Shown piece after piece: positions 1 through 42,276 of a DNA stretch of 42,276 nucleotides. The position numbers were made by a program, and so were the translations under genes. The notes beneath the pieces were generated by a model that did no database searches, had not been told where the DNA came from, and was given only the letters and a program-made list of their open reading frames with translations. Each line of letters starts with the position of its first letter. Positions within the stretch are counted from its first letter, which is position 1. Source of the DNA: a virus; the IMG/VR virus record IMGVR_UViG_3300045988_117550, positions 1 to 42,276 of that record; one strand, written 5' to 3'.

Positions 1-119
1 AACTTCTCCCCGAGAGCATGGAATAGCGGACAGTTTTTGTCCGCTATTTGCTTTTATATATCTTAATCAACGGAACTCTTGAAAACTTTACAAACACTTG
101 ACGAGTTTATAAAAAAAGT
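1..119. repeat. Terminal direct redundancy: positions 1-119 are identical to 42158-42276. This is a circular or terminally redundant assembly of a 42,157-bp genome.
   Basis: Exact 119-nt match between the two window ends, read directly from the sequence. Confidence 0.95.
25..50 (+). terminator. Rho-independent terminator: stem agcggaca/tgtccgct, loop gtttt, then a T-rich tail. It follows the scaffold gene; the copy at 42182-42207 is the same element.
   Basis: Perfect 8-bp inverted repeat followed by atttgctttt. Confidence 0.6.
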
Positions 120-126
120 AAATAAT
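98..126 (+). promoter_or_regulatory. Sigma70-like promoter candidate: TTGACG, 17-nt spacer, AATAAT, upstream of the capsid gene.
   Basis: Hexamers and spacing read from the sequence. Confidence 0.3.
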
Positions 127-234
127 TAGGATATAGGGGTAGTCCTTTGTGGATCCCTAGAACGATACTAAAGTATCCGGTTTAACAAGCCGTATAAGTT
201 ATAGGTTACGTCCGTTATCGGGTAGCGTTGCCGA

Positions 235-248
235 TTGTCGAACACAAA
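235..248 (+). promoter_or_regulatory. Conserved phage motif TTGTCGAACACAAA, copy 1, 22 nt upstream of the capsid ATG.
   Basis: One of nine copies of the same 10-14-mer, all oriented with the downstream gene. Confidence 0.5.
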
Positions 249-269
249 TTAAAATGAGGAAATTAAAAA

Positions 270-1160
270 ATGGGTAGAGTAGATGAGGCGTTAATTACGC
301 AATTTACCGACATCTGTCATCAGCAATCGCAACAGATTAAGGCTAGATTAAGACCTTATGTAAATGTTATCCCAATTAAAGGGGACGTAGCTACTTATGA
401 CGGTGTTGGAACTGTTGAAGCTAGAGAAATCTTAGGACGTATTCAACCTGTACAATTTACAGACATTGAACATTACAGACGTAAGATTACTCGTAGAAGA
501 TTTGAAGTAACTATCCCTGTAGATAGTTCAGATGTAAGAGGTATGCTTACAGATCCTCACTCTAAATACGCACAAGCTATCGTTATGGGTATTGAAAGAC
601 GTTTTGATAGATTGTGTTTAGAGGCAGCATTCGCTGATGTTTGGGTAGGTCGTGAGTTTGACAAAAAACTTACTGCGGTAGAGGACGGCGTTATGACAGT
701 TGACGCAACTTCTGGCTTAACTTATGAAAAGTTGCTTGAAATTAAGCAAAACTTTATTGACGCAGATGTTGGTAATGATATGCCAGAAAAATTCTTCTTA
801 GGTATTGCTGGTGATGAACATACTGACATGATGAACGAAACTAAGTTAATTAGTGGTGATTATTCAAGACAGTATGTAATTGATAAAGGCGAAATTCAAA
901 ACGCTTTGGGCTTTGACATTGTTAAGTACGCTGGAAAAGCTAAGAAACCAATGCTTAAAGTTGACGGCTCTGGTAACAGAGAATGTATTGCAGCGTCAAC
1001 AAGAGGTATTGTAGTTGGGGTAAGCCTAGCACCTAAGTTGTCAGTTGATAACAGACCTGATTACTACGAAACAGACCAAATTCAAATGATCGTTGAAATG
1101 GGTGCCGTTCGTACAGAGGGTTGTTTGGTACAAAAAGTTAAAACTACTGCGACTGCATAA
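270..1160 (+). CDS. Major capsid protein, T7 gp10-like.
   Basis: Position after portal and scaffold in T7 order. Local similarity to T7 10A (GEIQNALGFDIVKY vs GSIRNVMGFEVVEV). Strong SD. Confidence 0.6.
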   Translation: MGRVDEALITQFTDICHQQSQQIKARLRPYVNVIPIKGDVATYDGVGTVEAREILGRIQPVQFTDIEHYRRKITRRRFEVTIPVDSSDVRGMLTDPHSKYAQAIVMGIERRFDRLCLEAAFADVWVGREFDKKLTAVEDGVMTVDATSGLTYEKLLEIKQNFIDADVGNDMPEKFFLGIAGDEHTDMMNETKLISGDYSRQYVIDKGEIQNALGFDIVKYAGKAKKPMLKVDGSGNRECIAASTRGIVVGVSLAPKLSVDNRPDYYETDQIQMIVEMGAVRTEGCLVQKVKTTATA

Positions 1161-1204
1161 GTCGCTTTAGTTTTGCACACAAAAGGCATAGGAGAAAAAT
1201 AAAA

Positions 1205-1699
1205 ATGACTACTTTTGATAATTACGCAAACGACGAATTGCTGGCTGGTAAATCAGCAGAGGCGGTAAATGTAAGCGGTAATAAAGTTGTTCACATGATA
1301 CAAACCGTTAATATCGGAACAGAAGACGGAGCCGGTGCAATATACAGACTTTTCAGAGTTGGGGCTAACATGATCCCGCTAGAAATGAAAGTAATTTGCG
1401 GGGCTATTACAGGTGCGACCGATTGCGATTTAGGTATCTATGAAGAGGGTATCGGCGGTAAAGTTCTTGACGCAGATGTTCTAGCAGACGGTTTGACACT
1501 TGCTACTGCGGCTGGTATTGCGGCTCCGCTTAATGGCTTGAAGTCCTTAACTCTCGATAATCTTGGAAAAAGAATTTATGAGTTAGCGGGACACGAACGA
1601 AAAAATAAAGATACAGGTTATGACATCTGTCTTACCGCAAATGCAGCAGCTACCGCGGCTGGTAAAGTTGCCGTACTTGCAACATTCGTTCAAGGTTAG
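1205..1699 (+). CDS. Hypothetical virion protein (164 aa) between the capsid and tail tubular A genes.
   Basis: ORF with an SD (aggagaaaaataaaaATG), sitting in the structural operon. Confidence 0.35.
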   Translation: MTTFDNYANDELLAGKSAEAVNVSGNKVVHMIQTVNIGTEDGAGAIYRLFRVGANMIPLEMKVICGAITGATDCDLGIYEEGIGGKVLDADVLADGLTLATAAGIAAPLNGLKSLTLDNLGKRIYELAGHERKNKDTGYDICLTANAAATAAGKVAVLATFVQG

Positions 1700-1787
1700 A
1701 GATAAATCTGATGTGTATGTGGTGTACATGTTGATTGGTGGTAGGGCGTGCATTTGCACGCCTTATCCGTAATAAAGAGGTAGGATT

Positions 1788-2444
1788 ATGTCAAAGACTC
1801 CAGTAGATATATGCAACAAAGCCCTAGACCTATTAGGACAAGTCGCAGATATCGGGAATATCGAAACTCCGACAACAGACAACGAAAAAGTATGCGCGAG
1901 GTGGTATAGTGATACCCTCGGCTTTTTGCTACGTAGGTATATGTGGAATTTTGCCGTATGGAGTACAGAGTTACCAAAAGACTTAGTCGCTAAATATTAC
2001 GGGTATTCTGACGCGTATAAATTGCCGTCAGATTTTGTGCGTCTTGTTTCAATAGACGGCAATAAGGCACTTAATCTAATCGACTATAAACTAGCGGGCG
2101 GGTATCTATTCCTCAATGGTTATAGGGATAGTATCCATTTTGAATACATCAGACTTATTAAAGACGTTACGGAATATGACGAGGGCTTTAAGCAACTTCT
2201 TACGTTATATCTTGCTGCTAATATGGCTTTTAGGTTTACGAATAAGCAAACAGTCGTAGAAAGATTGTATAAAATGATTGAAGTTGAAGAGGCTAAAATT
2301 ATATCTATTGACGGTCAAGAACAACCGCCTACACGCATTCAATACTCAAAATACGGAAGAGCAAGACACGGCTATACAAGAAGAAACAACTTTATGACGC
2401 GTCCTGTAGAATTTGTAACGGAGGACGATAATGCCTCTAGTTAA
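1788..2444 (+). CDS. Tail tubular protein A (T7 gp11-like).
   Basis: N-terminal pattern N.AL..LG..I....D.....A..Y...FLL...W.F resembles gp11. Synteny. Confidence 0.6.
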   Translation: MSKTPVDICNKALDLLGQVADIGNIETPTTDNEKVCARWYSDTLGFLLRRYMWNFAVWSTELPKDLVAKYYGYSDAYKLPSDFVRLVSIDGNKALNLIDYKLAGGYLFLNGYRDSIHFEYIRLIKDVTEYDEGFKQLLTLYLAANMAFRFTNKQTVVERLYKMIEVEEAKIISIDGQEQPPTRIQYSKYGRARHGYTRRNNFMTRPVEFVTEDDNASS

Positions 2445-4803
2445 TGACACAAAGAGAAATTTTGCCGGCGGTGAGCTTAGTGTTTCTGTTGCAGCAAGAG
2501 GGGATATTAAAGTTTATTCTAACGGCTGCGAACGCATAGAGAATTTTTTACCGGAAACAGTTGGTCCGATTAAGTTTCGTACTGGCACTAAGTTTTGTAA
2601 TCCTACTAGACGTAATGCCGTAGCTAGGTTTATTCCGTTTCAATTTTCCGACAAACAAGCGTATCTAATTGAAGTTACACCGGGTTGGTTTAGATTCTAC
2701 AAAGATAACGGCATTATTGTTGATGATGTAAAAGATAAAACAATTTCTGCTATTACCGCCGCAAGTCCGGCAGTAGTTACAATGGCGGGACATGGTTTAG
2801 CAAATGGGGACGAGGTTTTTATAAAAGGCGTTACCGGAACAATGAAAAGCCTTAATGGTAAATCGTTTGTAATTAAAGACGTTACAAGCGATACCTTTGC
2901 TTTATATGACGACGAAGAAAAACCGATTGATACATCAGGGTTAGAATATTCTTCTAGCGGTACTGTTTCAAAAATTGTAGAAGTTGAGAACCCTTATACA
3001 GACACAGAGGGTAAAACCGATGAGGAAATACTGGAGTACCTTAACGAAATACAATATACACAGAATACGGATACCATGATTATGGTACATCAGAAATACC
3101 CGCCTAGAAAATTGACGCGTAGCTCTCATACGTCATGGACTTTTAAAACGTATGAACGTACAAGCGATTACATGACTGGCCCGGGGAAATATCCGGGGGC
3201 GGTAGCTTTTGACGGAAACGGAAGACTTATTTTTGGTGGGTTTGAAAATGAACCAGATTTGCTTTTAATGAGTCGTGGGCCAGATTCGAAAACAGGCAAT
3301 ACCCGGTATGACGATTTTACAACGGGAACCTTAGCCAATGACGCGATAAAAATGTATCTTGCACCAGCTAATGGTAAGGTTATTGTTGTAAAATGGCTTG
3401 CGGTAAATAACAGGTATTTTCTTGTTGGGACTGAAAGCGGGTTAATCCGTATTACAAGCTCTGACGGGTACGATAGCGCTTTTAGTGCTGAAACATTACC
3501 AGTCGCACGTCCTATTGACTCATGCGGTTGCGCAAAAGCAAAACCAGTACCAAAGGGGAATTTATTATTTTATTTGCAAAAAGGCTCATTAATATTTAGA
3601 TGTCTTGAATATGATTTGGTGTATGACTCTTATAAGTCCGTTGATAAAAACCTTATCGCGGATAGAATCACGTCTGGCGGTTGTCTTGAAATGGCCTTTC
3701 AGTCCGGTAGGCCTGATGTTATTTGGATACCTAAGAAAAACGGTGTTCTTATTGGTTTAACGTATCACGAAACAGAAGACGTTGCAGCATGGCATAGAAC
3801 GATTATAGGCGGTAAGAACACAAAAGTCCTAAGCGTTGGTATCATGCCTAGGGCGGACAAGTTCGATCAGTCATGGTTAATTGTAGAGCGCCTTATAAAC
3901 GGTAAGATAAAACGCTATGTAGAGTTTTTTGCTGACTTTGAAGAATTTTTATCAAAGGAAGATTTTTACACGGATAGCGAAAACGAAGTAGAAGATACAG
4001 AGCGTTATAACAATGATATGTTTGAACGTCAAAAATTGGAGTGTCATTTAGATTGTAGCATGATGTACGACGGGGCGGACGTTGGGACAAATGCGGAGGC
4101 TACTCTATCAATAACCGAACACGAGGACGACGAACTTTTTACAGTAACGTCGGATAAGGATATTTTCGCTGAAAGTGATTTGGATAGGCAAATTTGGCGT
4201 ATTCATGAAAAAGGATACGGTAGTGGTAGAATGTCAATCGTTGAGTTTACTGACTCTAAAACGGTTATATGTAAATTACTTAGGGCATTCGATACTATGA
4301 CACTTGCTCCAGGCCTTTGGGCTTTAACAACTGATCATATCAAAGGGCTTGAACACTTAGAGGGGGAAACTGTAAGCGTTGTAACTGACGGGGCAGTACA
4401 TACAGATTGTATTGTCGAAAATGGCGAAATTAAGCTAACAGCACAAGCAGACGTTATCCATGTGGGGTATAAGTATCGAGGACTTATAAAAACTACTAAC
4501 CTAAATATTGGCGGAACTTCTGGTAGTGCGCAGAATAAAGCCCGTAACGTGTATAAAGTAATTTTTGAGTTCTTAAACTCTTTAGGCGTTAAGTTTGGGA
4601 CAAATTTATACAGACTTACAAAACTCGATTTTAGAGGGGTTAATAGCAGACTTAACAGACCAAGCCCCCTATATAGCGGTCCGAAAGAGAAAGTTTTTGA
4701 CGATAAAACAGAATGGCGCAAGCATTGTTATATTGTGCAAGACTCCCCTTTGCCGTGTACTATCCAAGCGATAGATGTGTATATGGAGGTAGTTGATGAT
4801 TAA
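2431..4803 (+). CDS. Tail tubular protein B (T7 gp12-like), 790 aa.
   Basis: Size (T7 gp12 is 794 aa) and position immediately after the gp11-like gene. Confidence 0.6.
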   Translation: MPLVNDTKRNFAGGELSVSVAARGDIKVYSNGCERIENFLPETVGPIKFRTGTKFCNPTRRNAVARFIPFQFSDKQAYLIEVTPGWFRFYKDNGIIVDDVKDKTISAITAASPAVVTMAGHGLANGDEVFIKGVTGTMKSLNGKSFVIKDVTSDTFALYDDEEKPIDTSGLEYSSSGTVSKIVEVENPYTDTEGKTDEEILEYLNEIQYTQNTDTMIMVHQKYPPRKLTRSSHTSWTFKTYERTSDYMTGPGKYPGAVAFDGNGRLIFGGFENEPDLLLMSRGPDSKTGNTRYDDFTTGTLANDAIKMYLAPANGKVIVVKWLAVNNRYFLVGTESGLIRITSSDGYDSAFSAETLPVARPIDSCGCAKAKPVPKGNLLFYLQKGSLIFRCLEYDLVYDSYKSVDKNLIADRITSGGCLEMAFQSGRPDVIWIPKKNGVLIGLTYHETEDVAAWHRTIIGGKNTKVLSVGIMPRADKFDQSWLIVERLINGKIKRYVEFFADFEEFLSKEDFYTDSENEVEDTERYNNDMFERQKLECHLDCSMMYDGADVGTNAEATLSITEHEDDELFTVTSDKDIFAESDLDRQIWRIHEKGYGSGRMSIVEFTDSKTVICKLLRAFDTMTLAPGLWALTTDHIKGLEHLEGETVSVVTDGAVHTDCIVENGEIKLTAQADVIHVGYKYRGLIKTTNLNIGGTSGSAQNKARNVYKVIFEFLNSLGVKFGTNLYRLTKLDFRGVNSRLNRPSPLYSGPKEKVFDDKTEWRKHCYIVQDSPLPCTIQAIDVYMEVVDD

Positions 4804-5242
4804 GGTTATACCTTTTAAAGCAGAACATATAGAATGTATGGACGTTAGGGACTATGAGGCTAAAACAGTTTGCTCAATGCCCCAGTTTGAGGCTGCGGTA
4901 AAACAATGGGAAGATAGCAAATGTTCAGCGACTGTCGTTTTCGACGGAAGAATACTTGCTATTATTGGCTATATGGTTTTATGGCAAGGCGTTTGTGAAG
5001 TTTACATATTACCGTCAAAATACTTATCGGATTACCCACATGCATTCGCTAGATGTTTACGCAGAGTGCTAACTTCTGGGGCGTTCAATAATTTTCACCG
5101 AGTACAACTTAGAGCCTTAAAAGACGGTTTACACAGTCGTTTTAATAGATTTTTAGGTTTTGAAAAAGAGGGCGTTCTAAAAAAATATGACTCCGAGGGA
5201 AATGATTTTGTAATGTGGGCTATAACTAGGGAGGATAGATAA
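4793..5242 (+). CDS. gp13-slot protein with a GNAT-like C-terminal motif (RFLGFEKEGVLKKYDSEGNDFVMWAI).
   Basis: Motif resembles the GNAT acetyl-CoA-binding region. Position matches T7 gp13. Confidence 0.35.
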   Translation: MMIKVIPFKAEHIECMDVRDYEAKTVCSMPQFEAAVKQWEDSKCSATVVFDGRILAIIGYMVLWQGVCEVYILPSKYLSDYPHAFARCLRRVLTSGAFNNFHRVQLRALKDGLHSRFNRFLGFEKEGVLKKYDSEGNDFVMWAITREDR

Positions 5243-5243
5243 A

Positions 5244-5792
5244 ATGGCTACGGGTGCATTAGTCGCGTTTACGGCGTTATCTGCCGGTATGTCAATATAT
5301 CAGGGAGTGCAACAGAATGCTGCTTATACCGAGCAGGGTATAAACTTGATGAAACAAGCTCAAATAGCACAACAGGAAAACGCATACGCAGTAAGACAAA
5401 AGCAAAGGGAAATAGACAAAGCGGCGGCGCGTCAAGTTATGGCTATGTCTAAAAATGGTTTAAATACGAGTGCCGGCTCACCCTTAGAAATTTTGTACGA
5501 AACATATACATTAGGCCAAGAAGAAGTAGACGCACTAAAAAGACAGGGGCAAGCACAAGTTTGGAAATATACTACTGACGCTAACTCGTCTTTTAATAGC
5601 GGGCGTTCCGCTTTAATCGGTGGTGCGGCAAATGCTATTTCAACAATAGCCTCTACGGGTATGGCCGCGTACGCTAAAGGCGGTAGTTCTCTTGCGAGTG
5701 CTACAAGCTCTGGTGCAAAATCTGCGGGAACGGCTACGGGTTGGAGTCCTAGTCTTTCTGGTGGTTATTCTGGAACATTACCAAAATTTTAA
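5244..5792 (+). CDS. Internal virion protein A (T7 gp14-like).
   Basis: Hydrophobic N-terminus followed by a Q-rich helix, as in gp14. Synteny. Confidence 0.5.
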   Translation: MATGALVAFTALSAGMSIYQGVQQNAAYTEQGINLMKQAQIAQQENAYAVRQKQREIDKAAARQVMAMSKNGLNTSAGSPLEILYETYTLGQEEVDALKRQGQAQVWKYTTDANSSFNSGRSALIGGAANAISTIASTGMAAYAKGGSSLASATSSGAKSAGTATGWSPSLSGGYSGTLPKF

Positions 5793-5806
5793 GAGGGAAA
5801 TAAGAC

Positions 5807-7408
5807 ATGGCAAAAGTTAATCCTTACGTACAAGATAGACTTGCGAGTTCTTTAGGAATTATGCCCGGAATGGATACGTCTGGGGCAGAGCTTGCACAAA
5901 ATTTAGGGAAAAGTGTAGATCAAGTGCAAAATCAAGCACTTAATATCTACGTGGCTAAAAAACAAGAGGCCGCAAAGAATAAAGCGAAATTAGAGGATAT
6001 AAACCATACATTAAGTGCTTATGAAAAGTCAATGGCGGTAGAATCCGACTTATGGGGAATGATTGATAAGACCAAAGAAGAGTATATCAATGATCCTGAA
6101 AGTGGTATGGAAGTTATTAGGTTATCCGGTCAAGCAACGATAAGACAAGCTATCGAGAGCGAAAACAATCCCGCCGTTAAGGAGAAAATGGTTGGCGTTC
6201 TTACTAATAGTTTTCGTGGGAAAATGAACGAAGTTAATTCATGGAAATTAGCACAAGATACCGCCAATGCTTCTAATAAAATTCAAAATACGTTTAATCA
6301 AATGTATACGGTAGCCGCAAGCTCCAGCGATTGGAACCGCGTACAAGAATTAATCAATGCCGTTGATAGCTCTGAAAATAACTGGGACAGAGAGGGTAGC
6401 GAAGATAGTAAAGAAGTCTTTAAAGACTATGTCAATTTTACGTATGGTAAAAAGGGCTTAGAAGAATTAGACAAAGCAAAAAGGGGTATGGCCGCGGCAT
6501 ACATTTTAGGCATGATTGATAGAGGCGAATGCGAACAGGCTAAAGCAGTTCTTGACACTAATAAGCTAGACGCGTACATGGATCCGGAAACAAAGCATAA
6601 ATTTCGTAATATGGCTGACGGGGTTATCAAAGCTAAAGAAAAACAGGAACGTATGGACAATATGTTTCAAATTTTTGATATTAAACAAAACGCCGTAATT
6701 AAAGCCTCAACAGGTGATTACACGATCAAGGACGCGGTGGCTGATAATGAAAAGATTAAAGCACTAGGCGGTACGCCTACAACGTCTATTACTAATGCCG
6801 GTGTTAAGGGCGAAAAAGTCCATACTGTACAGGAGTATAAAGAGAAAAACAGACGGTCTTTAGAAACACTAAATAAAGAGTTTGAGGGGCTTTTGAAAAA
6901 AGGTAAAGTAGATCCCGAGGCAGAATTAAAGGACATACTTGCTTTTCAGAATAAAGTGGAGTCTTGTAAAAGATATTTAACACCTCAACAGTATCAAAGC
7001 TATATGAGCAAATTATCCGAGCCTCGTATCAAAAGATTAAAGAAAATGGGGAAAAATATTTTTGGAATGCCACAGGGTGAAATTGCGGGGAATGATCCTA
7101 CACATAAATCTTACTTAGCAATTTATAATTTTGCTCATAAAGCGTACGCGGGTAAGGATAATCAGCAACACGCTATTACAAACATGTTGCTTGACTTTTC
7201 AAAATATGCGGAACAGTTGGAACACAAACAGGGTAAGCCTATCACACAACAACAGGCTAACAATTTGTGCAATAAAGTTATATCCGACCAAAGGCGAAGA
7301 ACTAACCCGTATCTTAATAATATCCCCAAAGAGGGGCGTGTAATGATGGATAAGTACGGGCATAAGGTAAGAGTTTACGCAGACGGAAGACATGAACCAA
7401 TAAAATAA
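5807..7408 (+). CDS. Internal virion protein (T7 gp15-like), helical.
   Basis: Synteny and composition only. Confidence 0.45.
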   Translation: MAKVNPYVQDRLASSLGIMPGMDTSGAELAQNLGKSVDQVQNQALNIYVAKKQEAAKNKAKLEDINHTLSAYEKSMAVESDLWGMIDKTKEEYINDPESGMEVIRLSGQATIRQAIESENNPAVKEKMVGVLTNSFRGKMNEVNSWKLAQDTANASNKIQNTFNQMYTVAASSSDWNRVQELINAVDSSENNWDREGSEDSKEVFKDYVNFTYGKKGLEELDKAKRGMAAAYILGMIDRGECEQAKAVLDTNKLDAYMDPETKHKFRNMADGVIKAKEKQERMDNMFQIFDIKQNAVIKASTGDYTIKDAVADNEKIKALGGTPTTSITNAGVKGEKVHTVQEYKEKNRRSLETLNKEFEGLLKKGKVDPEAELKDILAFQNKVESCKRYLTPQQYQSYMSKLSEPRIKRLKKMGKNIFGMPQGEIAGNDPTHKSYLAIYNFAHKAYAGKDNQQHAITNMLLDFSKYAEQLEHKQGKPITQQQANNLCNKVISDQRRRTNPYLNNIPKEGRVMMDKYGHKVRVYADGRHEPIK

Positions 7409-7420
7409 GGGGCTTAAAAA

Positions 7421-10400
7421 ATGGGAGAAAACGACATCAATTTAGAGGAAATAGATATTGCGGACTTAACAGAAAACGGGGAGTCTTTACCGCCGTTGCC
7501 AGCAACGGCACCGGAATATAATGAGGATCCTACGTATAACGCGTCCTCTGAAAATAGAATGCAAGAGTATATTGTTGACGATAAGGGGGACGTGCAAAAT
7601 TATGACGACTCTATTGACTGGGGAAGTTTACAACCGGTTGACGAGAGCGGTTTTTCTAATGCACAAGAACCCGATTACGATAGTTTAAAACCTTATGATG
7701 TTGGTGCAAACGCCAATAGTATTTGGGACGAATTAGGCGTAAAAAAAGATATGGGAACGCTTACAGAATATCGCGGACAGTTGGCCCGACAAGTCGCAAG
7801 CGGTAAATTATCTCTTGAAGAGGCACAAGCTATGGTACAAAGAAGACACGGGGATATTCTAAACAAATACGGAATGTCAGAAGTACCCGAGTTCTCTTTT
7901 GCTAAATTTAAGCAAAACCCTATAAGGGCTTGTTTTGGTGAAGTTGCGGAGATGTTACCGTTCTATTGGGGTGGTACTAAAAAAGGGCTTGCGGCGTCCG
8001 TTGCGACTGTACCCGGAACAATAGCAAAAAATGCAGCCGTTGGGGTTATGGCCGGTACTGTTGAACCCGGTTTCGGTAACGCTATCGGTGGTACTGCTGG
8101 ATTAGTAAAGGGTGTAGTAGAGGGTGTATCTTCCGGTATGCTTGTTGGGACATTCTTAGAGTCAATGGAAACAGAGGGCGGAAACCTTTACATGGACTTA
8201 CGCGAAAAAGGAATATCGCATGATACGGCTTATGGAATGAGTCTTGCGGGTGGTATTACTAACGCCCTTTTAGAAACGGCGAGTTTCGGCATTGTTACCG
8301 CACCGATAAAAGGGGCGGCTAAAAAAGCCGCGGCTAAAATGTTGTGGAAACAAATCGAGCATAACCCCGTTGCGAAAAAAGGTGTTGAAAGCGTTATTAA
8401 AAAATGCGTTACAGAGTATTGCAAAAGAGTAGGTGCGGAAGTTACTACGGAAATGTTGCAAGACGTAACAGGCAACGTAATGACGTTATTAGCTGCACAG
8501 GCTGATAGCGTGGAAGAGGCAAAACCTACTATGGAAGACTGGGGGGCAATTCTGAAAGAAACAGGCCCTAAAACCGCTGCGGCCATGTTAGTTATGGGCG
8601 CTATCGGTACTCCGTTTGACGTTATGAACGCTAAAGTAGGTAGCGTTAAAACTAATGGCGGAGAATTTAAACCCGGAACTAAAGAAGAAATTGAAGCACA
8701 TTTAAAAGATCATTACGAGGGTAAGGAAGTTATCACAGGCGAAAGTTTTACCCTCGAGGGGCGTATCCAGTATGATGAAGTAGAAATGTCAGAATTAGAG
8801 GCGGAATATAACGAGAGCCAAAGCAAAATTGATGAGCTTTCAAAAGATGTTACACGTCTTGAAAAAAAGAAAAACAGAACCGCAGAAGAAAGCGAACAAC
8901 TTGCTAATACTAAGGCTGAATTAAAATACGAGCAAGACTATCAGGGCTTAATATCAGAAGAAATGGAGCGTACTGTAAATAAACAAACTCAACAAGAAAC
9001 GGTTAAAACTCGTAAGCAAGAGTTAACAGAAAAAGGGAAAAAAGAAAAATTGACTCCGGAAGAATTGCAGGAGCTTAACGATATTTGGATTGAAGAAGAA
9101 AAAACAAAAGGCGAAAAAGAAATTAACGAGAACACGCAGAAAGCCCGTGAGCGAGAGTTAAATAAAAACATAAGAGATTTAGACACCAAGATAGAAAAAG
9201 TCCAAAAGAAAGAGGATAGCGTACGGGAAAATCGTAACGAGATAGAAACCAAGCAAGACGAAAATAATAAAAAAATTTCAGAGCTGGAAAAAGAAAACGC
9301 AGAAATTCAAAGGGCATTAAAGAAAACGGATATTGAGGAAGATGTTGCAGAAATGAAAACAACACTTTCAAAAAATCGTGAGCTTATCTCTGAACTAAAA
9401 AGAAATAATAAGACTCTTGAAAAACAACGTCTGAAACTCAATGCTGAAATTGAGAACGCTATTGCAGAGGGTGAAAAGCTAGGAAATGAAAGAGCGTCAT
9501 TAAATGAAGAGCGTTCACAACTAAGCGAAGGCATTATAAACGAAAACGGTAAAGTAGATATTACCGCTGGTGGATACAAAAACGCCCAATTAAGTGCATT
9601 AGCAAAAAGGCTTAAAGCTATGCAGCAAGGCATTAAGAGGGGTGTAAGAATGGCACGCCGAGAAATTAGGGACGTGCAAAATTCCGCTATTCAAATGATT
9701 AAAAACTCCGCCATGAGTGATAAAGATAAATCTAGCTTTTTGACTACTATTAGAGATTTGAACAGTAGCGAAAAGTTTGCGAAAGCGTTGCCTAAACTCA
9801 TAAACAAAATTTCGGAACTCGAGGAACGTCATAACAAAAAAGAGCTAATAAACTATATAAACAAAATGCTCAAAAAGGCTAAACCTAAAAAGGGCGGTAA
9901 AACGCCACAGGGCAAGTTTAATGCGGACATACAAAAAATATTAGACGATATTAGTGTAGCCGCAAAATTAAGCGAAACAGAGGCGTATAGTGAAATTGAA
10001 AAAATTTTTGATAGCGCCGGGGATAATCCGCTAACAGACGAACAAACGGCAAAAGTAAGAACTTTGTACGACTTTGGGGGTATGAACGGCAAAAAATCTA
10101 GTGAGCTTTTACGCAACGCTAGGGCTATTCGTATGCTTATTGAAGAGGGTAAAATCGCGGGGCAGTTCAGAGAACAGGCGAAAAAAGAGCATAAAGAAAA
10201 GATTTTGGCGGAGGCTAAAGAGTCAATTATTGGGGACGTTGAACCTACAGGAAATAGAAAGAAAAACCTAGCAAATGAGATTAAGCAAGCATTTAGGCGT
10301 TTCAATGTTATTTCAGAGGGCTGGGACGGTTTAATGCAAATTGCGAGTTTACATGATAAAGATAGAAAACTTACAAAACTTTTAGATGTATTCCCGTCTA

Positions 10401-12373
10401 AAATGGCACGTATTAAGGGCGAAATGGAAAGTTTTAATAAATTCGCCAAAATGGCCATGGAAGCTCTTAATTGTAAAAACACTAAGCAATTTAACGCTAG
10501 AGTAAAAAAAGACTCTATAATTCGTGATGTAGGAACATATACCGACGCTAACGGTAACAAAGTAACATTACAGGCTAGTAAGGCTGAAATGCGAAAACTC
10601 TACATGGAAATGCAAGATCCTACACTTAGAGAACAATTAAAAAACAATAACGGCTATACTTTCAGGGAAGATATACAAACCACCCCCGACGTAAAAAGCG
10701 GTAATGAGTTGGATATTTTATTTAACAAAAACGATAAAAGCCATAATATGGACTTTGGTATTCTTGATAAATCAACGGAAGAATTAATTGAAGAAAACTT
10801 AGAGCCGGAAGACTTTGCACTTATAGACGCAGAGTTTAGATTCTACAAAGAATATCACGGCAGATTAAATGCTTTTTATAGAGAAAAGTTTGGTATAGAC
10901 ATGCCGTTCAATGAGTTCTATTCGCCTATTGCAAGAGAGTTAGACGGGGGTAATAAAACAGAAGACTGGCTAAACAGGGAATCATATCAAAAAAGTATGA
11001 TACCCGGAAATTTCAAGAACCGTATTAATTCCGATAAAAAAATTGTTCTTAAAAATGATATTGCGGTTATGCAAGAACATATTGCAAATAGTGAGCATTT
11101 TATGGCTATGGATAAATTTGTTACGGACGCTAATACTATCTTCAGTAATGCAGAGATTAGGGACATTATTAGAGATAAATACGGTAAAAATTTCTTAGCT
11201 ATTCTTGATAAGCACCTTAAAGATATAGCGAATGACGGCGTCCAATCTACTCACCCAGAAATGGGCATGATTGCGAAAATGCGTAACATGTTCACGGGTG
11301 CGGCATTAGGTGGCCGAGCAAAAATTTTATTTACACAGCTTACGGCTATCGGGGTATTTTCGGACGCTATTCCGGCTAAAGATTTTGCCGTTGGGGTGGC
11401 AGACTTTTTACGACACCCAAGAGAATGTACAAAAATTTTAAGTGAATCGTACTTGCTAAAAGATAGACAGAACTCTATAAATATGGAAATTAAGGACATT
11501 GTACGTTCACAAGAATTTCAAGCTATTACAAGATATAAAGATTTTAGAAACTCTTTGTATTTCTTTACTCAAATAGGCGACAAATGGAGTATCGTAGCCG
11601 GCGGTTGGGCGGTTTACCGCGAGGCATTAAATCGTACGGGTGATAAAGCAAAAGCCATGGAGGCCTTTGAGCGTGCCGTAGATACCTACCAACAATCGGG
11701 GCATATCGACCAATTAAGCTCATGGCAACGTGGCGGACCATTCCAAAAGGCTCTTACCATGTTTATGTCCGACCAGATGAAACAATTACGCATGGAAGTA
11801 CATGCCGTAAGGGACGCAATTCTTTTTAAAGACGCGGAACATATCGGAAAAGCGGCCAAGACAGTTGCTATTATGCACTTTATATTACCTACGCTTGTAC
11901 AGTTTGTGGCTAATGGTTTTGCATGGGACGACGAGGACCAATTAAAAGCGGCAATACTAGGGCCGTTCACATCAATAGCCGTAGTTGGACAAATACTTTC
12001 AGCGGGTGTAGCTCTTGCCATGAAAGAATACGGAGCCGTAACGGATAATGAAAATTTAAAAGATATGGACGCTTTTGAAAGTTTAGATATAAACATCTTT
12101 GGCCCGATAAATAGGCTGAAAGATGAAATTAGTAAATTAATTGATAAACGATATAAAGACGATATTTCTGACGAAGACTTAAACGAATTTTGGGCTAATA
12201 TCTTTAAAAATACAATTGGCCCTTATATGGGTATCCCTTTAAAATTTGGTTTTGATATTTGGGATAAAACGCCGGAGTATTACGAAGACGGGCGTGTATT
12301 AGATTTAATCAAGTTATGGGGCGGTGTAAGTCCTTACGCGATTGAAGAAAAAGGCAGAAAAGAAGAAGAATAG
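7421..12373 (+). CDS. Giant internal virion/ejection protein (T7 gp16 slot), 1650 aa. It contains a Gly-rich hydrophobic segment and an E/K-rich coiled coil of about 270 aa.
   Basis: Synteny. Composition read from the translation. Confidence 0.5.
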   Translation: MGENDINLEEIDIADLTENGESLPPLPATAPEYNEDPTYNASSENRMQEYIVDDKGDVQNYDDSIDWGSLQPVDESGFSNAQEPDYDSLKPYDVGANANSIWDELGVKKDMGTLTEYRGQLARQVASGKLSLEEAQAMVQRRHGDILNKYGMSEVPEFSFAKFKQNPIRACFGEVAEMLPFYWGGTKKGLAASVATVPGTIAKNAAVGVMAGTVEPGFGNAIGGTAGLVKGVVEGVSSGMLVGTFLESMETEGGNLYMDLREKGISHDTAYGMSLAGGITNALLETASFGIVTAPIKGAAKKAAAKMLWKQIEHNPVAKKGVESVIKKCVTEYCKRVGAEVTTEMLQDVTGNVMTLLAAQADSVEEAKPTMEDWGAILKETGPKTAAAMLVMGAIGTPFDVMNAKVGSVKTNGGEFKPGTKEEIEAHLKDHYEGKEVITGESFTLEGRIQYDEVEMSELEAEYNESQSKIDELSKDVTRLEKKKNRTAEESEQLANTKAELKYEQDYQGLISEEMERTVNKQTQQETVKTRKQELTEKGKKEKLTPEELQELNDIWIEEEKTKGEKEINENTQKARERELNKNIRDLDTKIEKVQKKEDSVRENRNEIETKQDENNKKISELEKENAEIQRALKKTDIEEDVAEMKTTLSKNRELISELKRNNKTLEKQRLKLNAEIENAIAEGEKLGNERASLNEERSQLSEGIINENGKVDITAGGYKNAQLSALAKRLKAMQQGIKRGVRMARREIRDVQNSAIQMIKNSAMSDKDKSSFLTTIRDLNSSEKFAKALPKLINKISELEERHNKKELINYINKMLKKAKPKKGGKTPQGKFNADIQKILDDISVAAKLSETEAYSEIEKIFDSAGDNPLTDEQTAKVRTLYDFGGMNGKKSSELLRNARAIRMLIEEGKIAGQFREQAKKEHKEKILAEAKESIIGDVEPTGNRKKNLANEIKQAFRRFNVISEGWDGLMQIASLHDKDRKLTKLLDVFPSKMARIKGEMESFNKFAKMAMEALNCKNTKQFNARVKKDSIIRDVGTYTDANGNKVTLQASKAEMRKLYMEMQDPTLREQLKNNNGYTFREDIQTTPDVKSGNELDILFNKNDKSHNMDFGILDKSTEELIEENLEPEDFALIDAEFRFYKEYHGRLNAFYREKFGIDMPFNEFYSPIARELDGGNKTEDWLNRESYQKSMIPGNFKNRINSDKKIVLKNDIAVMQEHIANSEHFMAMDKFVTDANTIFSNAEIRDIIRDKYGKNFLAILDKHLKDIANDGVQSTHPEMGMIAKMRNMFTGAALGGRAKILFTQLTAIGVFSDAIPAKDFAVGVADFLRHPRECTKILSESYLLKDRQNSINMEIKDIVRSQEFQAITRYKDFRNSLYFFTQIGDKWSIVAGGWAVYREALNRTGDKAKAMEAFERAVDTYQQSGHIDQLSSWQRGGPFQKALTMFMSDQMKQLRMEVHAVRDAILFKDAEHIGKAAKTVAIMHFILPTLVQFVANGFAWDDEDQLKAAILGPFTSIAVVGQILSAGVALAMKEYGAVTDNENLKDMDAFESLDINIFGPINRLKDEISKLIDKRYKDDISDEDLNEFWANIFKNTIGPYMGIPLKFGFDIWDKTPEYYEDGRVLDLIKLWGGVSPYAIEEKGRKEEE

Positions 12374-12384
12374 GAGGTAAAAAG

Positions 12385-14280
12385 ATGTCAGTTCACAGTA
12401 ACGACAATAGCATTTTAAAAGCGTGCGGGACTCTTACACATTTTGAGTTTGGCTTTAAAGTGTTCAAAGACGAGGACTTAATTGTGTCGCTTATGGATCC
12501 GGGAACACAGGATTTGACACCACTTAAACTAAATGTAGATTATACCGTTAATATCAGTAGAATTGGGGACGGCGGATCTATTGAATTGAATGAAACGCAT
12601 AACGGATATAGTCTTTATGCTTACAGAAAAATCGAAATTATACAACCGCATGAAGTTCCAACAGAGGGGTATTTCCCAGAAAGTACAATCGAAAACGCTC
12701 TTGATAGGGGTATTATGATAGACCAACAGTTACAAGAGCAAATCAACAGATGTATTGCTATTCCGGGGACTTCTGGCTTTTCCGGGGTAAATGTTCAATT
12801 ACCCGTACCTAAAGCGGGTAATACGTTGGCCTGGAGTGAAGACAAAACGCACCTAGAAAATTTTGACGTAAAAGGTGCTAATGATAAGTTTAAAGCAGAT
12901 GTTAATACCTCTTTGGCGAATGCCCGTAGTGAGTTTACTACGCAAATTAGCCAGTTTGAAAGCTCAACCAATACGCAGATTAATAATTTTAAAAATGATG
13001 TAAACACACAAATTACAGAAGTATCAGAGGCCGCGGCTAAAATTAAAGAGTTAGAGGGGGCAGTACAAACGGCAGTAGAAAAGGCGAACGTAGCAACTAC
13101 AAAAGCTGAAACGGCCACAACCGCTGCTACTACCGCAACAGAACAAGCGGACAGAGCGAGTGAGATCGCAAACGAAATGAATAACAAATTTGCTGATATT
13201 GAGAGCTTTAAAAACTCTTTTCCAGCAGCCGTAAACCTTACTACACTCGCGAGATTAAATGACGGAAAGCTATATAATATCCCGTTTGATGATGTTAAAT
13301 CTGACGTTAACCAATTTATTAAATATGAAAGTACAGAAACTAGACGCTCATTGAGATTTAAAGCTAATACCTTTATTAAGTTGATAACAGAAACAGACAC
13401 ACGCCATTTTGTACTATGGAATGATTTAGTTATTAATGTGGAAGATTATTTAGACACAGGCTCCGCACTCATTAACGGTAAGGATTATAGTATTTTCTTA
13501 GTTCCAGACGGAGAGAAGAATGTCGCTATAAAAATCTCATTGAACAAAACCGCGCCTGTTGGATACGATACCGTTAATACCAGACGTATAGGCGGTTTCC
13601 ATACAGAGTGTGCAGACGTTGGAGTAGTACAAGCCGGTAACGAAATGAACAATTGGCTAGCGGGTGATATTATCCCTAATTCGGTTTGGACGTTATGGCA
13701 TAAACCTCTAATTGCTAGTCCGTCTGGTGCAAGATATGTTCCAGAGAGGGACGCATGGAAAACAATATATCACCAGTCGGGAACACTCAAAAATACAGTT
13801 TTTGAGTACGGTGCGACTCTTACACGTTCACGAAGTGCGTGGGATCATGAACTAGACTTAGGCCTAGTAGGTTGGGAGTTCCCAATGTCAATTGACTTTA
13901 CAATATCAGAGTTGGGAATCGTACCTTTAAAAGCCGTTGCGGGTAAAGCTGAATCGTCATGTATAAAAGCTGGTGGCTGGAAGAATGAAAATAATATTAG
14001 ATTAACAACTAGCGGCGGTGATGAAAGTACATGCGGTGGCTTGTGGACGATACTGCAAGAATACGGCCCATGTGGTGAGCAAGGTTGGAATGCGTCAGGT
14101 GTTAATACAATTACATCACCACGACAATACGGCTCAATTCAGCGCTTGTTGGGTGGCGGTGCTTGGGGTCACTCTGGTTACGCTGGTCCGTCTTCTCGTT
14201 GTGGGGCTGACTCGGCTCTGGATACGCGTGCGGATGTCGGTGCGTGCGGTTGGAGCCGTCCTTACCGACCTAGACAATAA
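12385..14280 (+). CDS. Tail fiber: T7 gp17-like N-terminal adaptor, coiled-coil shaft, and a C-terminal domain bearing the DGR variable region.
   Basis: N-terminal FEFGFKVF...L.VDYTV pattern. The C-terminal 113 nt is mutagenised relative to the TR. Confidence 0.8.
   Translation: MSVHSNDNSILKACGTLTHFEFGFKVFKDEDLIVSLMDPGTQDLTPLKLNVDYTVNISRIGDGGSIELNETHNGYSLYAYRKIEIIQPHEVPTEGYFPESTIENALDRGIMIDQQLQEQINRCIAIPGTSGFSGVNVQLPVPKAGNTLAWSEDKTHLENFDVKGANDKFKADVNTSLANARSEFTTQISQFESSTNTQINNFKNDVNTQITEVSEAAAKIKELEGAVQTAVEKANVATTKAETATTAATTATEQADRASEIANEMNNKFADIESFKNSFPAAVNLTTLARLNDGKLYNIPFDDVKSDVNQFIKYESTETRRSLRFKANTFIKLITETDTRHFVLWNDLVINVEDYLDTGSALINGKDYSIFLVPDGEKNVAIKISLNKTAPVGYDTVNTRRIGGFHTECADVGVVQAGNEMNNWLAGDIIPNSVWTLWHKPLIASPSGARYVPERDAWKTIYHQSGTLKNTVFEYGATLTRSRSAWDHELDLGLVGWEFPMSIDFTISELGIVPLKAVAGKAESSCIKAGGWKNENNIRLTTSGGDESTCGGLWTILQEYGPCGEQGWNASGVNTITSPRQYGSIQRLLGGGAWGHSGYAGPSSRCGADSALDTRADVGACGWSRPYRPRQ
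14142..14254 (+). repeat. DGR variable region (VR) at the 3' end of the tail-fiber gene.
   Basis: 113-nt alignment with the TR (offset 199). All 16 mismatches fall at TR adenines. Confidence 0.9.
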
Positions 14281-14290
14281 TAACCAATAT

Positions 14291-14307
14291 ATCCGTAATG
14301 TACGGAT
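14291..14307 (+). promoter_or_regulatory. Hairpin atccgta-atg-tacggat downstream of the VR, a candidate DGR target-recognition element.
   Basis: 7-bp perfect inverted repeat, 37 nt after the VR end. Confidence 0.4.
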
Positions 14308-14340
14308 AAACGAGATTACAAAGGTTATGAGTCTATTAGT

Positions 14341-14453
14341 GCGCTTGATAGGTGGCGGTAATTGGAATAACTCTGGTTACGCTGGTCCGTCTTCTCGTAA
14401 TGGGAATAACTCGGCTCTGAATACGAATGCGAATGTCGGTGCGTGCGGTTGGA
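14341..14453 (+). repeat. DGR template repeat (TR). AAY (Asn) codons lie at the variable positions.
   Basis: See the VR entry. The GC-rich 3' block ggtgcgtgcggttgga is identical in VR and TR. Confidence 0.9.
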
Positions 14454-14587
14454 TACGTAATGCAGCAGAAATGCTGCGGACGGCTGGACTCATACCCTTT
14501 CCCACTAGGGGAAAAACACACTACTTAAACGCCCTTTGTTAGTAGGGTACCCGAAAGTAAGGGGCGTTTTATCTAAAAAGGGACAAC
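14454..14587 (+). ncRNA. TR-RT spacer of the DGR RNA. It holds a GNRA-loop hairpin (14462-14477, gcagca-gaaa-tgctgc) and an 11-bp stem-loop (14527-14569) with a U-tail.
   Basis: Inverted repeats read from the sequence. No coding capacity. Confidence 0.45.
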
Positions 14588-16030
14588 ATGGTAGCAAGAC
14601 ACGGGGACGTTTGGGACACCTTTGTAAGTATGGAAAATCTGCGTTTAGGCTTTAACGACGCAATACGCGGAAGACATAGGAATAAGCAAGTACAAAAAAT
14701 ACTAAGTAAGCAAAAATACGACATTATAGGTAAGAAACGCAAAGGGGAAACAAGAGAACAATACTTAATCCGAAAAGAAAAAAGGATTACAAGATTTCTA
14801 AGGCACTTACAATTTATGCTAAATACAGGACAATACAAAACAAGTAAATACGAAACGAGAGATATAAGAGATCCAAAACCTAGGACACTTTATATCTTAC
14901 CTTTGTATCCTGATAGAATTGTGCAACAAGCCCTAGTAAGACGACTTAAACCTATTTGGGATAAGCAATTTATATATCAAAGTTACGCGTGCCGCAAAGG
15001 AAAAGGGCAACACAAATGCTCATTAAAAATATCGGAATGCGTTGCTAAATACAAGTATTGTGGGCTTACAGACATTTCAAAATTCTATCCAAGTATCCCG
15101 CATGATGAATTGTTTTCAATAGTTCAAAGAAAAATTAAAGATAAAAAAATACTGGCTTTATTAAAAGATATTATATATTCGATAGGCGGTGAAAGAAATG
15201 TGCCTATTGGCAACCTTACAAGCCAATGGCTAGGTAATCTTTATTTGAATGAATTAGATCAATATGTCGCACATGTATTAAAAATTTCGGACGCACCGAG
15301 ATATATGGACGATAAGGCGTATTTTAGTAATGACAAAAAAGAATTACGAAAAAGTTTAGAACTTATTGAAACTTTTATTTCGGAAAAATTAAAACTCAAA
15401 CTTAGTAGAAAAACTGTTTTAAGATGTGATAAAGGCGTTCCGTTTATAGGTTATCGACATTTTCCGGGCTACGTCTTGCTACGTAAAAGAACAACAAAAC
15501 GAATTAAACGTAGAATACCAACTACACAAAAAAGGTATAAGAAAAAGCAAATAACATTAGTACAGTACACTTCAACGCTTGCGTCCTATTATGGCTGGGC
15601 CAGTTTTGGTAATACATATAACTTTCGTAAAAGTACCCGCCTAGACGTTTTGCTTGAAAGCGCAAGAAATAAAATAAAGGAGGTAAAAATGCGCGGTTTT
15701 CCAAAATACACAGATATTGCAACAAAGTATGACGTGAACAATCTTAGGGCCATTTTCCCAAAAGAAACAAAACAATTCCTAGAATGTTTAAAGGGTGATA
15801 GGTTTATTTGGGAAGACAAAGGGGACATTCCGTCAATAGAAGACGGTATTGTTGACGATACTCATAAAGTTGTTGAAGTCTTAATTCAACCTACATGCGA
15901 GGGAGAAAAACCTACAAAAGAGTTACACCAATTAGAACTTATTGAAGATAAAAACGCAAGAGTATTCCGCATGGGCTATACCTTAAACGAAATAGACTCA
16001 ATTATAGAAGAATTGTCTTCGTTGTCGTAA
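14588..16030 (+). CDS. DGR reverse transcriptase with a C-terminal extension.
   Basis: RT motifs PDRIVQQAL, IGNLTSQ (the DGR-type SQ motif), YMDD and FIGYRHF. Adjacent to the TR. Confidence 0.9.
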   Translation: MVARHGDVWDTFVSMENLRLGFNDAIRGRHRNKQVQKILSKQKYDIIGKKRKGETREQYLIRKEKRITRFLRHLQFMLNTGQYKTSKYETRDIRDPKPRTLYILPLYPDRIVQQALVRRLKPIWDKQFIYQSYACRKGKGQHKCSLKISECVAKYKYCGLTDISKFYPSIPHDELFSIVQRKIKDKKILALLKDIIYSIGGERNVPIGNLTSQWLGNLYLNELDQYVAHVLKISDAPRYMDDKAYFSNDKKELRKSLELIETFISEKLKLKLSRKTVLRCDKGVPFIGYRHFPGYVLLRKRTTKRIKRRIPTTQKRYKKKQITLVQYTSTLASYYGWASFGNTYNFRKSTRLDVLLESARNKIKEVKMRGFPKYTDIATKYDVNNLRAIFPKETKQFLECLKGDRFIWEDKGDIPSIEDGIVDDTHKVVEVLIQPTCEGEKPTKELHQLELIEDKNARVFRMGYTLNEIDSIIEELSSLS

Positions 16031-16041
16031 TCCCTTTATAT

Positions 16042-16061
16042 GTGGAGGGCATGCCCTCCAC
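16042..16061. terminator. Bidirectional terminator, perfect 20-bp palindrome gtggagggcatgccctccac, between the RT and the convergent HTH gene.
   Basis: Perfect palindrome followed by T-runs. Confidence 0.6.
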
Positions 16062-16066
16062 TTTCT

Positions 16067-16627
16067 TTAATGGAATAACTTATAACTCCATGAGTTCTTT
16101 ATGTCTTCAATTTTCTTCTTTAGTTCTAAATTTTCCGCCTTTAAAGTTTCAAACTTTTTCAATAAGTCTTCATGCTTAATAGATAAAGTTTGATAATTCG
16201 CGTTAAGCTCAAAATATTTCTCTTCCGTAATTCTAGCACTATCAGTAAGTAGTTTGGTTTGTTGTCCAGAATTTTCTAAAGCAAAACGTAGGGCGTTTAT
16301 TGCTTCGCCTAAAATCCTAACTTCGGAATTTTTTGAACTTTGTAAATTTTTTGAAACATTTTCAAACTCAACATCTTGTATTATTTCGGAATTTGTCGGA
16401 CTTATTTGGGCTGTTTCAAACTCGTTTGAATCATTTTCAAACTGTTCGGAATTTTCCAAAGTTTTATAGCGTTCTATGTCTTCACGTGTCAATAGTGCTT
16501 TTATGCCGTCCGCACGTTCCACAGTTTCAAACTTTCCTGAATTAATCCAGTAATACGCTTTTGATTTCTTCCAATTTAAGACTTTCATTAGCTCTTGAGC
16601 TGATAGTTCTAATTTTTCCATTTTCAA
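16067..16627 (-). CDS. DNA-binding protein: Xis/AlpA/MerR-like HTH at the N-terminus plus a coiled-coil C-terminus.
   Basis: ELMKVLNWKKSKAYYWINSGKFETVERADGIKALLTREDIERY fits the HTH_17 pattern. Confidence 0.5.
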   Translation of the reverse strand: MKMEKLELSAQELMKVLNWKKSKAYYWINSGKFETVERADGIKALLTREDIERYKTLENSEQFENDSNEFETAQISPTNSEIIQDVEFENVSKNLQSSKNSEVRILGEAINALRFALENSGQQTKLLTDSARITEEKYFELNANYQTLSIKHEDLLKKFETLKAENLELKKKIEDIKNSWSYKLFH

Positions 16628-16898
16628 ACTTTCCTAAACTTCTTTAAACTTTTGTAATATTTTTAAAACCTCTTGACAAAAGTATAGCATGACTGCTAAA
16701 CTCATGCATGTTTTGTGAACGATTGTAAACGCAAAACAACGCAACGGGGATATGCGCATATTCTCTAGCGAGAAAATTAAATACAAAAAATGAAAAAAGG
16801 CCTTGGCTAAACCAAAACCTTAATGTATTCGCAAACACATTATACCACGGTTACGCCATTAGGTCAATAGAGAGCTACGCAAAAAATTTCGGGAGGTA

Positions 16899-17453
16899 TT
16901 GAAAATGGCGCTAAACGCAGTAAACACAGAACTTTTGAACTCTGTTTGTAATCATGACATGTCATCATGTCATAAAGAGGATAGTTTAACATCATGTCAT
17001 AGTCATGTTTTGTCATGTCATGATCAAGGTCATGAAGTTATACAAAGATACTCATGTCATGAGTCTGGAACAGAAGAAAATTACAAACAACTTAGCAAAA
17101 GTGATTGGAATTATTTGGTTAGTGTTTTAGAGTCTTGGAGAGTTTTTAATCCGCGTTCGGTTATTAAACGCTATGGTGCTTTAAATTGTTGGGACGCTAT
17201 GATTAGAACAAAAGATTTTACACCACGAGTACCGGGGGCGTATTTCACAAAAGTTATACGACAAATAACGGGTATGAACGGTAAGTTACAAGAAGTAAAA
17301 AAACAACAAGAAAAAACGGTATCCGCGATTGAGGCATTTAAAGATTTTAAGGCGGCTAGAATGTACTTATCATCACTAACTGACAGAGATTTAGAAAATC
17401 ACGAAACACTAATGAATGTAGAAAAATTAAAAAGAAAATGGAATTTAGGCTAA
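16899..17453 (+). CDS. Hypothetical protein with five Ser-Cys-His (SCH) repeats at the N-terminus.
   Basis: Translation and SD (gggaggtattgaaaATG). Confidence 0.4.
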   Translation: MKMALNAVNTELLNSVCNHDMSSCHKEDSLTSCHSHVLSCHDQGHEVIQRYSCHESGTEENYKQLSKSDWNYLVSVLESWRVFNPRSVIKRYGALNCWDAMIRTKDFTPRVPGAYFTKVIRQITGMNGKLQEVKKQQEKTVSAIEAFKDFKAARMYLSSLTDRDLENHETLMNVEKLKRKWNLG

Positions 17454-17515
17454 AGTAATTGTAAAGGTTTCCGCACAACCTATTGAATTTGCTTAAAAAA
17501 TCGTCAATAATGGTA

Positions 17516-17529
17516 TTGTCGAACACAAA
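17516..17529 (+). promoter_or_regulatory. Conserved motif TTGTCGAACACAAA, copy 2, upstream of the holin gene.
   Basis: Exact 14-mer. Confidence 0.5.
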
Positions 17530-17548
17530 AAATCGTAGGTAGTAGGAA

Positions 17549-17785
17549 ATGGATAAGGATACTTTTGTTAAATATGGGCCGATTGCTTTGGTGGTTATTG
17601 CTTTAATTCTTCAATGGAATCTATTTGTAACACCAGAAAAGCTAGAAATTAAACACCGTGAGATATTACATGACGTATCCGAAACATACACTACAAAAGA
17701 GCAATACAATGATTTAAAGGCACAACTTACCAATATGCAAGCCAAAATCGACAAAATCTACGATATTGTTACAAGTAAAAAATAG
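17549..17785 (+). CDS. Holin candidate: one transmembrane helix plus a coiled coil.
   Basis: Hydrophobic stretch PIALVVIALILQWNLFV. The gene sits immediately before the endolysin. Confidence 0.45.
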   Translation: MDKDTFVKYGPIALVVIALILQWNLFVTPEKLEIKHREILHDVSETYTTKEQYNDLKAQLTNMQAKIDKIYDIVTSKK

Positions 17786-18286
17786 GTGTCGAAAATGAAA
17801 AGGTTGATTATTCATTGGACTGCTGGGACAAATAAACCATGTCCTACCGACTTATTACATTACCATTTTCTAGTATCCGAGGCAGCGGAAGTTATCCCCG
17901 GTAAATACAAAGTGGAAGATAACGAGAATGTAAATGACGGGAAATACGCAGCTCATGTAGGTGGTGGAAATACTGGAAGTATTGGTGTTGCTATGTGTGG
18001 TATGTATGTACCTAATGGTGTAAACATTAAGCGAACAGAATACCCACTAACGAAGAAACAATGCGAAAGAACATTTAAACTTTGTGCGGATCTTTGCAAA
18101 AAATACAACATTCCTATTACACCAGATACCGTTATGACTCATTATGAATTTGGTAAAAAGCACCCTAAAACGTCTAGTGCAGGTAAAATTGATATTACTT
18201 ATCTAACTCCGTGGGAAGAGATAGACACAAACAAAATAGGGGACTTTATCCGTAATAAAATTAGGTGGTATTCCGAGCAAAAATAG
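17786..18286 (+). CDS. N-acetylmuramoyl-L-alanine amidase endolysin (Amidase_2/PGRP, T7 lysozyme-like).
   Basis: LIIHWTAG and AAHVGG motifs and conserved Cys/His positions. Confidence 0.75.
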   Translation: MSKMKRLIIHWTAGTNKPCPTDLLHYHFLVSEAAEVIPGKYKVEDNENVNDGKYAAHVGGGNTGSIGVAMCGMYVPNGVNIKRTEYPLTKKQCERTFKLCADLCKKYNIPITPDTVMTHYEFGKKHPKTSSAGKIDITYLTPWEEIDTNKIGDFIRNKIRWYSEQK

Positions 18287-18295
18287 GAGGGCGTT

Positions 18296-18601
18296 ATGGA
18301 CGTTAAAAAACTTAAAGCCGGGTTGCAAGTTATTCTTGCTTTATCTAAACCGTTTGTGGAAAAACTTATAGAAACAAAGTTTATCCCAATGGCGAAATGT
18401 TATTTGTATTCTTCTTTTCAAAAGAAAAAGGACAGATTAGTTGCAAACATTTTGAAATTGTATGAAAAATATCAAAATTGCGATAATCCAGAAAAGAAAG
18501 AACGACATAAAAAAGGCTTATTATTAGGGTTAGACGCTATGGAACAAATAGCACAAAGTCTTATTGATTCAGTAGAAAAGATTAGGGCAGAGATTAAATA
18601 G
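18296..18601 (+). CDS. Hypothetical basic helical protein, last gene of the + arm.
   Basis: ORF with a strong SD (aggagggcgttATG). Confidence 0.4.
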   Translation: MDVKKLKAGLQVILALSKPFVEKLIETKFIPMAKCYLYSSFQKKKDRLVANILKLYEKYQNCDNPEKKERHKKGLLLGLDAMEQIAQSLIDSVEKIRAEIK

Positions 18602-18632
18602 TGTTACTCCTTAAATAAACACACACAATATC

Positions 18633-18667
18633 AAAAACGATAGGGCTGTTTACCCTATCGTTTTTTC
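18633..18667. terminator. Bidirectional terminator where the two arms converge: 13-bp stem aaaaacgataggg/ccctatcgttttt.
   Basis: Perfect inverted repeat flanked by A/T runs. Confidence 0.7.
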
Positions 18668-19147
18668 TGACGCTAATACTAATTTTCTCTCTTCAAACTT
18701 TATTTGTCGCCCGTATTCTGCTATAAGTAACGCGTCGCATGTTTCTAGTGTTGGACTTAGTTGCGGAAAGCGTTTTATAGCCTCGTCCCTTAATGCTTTT
18801 TTCTTGTCCCTATATTCCAGGCCACGAACTCGGAGTTTTAAATAAGATTGCCATTTTACCGGCAAAACATCTACTCTCGGAAGTTTTAAAGCAGTTAAGA
18901 GTCCTATCAATATGCCGTAATTCTTCCCAAATGAAAAGGCTTGAACTTTCCCGTCCTTTGGCATAGCGTGTACTTCTTCAATAAAAACCGATATATCATA
19001 AGTTAAATCGTACTCTATTAAAAGGTTTACAATGTCGTGATACGTTAGTTTAGCAAAAGAGTAGGCCTTGCGCTCAGCACCGTCCAGCGAAACAAAACTC
19101 ATGCCTCCATGCGCTCCCGGGTCTATTCCAATAATTCCTATTCTCAT
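18650..19147 (-). CDS. RuvC-like Holliday junction resolvase.
   Basis: N-terminal MRIGIIGIDPG motif. Confidence 0.7.
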   Translation of the reverse strand: MRIGIIGIDPGAHGGMSFVSLDGAERKAYSFAKLTYHDIVNLLIEYDLTYDISVFIEEVHAMPKDGKVQAFSFGKNYGILIGLLTALKLPRVDVLPVKWQSYLKLRVRGLEYRDKKKALRDEAIKRFPQLSPTLETCDALLIAEYGRQIKFEERKLVLASEKTIG

Positions 19148-19575
19148 TTTAAGCCCCCTAGAATGCGATTTAAGAGCGTTGGTTTATTTTCTTTAAAAAA
19201 TATATGGATACAAACTTTATTTTTCATAGCTGGCGTTTCTACCCCCTTAGCTTTAAGTTCTTTGTAATTCTGTTCGTTATTCATGAACTTTTTAAAAATT
19301 TCTCGTAATTCGTCTTCAAAAAATGGGTTATAAAATTCTTGGGCCACCATTTTAATAAGCATATACTGGGGGATACACATTATTAGCTCTGAATACGCAC
19401 CCTGTAGCCAGATATAAACCCCGTCTAAAAATCTTTTTTCGTCAATAACTGTACAAATTGTAGGTTTTACATCAGAAAATGGGAATAGCATAAACGCGTG
19501 GCGTCTTATTCTTTCGTATATAAGGCTTTCAATGTTATTGCCGTCTTTTTCGTTAAATATTCTTTTTATTGTCAT
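19144..19575 (-). CDS. Hypothetical protein.
   Basis: ORF within an operon, overlapping its neighbours. Confidence 0.4.
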   Translation of the reverse strand: MTIKRIFNEKDGNNIESLIYERIRRHAFMLFPFSDVKPTICTVIDEKRFLDGVYIWLQGAYSELIMCIPQYMLIKMVAQEFYNPFFEDELREIFKKFMNNEQNYKELKAKGVETPAMKNKVCIHIFFKENKPTLLNRILGGLK

Positions 19576-19756
19576 ACCCTCTACCTCTTTCTTTTTTAGT
19601 TAGGTGGTACCTATTACATAAAGGGCATTTGTAAACAAACAATTTCAGCCCTTTTTCTTCTTCAATTTTCTTTGCTATTCCAAGCGCGTAGTCTTTCGTT
19701 CGGTATGCCTTTTTGTGCAAGCAAGTCCTCCACATTGTTTGTGCCGTCCATGTCAT
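19553..19756 (-). CDS. Small Cys-containing protein, possibly a zinc ribbon.
   Basis: CPLCNRYH motif. Confidence 0.3.
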   Translation of the reverse strand: MTWTAQTMWRTCLHKKAYRTKDYALGIAKKIEEEKGLKLFVYKCPLCNRYHLTKKERGRGYDNKKNI

Positions 19757-20124
19757 ACTAACCTCGCTTTCAGTTGCGCTCTGCGTGTATTTTCTGCTCT
19801 TGATACTATTTCTAGGTTTTCAAATCTATTATCAAAAGTATTACCATTTACATGATCCACGACGTACCCTTTAGGAACAGACGGTATAAGCACTCTATGA
19901 ACTTGTTTGACATAAGGCACCATTGTTACGGGGTGTTTACCGTACACACACGGGTATAGCGTTGGGTTTCTTCCCTCGCGTTTAGTGTTTGTGCTTTGAA
20001 TACAAAGCCCTTTAAAGCCCGGAAAACTAAAAAGAATTTTATACGAGCTTCGATTAAGTTTTAATAAATGCCTACCATTAGTCTTAGAGTCAATGTATAG
20101 GCTAACGCATTCTTGTTGTATCAT
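19753..20124 (-). CDS. HNH endonuclease.
   Basis: VDHVNGNTFDNRFENLEIVSRAEN motif. Confidence 0.65.
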   Translation of the reverse strand: MIQQECVSLYIDSKTNGRHLLKLNRSSYKILFSFPGFKGLCIQSTNTKREGRNPTLYPCVYGKHPVTMVPYVKQVHRVLIPSVPKGYVVDHVNGNTFDNRFENLEIVSRAENTRRAQLKARLV

Positions 20125-22157
20125 TTCCTATACCTCTCACCTATCCAGCCCTCTGCAACGATAGGACACGTAGTCGCCCATTCTGGAGTCGTACATAAAA
20201 GTTTTTCAAACTCTTTAACGTCCCCCGTCCCTTTTTTACAAGAGGCCACAACCTCATCATGCACAGTCATTCTGATTTTATAACCGTGTTTTTCAAGATT
20301 AAGCATGCCCCAGGCCATTAAGTCCCTAGCGGTTGCTTGTACTATGTTTTCCACGATAGCCCCGCCGTAAGTATGCTGACGTTCCAATTTACGCGTAACA
20401 GGGTTTTCAGCCATAAAGGTAAGTTGTTCTTTGATTTCGCCCCATTTCGTTTCAATAGGTTTGATAACAGGCTCACAATAAGCAATACATCTGCCAGAAA
20501 GTAATCGGCAATATAGAAATTTGCCCTGTACTTTCCACATAACGGGCCCCTCTTTAATAATTCGCCCTGCCTCTCTTACGGCTCTTATAGCTGCTCTTTC
20601 TTGGGCGTACCAAAATGCTACTACTTCTGGGTATGTTGCACGATATGTTTTTACAACCAGATCCGCCGTTTCTCTTGAAATATCTAAGCCCGTTTGTGTT
20701 TTTACTTGTGCCTTAAATCTATCCGGCCCCATTTGATAACCGCAACCCAAAACACCCGTCTTACCTAGTTGTCGTTCGTCTTTATCTTTTTTAGTAATCT
20801 TGCGTTTGTATATTTCAGAGGCAAGTTCACAATAAATGTCCGCCCCCTCTCTAAAAGCCTTTAGTCCTTTTTCTGCCCCAGCAAGCCATAAAACCACACG
20901 GGCCTCAATTGCAGAAAAGTCCGCGGCGATTAAGTCTTCCCCGTCCTCTGCTTTGATAAAGCCTCTAAGTGCCGTACTTATCGCGTCCACGACATTAGGA
21001 TATATAAACTCAAACGTATCGTAATCAAGAGTTTTTAAGTCCTCGATAACTTTGTCGCTATCATAAGACTTATCGCCTCGGGGAAAGTTCTGTACTTGTA
21101 TCCCCTTACCGCTCCAACGTCCGGTAGAGGCCCCGTGGTACATGAGAATATCGCGTATATTTCCGTCGGGGCATATACACAATTTCATTGTTTCCAGTTT
21201 AGATGTTGACGATTTACCCGCTTGTTGACGAATTTCTAATATTCTACGTATTTTAGAATCTGTACAGACTTTTAAATATTCCGTAATGTTCGTAGCGTTT
21301 AAGTTTGGTAGTTCCGTTTCGTCCACAAAGTCCCTGATGTATCGGGTGAGTTTTGCTACTTCCGTTGCTTTAGAAACGGCACCGCTAGTTAAATCAAGCA
21401 ACTCGTTATTGAGTTTATCCTTAAATATCGTTACGAATTTTATCGCTTTGTCTAACGCCGCTCTATCAATATTTACGCCCCTAGCGTTAATAATCTGGTC
21501 TAGTTTCCAAACTTCACGCTCTAGTGGGATAAGAGGCGGTAATGCGTTATCAATAGCTGACTCAACTACTACGTCTTGTTCGCAATAGTCATATAAAACC
21601 TTATAATCCTCCTCTTTATCGTTCCATATAGTCTTATCTTTCGCACTAATTTTTTTAGGCTTAGACATTTTCATCATTATTCTTTTACCGGTTTCATCTT
21701 TTTTTTGTGTAAGATGTAAAGCAATAGCACATTTCCCCAACGCTCTTGGTAAAGCGTGAGCAGCTGCCTTACTTGCCGTACATTCCCAACGGTTGAAGTC
21801 TTTTAGTTCCGGAAAACCGTAAGCCTTTGCCAGTATGTTATTCCACATGCAATACTCAAACATTGAGTTATGAGCAAAAAATCGTACGTCTTTGTTTTTT
21901 GCAAGATCAATAATTTTTTCTACTGCGATAATATCAGCTCGATCATCAGGATACACACAACTCATAATATGGTTATCGAACCAACTATTAAAAAGTTCTT
22001 TTGTTATAGTTGCGTGGAAAGTTTGCCCGTTAGGGTATTCAACTCGATAGCATAAGCAAAGTACGGTAGTTGAGGGGTCGAGGCTATAACGCCACGGCCC
22101 AACATCTACAACACTTAATACACTTCGAGTTTCAAAATCTAAGTGTACTTTTATCAT
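20121..22157 (-). CDS. Family A DNA polymerase with a 3'-5' exonuclease domain.
   Basis: DFET and YCEQD exonuclease motifs. Polymerase motifs DFSAIEARV, RQLGKTGVLGCGYQMG and VHDEVV. Confidence 0.85.
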   Translation of the reverse strand: MIKVHLDFETRSVLSVVDVGPWRYSLDPSTTVLCLCYRVEYPNGQTFHATITKELFNSWFDNHIMSCVYPDDRADIIAVEKIIDLAKNKDVRFFAHNSMFEYCMWNNILAKAYGFPELKDFNRWECTASKAAAHALPRALGKCAIALHLTQKKDETGKRIMMKMSKPKKISAKDKTIWNDKEEDYKVLYDYCEQDVVVESAIDNALPPLIPLEREVWKLDQIINARGVNIDRAALDKAIKFVTIFKDKLNNELLDLTSGAVSKATEVAKLTRYIRDFVDETELPNLNATNITEYLKVCTDSKIRRILEIRQQAGKSSTSKLETMKLCICPDGNIRDILMYHGASTGRWSGKGIQVQNFPRGDKSYDSDKVIEDLKTLDYDTFEFIYPNVVDAISTALRGFIKAEDGEDLIAADFSAIEARVVLWLAGAEKGLKAFREGADIYCELASEIYKRKITKKDKDERQLGKTGVLGCGYQMGPDRFKAQVKTQTGLDISRETADLVVKTYRATYPEVVAFWYAQERAAIRAVREAGRIIKEGPVMWKVQGKFLYCRLLSGRCIAYCEPVIKPIETKWGEIKEQLTFMAENPVTRKLERQHTYGGAIVENIVQATARDLMAWGMLNLEKHGYKIRMTVHDEVVASCKKGTGDVKEFEKLLCTTPEWATTCPIVAEGWIGERYRK

Positions 22158-22714
22158 GCGAGAATATCCCCCATGATGTCTGCCTCGTCGGTAACTGCCT
22201 CACCAGCAAATGCAGCAAAGTCATTCTCTGCGGTTGCTCTTGAAGATAAAGGCTCGCCGTCTTTTACTTTCATAAGGTTTTGAAGTCCGAAAGAAACACC
22301 TTTACCACCGCCCTTATCATAAGCGTAAGCCGTTAGTGTTGCTCTCATATAACAACCACTATATACTTCGCTTGGATCCATAATAGGTTGTATAAGAGCA
22401 TTCACTACACCCGGAGGGGCGATAGTAGTTTTTGCGTTTGCTACAAACTTGTCTTTGTCTTCCGGATACTTTTCTGTGTCCCCCGCGTTACCGTCTTTAA
22501 GCGGTAATTTTAAGCCTCTTGGCGGATTACTGCCCCATTTATCGGCAATAGCCTCTTTAATGATAGCTTTTAAGTCCGATAAATCAGCGTCTTTATCGAA
22601 TATCATTTTAATAGAATACTCGTCTTTTCCGCTTTGTTCGTTTTTTCTTGGTGTAAATACGTACACAAAACTTGCTCTGAATACAGGCGTAACAATTTTT
22701 CTTCCATTTGCCAT
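22154..22714 (-). CDS. ssDNA-binding protein candidate with an acidic C-terminal tail.
   Basis: Position upstream of the polymerase. C-terminal DEADIMGDILA. Confidence 0.45.
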   Translation of the reverse strand: MANGRKIVTPVFRASFVYVFTPRKNEQSGKDEYSIKMIFDKDADLSDLKAIIKEAIADKWGSNPPRGLKLPLKDGNAGDTEKYPEDKDKFVANAKTTIAPPGVVNALIQPIMDPSEVYSGCYMRATLTAYAYDKGGGKGVSFGLQNLMKVKDGEPLSSRATAENDFAAFAGEAVTDEADIMGDILA

Positions 22715-22740
22715 GGTTTTTTCTCCTTTTTCTCTGTTTT

Positions 22741-22753
22741 TCTGTTCGACAAT
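22741..22753 (-). promoter_or_regulatory. Conserved motif (TTGTCGAACAGA on the minus strand), copy 4, upstream of the SSB/DNA polymerase operon.
   Basis: Motif match. Confidence 0.45.
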
Positions 22754-22762
22754 TTGCTATTT

Positions 22763-24070
22763 TTACAGTCCTAAATCTTCAAGATTTTGGAAGTCCGCAA
22801 TAGCTGACGGTGTTTGTTTTTCTCTTTGGTCTTCTTCTCTTACGAGAACATTTTTGCCCTCTGGCCTAAACCAATAATTTGTTAAAAGTTCTTTTGAGCC
22901 TTTAATCATTTTTTCGACTTGCGCCGGAGTTTTTAGAGTCTTAGTAAATAGGCTATCATAATCAGCCCCTAACTCTAATTCTAGCATTGAGGCTATGTTT
23001 TCGTCGGTATCGTTCCATTTTCTATGCGTTTTAGTGGACTTAACGAGTTTATAGCCCTCAATAGTTTTACCGCTTTCCAGTAGCTTTTCTGCGTAAGTCT
23101 TAACTTCCTTAATATAATTTTCCAATAATTCCGCGTTATCAAGAAATAGTTTAAGTTCCTCCTCGGTTAATTCTTGCGGAGCTTTTATTCTATTTTCGCT
23201 AACGGGTTTTTGAAAATCTATCTTAGCAAGTTCATAAGACTTATCACGCATAGCTGGACATATTAACTTTGCGGTACAAAAACGGCACCATTTACCGGCG
23301 CATGTATTAGCATTAGGGTTTCTTGTTTCCGCGATACGTTGCTTTAATTCTTCTTTGAATTGTGCAACATATTCCGGAGTTGTTACCCAACGACGGACAG
23401 GGCCATTAGAGTGGTTTGCTCTTGGTTGGACGATAACAAGCTCAATGTTTTTAAAGCTCATTAGCTTATCACCAGCTGCACCGATAGCATAGTAAAGCAT
23501 TTGTTTATTCTCTACCGCCTCAACAGGAATACCGGCGCCATACTTAAAGTCATAAACAATAAGCGTTTCGTCTGGGACAAATATAGACGCGTCGTTAGTT
23601 CCTCTTGCGTCAGAGTCAACGTCTGTTAGTTGAAAATCTTTTTCTATATTCGTCCATGGCTGATAAGGTTTTTCTCTCGTTGCCTTATCTAAGGCCTCCC
23701 ACGCATTAGGTAATCCCGTTGTAGGGTTTTTTCTTATAGAGTTTTCAATAGTGCAACCGATACGCTTAATGTCTTCAAGAATAGTATCGACATATAAATT
23801 TACGGCGTCTGCCATTTCGTCTGTTACTTTGAAAACAAAATCGTCAGCCTCTATGCTTTCCCCGATCATGCTGGTAGCGTCCCATTTGCAACCGTGAGCG
23901 ATTTTATTGGTTAGGACTTTTTCGCATAATTCATGTGCCGCGGTCCCCTCCGCAGCGAATTTTGAGGGTGCCGCCGGTGGGAGTTTTGCCATTAAGGCAT
24001 TACTCCCCGGACAGTTCCACCAACGCTCACAAGAGGACGCACCTACTTTACTGTGAAATACTGGTGGCAC
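22763..24070 (-). CDS. PD-(D/E)XK nuclease, DUF2800/Cas4-like, with a C-terminal Cys cluster.
   Basis: N-terminal SSCERWWNCPGS. C-terminal C..C...C Cys cluster. Confidence 0.7.
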   Translation of the reverse strand: MPPVFHSKVGASSCERWWNCPGSNALMAKLPPAAPSKFAAEGTAAHELCEKVLTNKIAHGCKWDATSMIGESIEADDFVFKVTDEMADAVNLYVDTILEDIKRIGCTIENSIRKNPTTGLPNAWEALDKATREKPYQPWTNIEKDFQLTDVDSDARGTNDASIFVPDETLIVYDFKYGAGIPVEAVENKQMLYYAIGAAGDKLMSFKNIELVIVQPRANHSNGPVRRWVTTPEYVAQFKEELKQRIAETRNPNANTCAGKWCRFCTAKLICPAMRDKSYELAKIDFQKPVSENRIKAPQELTEEELKLFLDNAELLENYIKEVKTYAEKLLESGKTIEGYKLVKSTKTHRKWNDTDENIASMLELELGADYDSLFTKTLKTPAQVEKMIKGSKELLTNYWFRPEGKNVLVREEDQREKQTPSAIADFQNLEDLGL

Positions 24071-25914
24071 TATGCAGCCCTCCCTAAGCTATTAAGTTCA
24101 GTAACAACTGCCTCAAATTTTTCTTGTGGGATTTCTGTAACTTTAGAGCAATTATATTTAGCTAAAATCTCTTTTGCTTTTGCTACAGACGTATTTCTAT
24201 CTTTGCTATATCTAGCAATAAATTGGCTGAATGCGGTTCTTACGTCGTCTTGCGTATAAACTCTAGCCGGTTCTGGTACATTTTCAACTTCTGCCATGAA
24301 GTCGTCAACATCAGTAGTAACAGGCTCAACAGGTTCAGCCTCAACAACCGGTGTTGACTCTACTGGTTCTGCTTTTTTAGTTGCGGCTTTTTTAGTTGTT
24401 TTCTTTTTAGGTTCTTCTTTTGGCTCTGTAGCACAAGAGTTACAAGCTAATTCAGCCGTGCTTGCAATTCCGATCATAGCGTTTTGAACTTCTACTAATT
24501 TTTCTAAAGAGTTCGCAATTCTTTCTAAATTTTCTTCAATTGTCATGTCTTTTTTCTCCTTTTCTTTTTTCATGTTCGACACTATACTCTCATTTGTTGA
24601 GATTAATTTTTCTATAACCTTTTTCTTTTTTATAACCGACTGTAGCATGTTGTCCTCTAATGTGTCCGGTACAACTAAGTAATGTGCAACAACCGGGTTG
24701 GTTTGCCCTATACGTCGTATTCTATCACGGGCTTGGTCTATGTTTCCCGGTACCCAGTCAATTTCTGCAAATACTACATGGCTTGCGACTTTTTGTAATC
24801 CGTCAACGCCAAAACCCGCCGCCGTGTATTGCCCTACAAAAATATGACTGTTGGGATCTGAAACAAATAAATCTACTTCCATTTGCTTTAATCGAGACGT
24901 AAGCCCACCGGCAACAACTCTTACACCGTAGCCTTTTAAGTCTTTTCGGATCTTGTCAATAACTTCTCTATGGTAAGCAAATACTACTACTTTTTGTTGT
25001 GTTAAGAGCAAATTACGTAAGTAATCTGTTACTTGAGGGAGTTTTGCAAGTCCTAAAAGTCTTCTAGTTGTTGCCTGTATGCCTAAATCGCTATTTTCGC
25101 TAAATTCATTAGCGTTTTCGTATAATTCTTGCTCATTATTTAAAACGTGTTCTATTTCCGGAGTCAATTCAAGCGGTATAGTTTTTTCAATTAAAGGCGG
25201 TAGTTCTTTTAAAACTTCGTCTTTGGTACGTCTTAACATAAAAGGCTTAATCTTCTCTGCGAGTTCATCTATATTAGACGCCCCTTTATCATTTAAAGCC
25301 CCATAGCTATCATAATACGCGCCGCAATACCTTTGAGCGTAAGCCTCATAGCTCGTATATGGCTCAATACAATGCGGAGCAAATACTTTTAGCATTATGA
25401 AAAAATCTTTTGGACGGTTTCTAACTGGAGTACCAGTTAGCAAATATGCTCTTTTAGCCCCTCTAATAATTCCAAATTGTGTATCATAAACGGCTTTTGT
25501 TCTCTTTGCGTCGCTATTAGACAATACATGAGCCTCATCTAATATAACCACGTCATAATCTAAGTCGCGTAATTGTTTACGAATTTCTTTATATATAACT
25601 AAATCATAATTACAGATAATAACATCAGCGGTTTTGTCGATTTTATCCGCTACGTGCAAAACAACTTGGCATTTTAAATCGTTTCTAATCCAACTTTTTA
25701 GCTCTCTTTCCCAATTGAATTTTAATGTAGCAAGTGTAAGAATTAAAGCTCTTTTGCACTTTAATTCTTTTATAACCGTCGCTGCTTGGACGGTTTTACC
25801 TAGCCCCATATCGTCCGCTAGTAATGCCGTTTTTTGGCTTGTCATAAATTTTACGCCTGTTTTTTGAAAATCTTTTAACTGTTTCATCTGTTTCCCTGTT
25901 TTTCTGCATTTCAA
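24070..25914 (-). CDS. SNF2-family helicase with a low-complexity K/E/P-rich C-terminal region.
   Basis: LADDMGLGKT and VILDEAH motifs. Confidence 0.85.
   Translation of the reverse strand: MKCRKTGKQMKQLKDFQKTGVKFMTSQKTALLADDMGLGKTVQAATVIKELKCKRALILTLATLKFNWERELKSWIRNDLKCQVVLHVADKIDKTADVIICNYDLVIYKEIRKQLRDLDYDVVILDEAHVLSNSDAKRTKAVYDTQFGIIRGAKRAYLLTGTPVRNRPKDFFIMLKVFAPHCIEPYTSYEAYAQRYCGAYYDSYGALNDKGASNIDELAEKIKPFMLRRTKDEVLKELPPLIEKTIPLELTPEIEHVLNNEQELYENANEFSENSDLGIQATTRRLLGLAKLPQVTDYLRNLLLTQQKVVVFAYHREVIDKIRKDLKGYGVRVVAGGLTSRLKQMEVDLFVSDPNSHIFVGQYTAAGFGVDGLQKVASHVVFAEIDWVPGNIDQARDRIRRIGQTNPVVAHYLVVPDTLEDNMLQSVIKKKKVIEKLISTNESIVSNMKKEKEKKDMTIEENLERIANSLEKLVEVQNAMIGIASTAELACNSCATEPKEEPKKKTTKKAATKKAEPVESTPVVEAEPVEPVTTDVDDFMAEVENVPEPARVYTQDDVRTAFSQFIARYSKDRNTSVAKAKEILAKYNCSKVTEIPQEKFEAVVTELNSLGRAA
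24571..24583 (-). promoter_or_regulatory. Conserved motif (TGTCGAACATG on the minus strand), copy 5, inside the SNF2 ORF. An SD plus in-frame ATG follows at 24546.
   Basis: Motif plus aaggagaaaaaagacATG downstream. Confidence 0.4.
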
Positions 25915-25923
25915 TTTTTGCTA

Positions 25924-28038
25924 TTATTCAAGCCCTAAAGCACTTAAAGACATATTAGGTAATCTGAATGCGTTTGTCGTCTTTGCCTGTTTCTTATGGT
26001 AAAATTTGCCTTTTTCCCAGCCTAATTCTTTTACCATGATATGCGCAACACGGCTTAATTCTCTATTAGTCGTACGGCTTACCGTTATGCCGATACATTC
26101 TTCAAGAATTTCGCGACTTGTTACAACAGTTCTAGCCGCCCCTAATTCTAGGTCCGGTTTAGCTAACCAATCTTTTATAGGTTCTAGCCATGGATCCTGT
26201 TGTCTTCGTTTTTCTGTTTCTTCGTGTGCAATTCTCGCTATATCGTCGTCTAAATACAATTTTTCACCTCTAAAATATCTGTCGCACGCCTCCGCTAGTA
26301 ATTGTTCGCGTGCGGCTTTTAAACCCTCAATATTAACTTTTTTACACGTAACGGGCCAAAAACGTCTATTGCCTGTAACGTCTTTTAGGTATCCGCTACC
26401 CTCTTCGGGGTTGATAGTACCGATAAAGATACTTTGTCTTGGGTAATCCTCCGCATTTCTACGGTATGCAAGTCTTACACGATCAGTAGTTTTAGAAAGA
26501 AAAGACTTTAATTTATCTGTGTCAACTTTTCTACTACATACCATTTCTGATACTTCAATAATCCAATTTCCGCGCATAGCGTCAATAGTATCTTTATCGC
26601 TATCAGTTATTGAAACGTCCCCGTACCACTCACCGCCTAGAATATTTACAAGTGTACTTTTACCAATACCCTGCTCACCCTCTAAAACAAGCATAGTATC
26701 GAATTTAATGCCCGGATTAAATACTCGGCCAACCGCCCCAATAAGGACTTTAGCCCCTACGGCTCTTGTGTATGCGTTATCATCAACACCCGCAAAATCT
26801 GAAAGCCATGTATCTAAACGGCTTTTCCCGTCCCATGTAATGCTTTTTAAATAATCTCTTACGGGGTGATACCTAAACTTTTCAGCGGCAATAATAGCCG
26901 CCTCTTGGCATAACGGCGTAGAAACATTAAAAAATCTTACGCGACTTAACCAGTATTTAAAATTAATAGCGTCGGAATCAGTCCATGAGCCTAATTTTTT
27001 GCCGTTATGCCATGGCGCCGGTTTTACAAAAGTTATATCGTTTGTAAAATCGTTGTATTTAAGTATCCCCAAAAACGGATAGTCTTTGCATAACAAATAA
27101 TTTACGACATTACGGATTGTAGGCTTAATGGCATTGTTTTTATCAATGTCCCATATAAGTTTTTCAACGTCTTCCCCGACTTCGTCCTCGTCCATATCGC
27201 GGAATTGAGCAAAGTCGTTAGCTGCTGTGTTTTTTCCCACTTTATCAGCATTATAGGCATAGGCGTTATGTACTTTTTTCTTTAAGTCTTCAAGTTCCCA
27301 CTCTGGTTGGCAGCGAATATTCCAATATTCCGACATAAGCTCAAAAGTTTTCATTTCTGATAATGCCAAATCTCTGCCACGGCAAGCGGTTTTGAATGTT
27401 GTAATGTCGCCGCCCTCACCCTCAATAGCCGCTGGTGCGGTTTGCAAATATGTTATATACCTTTTTACATTCTGCTCTTCGTCAGAAAAGTCCATTTGCT
27501 TTTCTGCGAGTTCTATTTCTTGTCTTTTAATAGCATTGAGTAAGGTTTCCGGGGCTTGTATAGGTTGAAATGCGTTATTCTTTACCTCGTACGCTTTCCC
27601 TGTGTCTGGGTGAATACTACCAGCACCTACAACTTGTTGGCCAACGCTTTTAAATTCTATTCCGGGATATTCTTTTAAAGCGTTCCTTACCGGAATATCA
27701 GCGGGCTTTTTGAAATATATGTGTAGCCCATTCCCACCAGTCTTTACAACAAAAGTGTCTTTTGAAGAAAAATGTAGATCCGCGAAAAGTTTTAATAAAA
27801 CATTTTCGTCCTTTGGAAACCTGCGCGGATCTACGTCAACGATTAAGTCATCACTACGTAATACTACCCCGTAGTTCCCCTCAAAATCACATGCTTGTAT
27901 TAATGGATCATATTCAGTTTTTACCCAGTCCTTTATTGTCGGAATTTTACCATTGAGCGGTGTTAAAGTGTAGCCCGCGTCAATGTAACCCTCTATAAGA
28001 CTTTCCCTACTTAACATCACTATCCGGCTGCTCCACAT
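25924..28038 (-). CDS. DNA primase-polymerase (prim-pol) fused to a D5/P4-like P-loop helicase.
   Basis: Prim-pol DVDPRR region. P-loop EGEQGIGKST. Confidence 0.8.
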   Translation of the reverse strand: MWSSRIVMLSRESLIEGYIDAGYTLTPLNGKIPTIKDWVKTEYDPLIQACDFEGNYGVVLRSDDLIVDVDPRRFPKDENVLLKLFADLHFSSKDTFVVKTGGNGLHIYFKKPADIPVRNALKEYPGIEFKSVGQQVVGAGSIHPDTGKAYEVKNNAFQPIQAPETLLNAIKRQEIELAEKQMDFSDEEQNVKRYITYLQTAPAAIEGEGGDITTFKTACRGRDLALSEMKTFELMSEYWNIRCQPEWELEDLKKKVHNAYAYNADKVGKNTAANDFAQFRDMDEDEVGEDVEKLIWDIDKNNAIKPTIRNVVNYLLCKDYPFLGILKYNDFTNDITFVKPAPWHNGKKLGSWTDSDAINFKYWLSRVRFFNVSTPLCQEAAIIAAEKFRYHPVRDYLKSITWDGKSRLDTWLSDFAGVDDNAYTRAVGAKVLIGAVGRVFNPGIKFDTMLVLEGEQGIGKSTLVNILGGEWYGDVSITDSDKDTIDAMRGNWIIEVSEMVCSRKVDTDKLKSFLSKTTDRVRLAYRRNAEDYPRQSIFIGTINPEEGSGYLKDVTGNRRFWPVTCKKVNIEGLKAAREQLLAEACDRYFRGEKLYLDDDIARIAHEETEKRRQQDPWLEPIKDWLAKPDLELGAARTVVTSREILEECIGITVSRTTNRELSRVAHIMVKELGWEKGKFYHKKQAKTTNAFRLPNMSLSALGLE

Positions 28039-28222
28039 ATTTATTCGCTATTGCTAAAGAGTCCACTTTTTCTGGATCGAAATACCAATTATCATCAACC
28101 CACTTTACGGCTGGGACTTTTCCTGTTCTTGCGAAATGACTCCATGCGGAACGTGTACCGCCTTTAAGTTCTGCCATTTCAGAAGACGAATAATGTGTAA
28201 CGCCGCTAATAACTCGCGCCAT
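28007..28222 (-). CDS. Small protein, possibly DNA-binding, first gene of the replication operon.
   Basis: ORF with an SD (ggaggtagagagaATG). Confidence 0.35.
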   Translation of the reverse strand: MARVISGVTHYSSSEMAELKGGTRSAWSHFARTGKVPAVKWVDDNWYFDPEKVDSLAIANKYVEQPDSDVK

Positions 28223-28253
28223 TCTCTCTACCTCCGAAAAGTTAAATATTCTA

Positions 28254-28267
28254 TTGTGTTCGACAAT
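28254..28267 (-). promoter_or_regulatory. Conserved motif (ATTGTCGAACACAA on the minus strand), copy 6.
   Basis: Motif match. Confidence 0.5.
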
Positions 28268-28352
28268 ATAGGCTAATAAACCTATGTGTATTATTATCCA
28301 CGCTAATAAAGTTTTGTCAAGTATTATAAGTAAACTTTACAAAACTTTAATA

Positions 28353-28685
28353 CTACCAGCGACCGTACAATGGCGCAATAAAAATAACGTCTGGACCGCT
28401 TGATGTATCGGGCATAACACATTCACCCGTCATGTGGTCATAATAGACTAACGGGCTTTTACCAGATTTGCCCTCGGCTTTATTCCATTCTCGGGCCATG
28501 CTCTCGCAATACCTAGCTTTGCTTTCTGCATATTGAGCCTGTACAACTCTTAGCTTTTCAGCGTTTTTATACGATTTAGTGCTAGTCGTATCATACCCAT
28601 AGTTATGTAATAGCTGATTTATATTTTCAGCGTGTACAGGTAGCGACAACATTAAAATTAAAAATGCGAATACATATTTTTTCAT
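28353..28685 (-). CDS. Secreted protein with an N-terminal signal peptide.
   Basis: MKKYVFAFLILMLSLPVHA, then a likely cleavage site. Confidence 0.5.
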   Translation of the reverse strand: MKKYVFAFLILMLSLPVHAENINQLLHNYGYDTTSTKSYKNAEKLRVVQAQYAESKARYCESMAREWNKAEGKSGKSPLVYYDHMTGECVMPDTSSGPDVIFIAPLYGRW

Positions 28686-28744
28686 ATCTTCATTATTCCT
28701 TATTTTAAAATTTTTGCAAGGTCTTTGTTAAGAAAAGTTACTTA

Positions 28745-28996
28745 CTAAAAACCAAAATAATCCGTAGGATAGCCTGCGAGTGCCTCGTATTCCTCTTCCT
28801 TTTCCCTTTCAATAGCTTTTAAAATATCTTTTTGTAAAAGCCTCAAAGAACTTAATATGCTACCTTGTGTTACGGTATCTAAAAGCCATTGTAAATACCC
28901 CGGGTTCTCTTCCAATACGTTTTGTATCGTCCACCCCTTATATTTCCCAAAAACTAATACTGTATTTAAAGCATCATATTTTTCAAAAGTCATCAT
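28745..28996 (-). CDS. Hypothetical protein.
   Basis: ORF. Confidence 0.35.
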   Translation of the reverse strand: MMTFEKYDALNTVLVFGKYKGWTIQNVLEENPGYLQWLLDTVTQGSILSSLRLLQKDILKAIEREKEEEYEALAGYPTDYFGF

Positions 28997-29180
28997 ACTA
29001 GTTCCTCCAACAAAATTCCGCTAAGGATATGTGTAATAACATCAACAGTCCAACCATTCCCTAGCATTTTATATCTTTGGGTATTACTTACGCCCTCTGT
29101 GTACCCCTCTGGTATAGTTTGTAAGCGTTCACATTCAAGCGGGGTTAGTTTTCTAACGATATAATCACCGTCTGGTAAAT

Positions 29181-30209
29181 CTATTTTATATAAACCAGTC
29201 TTAGCCCCTTGCCCCCCCCGTTCGCACTAAGGGATACGCTTTTGCCACGAACAGAATAAACACGATTAGCCTGTGATTTACTATTGCCGACATTCCCTAT
29301 ACGCTCGGGGGTATCAAATAGCAAATTGTTATATTCCCACGAGTTAGCCGTCATTGTTGGGGCTTTGTCTGTGTGGATTCCGCCCTTATTTTTGCCTCTT
29401 GGTAATTGAAACATTACCATAGCGTCTTTATCTACTGATGTAAGGCTATGAGCTTTACCGTCGTGTTTGATTTCTGGGCGTGATACTCGAGGAATGCCCT
29501 CCGTTTTCTTACGTGGCCACGTTCTAATAGCACGCGGTATTGGCTCTAAGACTCCCGTTTGTCTTTGGTTTCCAAAACCTTTATAATCTCGGGCCATTAA
29601 ACTAGAGCTTTTTTGCAAAACCGCACATAGCCTTTTGCCATATTTCTCTGTACTAATACCTGTTCCACTTTCTATTACATCTCGTAGAAAAATTTTCTTG
29701 TCGTTCGGTTGTGTTACCCAAATATTAGTCCAATAATACCTTTTACGTTGTTGGGCTGACATTAGTGCGGAATTTATCATAATAGGCTCAACGCCTAATA
29801 TTTCGCTTATCTTATCCCTGTCGCAATCTCTCATACTTGCTACATTTTCAAGTAAAAAGTATTTTGGTTTAGCCTTTTCAAGAATTTTTACATAAGTCCA
29901 AAACAGTCCGCTACGTTCGCCCTCTAGCCCTTTTCTATCCTGTTTTGCTATACTCAAATCTTGGCATGGACTTCCGCCGATAAGTAGATCTATTGAATCC
30001 CATGAAAAACCGTCTATAAACTCCCACATGTCGTAGTTGTTTACGTCCCCTAGCTCAATAGCATTGGGGTAATTCTTGTTTCCAATTTTTCTAGCGTATT
30101 TGTCAATTTCGCTACAAAAATACTTATCGTAAGTTATCCCCGCTCTTTCAAGAGCAATAGCACCGCAACGCATACCGTCAAAGAGGCTCAACACATTTCT
30201 TATTTGCAT
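29181..30209 (-). CDS. DNA cytosine-5 methyltransferase.
   Basis: LFDGMRCG (motif I), GGSPCQDLS (motif IV), LLENV (motif VI). Confidence 0.85.
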   Translation of the reverse strand: MQIRNVLSLFDGMRCGAIALERAGITYDKYFCSEIDKYARKIGNKNYPNAIELGDVNNYDMWEFIDGFSWDSIDLLIGGSPCQDLSIAKQDRKGLEGERSGLFWTYVKILEKAKPKYFLLENVASMRDCDRDKISEILGVEPIMINSALMSAQQRKRYYWTNIWVTQPNDKKIFLRDVIESGTGISTEKYGKRLCAVLQKSSSLMARDYKGFGNQRQTGVLEPIPRAIRTWPRKKTEGIPRVSRPEIKHDGKAHSLTSVDKDAMVMFQLPRGKNKGGIHTDKAPTMTANSWEYNNLLFDTPERIGNVGNSKSQANRVYSVRGKSVSLSANGGGKGLRLVYIK

Positions 30210-30427
30210 TTTTCAGCCTCCTTAGTTTTGCTAATAACATCTAAAATCATTGTGTATCCTATGTTACCCGATTCAATTATAACTTTAGCATTTGTTAATA
30301 GTGAATATTCCGGGAATACCATAATCGGTCGTTTCACCATAGCGCCAACTATCATTTCAATTTCGTCAAGAGCTTTTTGTAACTTAAAACAATTCTTACA
30401 ATACTGTGTGCAATCCTCTTTAATCAT
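30200..30427 (-). CDS. Hypothetical small protein.
   Basis: ORF overlapping its neighbours. Confidence 0.3.
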   Translation of the reverse strand: MIKEDCTQYCKNCFKLQKALDEIEMIVGAMVKRPIMVFPEYSLLTNAKVIIESGNIGYTMILDVISKTKEAEKCK

Positions 30428-30905
30428 TGTTTACCTCCTGTGCTTGTAGTAAAAAATGTAGTCTTGCTAGTGCATTCCACGCAACATGACCCGCGTGTAA
30501 TAATTCACTCTCACTATCGACTCCGGGGCCGTCGCTTTCTGCCATTAAATGCCTTACCATAGCGTTACTGTACCTGTTAAAACCGTTCTCTACGCATTTC
30601 CAGTTGCCTTTTGAATATTTATCAGCCCCAAAAGCCCATATTTTTGCTACATATTCCAACGGTATTGAAAAGTCTTGTATCATTTCCGCAACTCTCGGCT
30701 TACCCTCGTCTAGCTTAGTGCCGATATGAGCGCCGAAGTCCGCAAGGCTACAGGTTTCCCCTGCTATATCGTCTGTTAATTTTTTTGAAAGTTCTGCGTA
30801 ATCTTCACCTATTGTCATTGTTTTTTGCTCCTTATCCATATTACTAACGAAATCAAGTACACTATCAATGAGATCGTATAAACTCGGTTCTCCCGGCCAC
30901 GGCAT
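30420..30905 (-). CDS. Hypothetical protein, possibly a nucleotide pyrophosphohydrolase-like fold.
   Basis: ORF. The function is not supported from the sequence. Confidence 0.4.
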   Translation of the reverse strand: MPWPGEPSLYDLIDSVLDFVSNMDKEQKTMTIGEDYAELSKKLTDDIAGETCSLADFGAHIGTKLDEGKPRVAEMIQDFSIPLEYVAKIWAFGADKYSKGNWKCVENGFNRYSNAMVRHLMAESDGPGVDSESELLHAGHVAWNALARLHFLLQAQEVNND

Positions 30906-30906
30906 T

Positions 30907-31434
30907 TTATACCCTCCCTTTAAATGCTACCGTACCAAATGGGCGTGTCATATCCCAAAGCACCTTAGTCCCTTGTATATATGTTCCGTTCCCAAATATT
31001 GCTATCATAATTTTTTGACTCGGTTTAATCTCTTCTAGCTCTTGACCTGGTACAATAAAACCGACTTTGCCCGGCAAGAACGCAAACAGACAATTTTTAT
31101 TCTTCAAAATGTATTCTTGGTAATACTTAGTTTCTAATCTATCCGCCGGTAGAACAGAATATACCACCGCCCCCTTATTAGCCTCCTCAACGGCTTTTTG
31201 CACCCAAAATTTTGTAAACTTAAATGGCGGGTTCATAAAGCAATAACCGTGCCAGTTTTCTATTAAGCCATTATGCTTACCGTCTATGTAATGCCATAAC
31301 GCCGGTATATTCTTTTCGCTACAACAAACGTCTAAATGAAATTGCTTTATCCCCGCTAATTGTAATAACGGTTTATATAAGTCAGCTGGAGTCTTATAGT
31401 CCTGTCGCTCCGCTCTGTAATCCTTTTGTGCCAT
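30907..31434 (-). CDS. DNA N6-adenine methyltransferase (phage Dam_N6 type).
   Basis: YKTP...LD..C....W...MNPPF pattern. Confidence 0.8.
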   Translation of the reverse strand: MAQKDYRAERQDYKTPADLYKPLLQLAGIKQFHLDVCCSEKNIPALWHYIDGKHNGLIENWHGYCFMNPPFKFTKFWVQKAVEEANKGAVVYSVLPADRLETKYYQEYILKNKNCLFAFLPGKVGFIVPGQELEEIKPSQKIMIAIFGNGTYIQGTKVLWDMTRPFGTVAFKGRV

Positions 31435-31559
31435 ATAGCGCCCTCCTTATTTTTGTGTTTCCTGTAAAAATTTTTATAGCAAAACGAAACGCCCACAACG
31501 GTTCTTTAAAACTGTTGCGGACGCCCTCGCTCCGATATTATATAGAAAGTGTGGTTTGA

Positions 31560-31991
31560 CTAATCGTCTTCAAAATTAAAATCTTGTAAATCTTCGAGTA
31601 ATTGAACTAACGGCTCTATGTAATACCTGTTTAAGTATTCCCATTTGTCAACATCTGGCGGGGAACTTTCAAAACGGTTAATATAATCTATTTTATTTAA
31701 AAACTGTTCTAGCGGTTCATAATCTGGGAAGCTTTCGCCGCTAATAAGATTCTTATATTTTGCGTATTGGCTAACCTCTTGCGGCATGTTCCCGTTCCAT
31801 TTGCTCTGTTTTTCAACCTGTACCGAAAAATTGCTATCGCGTTCTACTTCTTGAATTAGTCCCAAAATAACCGCGTTTGTGTTGTTGTCCCCGTCCTCAA
31901 AAAGTTTTTCCCATTCTCGGCCCGTGCATAATGAGTTTTTAACTCTAAAAATTGCCTCTTCAATCATTCCTTTTTGCTTTTTTGTAGTCAT
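31560..31991 (-). CDS. Hypothetical acidic protein.
   Basis: ORF. Confidence 0.4.
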   Translation of the reverse strand: MTTKKQKGMIEEAIFRVKNSLCTGREWEKLFEDGDNNTNAVILGLIQEVERDSNFSVQVEKQSKWNGNMPQEVSQYAKYKNLISGESFPDYEPLEQFLNKIDYINRFESSPPDVDKWEYLNRYYIEPLVQLLEDLQDFNFEDD

Positions 31992-32134
31992 TATAAAATA
32001 CCCTCTTCAATACATATTTGTAAATTCATGTAATCGTCTTGTATTTGTTTTAGCTCGTTTCTAGCATTTGCATAACTTACGCATTGGCACCCGATAACTA
32101 TTAATAAAATTAAAATAAAAAAATTCTTTTGCAT
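31991..32134 (-). CDS. Unlisted 47-aa lipoprotein-like ORF: MQKNFFILILLIVIGCQCVSYANARNELKQIQDDYMNLQICIEEGIL.
   Basis: Hand-translated. Lipobox VIGC. TAATG overlap with the next gene. Motif copy 7 lies 30 nt upstream. Confidence 0.4.
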   Translation of the reverse strand: MQKNFFILILLIVIGCQCVSYANARNELKQIQDDYMNLQICIEEGIL

Positions 32135-32161
32135 GTGGCGTTCCTCTTTCGTTTTTCTTTT

Positions 32162-32175
32162 GTATGTTCGACAAT
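32162..32175 (-). promoter_or_regulatory. Conserved motif (ATTGTCGAACATAC on the minus strand), copy 7.
   Basis: Motif match. Confidence 0.45.
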
Positions 32176-32178
32176 TTT

Positions 32179-32400
32179 CTAATGTTTATATACGCTATTG
32201 TAAAGCTCTTGTATTTGCTTTTGCGAAAAATTCCACGTATCTCGTAAATACTCTTCAAGTGCATATTCTCCGTAGAATGTTTTAGTTATCCATTCCCCAT
32301 AAGCTACACAGCTAAGATAATATTTATCTTTTGCGCTGTCGTAATCAAGTGTAAATTCCTTAGTGCTAAATTCACTTTTTACTTCCATAATTTTTTCCAT
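32179..32400 (-). CDS. Hypothetical 73-aa protein. The start is revised to 32400 (MEKIMEV...); the ORF-track start at 32472 reads through an upstream hairpin.
   Basis: SD gaggaacgacATG. A terminator hairpin lies inside the longer ORF. Confidence 0.4.
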   Translation of the reverse strand: MEKIMEVKSEFSTKEFTLDYDSAKDKYYLSCVAYGEWITKTFYGEYALEEYLRDTWNFSQKQIQELYNSVYKH

Positions 32401-32432
32401 GTCGTTCCTCACTTTCATTTTTATAAACCGGA

Positions 32433-32454
32433 CCGGGGCGGGGAACTGCCCCGG
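32433..32454 (-). terminator. Hairpin ccggggc...gccccgg with a U-rich tail on the minus strand. Intra-operon terminator or attenuator.
   Basis: Inverted repeat read from the sequence. Confidence 0.4.
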
Positions 32455-32488
32455 TTTCGTCTTAATTCTCAAAGACTCATCAGCGGTT

Positions 32489-32638
32489 TTATATTTCCGT
32501 TTCGTCTATCAAATCAACTCTTTTAACGTCGCATTCTATTAAAAAATCAAAATCATTTTGTAATACTTTTGTAATGTCTTCCGCGTCTGTTTTGCTTTCG
32601 TCAATGTCAATATACATTCTTATTTCAAGTCTTTTCAT
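32489..32638 (-). CDS. Unlisted 49-aa acidic ORF (MKRLEIRMYIDIDESKTDAEDITKVLQNDFDFLIECDVKRVDLIDETEI).
   Basis: Hand-translated. Stop and start spacing with the upstream gene. Confidence 0.3.
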   Translation of the reverse strand: MKRLEIRMYIDIDESKTDAEDITKVLQNDFDFLIECDVKRVDLIDETEI

Positions 32639-32639
32639 G

Positions 32640-33275
32640 TTATGCCTCTTTCATTTTCTTATAATTTTCTTTTGCATTCTCAACGCCTAGTAAATACATG
32701 CTTTTAAATTTATGTAACAAATCAGTATTTGGAAATTCTATTTGTAAATTCCCATTTTTATATGCTTTTACTTTGCACCCTAAAAATATAAATGTTTGGC
32801 CGATAGCTTTATATAATTTTGTGCTTAGTTCGTTTGACATAAAATCACCGTTTACTAAATACGCTAGTGCGTCTAATACCTTAAAAGTGTAACTGGTACA
32901 CCCCTTAGTATAACAAAACTTATTATTCATAAATTCATATTTGGGCGTATTGTCCCATGGGGTGTGTCGGGTTATAGCGTTAAAATAATCCTGTAAATCT
33001 AATTTTCTTAGGCTTTCCGCGTATTGTTCCGGCGTCTTTTGGTCTTCCTTGCTAACGAAATAATTTAAATCATATCGGCGGGCTAATTCGTATAATGCGC
33101 AAATCGCTTTATCATCAACGGCCCAATTTTCGGGGACTCTAATATCTACATATAAAATATCGTCTTTTTTATCCCCGCCTAAATCATAGGGCTTATAAAC
33201 TTCTTGTAGTCTATTAACAAGATTTAATGTTTCTTTGTATCTATTCATAATGTTATTTATCTTATTTTCAAACAT
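32640..33275 (-). CDS. Hypothetical early protein (211 aa).
   Basis: ORF. Confidence 0.45.
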   Translation of the reverse strand: MFENKINNIMNRYKETLNLVNRLQEVYKPYDLGGDKKDDILYVDIRVPENWAVDDKAICALYELARRYDLNYFVSKEDQKTPEQYAESLRKLDLQDYFNAITRHTPWDNTPKYEFMNNKFCYTKGCTSYTFKVLDALAYLVNGDFMSNELSTKLYKAIGQTFIFLGCKVKAYKNGNLQIEFPNTDLLHKFKSMYLLGVENAKENYKKMKEA

Positions 33276-33294
33276 TTTTTAAAATCCTTTCCGG

Positions 33295-33321
33295 CCCCGT
33301 AAGGGGTGGGGCCTACGCCCC
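33295..33321 (-). terminator. Two tandem GC hairpins (cccc-gtaa-gggg and ggggc-ctac-gcccc) after the DnaJ-domain gene.
   Basis: Inverted repeats. Confidence 0.35.
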
Positions 33322-33323
33322 GT

Positions 33324-34040
33324 TTATGCTATTGTTTGATATTTTTCTTGCCATAGATTCAATGTTTTTTGTTGATAATCTTTTGAAGTTTTTTTCATTG
33401 AAATTTGTTTAACTTCTGGAATTGCTGCGGGTTCGTCGCTTTCGCTTGCTCTAGTTTGTTCAGAATTAAAAACGCTATAACCCTTATAATAAACTTTTGT
33501 TTTTTGTGGTTCGTCGCTTTCGTCGTCTTCTTTTTGCTTACTGAAAATAGCTAAAGTTAAATAAGTTGATTTTTCGCCCTTTTTAACTGAATTTTTAGCG
33601 GTTTTGTATTGAGCAAAAGTTGACCATAAGCAAGAAGTATAATCGTTTTCAAGTCTTTTTATTTCAAGTGTCCAGATATTCCAGCCGCTAAAATTATGTT
33701 TTGTTAGTGGGTTGCGGTGATTAGCCGGTTTTAAACCATTTTCCCAATATAAAGCAAATAGGGCGCCCTCTTGGAATACGTATTTTTTAGCCTCTTTTAA
33801 TAATTCTTTTTTGCGTGCTAACTCTTCCGGGCTTTCGTTCAAATCAACATTAACGTAATTAGAAAATGCTTTATAATTTACATCAATATTTTTTATAGCT
33901 TTTTCTAGTTGGTTGTGTATTTCCTTTAAAATTTCGTTACCCTTTTCGCCGTAAATGTCCGGGTGATACTTCTTTACAAGTTGCTTGTAAGTTGCTTTTA
34001 AATCTTCTGAAGATTTACAATTTTGAAAATAGTTTGTCAT
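33324..34040 (-). CDS. J-domain (DnaJ-like) protein with an unknown C-terminal domain.
   Basis: LKATYKQLVKKYHPD, containing the HPD motif. Confidence 0.75.
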   Translation of the reverse strand: MTNYFQNCKSSEDLKATYKQLVKKYHPDIYGEKGNEILKEIHNQLEKAIKNIDVNYKAFSNYVNVDLNESPEELARKKELLKEAKKYVFQEGALFALYWENGLKPANHRNPLTKHNFSGWNIWTLEIKRLENDYTSCLWSTFAQYKTAKNSVKKGEKSTYLTLAIFSKQKEDDESDEPQKTKVYYKGYSVFNSEQTRASESDEPAAIPEVKQISMKKTSKDYQQKTLNLWQEKYQTIA

Positions 34041-34058
34041 GTCGTCCTCACTTTCTTT

Positions 34059-34232
34059 TTATTTGTTTTTGTAATAACTGATATTTAAAATATTTTCTTT
34101 TTTACTGAAATTTATAATACATTCCCGGAGGAAGTCCGCCGCGTTTATATCCGTTCGGCCCGTTGGCGTTACTATGGAAATATTAAAGCGGTCTATTTGT
34201 TTAATTAGCTTTTTTAAATTAGTTTTTTGCAT
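34059..34232 (-). CDS. Unlisted 57-aa ORF at the 5' end of the leftward early transcript. Possibly spurious.
   Basis: Hand-translated. No SD. The ATG lies inside motif copy 8. Confidence 0.2.
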   Translation of the reverse strand: MQKTNLKKLIKQIDRFNISIVTPTGRTDINAADFLRECIINFSKKENILNISYYKNK

Positions 34233-34240
34233 TCGACAAT
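34229..34240 (-). promoter_or_regulatory. Degenerate motif copy 8 (TTGTCGAATGC on the minus strand).
   Basis: Partial match. Confidence 0.3.
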
Positions 34241-34244
34241 TATT

Positions 34245-34269
34245 CCTTATGTTTACATTCTAAACGATA
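34245..34269. promoter_or_regulatory. Operator repeat 1 (acattctaaacgataccgtttaaaa; palindrome TAAACG-atac-CGTTTA). It sits in the spacer of a leftward sigma70-like promoter: TTGACT (34275-34270), 17 nt, TAGAAT (34252-34247).
   Basis: 25-bp exact direct repeat. Hexamers and spacing read from the sequence. Confidence 0.55.
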
Positions 34270-34316
34270 CCGTTTAAAAAGTCAAGTATATAGTTAAGAA
34301 TATCGTTACAAATCTT

Positions 34317-34345
34317 AATAATAATATTGACATTCTAAACGATAC
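34317..34345 (+). promoter_or_regulatory. Rightward sigma70-like promoter: TTGACA, 17 nt, TAAAAT. Operator repeat 2 (34320-34344) lies in its spacer. It drives the HTH regulator gene.
   Basis: Consensus hexamers with a 17-nt spacer. The repeat is exact. Confidence 0.55.
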
Positions 34346-34398
34346 CGTTTAAAATAAGTATTGTAAATGGGTATTTTTGCCCGGAAAGTGAGGACAAC

Positions 34399-34638
34399 AT
34401 GAAATCTATTACAAGCCCCGACAGAGCAAAGGAAATCGAAAACCAGCTACGCGGTGTTATTGCTGCTAGTGGGCTGAATGCTACACAATTAGCGGACTTA
34501 ATAACGCAAAAATGCGGGCGTCCGGAAAGTGTTCAAAGTTTTTCACAAAAACTTAAACGCGGTTCTATTAAATACGCGGAAGTTTTAGAAATCGCGGAAT
34601 TATTAAATTTTGAATTAGTATGGCACAAATTAAAATAA
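34399..34638 (+). CDS. XRE/Cro-CI-like HTH transcriptional regulator (79 aa).
   Basis: GLNATQLADLITQKCGRPESVQSFSQ HTH pattern. SD gtgaggacaacATG. Confidence 0.7.
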   Translation: MKSITSPDRAKEIENQLRGVIAASGLNATQLADLITQKCGRPESVQSFSQKLKRGSIKYAEVLEIAELLNFELVWHKLK

Positions 34639-34648
34639 TTATAAAACA

Positions 34649-34668
34649 CGCGGGGAATTGTCCCCGCG
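34649..34668. terminator. Bidirectional terminator cgcgggga-attg-tccccgcg.
   Basis: 8-bp perfect stem, T-rich on both sides. Confidence 0.7.
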
Positions 34669-34888
34669 GTTTGTTTAATGAGTCCGACAGTATATAAAAG
34701 TTAATATATTAAGTTTTCAATGTTCGGGCGGGAATTAGCTCGCCGTGTGCTTTTCTGCTACTTTGTGCATATTGTCCGCCCGATTAGTTATCGTTTATTA
34801 TCGTTTATTATCGTTGAATTTTAAAATATATTGCGTTAATATGTAAGTAACCACGAAAAGCGTATAAGGCGCATGCCTTTTCTCGTTT

Positions 34889-34902
34889 TTTGTGTTCGAC
34901 AA
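34889..34902 (-). promoter_or_regulatory. Conserved motif copy 9 (AAATTGTCGAACACAAAAAA on the minus strand), pointing into a 220-nt noncoding stretch.
   Basis: Motif match. Confidence 0.45.
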
Positions 34903-34993
34903 TTTTATTGTACGTCTGGCCCGCTGGGGCTTGGCGTACTTTTCTTTTTTGTTATGAATCTAAATAATAAAATAGCGCAAAGTCATATACAAA

Positions 34994-35075
34994 CGGATTA
35001 CAACCGATTATAAATAACTTTGCGCTTACTTCTTTTGTAATGTTTGCTATTGTTAGCCGGATTAAAACCGATTAC
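34994..35075. repeat. Four C(C/G)GATTA sites arranged as two pairs, 10-11 bp apart within each pair.
   Basis: Read from the sequence. Confidence 0.35.
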
Positions 35076-35237
35076 GCCAAACGCTAACAAACACGCAATT
35101 TATTTTATTATTCAATTTATAACACAAACATTATATAAAATGCGCGGTTTTATGTCAATACGCTTATGAACTTTTATAAACTTATATAAAGCATATTTAC
35201 AAGCGACGCGGCGGGGCATTTGAAACGATAAAAAAGT

Positions 35238-35390
35238 CCTTACCCTCTTACCCTTATAATTTTATTTTGTGGGTAAGACTAAAAGTAAGTATATATTACA
35301 TTTATTTATAAATCTTAATAATTAAATAATCTTACCTATGTATTGGGGTAAGAATGACTAAAAAGGTAAGATAAAAGGTAAGACTAAAAA
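35238..35390. repeat. Iteron cluster with seven GGTAAGA cores: four direct copies of GGTAAGA(C)TAAAAG and three inverted copies of TCTTACC. Candidate origin of replication.
   Basis: Read from the sequence. The flanks are AT-rich. Confidence 0.5.
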
Positions 35391-36049
35391 GCCCCTAAAA
35401 TCAGTATTTTATACTATAATCTTCCATATCTTACATATAATTATATTAAATATATTATAGTAATATGGTATTTTATGGAGTATATACAAATAATTTACTT
35501 TTTTTGTAAAAAAATTTTTTTGTGTTTTTTGGGGTGAGATGTGTAAGAGAATTTTTGAGGCTAAAAAGCGGGATATTTTTTATTTGATTTAAAATTTTAA
35601 ATCTTTGTAGCTGGTTTACTCAAAAAATAAAATTTGCTCTCGCGTGTTTGTAGTTTAAAAATTTTTTTGCCCTGATTTACTCCGATTTGTGAAAGTCTTA
35701 TTTTTATATATTATGTATATCTTATTTTATATATTGTTTTCGTGTTATCATGTAAGCGTCGGAAAGTTGCTAACGCTAAAAGGCGATTTAAGACACTTGA
35801 AACCTATTAAAATATATTTTTTGTACCCTCTCGGGCTTGTTACATAATTTTTATTATGCGTACATAACGAAACGATATAAATAAAAGCCATAAACCTTTC
35901 AGGGCTTGCCTTTTGCTTTTTATATCTATGATATGTATTTAATTATTAAATGGCTTGAAACTCAATAGCCGTAAGGCTTTACAAGTTTTTATGTTGATGT
36001 GCAAAAATAAAATGCATGAGCCTGCGCACTCTGACAGTTAAAAAATGCC

Positions 36050-36135
36050 GAAACGCGAGGGGGCCCCCTTACTTTTGGCCCCATAGCGACCCCGTGGCCC
36101 CGCGTCCCTCTGACGGGTGGGGACCCCTCTGTCTT
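36050..36135. other. GC-rich island with a GGGGGCCCCC palindrome and G4/C4 tracts, set within AT-rich noncoding DNA.
   Basis: Composition contrast and a 10-bp perfect palindrome. Confidence 0.4.
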
Positions 36136-36302
36136 TTAAGCCTCCACAATTTTTGAGGATAACTAGACTATGGACTTAATAAAAAAAATACCCACAGAAA
36201 ATTTTTAGATTTTATTGTTACGATAATAAACGCAACTCAAACAAACTTAAAAAAATATTGCGAATGAACTTAAAAAGTTGAATAATGAAAATAAAATACA
36301 AT

Positions 36303-36316
36303 TTGTCGAACACAAA
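36303..36316 (+). promoter_or_regulatory. Conserved motif TTGTCGAACACAAA, copy 3, upstream of the first + arm gene.
   Basis: Exact 14-mer. Confidence 0.5.
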
Positions 36317-36334
36317 AAATTAGGAGATCTCAAA

Positions 36335-36940
36335 ATGGCAAACGTAAAAAACAAAGGTGTAAAATACACCTTCGCGGGACAGTATTACACAGGCAACAAA
36401 GAACAATCAGAACAAGTGAAAGACTATGAATTACAAGTAGTTTTTCCGCAAGTGTTTCCAAACGCTTTATCAATTTTTAAAACAAGTCTTATTAAGCAAC
36501 ACGATAGCATTTATCAAATGATGAAAAAGAAATACCCGAACTTTAAAACTGTTAGAACCTACGCAGTTACTAACATTGAAGATTTAAACGGGACATCAGT
36601 AAACACCCATAATATTGCTACTATGAATACGAAACAACTTATTAAGTACATTGAAAATAATGAGTTGGAAATAGACGCAAAAGTTTATGAGGGCAATATT
36701 ACCGGACTTCGTAACGCTATTATTCTTGCAAAGGAAGAACCGGAAAAATTTAAGGAAGTTTACGCAGCTGACGTTCAACAGTACGAGTTCAATAAGCAAA
36801 TTAACGAATTGAACGACGTACAGGGTGAGGCGGACGGACAAGCCGAACAAACCGGCGAAGTTGAAAAAGACAATGGTACAGACGAAAACGAAAAAGATAT
36901 TGACGACTTACTAGGTGAGGCGGATAAAGTTGGGGAGTAA
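36335..36940 (+). CDS. Hypothetical protein with an acidic C-terminus. The start is revised to 36335, because the motif lies inside the longer ORF.
   Basis: SD aggagatctcaaaATG. Confidence 0.5.
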   Translation: MANVKNKGVKYTFAGQYYTGNKEQSEQVKDYELQVVFPQVFPNALSIFKTSLIKQHDSIYQMMKKKYPNFKTVRTYAVTNIEDLNGTSVNTHNIATMNTKQLIKYIENNELEIDAKVYEGNITGLRNAIILAKEEPEKFKEVYAADVQQYEFNKQINELNDVQGEADGQAEQTGEVEKDNGTDENEKDIDDLLGEADKVGE

Positions 36941-37328
36941 TGTACCAATAAGAACAACGGCTATACAATGGGTAAACGGTGTACCGGAACCCATTGTAAA
37001 GCATATAACCCCTACGTCCGTAAAAACTCTTGCAACAACGGCACTATCTATGCCATATCAAGGCGAATATAACGAAGAGCTTGACATGTACATTATCGAG
37101 CCACGATTTGCAGGTATGACTAATGCAGAAGTTATGTGGATACGGACGGCAGAAAAGGCAGCGAGTGGGGACTTAGCTGCTACTAACTTAATCCTAGATA
37201 GAGTTTTAGGAAAACCAAAACAAAGTGTAGAAAGTATGTCTATGTCTATGTCTTACCCAGAATTTCTGGAATTTCTTGCAAAAAAAGAGGATAACAAAAA
37301 TGGCGGAATTGAGCCAAACGGCTATTAG
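36915..37328 (+). CDS. Putative small terminase subunit. The start is uncertain.
   Basis: Position immediately upstream of the large terminase. Helical pattern ATNLILDRVLGKP. Confidence 0.35.
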   Translation: MRRIKLGSNVPIRTTAIQWVNGVPEPIVKHITPTSVKTLATTALSMPYQGEYNEELDMYIIEPRFAGMTNAEVMWIRTAEKAASGDLAATNLILDRVLGKPKQSVESMSMSMSYPEFLEFLAKKEDNKNGGIEPNGY

Positions 37329-38889
37329 ATTAAATGAAAGACTAACTAAAGATTTCCCATTCTTTGCGAAAAACTGTTTAAAGGTTTTGAACAAAGCGGG
37401 GCAGTTAGTGCCGTTTGAGTTAAATGCGGCTCAAAAGCTCGTACACGCTCACGCAGAGGATATGCTACGCAGAACAGGCAGAGTTCGTTTGTTAGTCCCA
37501 AAAGCAAGACAGGGCGGAGTTAGTACGTACACATCTGGTAGATTCTACCATAAGAACAACCGTGTCCCTAATCGTATGACATTTATTCTTTCGCACCAAG
37601 CAAAGACTACGGACAAACTTTTTGATATGGCAGATAGATACCATGAAAATTGCCCAGAGGCAGTACGCCCGAAAGTTCTTGTAGATAACTCCCGTCAATT
37701 AGTTTTTGAAAATGGGAGCGAGTACGCCGTAGGTACTGCGGGTAGCGGTGATGTAGGTCGTGGTTTTACAATTCATCAGTTGCACTTATCAGAGGCAGCA
37801 TTTTTTGAGAATACTGATGATTTAGACACGGGTATCTTACAGGCGGTATCTGATGAACCCGGAACAGAAATTATTGTCGAGTCAACCGGTAACGGGATTG
37901 GTAATTGGTTTTACAGGGCTTGTATGGACGCATTAAAAGGTATTGGCGATTATGAGCTTGAATTTATCCCGTGGTTTGTTATGCCGGAATATAGAAGAGA
38001 ATTACCGGAGGACTTTGTTATTACGCCTGATGAACAGGATTACAAAGAGCTTTATAACCTAGACGACCAACAGATTTATTGGCGTAGAAAAAAGATTGAA
38101 ACATTAAAAAGTGAATGGAAGTTTAAGCAAGAATACCCAGCGAATATTGATGAGTGCTTTCAAACTTCTGGCGATCCGTTAATCAATACCGAAAAGGCTA
38201 TGGCAGCGCGTAAGTGTAAAATGGCTATGAACCCACAAGCCCCATTGATTATGGGCGTGGATCCAAAGGGTAGTGGTAAAGATGAGGCGGGTATAGTTTT
38301 CAGACGTGGTGATGTTATCCCCGGCTATAAATTGTATTTAGGGGAAATGGACCCTATGCGATTTGCGGGAATTTGCCAAAATCTTATCGATACAATGAAA
38401 GTAGATAAGATGTTTATTGATAACGGTTATGGCTATGCTATTGCACGTCGTATGTGGGAAAACGGATATAGAGATATTGTACAAACGGTAGATTTTTCAG
38501 AGGGCGCATTAGATCCGGACAGATTTTTAAATAAGCGTGCCGAAATGGGCGTTACCTATAAGGAATGGTTTGAAGAGGGTAACGTATCTATCCCAGACAC
38601 GGACGAGTTTTATGCGGATACGGTATGCGTCCCTCATGAAGTAGAAACATCAAACGGGAAACTAAAACTTGTCCCAAAAGACGATATAAGAAAAGCGATA
38701 GGACGTTCGCCTACTCTGTTTGACGCAGCGATATTGACGTTTGCGTATCCAGTACGCAAAGCCAATGCCAATGCTAAAGAGAGATTTAAAAAAGCGAATA
38801 CAGAGCATAAAGGCCCGTTAAAGACTTTGAACAGAACACGAAATAGCAGAATGAAAGGTAAAGAGGAGGTTTCAGTATGGCACCCTTAA
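37276..38889 (+). CDS. Terminase large subunit.
   Basis: P-loop variant LLVPKARQGGVST. Nuclease region GVDPKGSGKDEAGIV. Confidence 0.8.
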   Translation: MQKKRITKMAELSQTAIRLNERLTKDFPFFAKNCLKVLNKAGQLVPFELNAAQKLVHAHAEDMLRRTGRVRLLVPKARQGGVSTYTSGRFYHKNNRVPNRMTFILSHQAKTTDKLFDMADRYHENCPEAVRPKVLVDNSRQLVFENGSEYAVGTAGSGDVGRGFTIHQLHLSEAAFFENTDDLDTGILQAVSDEPGTEIIVESTGNGIGNWFYRACMDALKGIGDYELEFIPWFVMPEYRRELPEDFVITPDEQDYKELYNLDDQQIYWRRKKIETLKSEWKFKQEYPANIDECFQTSGDPLINTEKAMAARKCKMAMNPQAPLIMGVDPKGSGKDEAGIVFRRGDVIPGYKLYLGEMDPMRFAGICQNLIDTMKVDKMFIDNGYGYAIARRMWENGYRDIVQTVDFSEGALDPDRFLNKRAEMGVTYKEWFEEGNVSIPDTDEFYADTVCVPHEVETSNGKLKLVPKDDIRKAIGRSPTLFDAAILTFAYPVRKANANAKERFKKANTEHKGPLKTLNRTRNSRMKGKEEVSVWHP

Positions 38890-39224
38890 TTCCAATATTT
38901 GTAGCAGTCGGCACCGCAGTCGGTGCGTCAGCTAGTACGGCCGCAGTCGTTGGTGGTGCGGTAACGGCGTTAGCAGTCGGTGGTGTAGCGGCTGGTACGG
39001 CGGCAATAGCAAATTCCGCTGGCAAATCTTCCGGGGCAAAAAAGGCCGCTAATTCAATGTTAGCACAACAACAGGCTCAACAGTCCGCGGGGGATAAAGC
39101 AAGTTTAGACTCGGGTGGTGAAACAGGTACAAGTGCTTCACGCTCACAGGCATTATATTCTAACGGATCTTCTGGGATTCTTGGGAATGCGTCCGTAGGT
39201 CGCAGACAGTTACTCGCAACATAG
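38877..39224 (+). CDS. Gly/Ala-rich hydrophobic protein.
   Basis: Composition. Position between the terminase and portal genes. Confidence 0.4.
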   Translation: MAPLIPIFVAVGTAVGASASTAAVVGGAVTALAVGGVAAGTAAIANSAGKSSGAKKAANSMLAQQQAQQSAGDKASLDSGGETGTSASRSQALYSNGSSGILGNASVGRRQLLAT

Positions 39225-39236
39225 AGGTAATAAGAC

Positions 39237-40955
39237 ATGGCTAGTTCAAGAATTAATAATATTTTTCAGAGATTTAAGGTTTTGAAGAACAACAAACAAA
39301 GCCTTAAATCGTTATTCCAACTAATAAGTGAGTATGTGTATAACAGAAAGTATGACGGGCAAGACATACCTAACGCGGGGATATTTGCTGATGAAGATAT
39401 TTACGACAATACGGCGCAACGCGCCAACGGTATTATGGCTAATGTTATGGTTAATAATATTTGGCCTAACGGTCCTCGTACCTTTTCTCTTGGCCGTACT
39501 TGGGATACGCCCGATACAGAAGAAGTAAAAACATATTTTTCTTACGTCAATCAGCAAATGTATTCCGTTATGGATAATACAAAAGCAGGGTTACAAACCG
39601 CACTAGATGAGTATATGCTAGATCAGGGGGCATTCGCTACGAGCGGTATTTACGTTAAGGAAAAGGAAGACGATAGGGCTGTACCAGTACGATACGAGGC
39701 GTGGAGTATAAAAGGACGTTATATTGATGAGGGCCCAGACGGGAATATAGATACTATTTTTTCTGAAATATCCATGTCAGTAAGGAATGCCGTAAAGGTT
39801 TATGGCTACGAGAACTTGTCGGCAAGAGTTAGAAAAGACTTTGACAATGGGGACATTGAAAACAAAGTAAAAATTTTACATGTTATTGAGCCTCGATTAG
39901 AAAGAGATAAAAGTAAAAAGGGCGTAAAGGATATGCCTATTGCGTCTATTCATATTGAGGTGGATACAAGAAAAATTTTAAAAGAAAGTGGTATGGAAGA
40001 AATGCCGGTATTTATTGGCAGATTTTCTAAAGTACCGGGGGAAATTTACGGACGCTCTCCGGCTATGGTGGCCATGGCTGATATTCTTGAAATAAACGCA
40101 GTCCGTGAGGCTATATCTATTGCTACTGAAAAACAACTTGATCCGCCTATGGCCGTGTACGACGACGGGGCGTTAGGAGCTGGTGCAATAGATACAAGTG
40201 CGGGGGCTATAAATGTTTTCTCTGTTACAGGTAGGTTGAATGCGGGTAAACCGATAGAACCACTTTACACCGTTGGGGAATTGCAAAGCTCTTACACTCA
40301 TATTGATACATTAAAAGAAACTATCAATAACCATTTTTACCTAGATAGATTATTGGACTTTAACAATGAAACCCGTATGACTTTAGGTGAGGCACAATTA
40401 AGGAACGCATTACGCGGTCAGTCTTTAGGTGCTTTTTATGCACGACAAGAGAATGAAGTTATTACGCCTATGATTGAAAGAACATTTAATATTCTTTTAA
40501 AATTGGGGCGCTTAGGCGTAATACAGGGGAGTAAAGAAGAAGTAGAGCAATTAAAACGTGGAATGCAACCGGTATATATTCCGGAGGAGCTTGTTCAAAG
40601 AATGATGAACGGGGAAGATTTTTATGAGATTACGTATCTTTCACCAGCAAAAAGGACAATGCAATCCGAAGAACTTAGGGGCATTATCGAAACAGCTAAT
40701 TTTGCGGTACAAGTTGCCCCGGCAAGTCCAGAAATTATTGACAATATTGACTTTGATAAGTTGATAGCCCGCGTTGCGAAATTGAGCGGTGCGCCTATGG
40801 AACTTATTAAGGATAGCGATACTGTTAAGAAGATTAGAGAGGCAAGAGCTAAGCAGCAAGAAGAAATAGCTAAAATGGAACAAGCAAGACAACAGAGCGA
40901 AATAGGGCGTAATGTTGCACAAATGAACGCTATGCAAAAACAGGAGGCGGCATAA
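39237..40955 (+). CDS. Portal protein (podovirus head-to-tail connector).
   Basis: Size. Position before the scaffold and capsid genes. Confidence 0.7.
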   Translation: MASSRINNIFQRFKVLKNNKQSLKSLFQLISEYVYNRKYDGQDIPNAGIFADEDIYDNTAQRANGIMANVMVNNIWPNGPRTFSLGRTWDTPDTEEVKTYFSYVNQQMYSVMDNTKAGLQTALDEYMLDQGAFATSGIYVKEKEDDRAVPVRYEAWSIKGRYIDEGPDGNIDTIFSEISMSVRNAVKVYGYENLSARVRKDFDNGDIENKVKILHVIEPRLERDKSKKGVKDMPIASIHIEVDTRKILKESGMEEMPVFIGRFSKVPGEIYGRSPAMVAMADILEINAVREAISIATEKQLDPPMAVYDDGALGAGAIDTSAGAINVFSVTGRLNAGKPIEPLYTVGELQSSYTHIDTLKETINNHFYLDRLLDFNNETRMTLGEAQLRNALRGQSLGAFYARQENEVITPMIERTFNILLKLGRLGVIQGSKEEVEQLKRGMQPVYIPEELVQRMMNGEDFYEITYLSPAKRTMQSEELRGIIETANFAVQVAPASPEIIDNIDFDKLIARVAKLSGAPMELIKDSDTVKKIREARAKQQEEIAKMEQARQQSEIGRNVAQMNAMQKQEAA

Positions 40956-41251
40956 TGACAGAGGGAAAAACGACAAGTAAGCAAAGTGCGGAGGAAATTG
41001 CGAAAAAGTTAAGAGCCGAGTTAAGGGCAAATTTTGACGCAGTAGCGAAAACCCCGGAGGGCAAGAAAGTCCTACGTTGGATTATGAATTATAGCGGGTA
41101 TGGAAAAACCAGCATGATAATGAACCCAAACACTTGCGAAATCAACACGATAGGCGTTGTATATAACGAGGCACGAAAAGATGTGTACTATGCTATACGA
41201 CGCTTACTAAGTCCTAATTTTGTGAATGAAATCGAAAAAATGGAGGAATAA
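40955..41251 (+). CDS. Hypothetical protein.
   Basis: ORF with ATGA start-stop overlap. Confidence 0.4.
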   Translation: MTEGKTTSKQSAEEIAKKLRAELRANFDAVAKTPEGKKVLRWIMNYSGYGKTSMIMNPNTCEINTIGVVYNEARKDVYYAIRRLLSPNFVNEIEKMEE

Positions 41252-41256
41252 CGACA

Positions 41257-42156
41257 ATGAAAAAATTTAGACTTTACGGGATTGGCCCATGTTATCTAGT
41301 GGACGACGGACAGGGTGATTCACAGGGCGGAGCTGGTGGAACTGGGGACGGCACAGGCGGTAACGCTGATTTTAATTTTGAAGAGTTTAAGTCAACTTAC
41401 GGTAAGAATTATGCTGATAAAGGCTTTATGCAAGAATTGACAACACCAGAAAAAATGTTTGAAAAGATTGATAACATGGAGTCCTTAATCGGTAAAAAGT
41501 CTTTTGTACCGGGTGAGGGCGCAACTGAACAAGACTGGAATGATTATAGGGACAGAGTTGGGATTAAATCTACTGACGATTATACTCTTGATAATTCAGA
41601 TTTACCGGATAATATAAAAAATTTACATAATGATGAGATACAGGGCAAAGTCAAGCAAATGTTTTATGACGCCGGCCTAACTCCGCAACAGGCGAAAATT
41701 ATCAATTCGCGATACGATCAGATTATGACAGAGGCTCATAAAGACGTCATGGAACAATACGCGGCTCAACAAAAACAAGCCCAATTGTCAGATGAAGAGT
41801 TTGACGCATTAGCAAAAGAAACGTGGGGGCAAGAACGCGATAATGTTATTAACGTAGCAAAATCTTTAATTCAAGAGTTTACGCCACCTAACTTAAAAGA
41901 CGCTATGGCTACAATGGATAATAAGAGCTTAACCATTATGGCAAGCGTATTAAAAGGCGTTTCTGATAAATACATTTCGCAAGACGATTTAGACGCCCTT
42001 AAAGGTAATAGCGTTAATAATCCGGACTCATTAAGAGAAGAGGCTCAAAAAGAATTGGCGAAATTATCGCAAATGAGTCAATTCGATAAAGGCTATGAGG
42101 CTCAAAAACAAAAAGTAAATGAGCTTTACGGATCCTTATCCAAAAACACAAAATAA
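41257..42156 (+). CDS. Scaffolding protein candidate.
   Basis: Acidic helical protein sitting between the portal and capsid genes. Confidence 0.5.
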   Translation: MKKFRLYGIGPCYLVDDGQGDSQGGAGGTGDGTGGNADFNFEEFKSTYGKNYADKGFMQELTTPEKMFEKIDNMESLIGKKSFVPGEGATEQDWNDYRDRVGIKSTDDYTLDNSDLPDNIKNLHNDEIQGKVKQMFYDAGLTPQQAKIINSRYDQIMTEAHKDVMEQYAAQQKQAQLSDEEFDALAKETWGQERDNVINVAKSLIQEFTPPNLKDAMATMDNKSLTIMASVLKGVSDKYISQDDLDALKGNSVNNPDSLREEAQKELAKLSQMSQFDKGYEAQKQKVNELYGSLSKNTK

Positions 42157-42157
42157 C

Positions 42158-42276
42158 AACTTCTCCCCGAGAGCATGGAATAGCGGACAGTTTTTGTCCG
42201 CTATTTGCTTTTATATATCTTAATCAACGGAACTCTTGAAAACTTTACAAACACTTGACGAGTTTATAAAAAAAGT
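42158..42276. repeat. Second copy of the 119-bp terminal redundancy, including a duplicate of the terminator at 42182-42207.
   Basis: Exact match to positions 1-119. Confidence 0.95.

Follow-up and report, generated by a model that had tools for sequence, protein, structure and literature searches.

A conserved, orientation-locked 19-base signal precedes nine gene blocks of a 42-kb podovirus

The 19-base signal AATTGTCGAACACAAAAAA precedes nine gene blocks of a 42-kb phage; it is real, conserved, locked in its orientation, associated with gene starts and specific to this phage clade. In the reading that we tentatively put first, to which we give somewhat less than an even chance, the motif would act on its own as a promoter core specific to the phage, and host RNA polymerase (RNAP) would read it with the help of a phage factor that has so far escaped recognition. 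The window, i.e. the whole stretch of 42,276 nucleotides that was analysed, represents a complete circular podovirus genome of 42,157 bp, 10.3% of which is non-coding; the structural module and its gene order are T7-like, and the portal is of the T7 type (PF12236). Relatives were found in Gastranaerophilales/Melainabacteria MAGs (some within a chromosome of 2.0 Mb and within a contig of 219 kb from Melainabacteria) and in pig-gut metagenomes; the capsid proteins of the close ones are 75-96% identical at the amino acid level. The phage is probably temperate. To our knowledge, how phages of uncultured gut Melainabacteria (Gastranaerophilales) regulate their genes has not been described.

Sites, statistics and conservation

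Seven exact copies of TTGTCGAACA are present, at 235, 17516 and 36303 on the plus strand and at 22743, 28257, 32165 and 34893 on the minus strand, whereas dinucleotide shuffles of the genome contain 0.09 on average and never more than two. Two near-copies on the minus strand, GTGTCGAACA at 24573 and TTGTCGAATG at 34230, complete the nine sites reported in the initial annotation, the minus-strand coordinates of which were 1-4 nt off. The recurrence and its excess over the shuffled genome are confirmed, and an equal frequency inside genes or on the wrong strand was not seen: eight of the nine lie outside coding sequence, and each of the nine is oriented like the local genes. On both strands of the genome, the 7-mers GTCGAAC and TCGAACA are confined to the motif sites. 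An A-run follows every copy and separates it from the Shine-Dalgarno (SD) sequence, ahead of which the motif is nearly always the final conserved element. The initial placement of the motif 20-40 nt upstream of an ATG holds for seven copies, with gaps of 22-34 nt, and fails for those at 34230 and 34893, which have no ORF within 180 nt.

On the plus strand, copy 1 (231..251; core 235-244) is followed by its A-rich run and, 25 nt on, by the capsid ATG (270), and all relatives keep it ahead of their capsid gene. Copy 2 (17512..17532; core 17516-17525) precedes the holin ATG (17549) by 23 nt, and a -10-like AATAAT ends 6 nt before GTCGAACA; the same arrangement of a -10, 6 nt and the motif is seen in g208 and g490. 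Copy 3 (36299..36319; core 36303-36312) is 22 nt away from the ATG (36335) of the first late-arm gene, which encodes 201 aa. On the minus strand, copy 4 (22736..22756; core 22743-22752) is separated by 28 nt from the start codon of the Enc34-type SSB gene (22154-22714). Copy 5, the variant GTGTCGAACA (24566..24586; 24573-24582), resides inside the SNF2 ORF and is directly followed by an SD and, after 26 nt, an in-frame ATG (24546); the 158-aa product is encoded by a separate gene in relatives. Copy 6 (28250..28270; core 28257-28266) is positioned 34 nt before the ATG of a gene for a 71-aa winged-helix (wHTH) protein (28007..28222, minus strand), present in all relatives, and heads the primase operon; copy 7 (32158..32178; core 32165-32174) precedes a 47-aa lipoprotein ORF (31991-32134) by 30 nt. 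The degenerate copy 8, TTGTCGAATG (34223..34243; 34230-34239), is located at about +13 of the early-left sigma70-type promoter, 189 nt before the ATG of the ArdC-N/DnaJ gene. Copy 9 (34886..34906; core 34893-34902) heads non-coding DNA that comprises a hairpin, a conserved ACGCTTTTCGTGGTTA box, three AACGATAAT iterons and a terminator (34649-34668).

All close relatives retain the GTCGAACA(C)A core with its A-run at 8-14 orthologous positions, whereas the sequence around the motif and the immunity operators have diverged. Across 66 unique site contexts, the information content forms one contiguous block of 19 nt, from -4 to +14 relative to the G (consensus aaTTGTCGAACAcAAAAAa), with at least 11 highly informative contiguous positions; upstream of -5, these contexts contain no conserved position and no -35-like partner at any fixed distance. 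Lineages whose DNA differs by ~25-30% share the motif unchanged, and in unrelated viral contigs its 16-mer turns up only by chance, one copy at a time. The palindromic operators of the switch region, beside the repressor gene, vary between the same lineages. Because these operators diverge while the motif does not, its reader would be a conserved component and not the immunity repressor. L5 stoperators follow the immunity repressor, and an identity of the motif with an L5-type stoperator or a dispersed immunity operator is not supported by this sequence comparison.

Host-type promoters and leaders

Conserved sigma70-type promoters (TTGACA-like/TATAAT-like) lie upstream of at least five copies, namely those at 235 (capsid), 17516 (holin), 28257 (primase), 34230 (early-left) and 36303 (late arm), and the distance between -10 and motif varies from 6 to ~110 nt. 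The initial annotation was mistaken in recognizing such promoters only at 34247-34345 and in stating that a sigma70 spacing never fits. On the plus strand, TTGACG-17-AATAAT (98..126), conserved in eight relatives, stands ahead of a conserved structured 5' leader of the capsid gene (135..234, plus strand), which extends between promoter and copy 1 and comprises 21 predicted pairs, six of them with compensatory changes; TTGAAT-17-AATAAT (17483..17511) abuts copy 2; and the late-arm promoter TTGCGA-17-AATAAT (36258..36286), which reads TTGATA/TTGAGA with TATAAT in relatives, is located 12-27 nt upstream of copy 3. On the minus strand, TTGACA-16-GATAAT (28293..28320), conserved in six genomes, is followed by a 5-6 bp hairpin with compensatory changes (~28268-28285), then by copy 6 and the gene of the winged-helix protein. 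The early-left promoter TTGACT-17-TAGAAT (34257..34285, minus strand) carries the palindromic operator AAACG-N4-CGTTT in its spacer, and copy 8 lies 19 nt downstream. The same operator occupies the spacer of TTGACA-17-TAAAAT (34327..34355, plus strand), the promoter of a 79-aa repressor-like gene (34399-34638), which is without motif.

Since these promoters precede at least five copies, transcription needs no orphan polymerase and a second promoter is not required; the motif itself would be transcribed at those sites. It is neither of the two hexamers of a sigma70 promoter, TTGACA-like and TATAAT-like with 16-18 bp between them: nothing is conserved above -5, and the genuine sigma70-type promoters are separate and upstream. 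With TTGTCG as -35, the start site would fall past the ATG, given the gap of 22-34 nt, and GTCGAA as a sigma70 -10 lacks A2 and T6. Of the initial proposal of a phage-specific promoter, the clade-specific signal is real and the copies behind terminators fit; a dependence of the operons on the motif for want of host-type promoters is not borne out.

Transcription from the upstream promoters, or read-through, is the starting point of a quite possible alternative: a promoter-proximal leader element that acts after initiation, or an mRNA 5' mark for processing, stability or translation. Read in non-template DNA or nascent RNA, it would load a factor that renders RNAP termination-resistant, functionally like RfaH/ops, lambda nut/qut and HK022 put. 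The variable -10 distance and the retention of the full motif in the predicted transcript at the sites with a conserved sigma70 promoter agree with such a role, as does its position as last conserved element before the SD; the contiguous highly informative positions fit recognition of a single strand. The motif shares with ops and qut/nut its fixed orientation and its location in operon leaders, behind sigma70 promoters. In three lineages (g072/L050, g208 and g490/L048), an intrinsic terminator, i.e. a GC-rich hairpin with a T-run, immediately follows the motif before the first late gene, and the resulting order of sigma70 promoter, motif, terminator and gene corresponds to the lambda PR'-qut-tR' logic; a plain promoter leaves this terminator unexplained. 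However, conserved copies just after strong terminators, where no promoter precedes them, would seldom be transcribed, and 9-14 copies per 42 kb, many per operon, some mid-operon or post-terminator and accompanied by an SD, differ from ops/nut/qut, which are known once per operon. Profile searches of the phage proteins revealed no NusG-like (NGN/KOW) protein, the family to which the reader of ops belongs, and no N-like or Q-like protein. The geometry of Q and AlpA does not match either: their binding elements are embedded in the promoter, in the interval from -35 to -10, and depend on a pause-inducing sequence similar to a -10 early in the transcribed region (PMC9371919), whereas the motif lies downstream of the -10, and a lambda Q/AlpA loading site is rejected. 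A purely translational role is opposed by the copies that head non-coding DNA; because the copy at 34893 and its orthologues head iteron-bearing DNA of this kind, the element is not tied to translation.

Start-associated repeats without an explanation have a precedent that lends some support to a leader element, the Cluster K SAS (PMC3203893). Like these and the L5 stoperators, which are asymmetric repeats of 13-19 bp, the motif is dispersed, intergenic, in one orientation, near gene starts and conserved across sub-lineages. The SAS, the reader of which is not known, measures 13 bp, contains the SD and recurs 3-7 bp away from start codons (PMC3203893); the motif, in contrast, ends 22-34 nt before the ATG, is split from the SD by the A-run, has two copies without a nearby ORF and also heads non-coding DNA, so that identity with the SAS is rejected.

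It is improbable that the motif is a double-stranded site where a conserved phage regulator, serving as a roadblock or operator whose effect depends on orientation, silences or tunes the sigma70 promoters. The models for such a site are the mycobacteriophage L5 stoperators and the dispersed asymmetric C1 operators of P1, which the motif matches in its asymmetry, its dispersed intergenic placement and its co-orientation with transcription downstream of sigma70 promoters; the phage also has a repressor-type switch, and relatives reside in a Melainabacteria MAG chromosome and contig. The 71-aa winged-helix protein, which is present in all relatives and whose gene follows a conserved sigma70 promoter and a motif copy, is a candidate for the DNA-binding partner, but its MerR/excisionase-like fold assignment is weak (pLDDT 67, Foldseek E ~0.2). 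In its invariance the motif is unlike immunity sites, its one uninterrupted block differs from the major-groove-spaced patches typical of HTH sites, and copies that follow terminators and head non-coding DNA have nothing to block.

A putative promoter core and its reader

A role as promoter core, used alongside the host sigma70-type promoters, is the leading hypothesis and not a finding; the data do not separate it from an element acting after initiation. We infer a start-signal function that would proceed in the following manner: host RNAP and a phage-encoded specificity factor recognize the contiguous block, comparable to T4 gp55 on a -10-only late promoter, probably by reading the bubble, once open, on its non-template strand, where GTCGAA would take the place of a -10. 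The first transcribed base may then be a purine of the A-run, 6-8 nt downstream, with resulting leaders of 14-28 nt that carry the SD. The motif would thereby boost or re-start transcription before the capsid, holin, SSB, primase, terminase-arm and early genes, and may also fire into the iteron-bearing, ori-like region. Such a contiguous block is what a bubble-read or single-element promoter should show, and it does not resemble a two-half-site operator. In at least five lineages, the ncRNA/ori locus has a long terminator hairpin with a copy 15-22 nt past its T-run, and in g072 a copy is found 12 nt past a terminator, ahead of the holin gene; no sigma70 -10/-35 is present between these terminators and the copies that follow them, an arrangement that fits an autonomous promoter. 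Several copies are positioned inside long operons and before highly expressed genes (SSB, capsid), as are internal promoters of T7 and T4. A point against a promoter is that GTCGAA is not AT-rich, unlike most -10 elements.

The reader of T4-type late promoters (TATAAATA) is gp55, assisted by gp33 and the gp45 clamp. These promoters resemble the motif as a single short element without -35, present in many copies before genes and often in tandem with early host-type promoters; in the leading reading, short leaders and the use of host RNAP with small phage factors that are hard to recognize by sequence would be shared as well. Their -10-only architecture is compatible with the block in the 66 site contexts if the start site is placed as presumed. 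The motif differs in its unrelated sequence, which is not AT-rich, in its longer block (~19 nt, including the presumed start region) and in its setting, a podovirus-like, probably temperate phage of a Melainabacterium host. Profile searches found no gp55, gp33 or sliding-clamp homologue, although very divergent small proteins could escape them.

T7-group phage promoters, of ~23 bp, are read by a single-subunit RNAP. Here, too, a contiguous element of ~20 bp, which would span the start site, precedes gene blocks, in nine copies in this genome and 8-14 per complete or near-complete relative genome. As in the T7 group, the 9-14 elements per ~40-kb genome stand ahead of genes for replication, capsid and lysis and also within operons; a conserved stretch that would be transcribed first and the order of the structural genes are further likenesses. 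The motif is shorter, though, and host-type promoters occur throughout, including before late genes. A T7-like promoter is rejected, as Pfam, PHROGs and NCBIfam scans of nearly all ORFs of at least 60 aa and PDB profile searches of four proteins yielded no gene for a single-subunit RNAP (PF00940-type). The same searches recognized no RNAP, sigma factor or known activator, in agreement at the profile level with the initial annotation. The PDB searches covered three small conserved proteins and the 1650-aa virion protein, for which a remote-homology check had been proposed: it shows no match to an RNAP or to any other PDB or Pfam entry and no DxDxD/DxDGD motif. An N4/crAss-type virion RNAP promoter is rejected in view of the missing catalytic motif and of the self-pairing of the motif, which as read from the sequence is limited to a 3-bp TGT/ACA stem versus the 5-7 bp stem and 3-nt loop of N4.

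TGTCGAA is similar to TGTCAAA, the core of the ECF -10, and GTCGAACA bears a loose likeness to the sigma28 -10 GCCGATAA. A promoter for a host alternative sigma factor (e.g. ECF-like or sigma28-like) borrowed by the phage is nevertheless very improbable. A host-encoded reader would fit the invariance across phage lineages, but a -35 partner (GGAAC, TAAA) is absent at any fixed distance; specifically, no GGAAC-type -35 lies 16-17 bp above the GTC-containing -10 in the 66 site contexts, and an ECF promoter is rejected. A host sigma factor alone would also leave the lytic genes of a prophage uncontrolled, and the occurrence of the 16-mer only by chance in unrelated viral contigs argues against it too. 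Finally, it is conceivable, if unlikely, that one small phage protein without recognizable similarity to the sigma, Q or NusG families reads the 19-nt element as single-stranded non-template DNA and both starts transcription without -35/-10 and reads through terminators after host-type late promoters.

Implications

The promoters described above correct the idea of a genome without host-type promoters for its late genes. As a sharply defined cis-signal, the motif can serve to recognize this phage group in metagenomes, to delimit transcription units and to fish for the reader by oligonucleotide pull-down or co-variation. If it is only a secondary promoter or leader signal, it would be a useful annotation and an ordinary phage feature; a reader that proves to be a novel sigma-like protein or antiterminator would found a new family of RNAP-redirecting factors. 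Should a single factor indeed perform both functions, Gastranaerophilales phages would have a means of redirecting host RNA polymerase that has not been described before.

A conserved signal at operon starts

The motif is a 19-nt signal located at nine operon starts (235, 17516 and 36303 on the plus strand; 22743, 24573, 28257, 32165, 34230 and 34893 on the minus strand). Its exact form, TTGTCGAACA, occurs seven times, against a mean of 0.09 and a maximum of two in shuffled genomes, and two degenerate copies complete the nine. The recurrence proposed in the initial annotation is thus real, strongly non-random and conserved. Nor is the motif equally frequent within genes or on the wrong strand: eight of the nine copies are non-coding, although non-coding DNA makes up only 10.3% of the genome, all nine are co-oriented with the local genes, and the 7-mer cores, searched for on both strands, are present at motif sites only. 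Partly because copies are restricted to gene-start intergenic positions, a Chi-like site, a primase recognition site and a 16S-complementary enhancer were dropped as explanations. A LexA box was likewise rejected: the motif contains the Gram-positive half-site CGAACA, yet the full GAAC-N4-GTTC box is absent.

In seven copies, 22-34 nt separate the end of the motif from the start codon; for one copy the next ATG is 189 nt away, and another has non-coding DNA downstream. Copies of the latter kind, as well as the A-run parting the motif from the SD, weaken the notion of a translational signal resembling the start-associated sequence of Cluster K (PMC3203893). The ninth copy resides within the SNF2 ORF and is followed by an SD and the in-frame ATG of a 158-aa protein. 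This SNF2 helicase ORF (24070-25914) continues in frame into the 158-aa protein, for which all relatives have a gene of its own; the fusion is attributed to loss of the stop codon, the internal motif, SD and ATG being kept. Directly downstream of the seventh copy lies an unannotated 47-aa ORF (31991-32134, minus strand) with a lipoprotein signal (lipobox VIGC).

Two relatives could be rebuilt completely or almost so and a third to ~85%, and partial loci came from seven further relative sequences. In each complete or near-complete relative genome, GTCGAACA(C)A and an A-run are found at 8-14 sites before orthologous genes, in DNA that is only ~65-75% identical around the sites. Across 66 distinct site contexts, the information is concentrated in one unbroken block from -4 to +14 relative to the G (aaTTGTCGAACAcAAAAAa), and no position upstream of this block is conserved. 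The motif is missing from MW202485.1 (portal 37% identical) and from the contig of locus L063, both of them distant members of the wider group; a search of the former for an equivalent repeat yielded only an intragenic tandem repeat. The 16-mer matches in unrelated IMG/VR viral contigs are single, mostly intragenic chance copies. Given this distribution, the motif is an invention specific to this phage clade. A literature search with the motif sequence retrieved primers only.

Promoter or leader element

Sigma70-type promoters, which the initial annotation had confined to 34247-34345, prove to be more widespread: conserved ones lie upstream of five motif copies, the copies at 22743, 24573, 32165 and 34893 being those that have none. 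In the late arm (motif at 36303), the promoter at 36258-36286 corresponds to TTGATA or TTGAGA with TATAAT in relatives, with 12-27 nt between the -10 element and GTCGAACA. Ahead of the holin gene (motif at 17516, promoter at 17483-17511), 6 nt separate the end of the -10 element from GTCGAACA in three lineages, and in the early-left region (34230) the gap from the promoter at 34285-34257 is 19 nt. The capsid promoter (98-126) and its motif (235) are separated by a conserved, structured leader of ~110 nt; the capsid 5' leader (98-234, including the promoter) comprises 3-4 hairpins, in which six pairs exhibit compensatory changes. Between the primase-operon promoter (28320-28293) and its motif (28257) is a 5-6 bp hairpin, whose compensatory changes were taken from the sequences themselves, the MAFFT alignment being out of register. 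An upstream element, AACT-N6-AACTT-N3-AAA, is common to the late promoters. At these five sites the motif belongs to the transcript from the host-type promoter, so no unknown polymerase is needed for transcription; the genome otherwise is served by ordinary host-type promoters.

The motif may accordingly act after initiation, as a leader or antitermination element, a reading that we hold to be tenable, if clearly below an even chance. In its favor, a sigma70 promoter is found upstream at every start of an arm or operon. Furthermore, in three lineages the first late gene is separated from the motif by an intrinsic terminator, an arrangement that calls for antitermination; the succession of motif, terminator and first late gene resembles the lambda late region. 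Strong terminators of this kind occur in the late-arm leaders of the relatives L029, L050, L030 and L031, whereas the terminator has been lost in the lineage of the window (36312-36335), in L049 and in L027. The geometry of the site used by lambda Q and AlpA (PMC9371919), however, is not matched by the motif.

The best available reading, unproven and falling just short of an even chance, is that of a phage-specific promoter, as initially suggested. In at least five lineages a copy is situated 15-22 nt past the T-run of a long terminator hairpin, and in the relative genome g072 the copy of the holin gene follows the preceding terminator by 12 nt; no sigma70 hexamers intervene between these terminators and the motif. 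Terminator calls rest in part on direct reading of the sequence; an automatic finder had proved overly stringent, overlooking hairpins already known. An autonomous promoter is further favored by copies at the head of non-coding, iteron-bearing DNA, by intra-operon copies ahead of highly expressed genes, and by the contiguous conserved block, which is sized like the single-stranded region of an open complex.

Alternatively, a regulator could bind the motif as double-stranded DNA, which we consider unlikely. One variant, an immunity operator of the stoperator type, loses weight because the motif is invariant while the switch operators diverge. These operators are located at 34240-34354, beside a 79-aa repressor-like gene, where duplication of a 40-nt unit has put the palindrome AAACG-ATAC-CGTTT into the spacers of divergent promoters. 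Relatives have other palindromes at the equivalent positions, a pattern suggestive of immunity divergence.

Candidate readers of the motif

Consistent with the initial annotation, no RNA polymerase, sigma factor, NusG-like, Q-like or other antiterminator was detected among nearly all ORFs of at least 60 aa using Pfam, PHROGs and NCBIfam, and PDB profile searches with small conserved proteins revealed no polymerase, sigma factor or antiterminator either. An alternative sigma factor of the host, for which the motif would be the site, is a very improbable reader. A virion RNA polymerase was rejected since the 1650-aa protein lacks the catalytic Asp motif; it resembles a coiled-coil-containing ejection protein. 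The 79-aa repressor was discarded because it has its own palindromic operators in promoter spacers, diverging between lineages. All relatives share a 71-aa protein, encoded behind the conserved primase-operon promoter, that a single-sequence model predicts to form a winged helix (pLDDT 67), with weak matches to the MerR N-domain, BldC and an excisionase; it is a candidate DNA binder and nothing beyond. The model of a 143-aa protein (pLDDT 51) was unusable.

The 184-aa protein (16905-17453) was also rejected: its homologues are restricted to phages, including an unrelated and a distant one, both without the motif. In other phages these homologues adjoin lysis genes. The 5' part of the gene (16950-17060) harbors a cluster of TGTCATGA(CA) palindromes, read as 'SCH' repeats, and the well-conserved C-terminus appears replisome-organiser-like; on both grounds the protein is more likely a replication initiator, and its gene looks to hold an internal origin.

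An acidic stretch is common to the 201-aa (36335-36940) and 158-aa (24070-24546) proteins. Within it, a DDLLG-type motif is conserved in the 201-aa protein and the 158-aa homologues of relatives, the window's own 158-aa protein carrying DDFMA instead; both proteins may use the stretch to dock onto a single partner.

Genome, relatives and host

Bases 1-119 recur at 42158-42276, indicating a circularly assembled genome of 42,157 bp (G+C 38.6%). The structural genes are arranged as a T7-supergroup module: terminase, T7-type portal (PF12236), scaffold, capsid, tubular proteins, internal virion proteins (149, 182, 533 and 1650 aa) and fibre. The other arm encodes ArdC-N/DnaJ-like, Dam-like and C5-methylase proteins and a dATP/dGTP diphosphohydrolase, together with a Prim-Pol/VapE primase, the SNF2 helicase, a DUF2800 nuclease, an Enc34-type SSB and a family A DNA polymerase. 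A diversity-generating retroelement (12385-16030) includes an Mtd-like tail fibre gene (PF21916) with the variable repeat (14142-14259), a template repeat (14341-14458; 85% identical) and a reverse transcriptase gene (14588-16030); an avd-like gene was not detected in the interval between the two repeats. The AT-rich, non-coding stretch of 1.65 kb at 34640-36300 is probably an origin/control region. It contains repeated AATCGGTTTTAATCCG elements, three AACGATAAT iterons (~34780-34815), a conserved GC-rich block (36040-36140) and a consensus promoter (35158-35130, minus strand) leading into a long hairpin with a T-run (34961-35039), possibly a small RNA. Rfam gave no meaningful match, either at the gathering threshold or at a relaxed threshold on 34600-36340, and the genome contains no tRNA.

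Megablast of 25 kb of the window found no GenBank phage similar in DNA, the best deposited portal match being 37% identical, and a literature search for Gastranaerophilales phages returned no relevant paper. Close relatives are found in IMG/VR, as ~42-kb contigs from pig-gut assemblies, and in MAGs labelled Gastranaerophilales, Melainabacteria or Vampirovibrio. Two of the Melainabacteria MAG contigs far exceed phage length: L049 (CP091731.1), a 2.0-Mb chromosome, and L050 (CAJTLG010000002.1; 219 kb). These findings point to a gut Melainabacterium as the most likely host and to a probably temperate phage. The window has no recognizable integrase, and the prophage ends and attachment site were not located in L049 and L050; judging from synteny, the putative attachment site must lie between 8.8 and 29 kb of the window.

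Follow-up and report, generated by a model that had tools for sequence, protein, structure and literature searches.

Does a tail-fibre gene, a repeat pair and a reverse transcriptase (RT) gene, lying together on one strand of a gut phage genome, form a functional DGR, and how could such an element work when no Avd can be detected beside it? BPP-1, the founding DGR phage, remains the prototype against which any such locus is measured. The window analysed here, 42,276 nucleotides in full, is a complete podovirus genome (42.3 kb) from the human gut, and an earlier note had read the locus as a tropism switch acting on the C-terminus of a tail fibre. We consider it very likely that the element is a functional BPP-1-type DGR that diversifies the receptor-binding tip of the fibre. 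The tropism-switch reading is supported by adenine-specific mismatches, the class of the RT, the Mtd fold of the target, hypervariation of the VR in the population and copying from TR to VR, and by analogy it would extend to host range.

The repeat pair and its natural variation

The VR (14142–14254, plus strand), which encodes fibre residues 586–624 of 631, and the TR (14341–14453, plus strand) were realigned over 113 nt without gaps at a constant offset of 199, in exact agreement with the coordinates, length and offset given in the earlier note. Its count of differences was likewise reproduced, as all mismatches (16/16) lie at TR adenines and all non-A positions (90/90) are the same. The TR contains 23 adenines, 16 altered in the VR and 7 retained, and the hypergeometric probability that 16 of 16 mismatches land on them is P = 2.2e-14. 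The mismatch spectrum comprises ten A>G, four A>C and two A>T changes. It had been claimed that the TR encodes Asn at every varying site; this holds for the 14 of 16 changes that fall in the nine AAY (Asn) codons, but not for the other two, by which an ATA (Ile) codon of the TR becomes TTG (Leu) in the VR. The TAC and ACG codons of the TR also contain adenines and are variable in relatives. Because adenines occupy positions 1 and 2 of the nine AAY codons, in addition to those in ATA, TAC and ACG, 12 residues of the lectin tip would be randomised without stop codons; adenine mutagenesis of this TR cannot reach a stop, and allows about 7e13 DNA and 3e12 protein variants. A further VR or third repeat copy was not found on either strand of the entire window.

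At its 3' boundary (14236–14261, plus strand) the VR carries an A-free, GC-rich 18-mer, GTCGGTGCGTGCGGTTGG, common to the TR, downstream of which follow the VR-specific AGCCGTCC and the TR-specific ATACGTAAT, both constant across six lineages. The flanks GGAGCCGTCC of the VR and GGATACGTAAT of the TR are equally unchanged in the six lineages, with fibres 57–97% identical. Judged by sequence, this combination of a shared GC-rich 18-mer and a VR/TR flank difference appears IMH-like. About 30 nt 3' of the VR, at 14290–14308 (no strand assigned), a perfect 8-bp hairpin, TATCCGTA-ATG-TACGGATA, forms a candidate target-site cruciform. BPP-1 requires a hairpin downstream of its VR, whereas the one seen here is kept in close relatives (L006) and not conserved in the more distant L091, L093, L095 and L096, and was therefore dropped as a general conserved cruciform. 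Farther downstream, a terminator-like hairpin (16042–16061, plus strand; GTGGAGGGCATGCCCTCCAC followed by a T-run) ends the target-TR-RT transcription unit.

Relatives, gathered by exact-protein look-ups, provide a natural record of this pair; an exact-pattern scan of IMG/VR with the A-free VR/TR 18-mer returned five unrelated single matches only. The fibre's 90% cluster holds 97 distinct members. In 14 aligned members, 93–98% identical to the window fibre, differences fall mainly at TR-adenine codons, and the columns exceeding 1 bit of entropy (residues 589, 593, 595, 596, 599, 606, 608, 609, 613, 615 and 617) all correspond to such codons. Five relatives (L006–L010) show 11–13 differences between the VR and their own TR, all except one at adenines, and the TR is constant; the window, L009 and L010 have the same TR and differing VRs. 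Unrelated VRs on fibres that are 97–98% identical imply very recent VR turnover. Over six lineages, adenines hold 11–16 of the 12–16 VR/TR mismatches, and lineage-specific non-A substitutions of the TR are mirrored in the cognate VR in 71 of 71 cases. An invariant TR beside a variable VR thus points to a one-way flow of information from TR to VR.

The fibre, the reverse transcriptase and the activity of the element

The target is a tail fibre of 631 aa (12385–14280, plus strand), composed of a Bbp9/gp17-type adaptor (residues 1 to about 135), an Ala-rich coiled coil (about 160–285) and an Mtd-like receptor-binding region (about 300–631). Pfam places PF21916, 'Mtd second domain', at residues 317–435 (E 1.3e-18, exceeding the curated cut-off), and a phmmer search of the PDB matched the N-terminus of the Dpo31 tailspike and BPP-1 Mtd. 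The AF2 model of residues 301–631 (pLDDT 90) found BPP-1 Mtd (1yu2/1yu4/1yu0) as its best Foldseek match, with E values of about 1e-17 to 1e-18 and a TM score of 0.76 over about 350 columns; FGE-type C-type-lectin folds and TaqVP ranked next. It is strongly supported by this model that the C-terminal 330 aa are an Mtd-type C-type-lectin protein with the VR inside the lectin fold. The description of the N-terminus in the earlier note as a T7 gp17-type adaptor needs qualification. By hhalign, the N-terminal family is much closer to BPP-1 Bbp9 (98.6%) than to T7 gp17 (75%, E 2.5e-5), and PF03906 (Phage_T7_tail), present in some more distant homologues, has no match in the fibre even at E <= 5. 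Membership of the T7 gp17 family at the Pfam level was therefore rejected, and the relationship to gp17 appears to be one of distant homology.

The adjacent RT gene (14588–16030, plus strand) encodes 480 aa, with core and thumb in residues 1 to about 366 (14588–15688, plus strand) and a fused C-terminal domain. A basic insertion of about 25–33 aa is located at residues 35–70 or so. The DGR motif and catalytic motif reported earlier were located, IGNLTSQ at residues 207–213, fitting [I/V/L]GxxxSQ, and YMDD at 239–242, and R99 and I207 are the counterparts of bRT R74 and I181. The RT matches phrog_1423 (E 4e-88), and its nearest solved relative is 8ub7 (E 2.5e-39), confirmed by sequence to be BPP-1 Brt.

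Two readings would deny the element its present activity. According to one, an ordinary duplication or gene-conversion tract happens to lie beside an unrelated group II intron or retron RT. The best NCBIfam model for the RT is indeed a group II RT/maturase, which is sub-threshold (111 bits, where the cut-off is 300), and a match to a DGR-specific model is not listed there. However, the RT is far nearer to Brt than to group II (1e-19) or retron-type (8e-16) enzymes, it carries the signature [I/V/L]GxxxSQ and not QGxxxSP (PMC7826257), and an Rfam search was negative for group II intron and retron RNAs. The adenine restriction, moreover, recurs independently in six lineages. On the RT scores and the negative RNA search, the group II intron and retron assignments were rejected, and we regard this reading as having practically no chance of being right. 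According to the other, the cassette in this genome is an inactive relic, whose repeats record past activity of the lineage and whose Avd-less RT no longer drives retrohoming. Apart from the missing avd, it can draw on one VR being common to L006, L007 and L008, and on RT genes that are split in L007 (237+241 aa) and L093 (263+188 aa), from which it follows that individual copies can be dead. But the window's own RT is an intact ORF of 480 aa retaining all catalytic and signature motifs, and it shares 99% identity with its 90% cluster, which has 86 members. Purifying selection clearly acts on the TR, the spacer RNA and the IMH-like flanks, and the recent VR turnover described above also counts against a dead element. 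We hold a relic to be improbable.

For a functional DGR, the following sequence of events can be proposed. The fibre gene, TR, spacer RNA and RT, which share one strand and one terminator, would probably be co-transcribed with late genes; RNA carrying the TR and the structured spacer would be copied by the RT, which would misincorporate opposite template adenines. The cDNA would then replace the VR at the 3' end of the fibre gene, with the 3' limit of replacement set by the shared GC-rich 18-mer and the differing VR/TR flanks, and receptor specificity could be altered among up to about 3e12 fibre variants. Priming of the RNA within the spacer, the mechanism of cDNA integration and the effect on host range are what we infer by analogy with BPP-1.

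Spacer RNA and acidic domain of an Avd-less cassette

Avd is present in about 74% of DGRs and essential in BPP-1, and is not universal (PMC5758913), so its absence does not bar an element from DGR membership. Among the 26 unassigned ORFs of the window, neither PF22296 nor PF05635 had a match; a local HMM that recognises BPP-1 Avd likewise gave none, and Pfam was negative for Avd in 129 neighbouring ORFs of 50 related loci. Since Avd is missing here and essential in BPP-1, some substitute must be assumed. Two features of the cassette come into consideration besides the basic N-terminal insertion of the RT.

One is the TR-RT spacer RNA (14451–14575, plus strand), which includes the TR-specific flank and three hairpins. 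Its fold has a z-score of -2.5, and RNAalifold detected compensatory changes. A covariance model, R1, matches 75 loci, each just upstream of an RT; over 65 distinct sequences, 90.9% of cells pair, double changes occur in 27 of 28 pairs, and the covariation score is 0.744, against 0.10–0.13 in slid controls. The Rfam family RF02921 (RT-14) matches at 14474–14569 with 36.6 bits (E about 0.001–0.002), below its gathering score of 48.1, which was reached by none of 15 related loci. The RT-14 RNA and the spacer have in common their place directly upstream of an RT gene, a short hairpin, a long terminal hairpin with UAGUAG...CGAA internal loops, and GGA...UCCUU; unlike the RF02921 model, the spacer has 10 nt replacing the 53-nt 5' segment. 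From these likenesses the spacer RNA appears to be a relative or variant of RT-14 and not a curated member. RT-10 lies in the TR-RT spacer of BPP-1, and other RT motifs have been speculated to serve DGRs (Weinberg et al., 2017, PMC5737381); R1 had no match in the BPP-1 locus.

The other is the domain fused to the RT, which we call MRGFPKY (residues 368–480, about 115 aa; 15689–16030, plus strand), acidic with a pI of 4.85 (about 4.9). No recognisable nucleic-acid-binding fold, known fold or Pfam family was found for it, and the MutS_I-like/MSL identity proposed for RT extensions by Wu et al. is unsupported by Pfam and fold searches. Elsewhere the family usually occurs as a separate gene of about 100 aa (free-standing form about 83–135 aa) beside DGR RTs, almost always immediately 3' on the same strand, in phages and MAGs of Negativicutes, Alphaproteobacteria, Elusimicrobia, Melainabacteria and Nitrospirae. 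Fusions to the RT occur in several divergent RT groups, 38–83% identical to the window RT. The family and Avd were found together in 0 of 169 loci, and the spacer RNA is present in 59 of 69 family loci versus 1 of 14 Avd loci.

It may be inferred that the role of Avd is taken by the acidic C-terminal domain and/or the basic N-terminal insertion, with the spacer RNA. A bolder proposal, which we put forward tentatively and with more doubt than belief, is an Avd-independent DGR subtype, in which an RT clade goes together with a spacer RNA of the RT-14-like type and with a small acidic protein (about 100 aa) as obligatory RT partner, acting in template recognition or priming instead of Avd, with bbp4 of BPP-1 perhaps a remote homologue. 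The domain might also be no DGR component but a mere adjacent gene of the phage, possibly corresponding to bbp4, that was fused in frame, with Avd-independence achieved by RT and RNA alone or by a host factor; this is a serious possibility, somewhat short of an even chance. It would accord with an acidic domain that has no recognisable nucleic-acid-binding fold, with the sufficiency of bRT, Avd and RNA for cDNA synthesis in vitro (PMC6182149), and with bbp4 itself, an acidic 82-aa ORF that occupies the equivalent position in the Avd-bearing BPP-1. The similarity of bbp4 to MRGFPKY is weak and collinear, with INTREDLD and ERFGFT motifs (hmmsearch 6 bits; hhalign E 0.0024, probability 12%), and a bbp4 HMM found nothing in the related loci; remote homology is thus suggestive only. 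Against this reading count the position of the family directly 3' of DGR RTs in very different contexts, its repeated fusion to them, and its co-occurrence with the spacer RNA, which is much more frequent than that of Avd.

Host phage and relation to known DGRs

The window revealed no RNA polymerase gene. Of its nine ORFs with at least 500 aa, eight were assigned other functions; the ninth (533 aa, 5807–7408) has no match, and its length falls short of that of a T7-type RNA polymerase. The phage has a T7-like structural module, yet is not a member of Autographiviridae. Calling it an RNAP-less T7-like podovirus, as the earlier note does, agrees with its gene content, but BPP-1 answers to the same description, so that the setting is the canonical one for a DGR. 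The features that are unusual, the lack of avd and the extra C-terminal domain fused to the RT, are not mentioned in that note. A megablast query of 10 kb found no counterpart among deposited phages, and an RT covering at least 80% of the window RT was found in 0 of 50,697 deposited phage genomes. The host is probably a gut Melainabacterium, a group whose viruses are poorly known.

As a concept, the tail-fibre DGR offers little beyond the founding BPP-1 case. What makes it valuable is, first, that DGR activity is recorded here with unusual clarity in nature, by 97 variants of the fibre within a single 90% cluster and by the copying of every lineage-specific non-A change, and second, a compact, complete Avd-less cassette of about 3.7 kb, consisting of target, TR, spacer and a single RT gene. 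Current mechanistic and engineering work all depends on bRT-Avd, and a one-protein system would be useful if it works. The cassette also connects DGRs with an Rfam motif class that had no assigned function (RT-14-like) and with a family of small proteins that lacks annotation, and through this link the mode of action of Avd-less DGRs becomes directly testable.

BPP-1, at about 42 kb, is likewise a podovirus that has a T7-like structural gene order and lacks an RNA polymerase. In both phages the locus runs from a giant internal protein through fibre, Mtd with 3' VR, TR, RT and small ORFs to an endolysin (bbp10-bbp9-mtd-(avd)-TR-brt-...-endolysin in BPP-1), and the two elements share 23 TR adenines mostly in AAY codons, an Mtd/C-type-lectin target, an IMH-like VR/TR flank difference and a structured TR-RT spacer. 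Protein identity, however, is only 22–32%, and the present element departs from the BPP-1 design in its fused Bbp9-Mtd-like fibre, in the lack of a detectable Avd and in the acidic C-terminal domain of its RT. Here a single polypeptide of 631 aa combines a Bbp9-type N-terminus with the Mtd-like domain, where BPP-1 has two proteins. In the RT, the basic N-terminal insertion and the fused acidic domain (about 115 aa) are additional, and avd is missing. The spacer is RT-14-like instead of RT-10 type, the likely host is Melainabacteria and not Bordetella, and no integrase was found in the window.

C-terminal extensions occur in about 20% of DGR RTs (Wu et al., 2018, PMC5758913), and the present element resembles the avd-less DGRs of that study (Architecture A, 'Lineage 3') in its target-TR-RT order and in an RT extension of about 115–130 aa without known motif. 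The CH1 accessory, found only in avd-less DGRs and reported from a Bacteroides lineage (160–169 aa, pI 4.7; PMC5758913), is acidic like the RT extension (pI 4.85), whose free-standing form is shorter and taxonomically widespread; the two were compared by description only. In the DGR literature examined, we found no link of such an extension to a fused free-standing gene, to Avd exclusion or to co-occurrence with a specific spacer RNA. Among phages of the human gut, tail-fibre DGRs have been described in Hankyphage, Quimbyvirus, crAss-like and Bacuni phages and in the viral clades of Roux et al. 2021 (PMC8008677, PMC8144416, PMC8143477). Like the element described here, they target a C-type-lectin tail protein, and their VR varies among near-identical genomes, but their phages are larger, of sipho-, myo- or crAss-type, with Bacteroidota or Firmicutes hosts and with Avd where reported (Bacuni, PMC8143477).

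Adenine-restricted rewriting of the fibre tip

Twelve codons at the C-type-lectin tip of the fibre are rewritten in one direction, from template to target, and the rewriting is restricted to template adenines. The variable repeat (VR, 14142-14254) and the template repeat (TR, 14341-14453) lie exactly where an earlier note on this DNA had placed them, align without gaps at an offset of 199, and have no third copy in the window. Sixteen of 113 positions differ, all 16 of them at TR adenines, and the non-adenine positions are identical throughout (90 of 90). The TR holds 23 adenines, seven of which are unaltered in the window VR, and the probability that 16 random mismatches would all land on these 23 is 2.2e-14. 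The mismatch spectrum is A>G 10, A>C 4 and A>T 2. In the fibre frame, the TR adenines fall at the first and second positions of nine AAY codons, together with one ATA, one TAC and one ACG; the suggestion that the TR encodes Asn at every varying site is thus correct for 14 of the 16 changes, the other two lying in the ATA codon. No substitution at TR adenines can reach a stop codon, and the coding capacity of the TR amounts to ~7e13 DNA sequences or ~3e12 peptides.

Natural variation follows the same pattern. The 90%-identity cluster of the fibre comprises 97 distinct members, on contigs of ~42 kb from many human-gut metagenomes; samples containing the window contig or close relatives include ERZ28613922, ERZ4559840 (Hadza), ERR7366477 and SRR13348819. 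Among 14 aligned members, 93-98% identical to the window fibre, the columns with more than 1 bit of entropy are aa 589, 593, 595, 596, 599, 606, 608, 609, 613, 615 and 617, each encoded by a codon that holds a TR adenine, and no column outside the TR-adenine codons exceeds 1 bit. Two related loci, L009 and L010, carry the same TR as the window and different VRs, which depart from their own TR at 11-13 sites each, with one non-adenine exception in all. Across six lineages with fibres 57-97% identical, adenines account for 11-16 of the 12-16 VR/TR mismatches, and lineage-specific non-adenine substitutions in the TR are mirrored in the VR of the same genome in 71 of 71 cases. Such mirroring is to be expected if the TR is copied into the VR repeatedly and in one direction only, but not from selection acting on the fibre by itself.

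The fibre ORF (12385-14280, 631 aa) matches the Pfam 'Mtd second domain' (PF21916, E 1.3e-18) and has an alanine-zipper-like coiled coil. The C-type lectin fold expected at its C-terminus was borne out by structure prediction: the AlphaFold2 model of aa 301-631 (pLDDT 90) is of the Mtd type and superposes on all five crystal structures of Mtd, the target protein of Bordetella phage BPP-1, the DGR prototype (E ~1e-17 to 1e-18, TM 0.76, ~350 columns), followed by formylglycine-generating-enzyme-type C-type-lectin folds and a Thermus DGR variable protein. The N-terminal 135 aa resemble the adaptors of Dpo31 (Cobetia phage Carin1), Pelagibacter podophage fibres and BPP-1 Bbp9. With a profile of this N-terminal family, Bbp9 is found at 98.6% probability and T7 gp17 at 75% (E 2.5e-5), and the fibre has no match to Pfam PF03906. 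The proposed gp17-type adaptor therefore survives as a distant kinship but not as membership of PF03906, and the fibre is best described as a Bbp9-type adaptor fused to an Mtd-type tip.

A DGR-class reverse transcriptase with conserved RNA and boundary elements

The reverse transcriptase (RT) ORF (14588-16030, 480 aa) matches RVT_1 and phrog_1423 (E 4e-88). Its assignment to the DGR class was upheld, since it carries IGNLTSQ (aa 207-213) and YMDD (aa 239-242) and is closer to Brt, the RT of BPP-1, than to group II intron RTs (1e-19) or retron-type RTs (~1e-15); the closest solved relative is PDB 8ub7 (E 2.5e-39), whose matched segments occur verbatim in Brt, both being 328 aa long. R99 and I207 of the window RT align with R74 and I181 of bRT, for both of which a role in promoting adenine mutagenesis has been shown (PMC7826257). 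A search of NCBIfam returned no DGR-specific match and an uninformative, sub-threshold group II match. The window RT is ~150 aa longer than Brt. Near its N-terminus lies a basic insertion (aa ~35-70, window 14690-14800, pI 11.1, KILSKQKYDIIGKKRKGETREQYLIRKEKRITRF), which is limited to the clade of the window RT and relatives down to ~46% identity and is absent from ordinary DGR RTs (~335 aa). In two related loci the RT is split into two ORFs (L007 5204-6614, 237+241 aa; L093 6268-7684, 263+188 aa), representing either decaying copies or assembly errors; the VR of L007 is the same as that of its intact-RT siblings L006 and L008.

Both repeats terminate in an A-free, GC-rich 18-mer (VR 14236-14253, TR 14435-14452), followed by AGCCGTCC in the VR and by ATACGTAAT in the TR, and both flanks are invariant across six lineages. 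This arrangement recalls the IMH/IMH* asymmetry of BPP-1. About 30 nt downstream of the VR lies a perfect 8-bp hairpin (14290-14308), which more distant relatives do not keep, and a terminator-like hairpin (16042-16061) lies past the RT stop codon.

The 134-nt spacer between TR and RT folds more stably than shuffled controls (z = -2.5) and contains compensatory changes. A covariance model built on seven sequences matches 75 of the RT loci collected, in every case on the same strand as the RT and with its end at the RT start. In an alignment of 65 distinct sequences, pairing holds in 90.9% of cells, double substitutions occur in 27 of 28 pairs, and the covariation score is 0.744 versus 0.10-0.13 with the partners slid, figures that are somewhat inflated because the alignment was fitted to the covariance model. 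The lone Rfam match of the spacer, RT-14 (RF02921), is sub-threshold (36.6 bits against a gathering score of 48.1), and the two have hairpins and loop motifs in common. The TR-RT spacer of BPP-1 holds the RT-10 motif according to Weinberg et al., who guessed that other RT motifs serve DGRs too (PMC5737381), a guess that the window spacer RNA fits. In L093, a related prophage, the Rfam abiF RNA motif (RF03085, 46.8 bits, above the gathering score) was seen at 8458-8494, just 3' of the lysis genes.

If the biochemistry of BPP-1 applies (PMC6182149, PMC7826257, PMC3240598), the TR-spacer RNA would be template and primer scaffold in one, the RT would misincorporate opposite adenine, the cDNA would home to the VR with the GC-rich element setting its 3' end, and the resulting fibre variants would change receptor use.

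The MRGFPKY domain and the accessory protein Avd

Avd, the accessory protein of BPP-1, has no recognisable counterpart in the window: the interval from the fibre stop (14280) to the TR start (14341) is too short for a gene, and no ORF of the genome matches bAvd PF22296, PF05635 or a local Avd HMM that recovers BPP-1 Avd. The RT ends in a domain of ~115 aa (aa 368-480, pI 4.85), which begins MRGFPKY and is confidently modelled as a small alpha/beta unit (pLDDT 86.7). A phmmer search of 1.84 billion representatives yielded 167 relatives, nearly all free-standing (83-135 aa) and aligning from the first residue, with few RT fusions; judged by these sequence relatives, the domain is a gene in its own right.

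Among 169 RT-centred loci from IMG/VR and GTDB genomes, the module occurs in 75 (14 fused, 61 separate and usually directly 3' of the RT), bAvd in 14 and the two together in none. The spacer RNA is present in 59 of 69 module-bearing loci and in one of 14 with Avd; of 75 loci that have neither protein, 14 carry it. All these figures lack phylogenetic independence and describe clades. Avd Pfam models matched none of 129 same-strand neighbour ORFs in 50 module-bearing loci. By the models used, both proteins are missing from about half of all loci, which may mean that the Avd HMM is too restrictive. Wu et al. (2018) reported avd to be absent from 26% of DGRs and from one lineage altogether, described unexplained C-terminal extensions on ~20% of RTs, and found the acidic accessory gene CH1 to be restricted to avd-less DGRs (PMC5758913).

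That the fused acidic domain, the basic insertion and the RT-14-like RNA stand in for Avd is a speculative reading, and BPP-1 itself bears on it. Its bbp4 (L175 9351-9599), an unannotated acidic ORF of 82 aa, overlaps the end of brt at a position equivalent to that of the module and has 492 small homologues in metagenomes. It has in common with the MRGFPKY family an N-terminal (I/L)NT(K/R)xD(L/Y) and a C-terminal R(F/L)GFT, a weak, collinear similarity (hhalign probability 12%). If this similarity is homology, the module is able to coexist with Avd and is perhaps not its replacement.

One subgroup of the related DGR loci has an additional ORF of ~97-130 aa, without a Pfam match, directly 3' of the RT (L028/L125 6989-7279, L037 6875-7270, L024 7016-7312, L043 7019-7327, L101 6992-7291, L161 7013-7333), in L028, L037 and L125 between the RT and an MRGYPK-type small gene; it may be another accessory component.

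Genome, host and relation to BPP-1

Positions 1-119 recur identically at 42158-42276, so the genome is complete, whether through circular permutation, terminal redundancy or closure by an assembly overlap. PHROG matches cover terminase, T7-type portal, major head protein, both tail tubular proteins (A and B) and internal virion proteins, one of them a 1650-aa giant; fibre, TR, RT and then endolysin follow. The opposite strand encodes a Holliday-junction resolvase, HNH endonuclease, family-A DNA polymerase, gp2.5-like SSB, exonuclease, helicases, primase-helicase and methyltransferases. Eight of the nine ORFs of at least 500 aa have known phage functions, none an RNA polymerase; the ninth (5807-7408, 533 aa) is matchless and too short for a T7-type RNA polymerase. 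The phage is thus fairly described as an RNAP-less T7-like podovirus.

Several stretches drew attention on their own account. An HNH endonuclease ORF (19753-20124, -) directly follows the DNA polymerase gene (20121-22157, -) and overlaps it by 4 nt. At 30420-30905 (-), 30907-31434 (-) and 29181-30209 (-), a PF18909 ORF (dATP/dGTP diphosphohydrolase N-terminal domain, E 1.4e-21) adjoins a Dam-like N6-adenine methyltransferase and a second methyltransferase, a cluster that could act on the nucleotide pool or in DNA modification; a PurZ-like gene was not seen. The ORF at 33324-34040 (-), with an ArdC N-terminal (anti-restriction) domain and a weak DnaJ match, probably encodes an anti-defence function expressed early. 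The ~2 kb (~34240-36280) separating the divergent early and late blocks are almost ORF-free and very AT-rich (27% GC at 35-36 kb), with several direct repeats (including a 40-nt pair, 34240-34279 / 34315-34354) and palindromes, and may house the origin and regulatory sites.

No close deposited phage was found (best portal match 36.7%, no megablast matches). The nearest genomic relatives come from MAGs that bear the labels Vampirovibrio, Gastranaerophilales or Melainabacteria, which makes gut Melainabacteria the probable host; one Bacteroidales-labelled bin is among the top matches, and we regard the assignment as a lead, not a result. The relatives in the Vampirovibrio, Gastranaerophilales and Melainabacteria MAGs have RTs 42-68% identical to the window RT (L094, CAJTLG010000002.1, 219 kb; L091, 207 kb; L093, 714 kb; L095; L106/L107/L117/L142), and some are embedded in contigs of 207-714 kb, pointing to prophages. 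In the window no integrase is recognisable, and the one ORF of related kind is HTH_17/excisionase-like (16067-16627, -).

The element is real and its interpretation as a DGR is right. The part worth follow-up is the Avd-less configuration with an RT-fused accessory domain and an RT-14-like RNA. Nine window proteins match BPP-1 at 22-32% identity, and the annotated BPP-1 genome shares both the overall architecture and the local gene order of the window, which in BPP-1 runs from the giant protein bbp10 through the fibre bbp9, mtd with the VR, avd, TR, brt, bbp4 and bbp3 to the endolysin; BPP-1 likewise fits the description of an RNAP-less T7-like podovirus. The element belongs to the best-known kind of DGR, and the phage is a distant architectural relative of the prototype.

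Follow-up and report, generated by a model that had tools for sequence, protein, structure and literature searches.

Short iterons around an AT-rich centre: a probable SaPI-type replication origin in a clade of uncultivated phages

Genome context and layout of the noncoding region

This work concerns a stretch of 42,276 nt (hereafter the window), which corresponds to a complete phage genome assembled as a circle. Its first 119 nt are exactly identical to its last 119 nt; this overlap was considered as a true DTR and rejected, since a near-identical sister contig bears the name k119_153900, which marks the overlap as an assembler k-mer artefact of a circular graph. The genes are arranged in two arms, which include the following features.

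36335 through the junction to about 18600, plus strand: structural and late genes
34232 down to 18650, minus strand: replication and early genes
37276-38889, plus strand: TerL
39237-40955, plus strand: T7-type portal

The minus-strand early arm encodes an ArdC-N/J-domain protein, methylases, a PrimPol-VapE helicase, an SNF2 helicase, a DUF2800 nuclease, an Enc34-type SSB and PolA, and no tRNA, tmRNA or Rfam family was found in the window.

A nucleotide search against 50,697 phage records returned no match for the region of interest or for 25 kb of the genome, and no cultured phage was close, the nearest TerL being about 40% identical. Searches that used TerL, the ArdC-like protein or the PrimPol-helicase as query recovered about 30 close-clade loci, the search of viral contigs with the ArdC-like protein yielding one locus only. 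The 521-kb contig P0069 was rejected as a relative, as its SU10-like prophage is unrelated and has only the ArdC-like gene in common. Integrated relatives were found in Melainabacteria/Vampirovibrionia genomes, one of them (TerL identity 89%) inside a complete 2.0-Mb Candidatus Melainabacteria chromosome and others on contigs of 146-219 kb, where the convergent junction carries a large serine recombinase and adjoins host genes. The hosts of the clade thus appear to be Melainabacteria (Vampirovibrionia), for which there is essentially no characterised phage biology. The recombinase was not found in the lineage of the window, which looks lytic.

Between a small plus-strand regulator gene and the late genes, no ORF of at least 60 aa was found within 34639-36277, the short ORFs present there are not conserved, and the whole interval 34639-36334 is devoid of conserved ORFs. 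Relatives that cover this region keep a noncoding stretch of 1.4-1.7 kb, with a repeat cluster in the same place. A preliminary description had located the region between the divergent gene arms and proposed it as a possible early control region. Its noncoding character was borne out, but the true point of divergence, with the early promoters, lies at 34233-34398, and the region is situated downstream of the regulator ORF. Within 34240-34354, divergent sigma70-type promoters accompany two 40-nt repeats with the palindrome AAACGATACCGTTT; this segment, outside the region first noted, is the probable early switch. The left part of the noncoding region is occupied by the following elements.

34399-34638, plus strand: small regulator ORF, with the region of interest downstream of it
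34814-34842, plus strand: conserved promoter (TTGAAT, 17 nt, TAATAT), from a promoter scan and the sequences of relatives
34853-34893: bidirectional terminator, directly after the plus-strand promoter
34910-34951: second terminator

Together with a third hairpin (hairpin A, described below), these two terminators insulate the repeat array from rightward transcription. The region is bracketed by a 20-nt inverted repeat, at 34886-34905 and 36300-36319, which was examined both as a terminal repeat of the transposon kind and as a stem for RNA processing, and rejected as either: it consists of two opposed copies of a motif found 10 times in the genome. A GC-rich element was also observed at 36040-36137; it is almost invariant, and RNAalifold gave no useful covariation for it.

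The iteron array and its AT-rich centre

The heptamer GGTAAGA occurs 16 times in the window against 4.9 expected, a count reached in none of 100 shuffles, and six exact copies fall within about 140 nt (35246-35383). Seven such cores had been described at 35238-35390, as four direct 14-mers and three inverted TCTTACC copies. Six of the seven are exact, the seventh (35238-35244) being GGTAAGG; two of the inverted copies are exact and the third reads CCTTACC; and the four direct copies do consist of GGTAAGA with (C/AATGAC)TAAAAG, but they are 14-mers only approximately. The real repeat unit is a 5-nt core, GTAAG, and the array is wider than first noted, running to 35548.

35238-35548, both strands: iteron array with 10 GTAAG cores
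35239, 35247, 35331 and 35430, minus strand: GTAAG cores
35273, 35285, 35348, 35366, 35378 and 35543, plus strand: GTAAG cores
35420-35426, minus strand: degenerate partner TCTTCCA
35533-35539, plus strand: degenerate partner GGTGAGA
35384-35532: AT-rich centre, a putative DNA unwinding element, which includes an A/T tract at 35499-35523

The densest 320-nt segment of the genome holds 10 GTAAG cores, against a mean of 4.2 and a maximum of 7 in Markov-1 simulations (n = 200), and the densest segment of this size elsewhere in the genome holds 6. A second, loose cluster of cores at 14557-14936 was within chance, and GGTAAGA was absent within 5 kb of the gene for the rep homologue. The array is richer leftward, with 8 cores to the left of the central gap and 1-2 to its right, and each inner pair combines one exact and one degenerate copy (35420/35430 and 35533/35543); clean inner pairs are seen in relatives, not in the window.

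The centre of the array coincides with the weakest DNA of the genome. Indeed, the least stable duplexes of 60, 100 and 150 nt, genome-wide, start at 35405, 35405 and 35371, with a GC content of 12-17% (14% for the 100-nt segment, 35405-35504). Of 12 related loci, 11 likewise have their least stable 100-nt segment within the densest repeat cluster. The A/T palindrome formerly placed at 35500-35525 is an A/T tract, at the position given above, that is palindromic only in its inner AAAAAAATTTTTTT.

Conservation in relatives, which the preliminary description had put forward as a check of the iteron cluster, was confirmed: every close relative spanning the region has the cluster in the same place and with the same layout. 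With the exception of L091, these relatives carry 8-14 copies of the core in their densest 350 nt, and their arrays begin about 500-630 nt after the regulator ORF. The order of elements is a pair of minus-strand copies 8-9 nt apart, several plus-strand copies, a second minus-strand pair with a spacing of 9 nt, a gap of AT-rich DNA measuring 93-113 nt, and a final plus-strand pair spaced by 7-9 nt. This layout was conserved in L003-L006, L049, L054, L055, L060, L064-66, L074, L080, L087, L089 and L090. The core itself varies by lineage, being GTAAG in most, GTAAC in L055 and L031, GTGAG in L060 and L091, and TATAAG in L087; the GTGAG cluster of L060 and L091 is sparse, with 7 copies spread over the noncoding region. 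Such drift of the core within a fixed layout is what one would expect if a binding site co-evolves with its binding protein.

What kind of protein this may be was considered through several readings of the array. As operators of a regulator that governs the early-to-late switch, rather than as an origin, the array would be suitably placed between the small regulator gene and the late operon, in a segment (33900-36500) where promoter-like sites are denser than in shuffles (22 versus 11.9). The adjacent regulator, however, is an HTH protein (weak DUF6471 match) in most genomes and an unrelated AbrB-like protein in L005 and L060, and this swap between L006 and L005 leaves the core unchanged, which excludes the regulator as the binder of the array. 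Moreover, a more conventional operator set is offered by the repeats under the divergent promoters at 34240-34354, three terminators separate the regulator gene from the array, and the late promoter lies about 700 nt further right. We consider this reading very unlikely.

A pac/cos-type packaging site for the small terminase, with the genome ends in or beside the AT-rich gap, deserves slightly more credit while still being improbable. The first late gene lies about 0.8 kb downstream of the array, and the genes for the TerS-like protein and TerL 1.4-1.7 kb downstream. Moreover, four contigs from different lineages and assemblers end in the gap that separates the inner pairs: L001 and L002 begin at an iteron, L028 begins immediately past the plus-strand pair, and L087 ends about 20 nt past the minus-strand pair. 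Against this, three contigs of the same species (L064-L066) cross the array intact, and same-species contig ends cluster at strain-variable ORFs (at about 32.1 kb) and at DGR repeats. L087 carries host DNA at its other end, and L028 is a MAG assembly with the rest of the prophage on another contig; the breaks of these two contigs occur in a prophage context and are therefore not virion ends. The four contig ends were consequently downgraded as physical termini, and AT-biased loss of coverage, strain variation of the array, or structure are possible causes of the breaks. The TerS-like protein is 52-89% identical across lineages with no grouping by core variant, a comparison of identity with core type that is uninformative as regards this protein as the binder. 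The window, for its part, was assembled as a circle with its k-mer overlap elsewhere, and the prophage junctions of relatives lie at the opposite, convergent end of the genome, so that the suggestion that the region may contain the true genome ends is not supported. Finally, an origin accounts better than a packaging site for the combination of at least 10 inverted copies surrounding the weakest duplex with a homologous helicase of the iteron-binding kind.

Type Ib and II plasmid centromeres also consist of short-repeat arrays in two blocks. By analogy, the array could be viewed as a partition centromere (parC/parS-like) of an extrachromosomal prophage, which we find scarcely credible: no ParA-, ParM- or ParR-like gene was found in the ORFs scanned or in the precomputed Pfam matches of relatives, the temperate relatives integrate via a large serine recombinase, and the lineage of the window, in which no recombinase is seen, is apparently lytic.

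The C(C/G)GATTA pairs and a candidate small RNA

To the left of the array, C(C/G)GATTA sites occur at 34994, 35004, 35058 and 35068, with a spacing of 10 nt within each pair. They had been interpreted as two pairs of sites at helical-turn spacing (34994-35075); the positions and the spacing were accurate, but the sites are better described as hairpin tips than as phased DNA sites. The motif is only marginally enriched genome-wide (21 versus 13.2 expected), and its local cluster is conserved in relatives. The surrounding elements are listed below.

35130-35158, minus strand: leftward sigma70-type promoter (TTGACA, 17 nt, TATAAT), 12/12 match
34967-35125, minus strand: candidate sRNA of about 160 nt, from hairpins and a covariance model
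35051-35089: hairpin B, in the candidate sRNA
34974-35026: terminator hairpin A, followed by a U tract

The promoter is situated about 80 nt left of the array and is directed away from it; its near-consensus -35 and -10 boxes are kept in 11 relatives, while the spacers have diverged. The hairpins of the candidate sRNA gave folding z-scores of -6.9 and -5.0, and the four C(C/G)GATTA sites form apical CGG/CCG mini-stems of hairpins A and B. In all of the roughly 25 pairs examined (~25/25), one unit carries CGG and the other CCG, and the two remain complementary even where their order is swapped, as in hairpin B of L003 and L006 and in hairpin A of L087, L060 and L089. Complementarity maintained through such swaps points to a 3-bp apical stem. 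Compensatory changes were found in 6 of 7 pairs of the basal stem of hairpin A and in 16 of 20 pairs of the whole-unit model. The plus-strand-side A-tract beside hairpin A is universal and the T-tract is not, which indicates that this hairpin is primarily a terminator of leftward transcription.

In 25 loci of the close clade, among them L031 and L032 from outside the seed, the covariance model of about 160 nt scored 95-139 bits; its scores were weaker in L089 and L055 (52-59 bits), and no match was found in the distant clade. No Rfam 15 family matched the candidate sRNA at its gathering score, the only weak hit within 34600-36400 being IsrM, with 15.5 bits against a threshold of 376 bits.

The same pairs could be double-stranded DNA sites for a dimeric host or phage protein, one helical turn apart, in line with each pair being a direct repeat C(C/G)GAYT at 10-11 nt that is conserved in all close relatives. 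This is unlikely in view of the CGG/CCG complementarity held in about 25 pairs despite the swaps in order, of the covariation of the flanking stems (with the compensatory counts given above), and of the conserved elements that bracket the pairs, a consensus minus-strand promoter on one side and an A-tract/U-tract terminator on the other. We thus favour the RNA reading, in which the pairs, 170-390 nt left of the array and separate from it, would be part of a candidate small RNA beside the origin.

A bolder proposal would join the origin and this RNA of about 160 nt into a single functional unit, in which the RNA would prime or gate initiation by the PrimPol-Rep protein. The RNA would then display four UAAUC(C/G)G motifs on two hairpins, and could, for instance, provide the AEP domain with a primer or a template handle, or restrain copy number or lysogeny. 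We hold this to be a long shot; if true, it would represent an RNA-controlled SaPI-type origin in phages of gut Melainabacteria.

Proposed initiator, origin model and comparison with known origins

The protein proposed to act at the array is encoded in the early arm.

25924-28038, minus strand: PrimPol-helicase, 704 aa (PF09250, PF05272)

It comprises an N-terminal AEP PrimPol domain, a helicase of the VapE/SaPI-Rep type and a predicted C-terminal winged helix (about aa 638-692). Residues 302-628 align with residues 28-360 of SaPI1 Rep1 (PDB 7PDS) with an E-value of 1.2e-52 (phmmer). The AlphaFold model of the protein has a pLDDT of 86.8, and in this model the C-terminal module is predicted as two helices (641-649 and 658-671) followed by two strands (675-681 and 686-692), at a pLDDT of 85-90. 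Foldseek ranked chains A-F of 7PDS first to sixth (E-values of 1e-27 to 1e-28, TM(target) of 0.72-0.77), with alignments of 449-459 columns against chains of 448-457 residues, which thus span the whole chain, including the C-terminal domain.

Where the predicted recognition helix (within residues 653-671 of the window protein) begins, four genomes with GTAAG cores have T-N or T-Q, the genome with TATAAG has G-R and the one with GTGAG has G-Q. These residues are consistent with a model in which the winged helix would recognise the core, in a comparison of six genomes with these three core types that is confounded by phylogeny, the genomes with variant cores being also the most divergent (63-68% identity).

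We infer that the PrimPol-helicase binds the GTAAG repeats and that replication starts at the array. In the proposed mechanism, the protein would act as a homologue of the SaPI Rep self-loading helicase-initiator, and its C-terminal winged helix would bind the short GTAAG(A/G) iterons. These flank an AT-rich centre of about 100-150 nt, with the copies nearest the centre oppositely directed, and such opposed innermost iterons would lead two hexamers to assemble facing each other. The facing hexamers may then melt this centre, where the duplex is weakest genome-wide, and the N-terminal PrimPol domain of the same protein may prime synthesis for the phage PolA.

The array at 35238-35548 is therefore likely, judging from sequence and predicted structure, to be the SaPI-type lytic replication origin of the phage. 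The candidate origin of the preliminary description is supported in this by conservation, by the position of the least stable duplex, by the SaPI-like architecture and by the homology of the PrimPol-helicase. The GC-skew minimum, also suggested as a check, proved compatible with an origin but is not independent evidence. The cumulative skew has its maximum at 18603, exactly at the convergent gene junction, and its minimum is a broad plateau at 33.2-36.7 kb; because the skew follows gene orientation, it does not discriminate.

Replication origins have been mapped for very few phages and are nearly unmapped in the very large group that encodes primase-helicases of the VapE/Rep type. For an entire clade of uncultivated phages from gut and rumen, the origin becomes assignable from sequence alone, because the iteron layout matches that of SaPI Rep, the one relative with a characterised structure. 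The accepted view of the working of such origins is unchanged. The natural series of single-base variants of the core (GTAAG, GTAAC, GTGAG and TATAAG), with its variant recognition helices, offers a specificity panel for DNA reading by a winged helix, and the array could serve as a marker for phage replication in situ, via peak-to-trough coverage in metagenomes.

As regards known systems, the origins of iteron plasmids (RepA, pi, TrfA) and lambdoid phages (lambda O) share with the array the presence of repeated initiator sites beside an AT-rich unwinding region. Their iterons, however, are 17-22 bp long, mostly direct and present in 3-7 copies, whereas those of the phage are 5-7 nt long and in both orientations; in addition, they rely on initiators that, unlike a Rep, are no helicases and depend on DnaA, DnaB or DnaC, or on lambda P. 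Among the scanned ORFs, Pfam and PHROG revealed no initiator of the DnaA, O or RepA type, and DnaA boxes (TTWTNCACA) are not enriched, with 5 in the genome against 5.3 expected and 0 in the array, which does not place the phage among the DnaA-dependent, iteron-plasmid or lambdoid systems.

The alpha protein of P4 combines primase, helicase and a C-terminal origin-binding domain in one polypeptide, acts on short repeats in both orientations, and has its origin distant from its gene. By this description, the phage is similar, with a one-polypeptide primase-helicase, many short repeats in two orientations and a distant origin. P4 uses 8-nt TGTTCACC repeats and requires a second cis region, crr; by contrast, the phage has no convincing second cluster, the one at 14557-14936 being within chance. 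The P4 primase is also of a different type.

The core origins of SV40 and papillomaviruses consist of inverted pentanucleotide pairs by an AT-rich tract, on which SF3 helicases (large T antigen, E1) form head-to-head double hexamers. These origins belong to eukaryotic viruses, contain just four sites and are recognised by unrelated domains; by analogy, the phage array resembles their origins in its logic, not by membership.

The closest likeness is to the SaPIs, satellites whose Rep or PriRep proteins (PDB 7PDS, 7OLA) are self-loading helicase-initiators that work without accessory factors, and have themselves been likened to the SF3-helicase origins of SV40 and papillomaviruses (PMC9371898). 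The C-terminal winged helix of SaPI Rep recognises penta- or hexanucleotide iterons, 6-12 of which flank an AT-rich centre, two or more on either side and in opposed directions; in SaPI5, primase and Rep are fused (PMC9371898). The phage has a homologous helicase, with the primase fused to it as in PriRep5, a predicted C-terminal winged helix and no recognisable accessory loader gene. Its iterons, 5-7 nt long and about ten in number, are within the SaPI range, and they stand in opposed directions on both sides of a central AT-rich region, the pairs being clean in relatives. Several differences should be noted. The SaPI origin sits immediately downstream of rep (PMC9371898), whereas the array is 7.2 kb from the start of the gene for the rep homologue (which ends at 25924), a point against the origin reading; such proximity is a positional habit of SaPIs and not a mechanistic requirement. 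The N-terminal primase of the phage is an AEP PrimPol domain (PF09250), and the array is longer and richer on its left side. Lastly, the SaPI is a satellite of Firmicutes and the replicon described here is a complete 42-kb tailed phage of Melainabacteria; the array most probably represents a replication origin whose mechanistic type is known, placed here in a new context.

Putative regulatory signals across the genome and left of the array

Several transcription units in this genome are preceded by a common motif, TTGTCGAACAC, of which 10 copies at no more than one mismatch were found in the window, against 2.1 expected, usually with an A-run trailing it.

Copies of TTGTCGAACAC (window position, strand)
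235, +
17516, +
36303, +
22742, -
28256, -
32164, -
34229, -
34892, -

In seven transcription units the motif shares the orientation of the unit and precedes its first start codon by 20-45 nt; it lies at about +10 of sigma70-like promoters wherever such promoters are visible. It could be the operator of a genome-wide regulator, or else a 5'-UTR RNA element. The copy at 34892-34902 is an orphan. Two copies in opposite orientation form a 20-nt inverted repeat (34886-34905 / 36300-36319), which flanks on both sides the AT-rich noncoding region containing the GTAAG iteron array.

Two further candidate control elements were located at the left of the array. The first, at 34240-34354, comprises two 40-nt direct repeats, each enclosing the palindrome AAACGATACCGTTT, which underlie divergent near-consensus promoters (+ strand, 34327-34355; - strand, 34285-34257) and are flanked by a 57-aa ORF and a 79-aa HTH ORF. 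This element, which falls outside the noncoding region, is probably the early genetic switch. Close to it, a small regulator slot (34399-34638) is occupied in most genomes by an HTH protein with a weak DUF6471 match, and in the related loci L005 (1865-2076) and L060 (3914-4144) by an unrelated AbrB/SpoVT-like protein, which is a module swap. The second element is a short unit opened by a conserved promoter:

within 34814-34951, + strand, promoter TTGAAT, 17 nt, TAATAT

The conserved leader AACCACGAAAAGCG begins within about 10 nt after this promoter, and is followed by a bidirectional terminator and then by a second terminator. Such a unit would either yield a very short transcript, of about 45 nt, or act as an attenuator.

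Conserved blocks right of the array

Conservation also extends to the right of the array, where a block shared with relatives (35654-35884) contains TTTTGCCYTGATTTACTCC and the nearly invariant TTACATAATTTTTATTAT. Further on, an element of about 95 nt (36040-36137), GC-rich amid the AT-rich region and near-invariant in the close clade, follows the pattern AAAAATGCC..GGGGNCCCCC..ACCCCATAGCGACCCCGTGGCCCC..GGGGACCCCTCTGT, then a T-run, with a late promoter 200 nt downstream. Covariation was too weak to define a fold for this element; it could act as a terminator, encode an RNA or serve terminase as a cos/pac site.

Contig ends, prophage relatives and hosts

Four contigs from different lineages and different assemblers (L001, L002, L028 and L087, each at position 1) each have an end that falls in the AT-rich gap within the iteron array; two of these contigs are in prophage context. 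The ends of six same-species contigs (L068-L073) lie upstream of the PrimPol gene, at a distance of 3.3-4.1 kb from it, and four of these ends fall close to window position 32.1 kb, where small ORFs vary between strains, indicating a strain-variable hotspot. Several same-species contigs terminate beside the reverse transcriptase gene (RVT_1; window 14588-16030, relatives L064-L073 and L089), which is the mark of a diversity-generating retroelement; these ends presumably lie at its template and variable repeats.

The close relatives L074, L075, L080, L081 and L087 are prophages within Melainabacteria/Vampirovibrio genomes. They are integrated by a large serine recombinase, at the convergent junction and beside ArgRS or EF-G genes. 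This recombinase is absent from the lineage of the window. Some phage contigs of 40-42 kb were binned into Elusimicrobia or Bacteroidales MAGs, probably by mis-binning.

Further repeat clusters

A loose second GTAAG cluster (14557-14936) was found inside the reverse transcriptase gene, with six cores in 320 nt; the flanks of its cores are inconsistent, and its count lies in the upper tail of chance. Short motifs are likewise over-represented in the equivalent intergenic region of the distant clade (about 45% TerL identity).

Distant-clade intergenic regions and over-represented motifs
L009, 7853-8829
L010, 7940-8762
L016, 4949-6480
Motifs in these regions: AACCGTG, six copies; AAAGCGTT, six copies; GATTGA, eight copies

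These motif sets may constitute arrays analogous to the GTAAG array.
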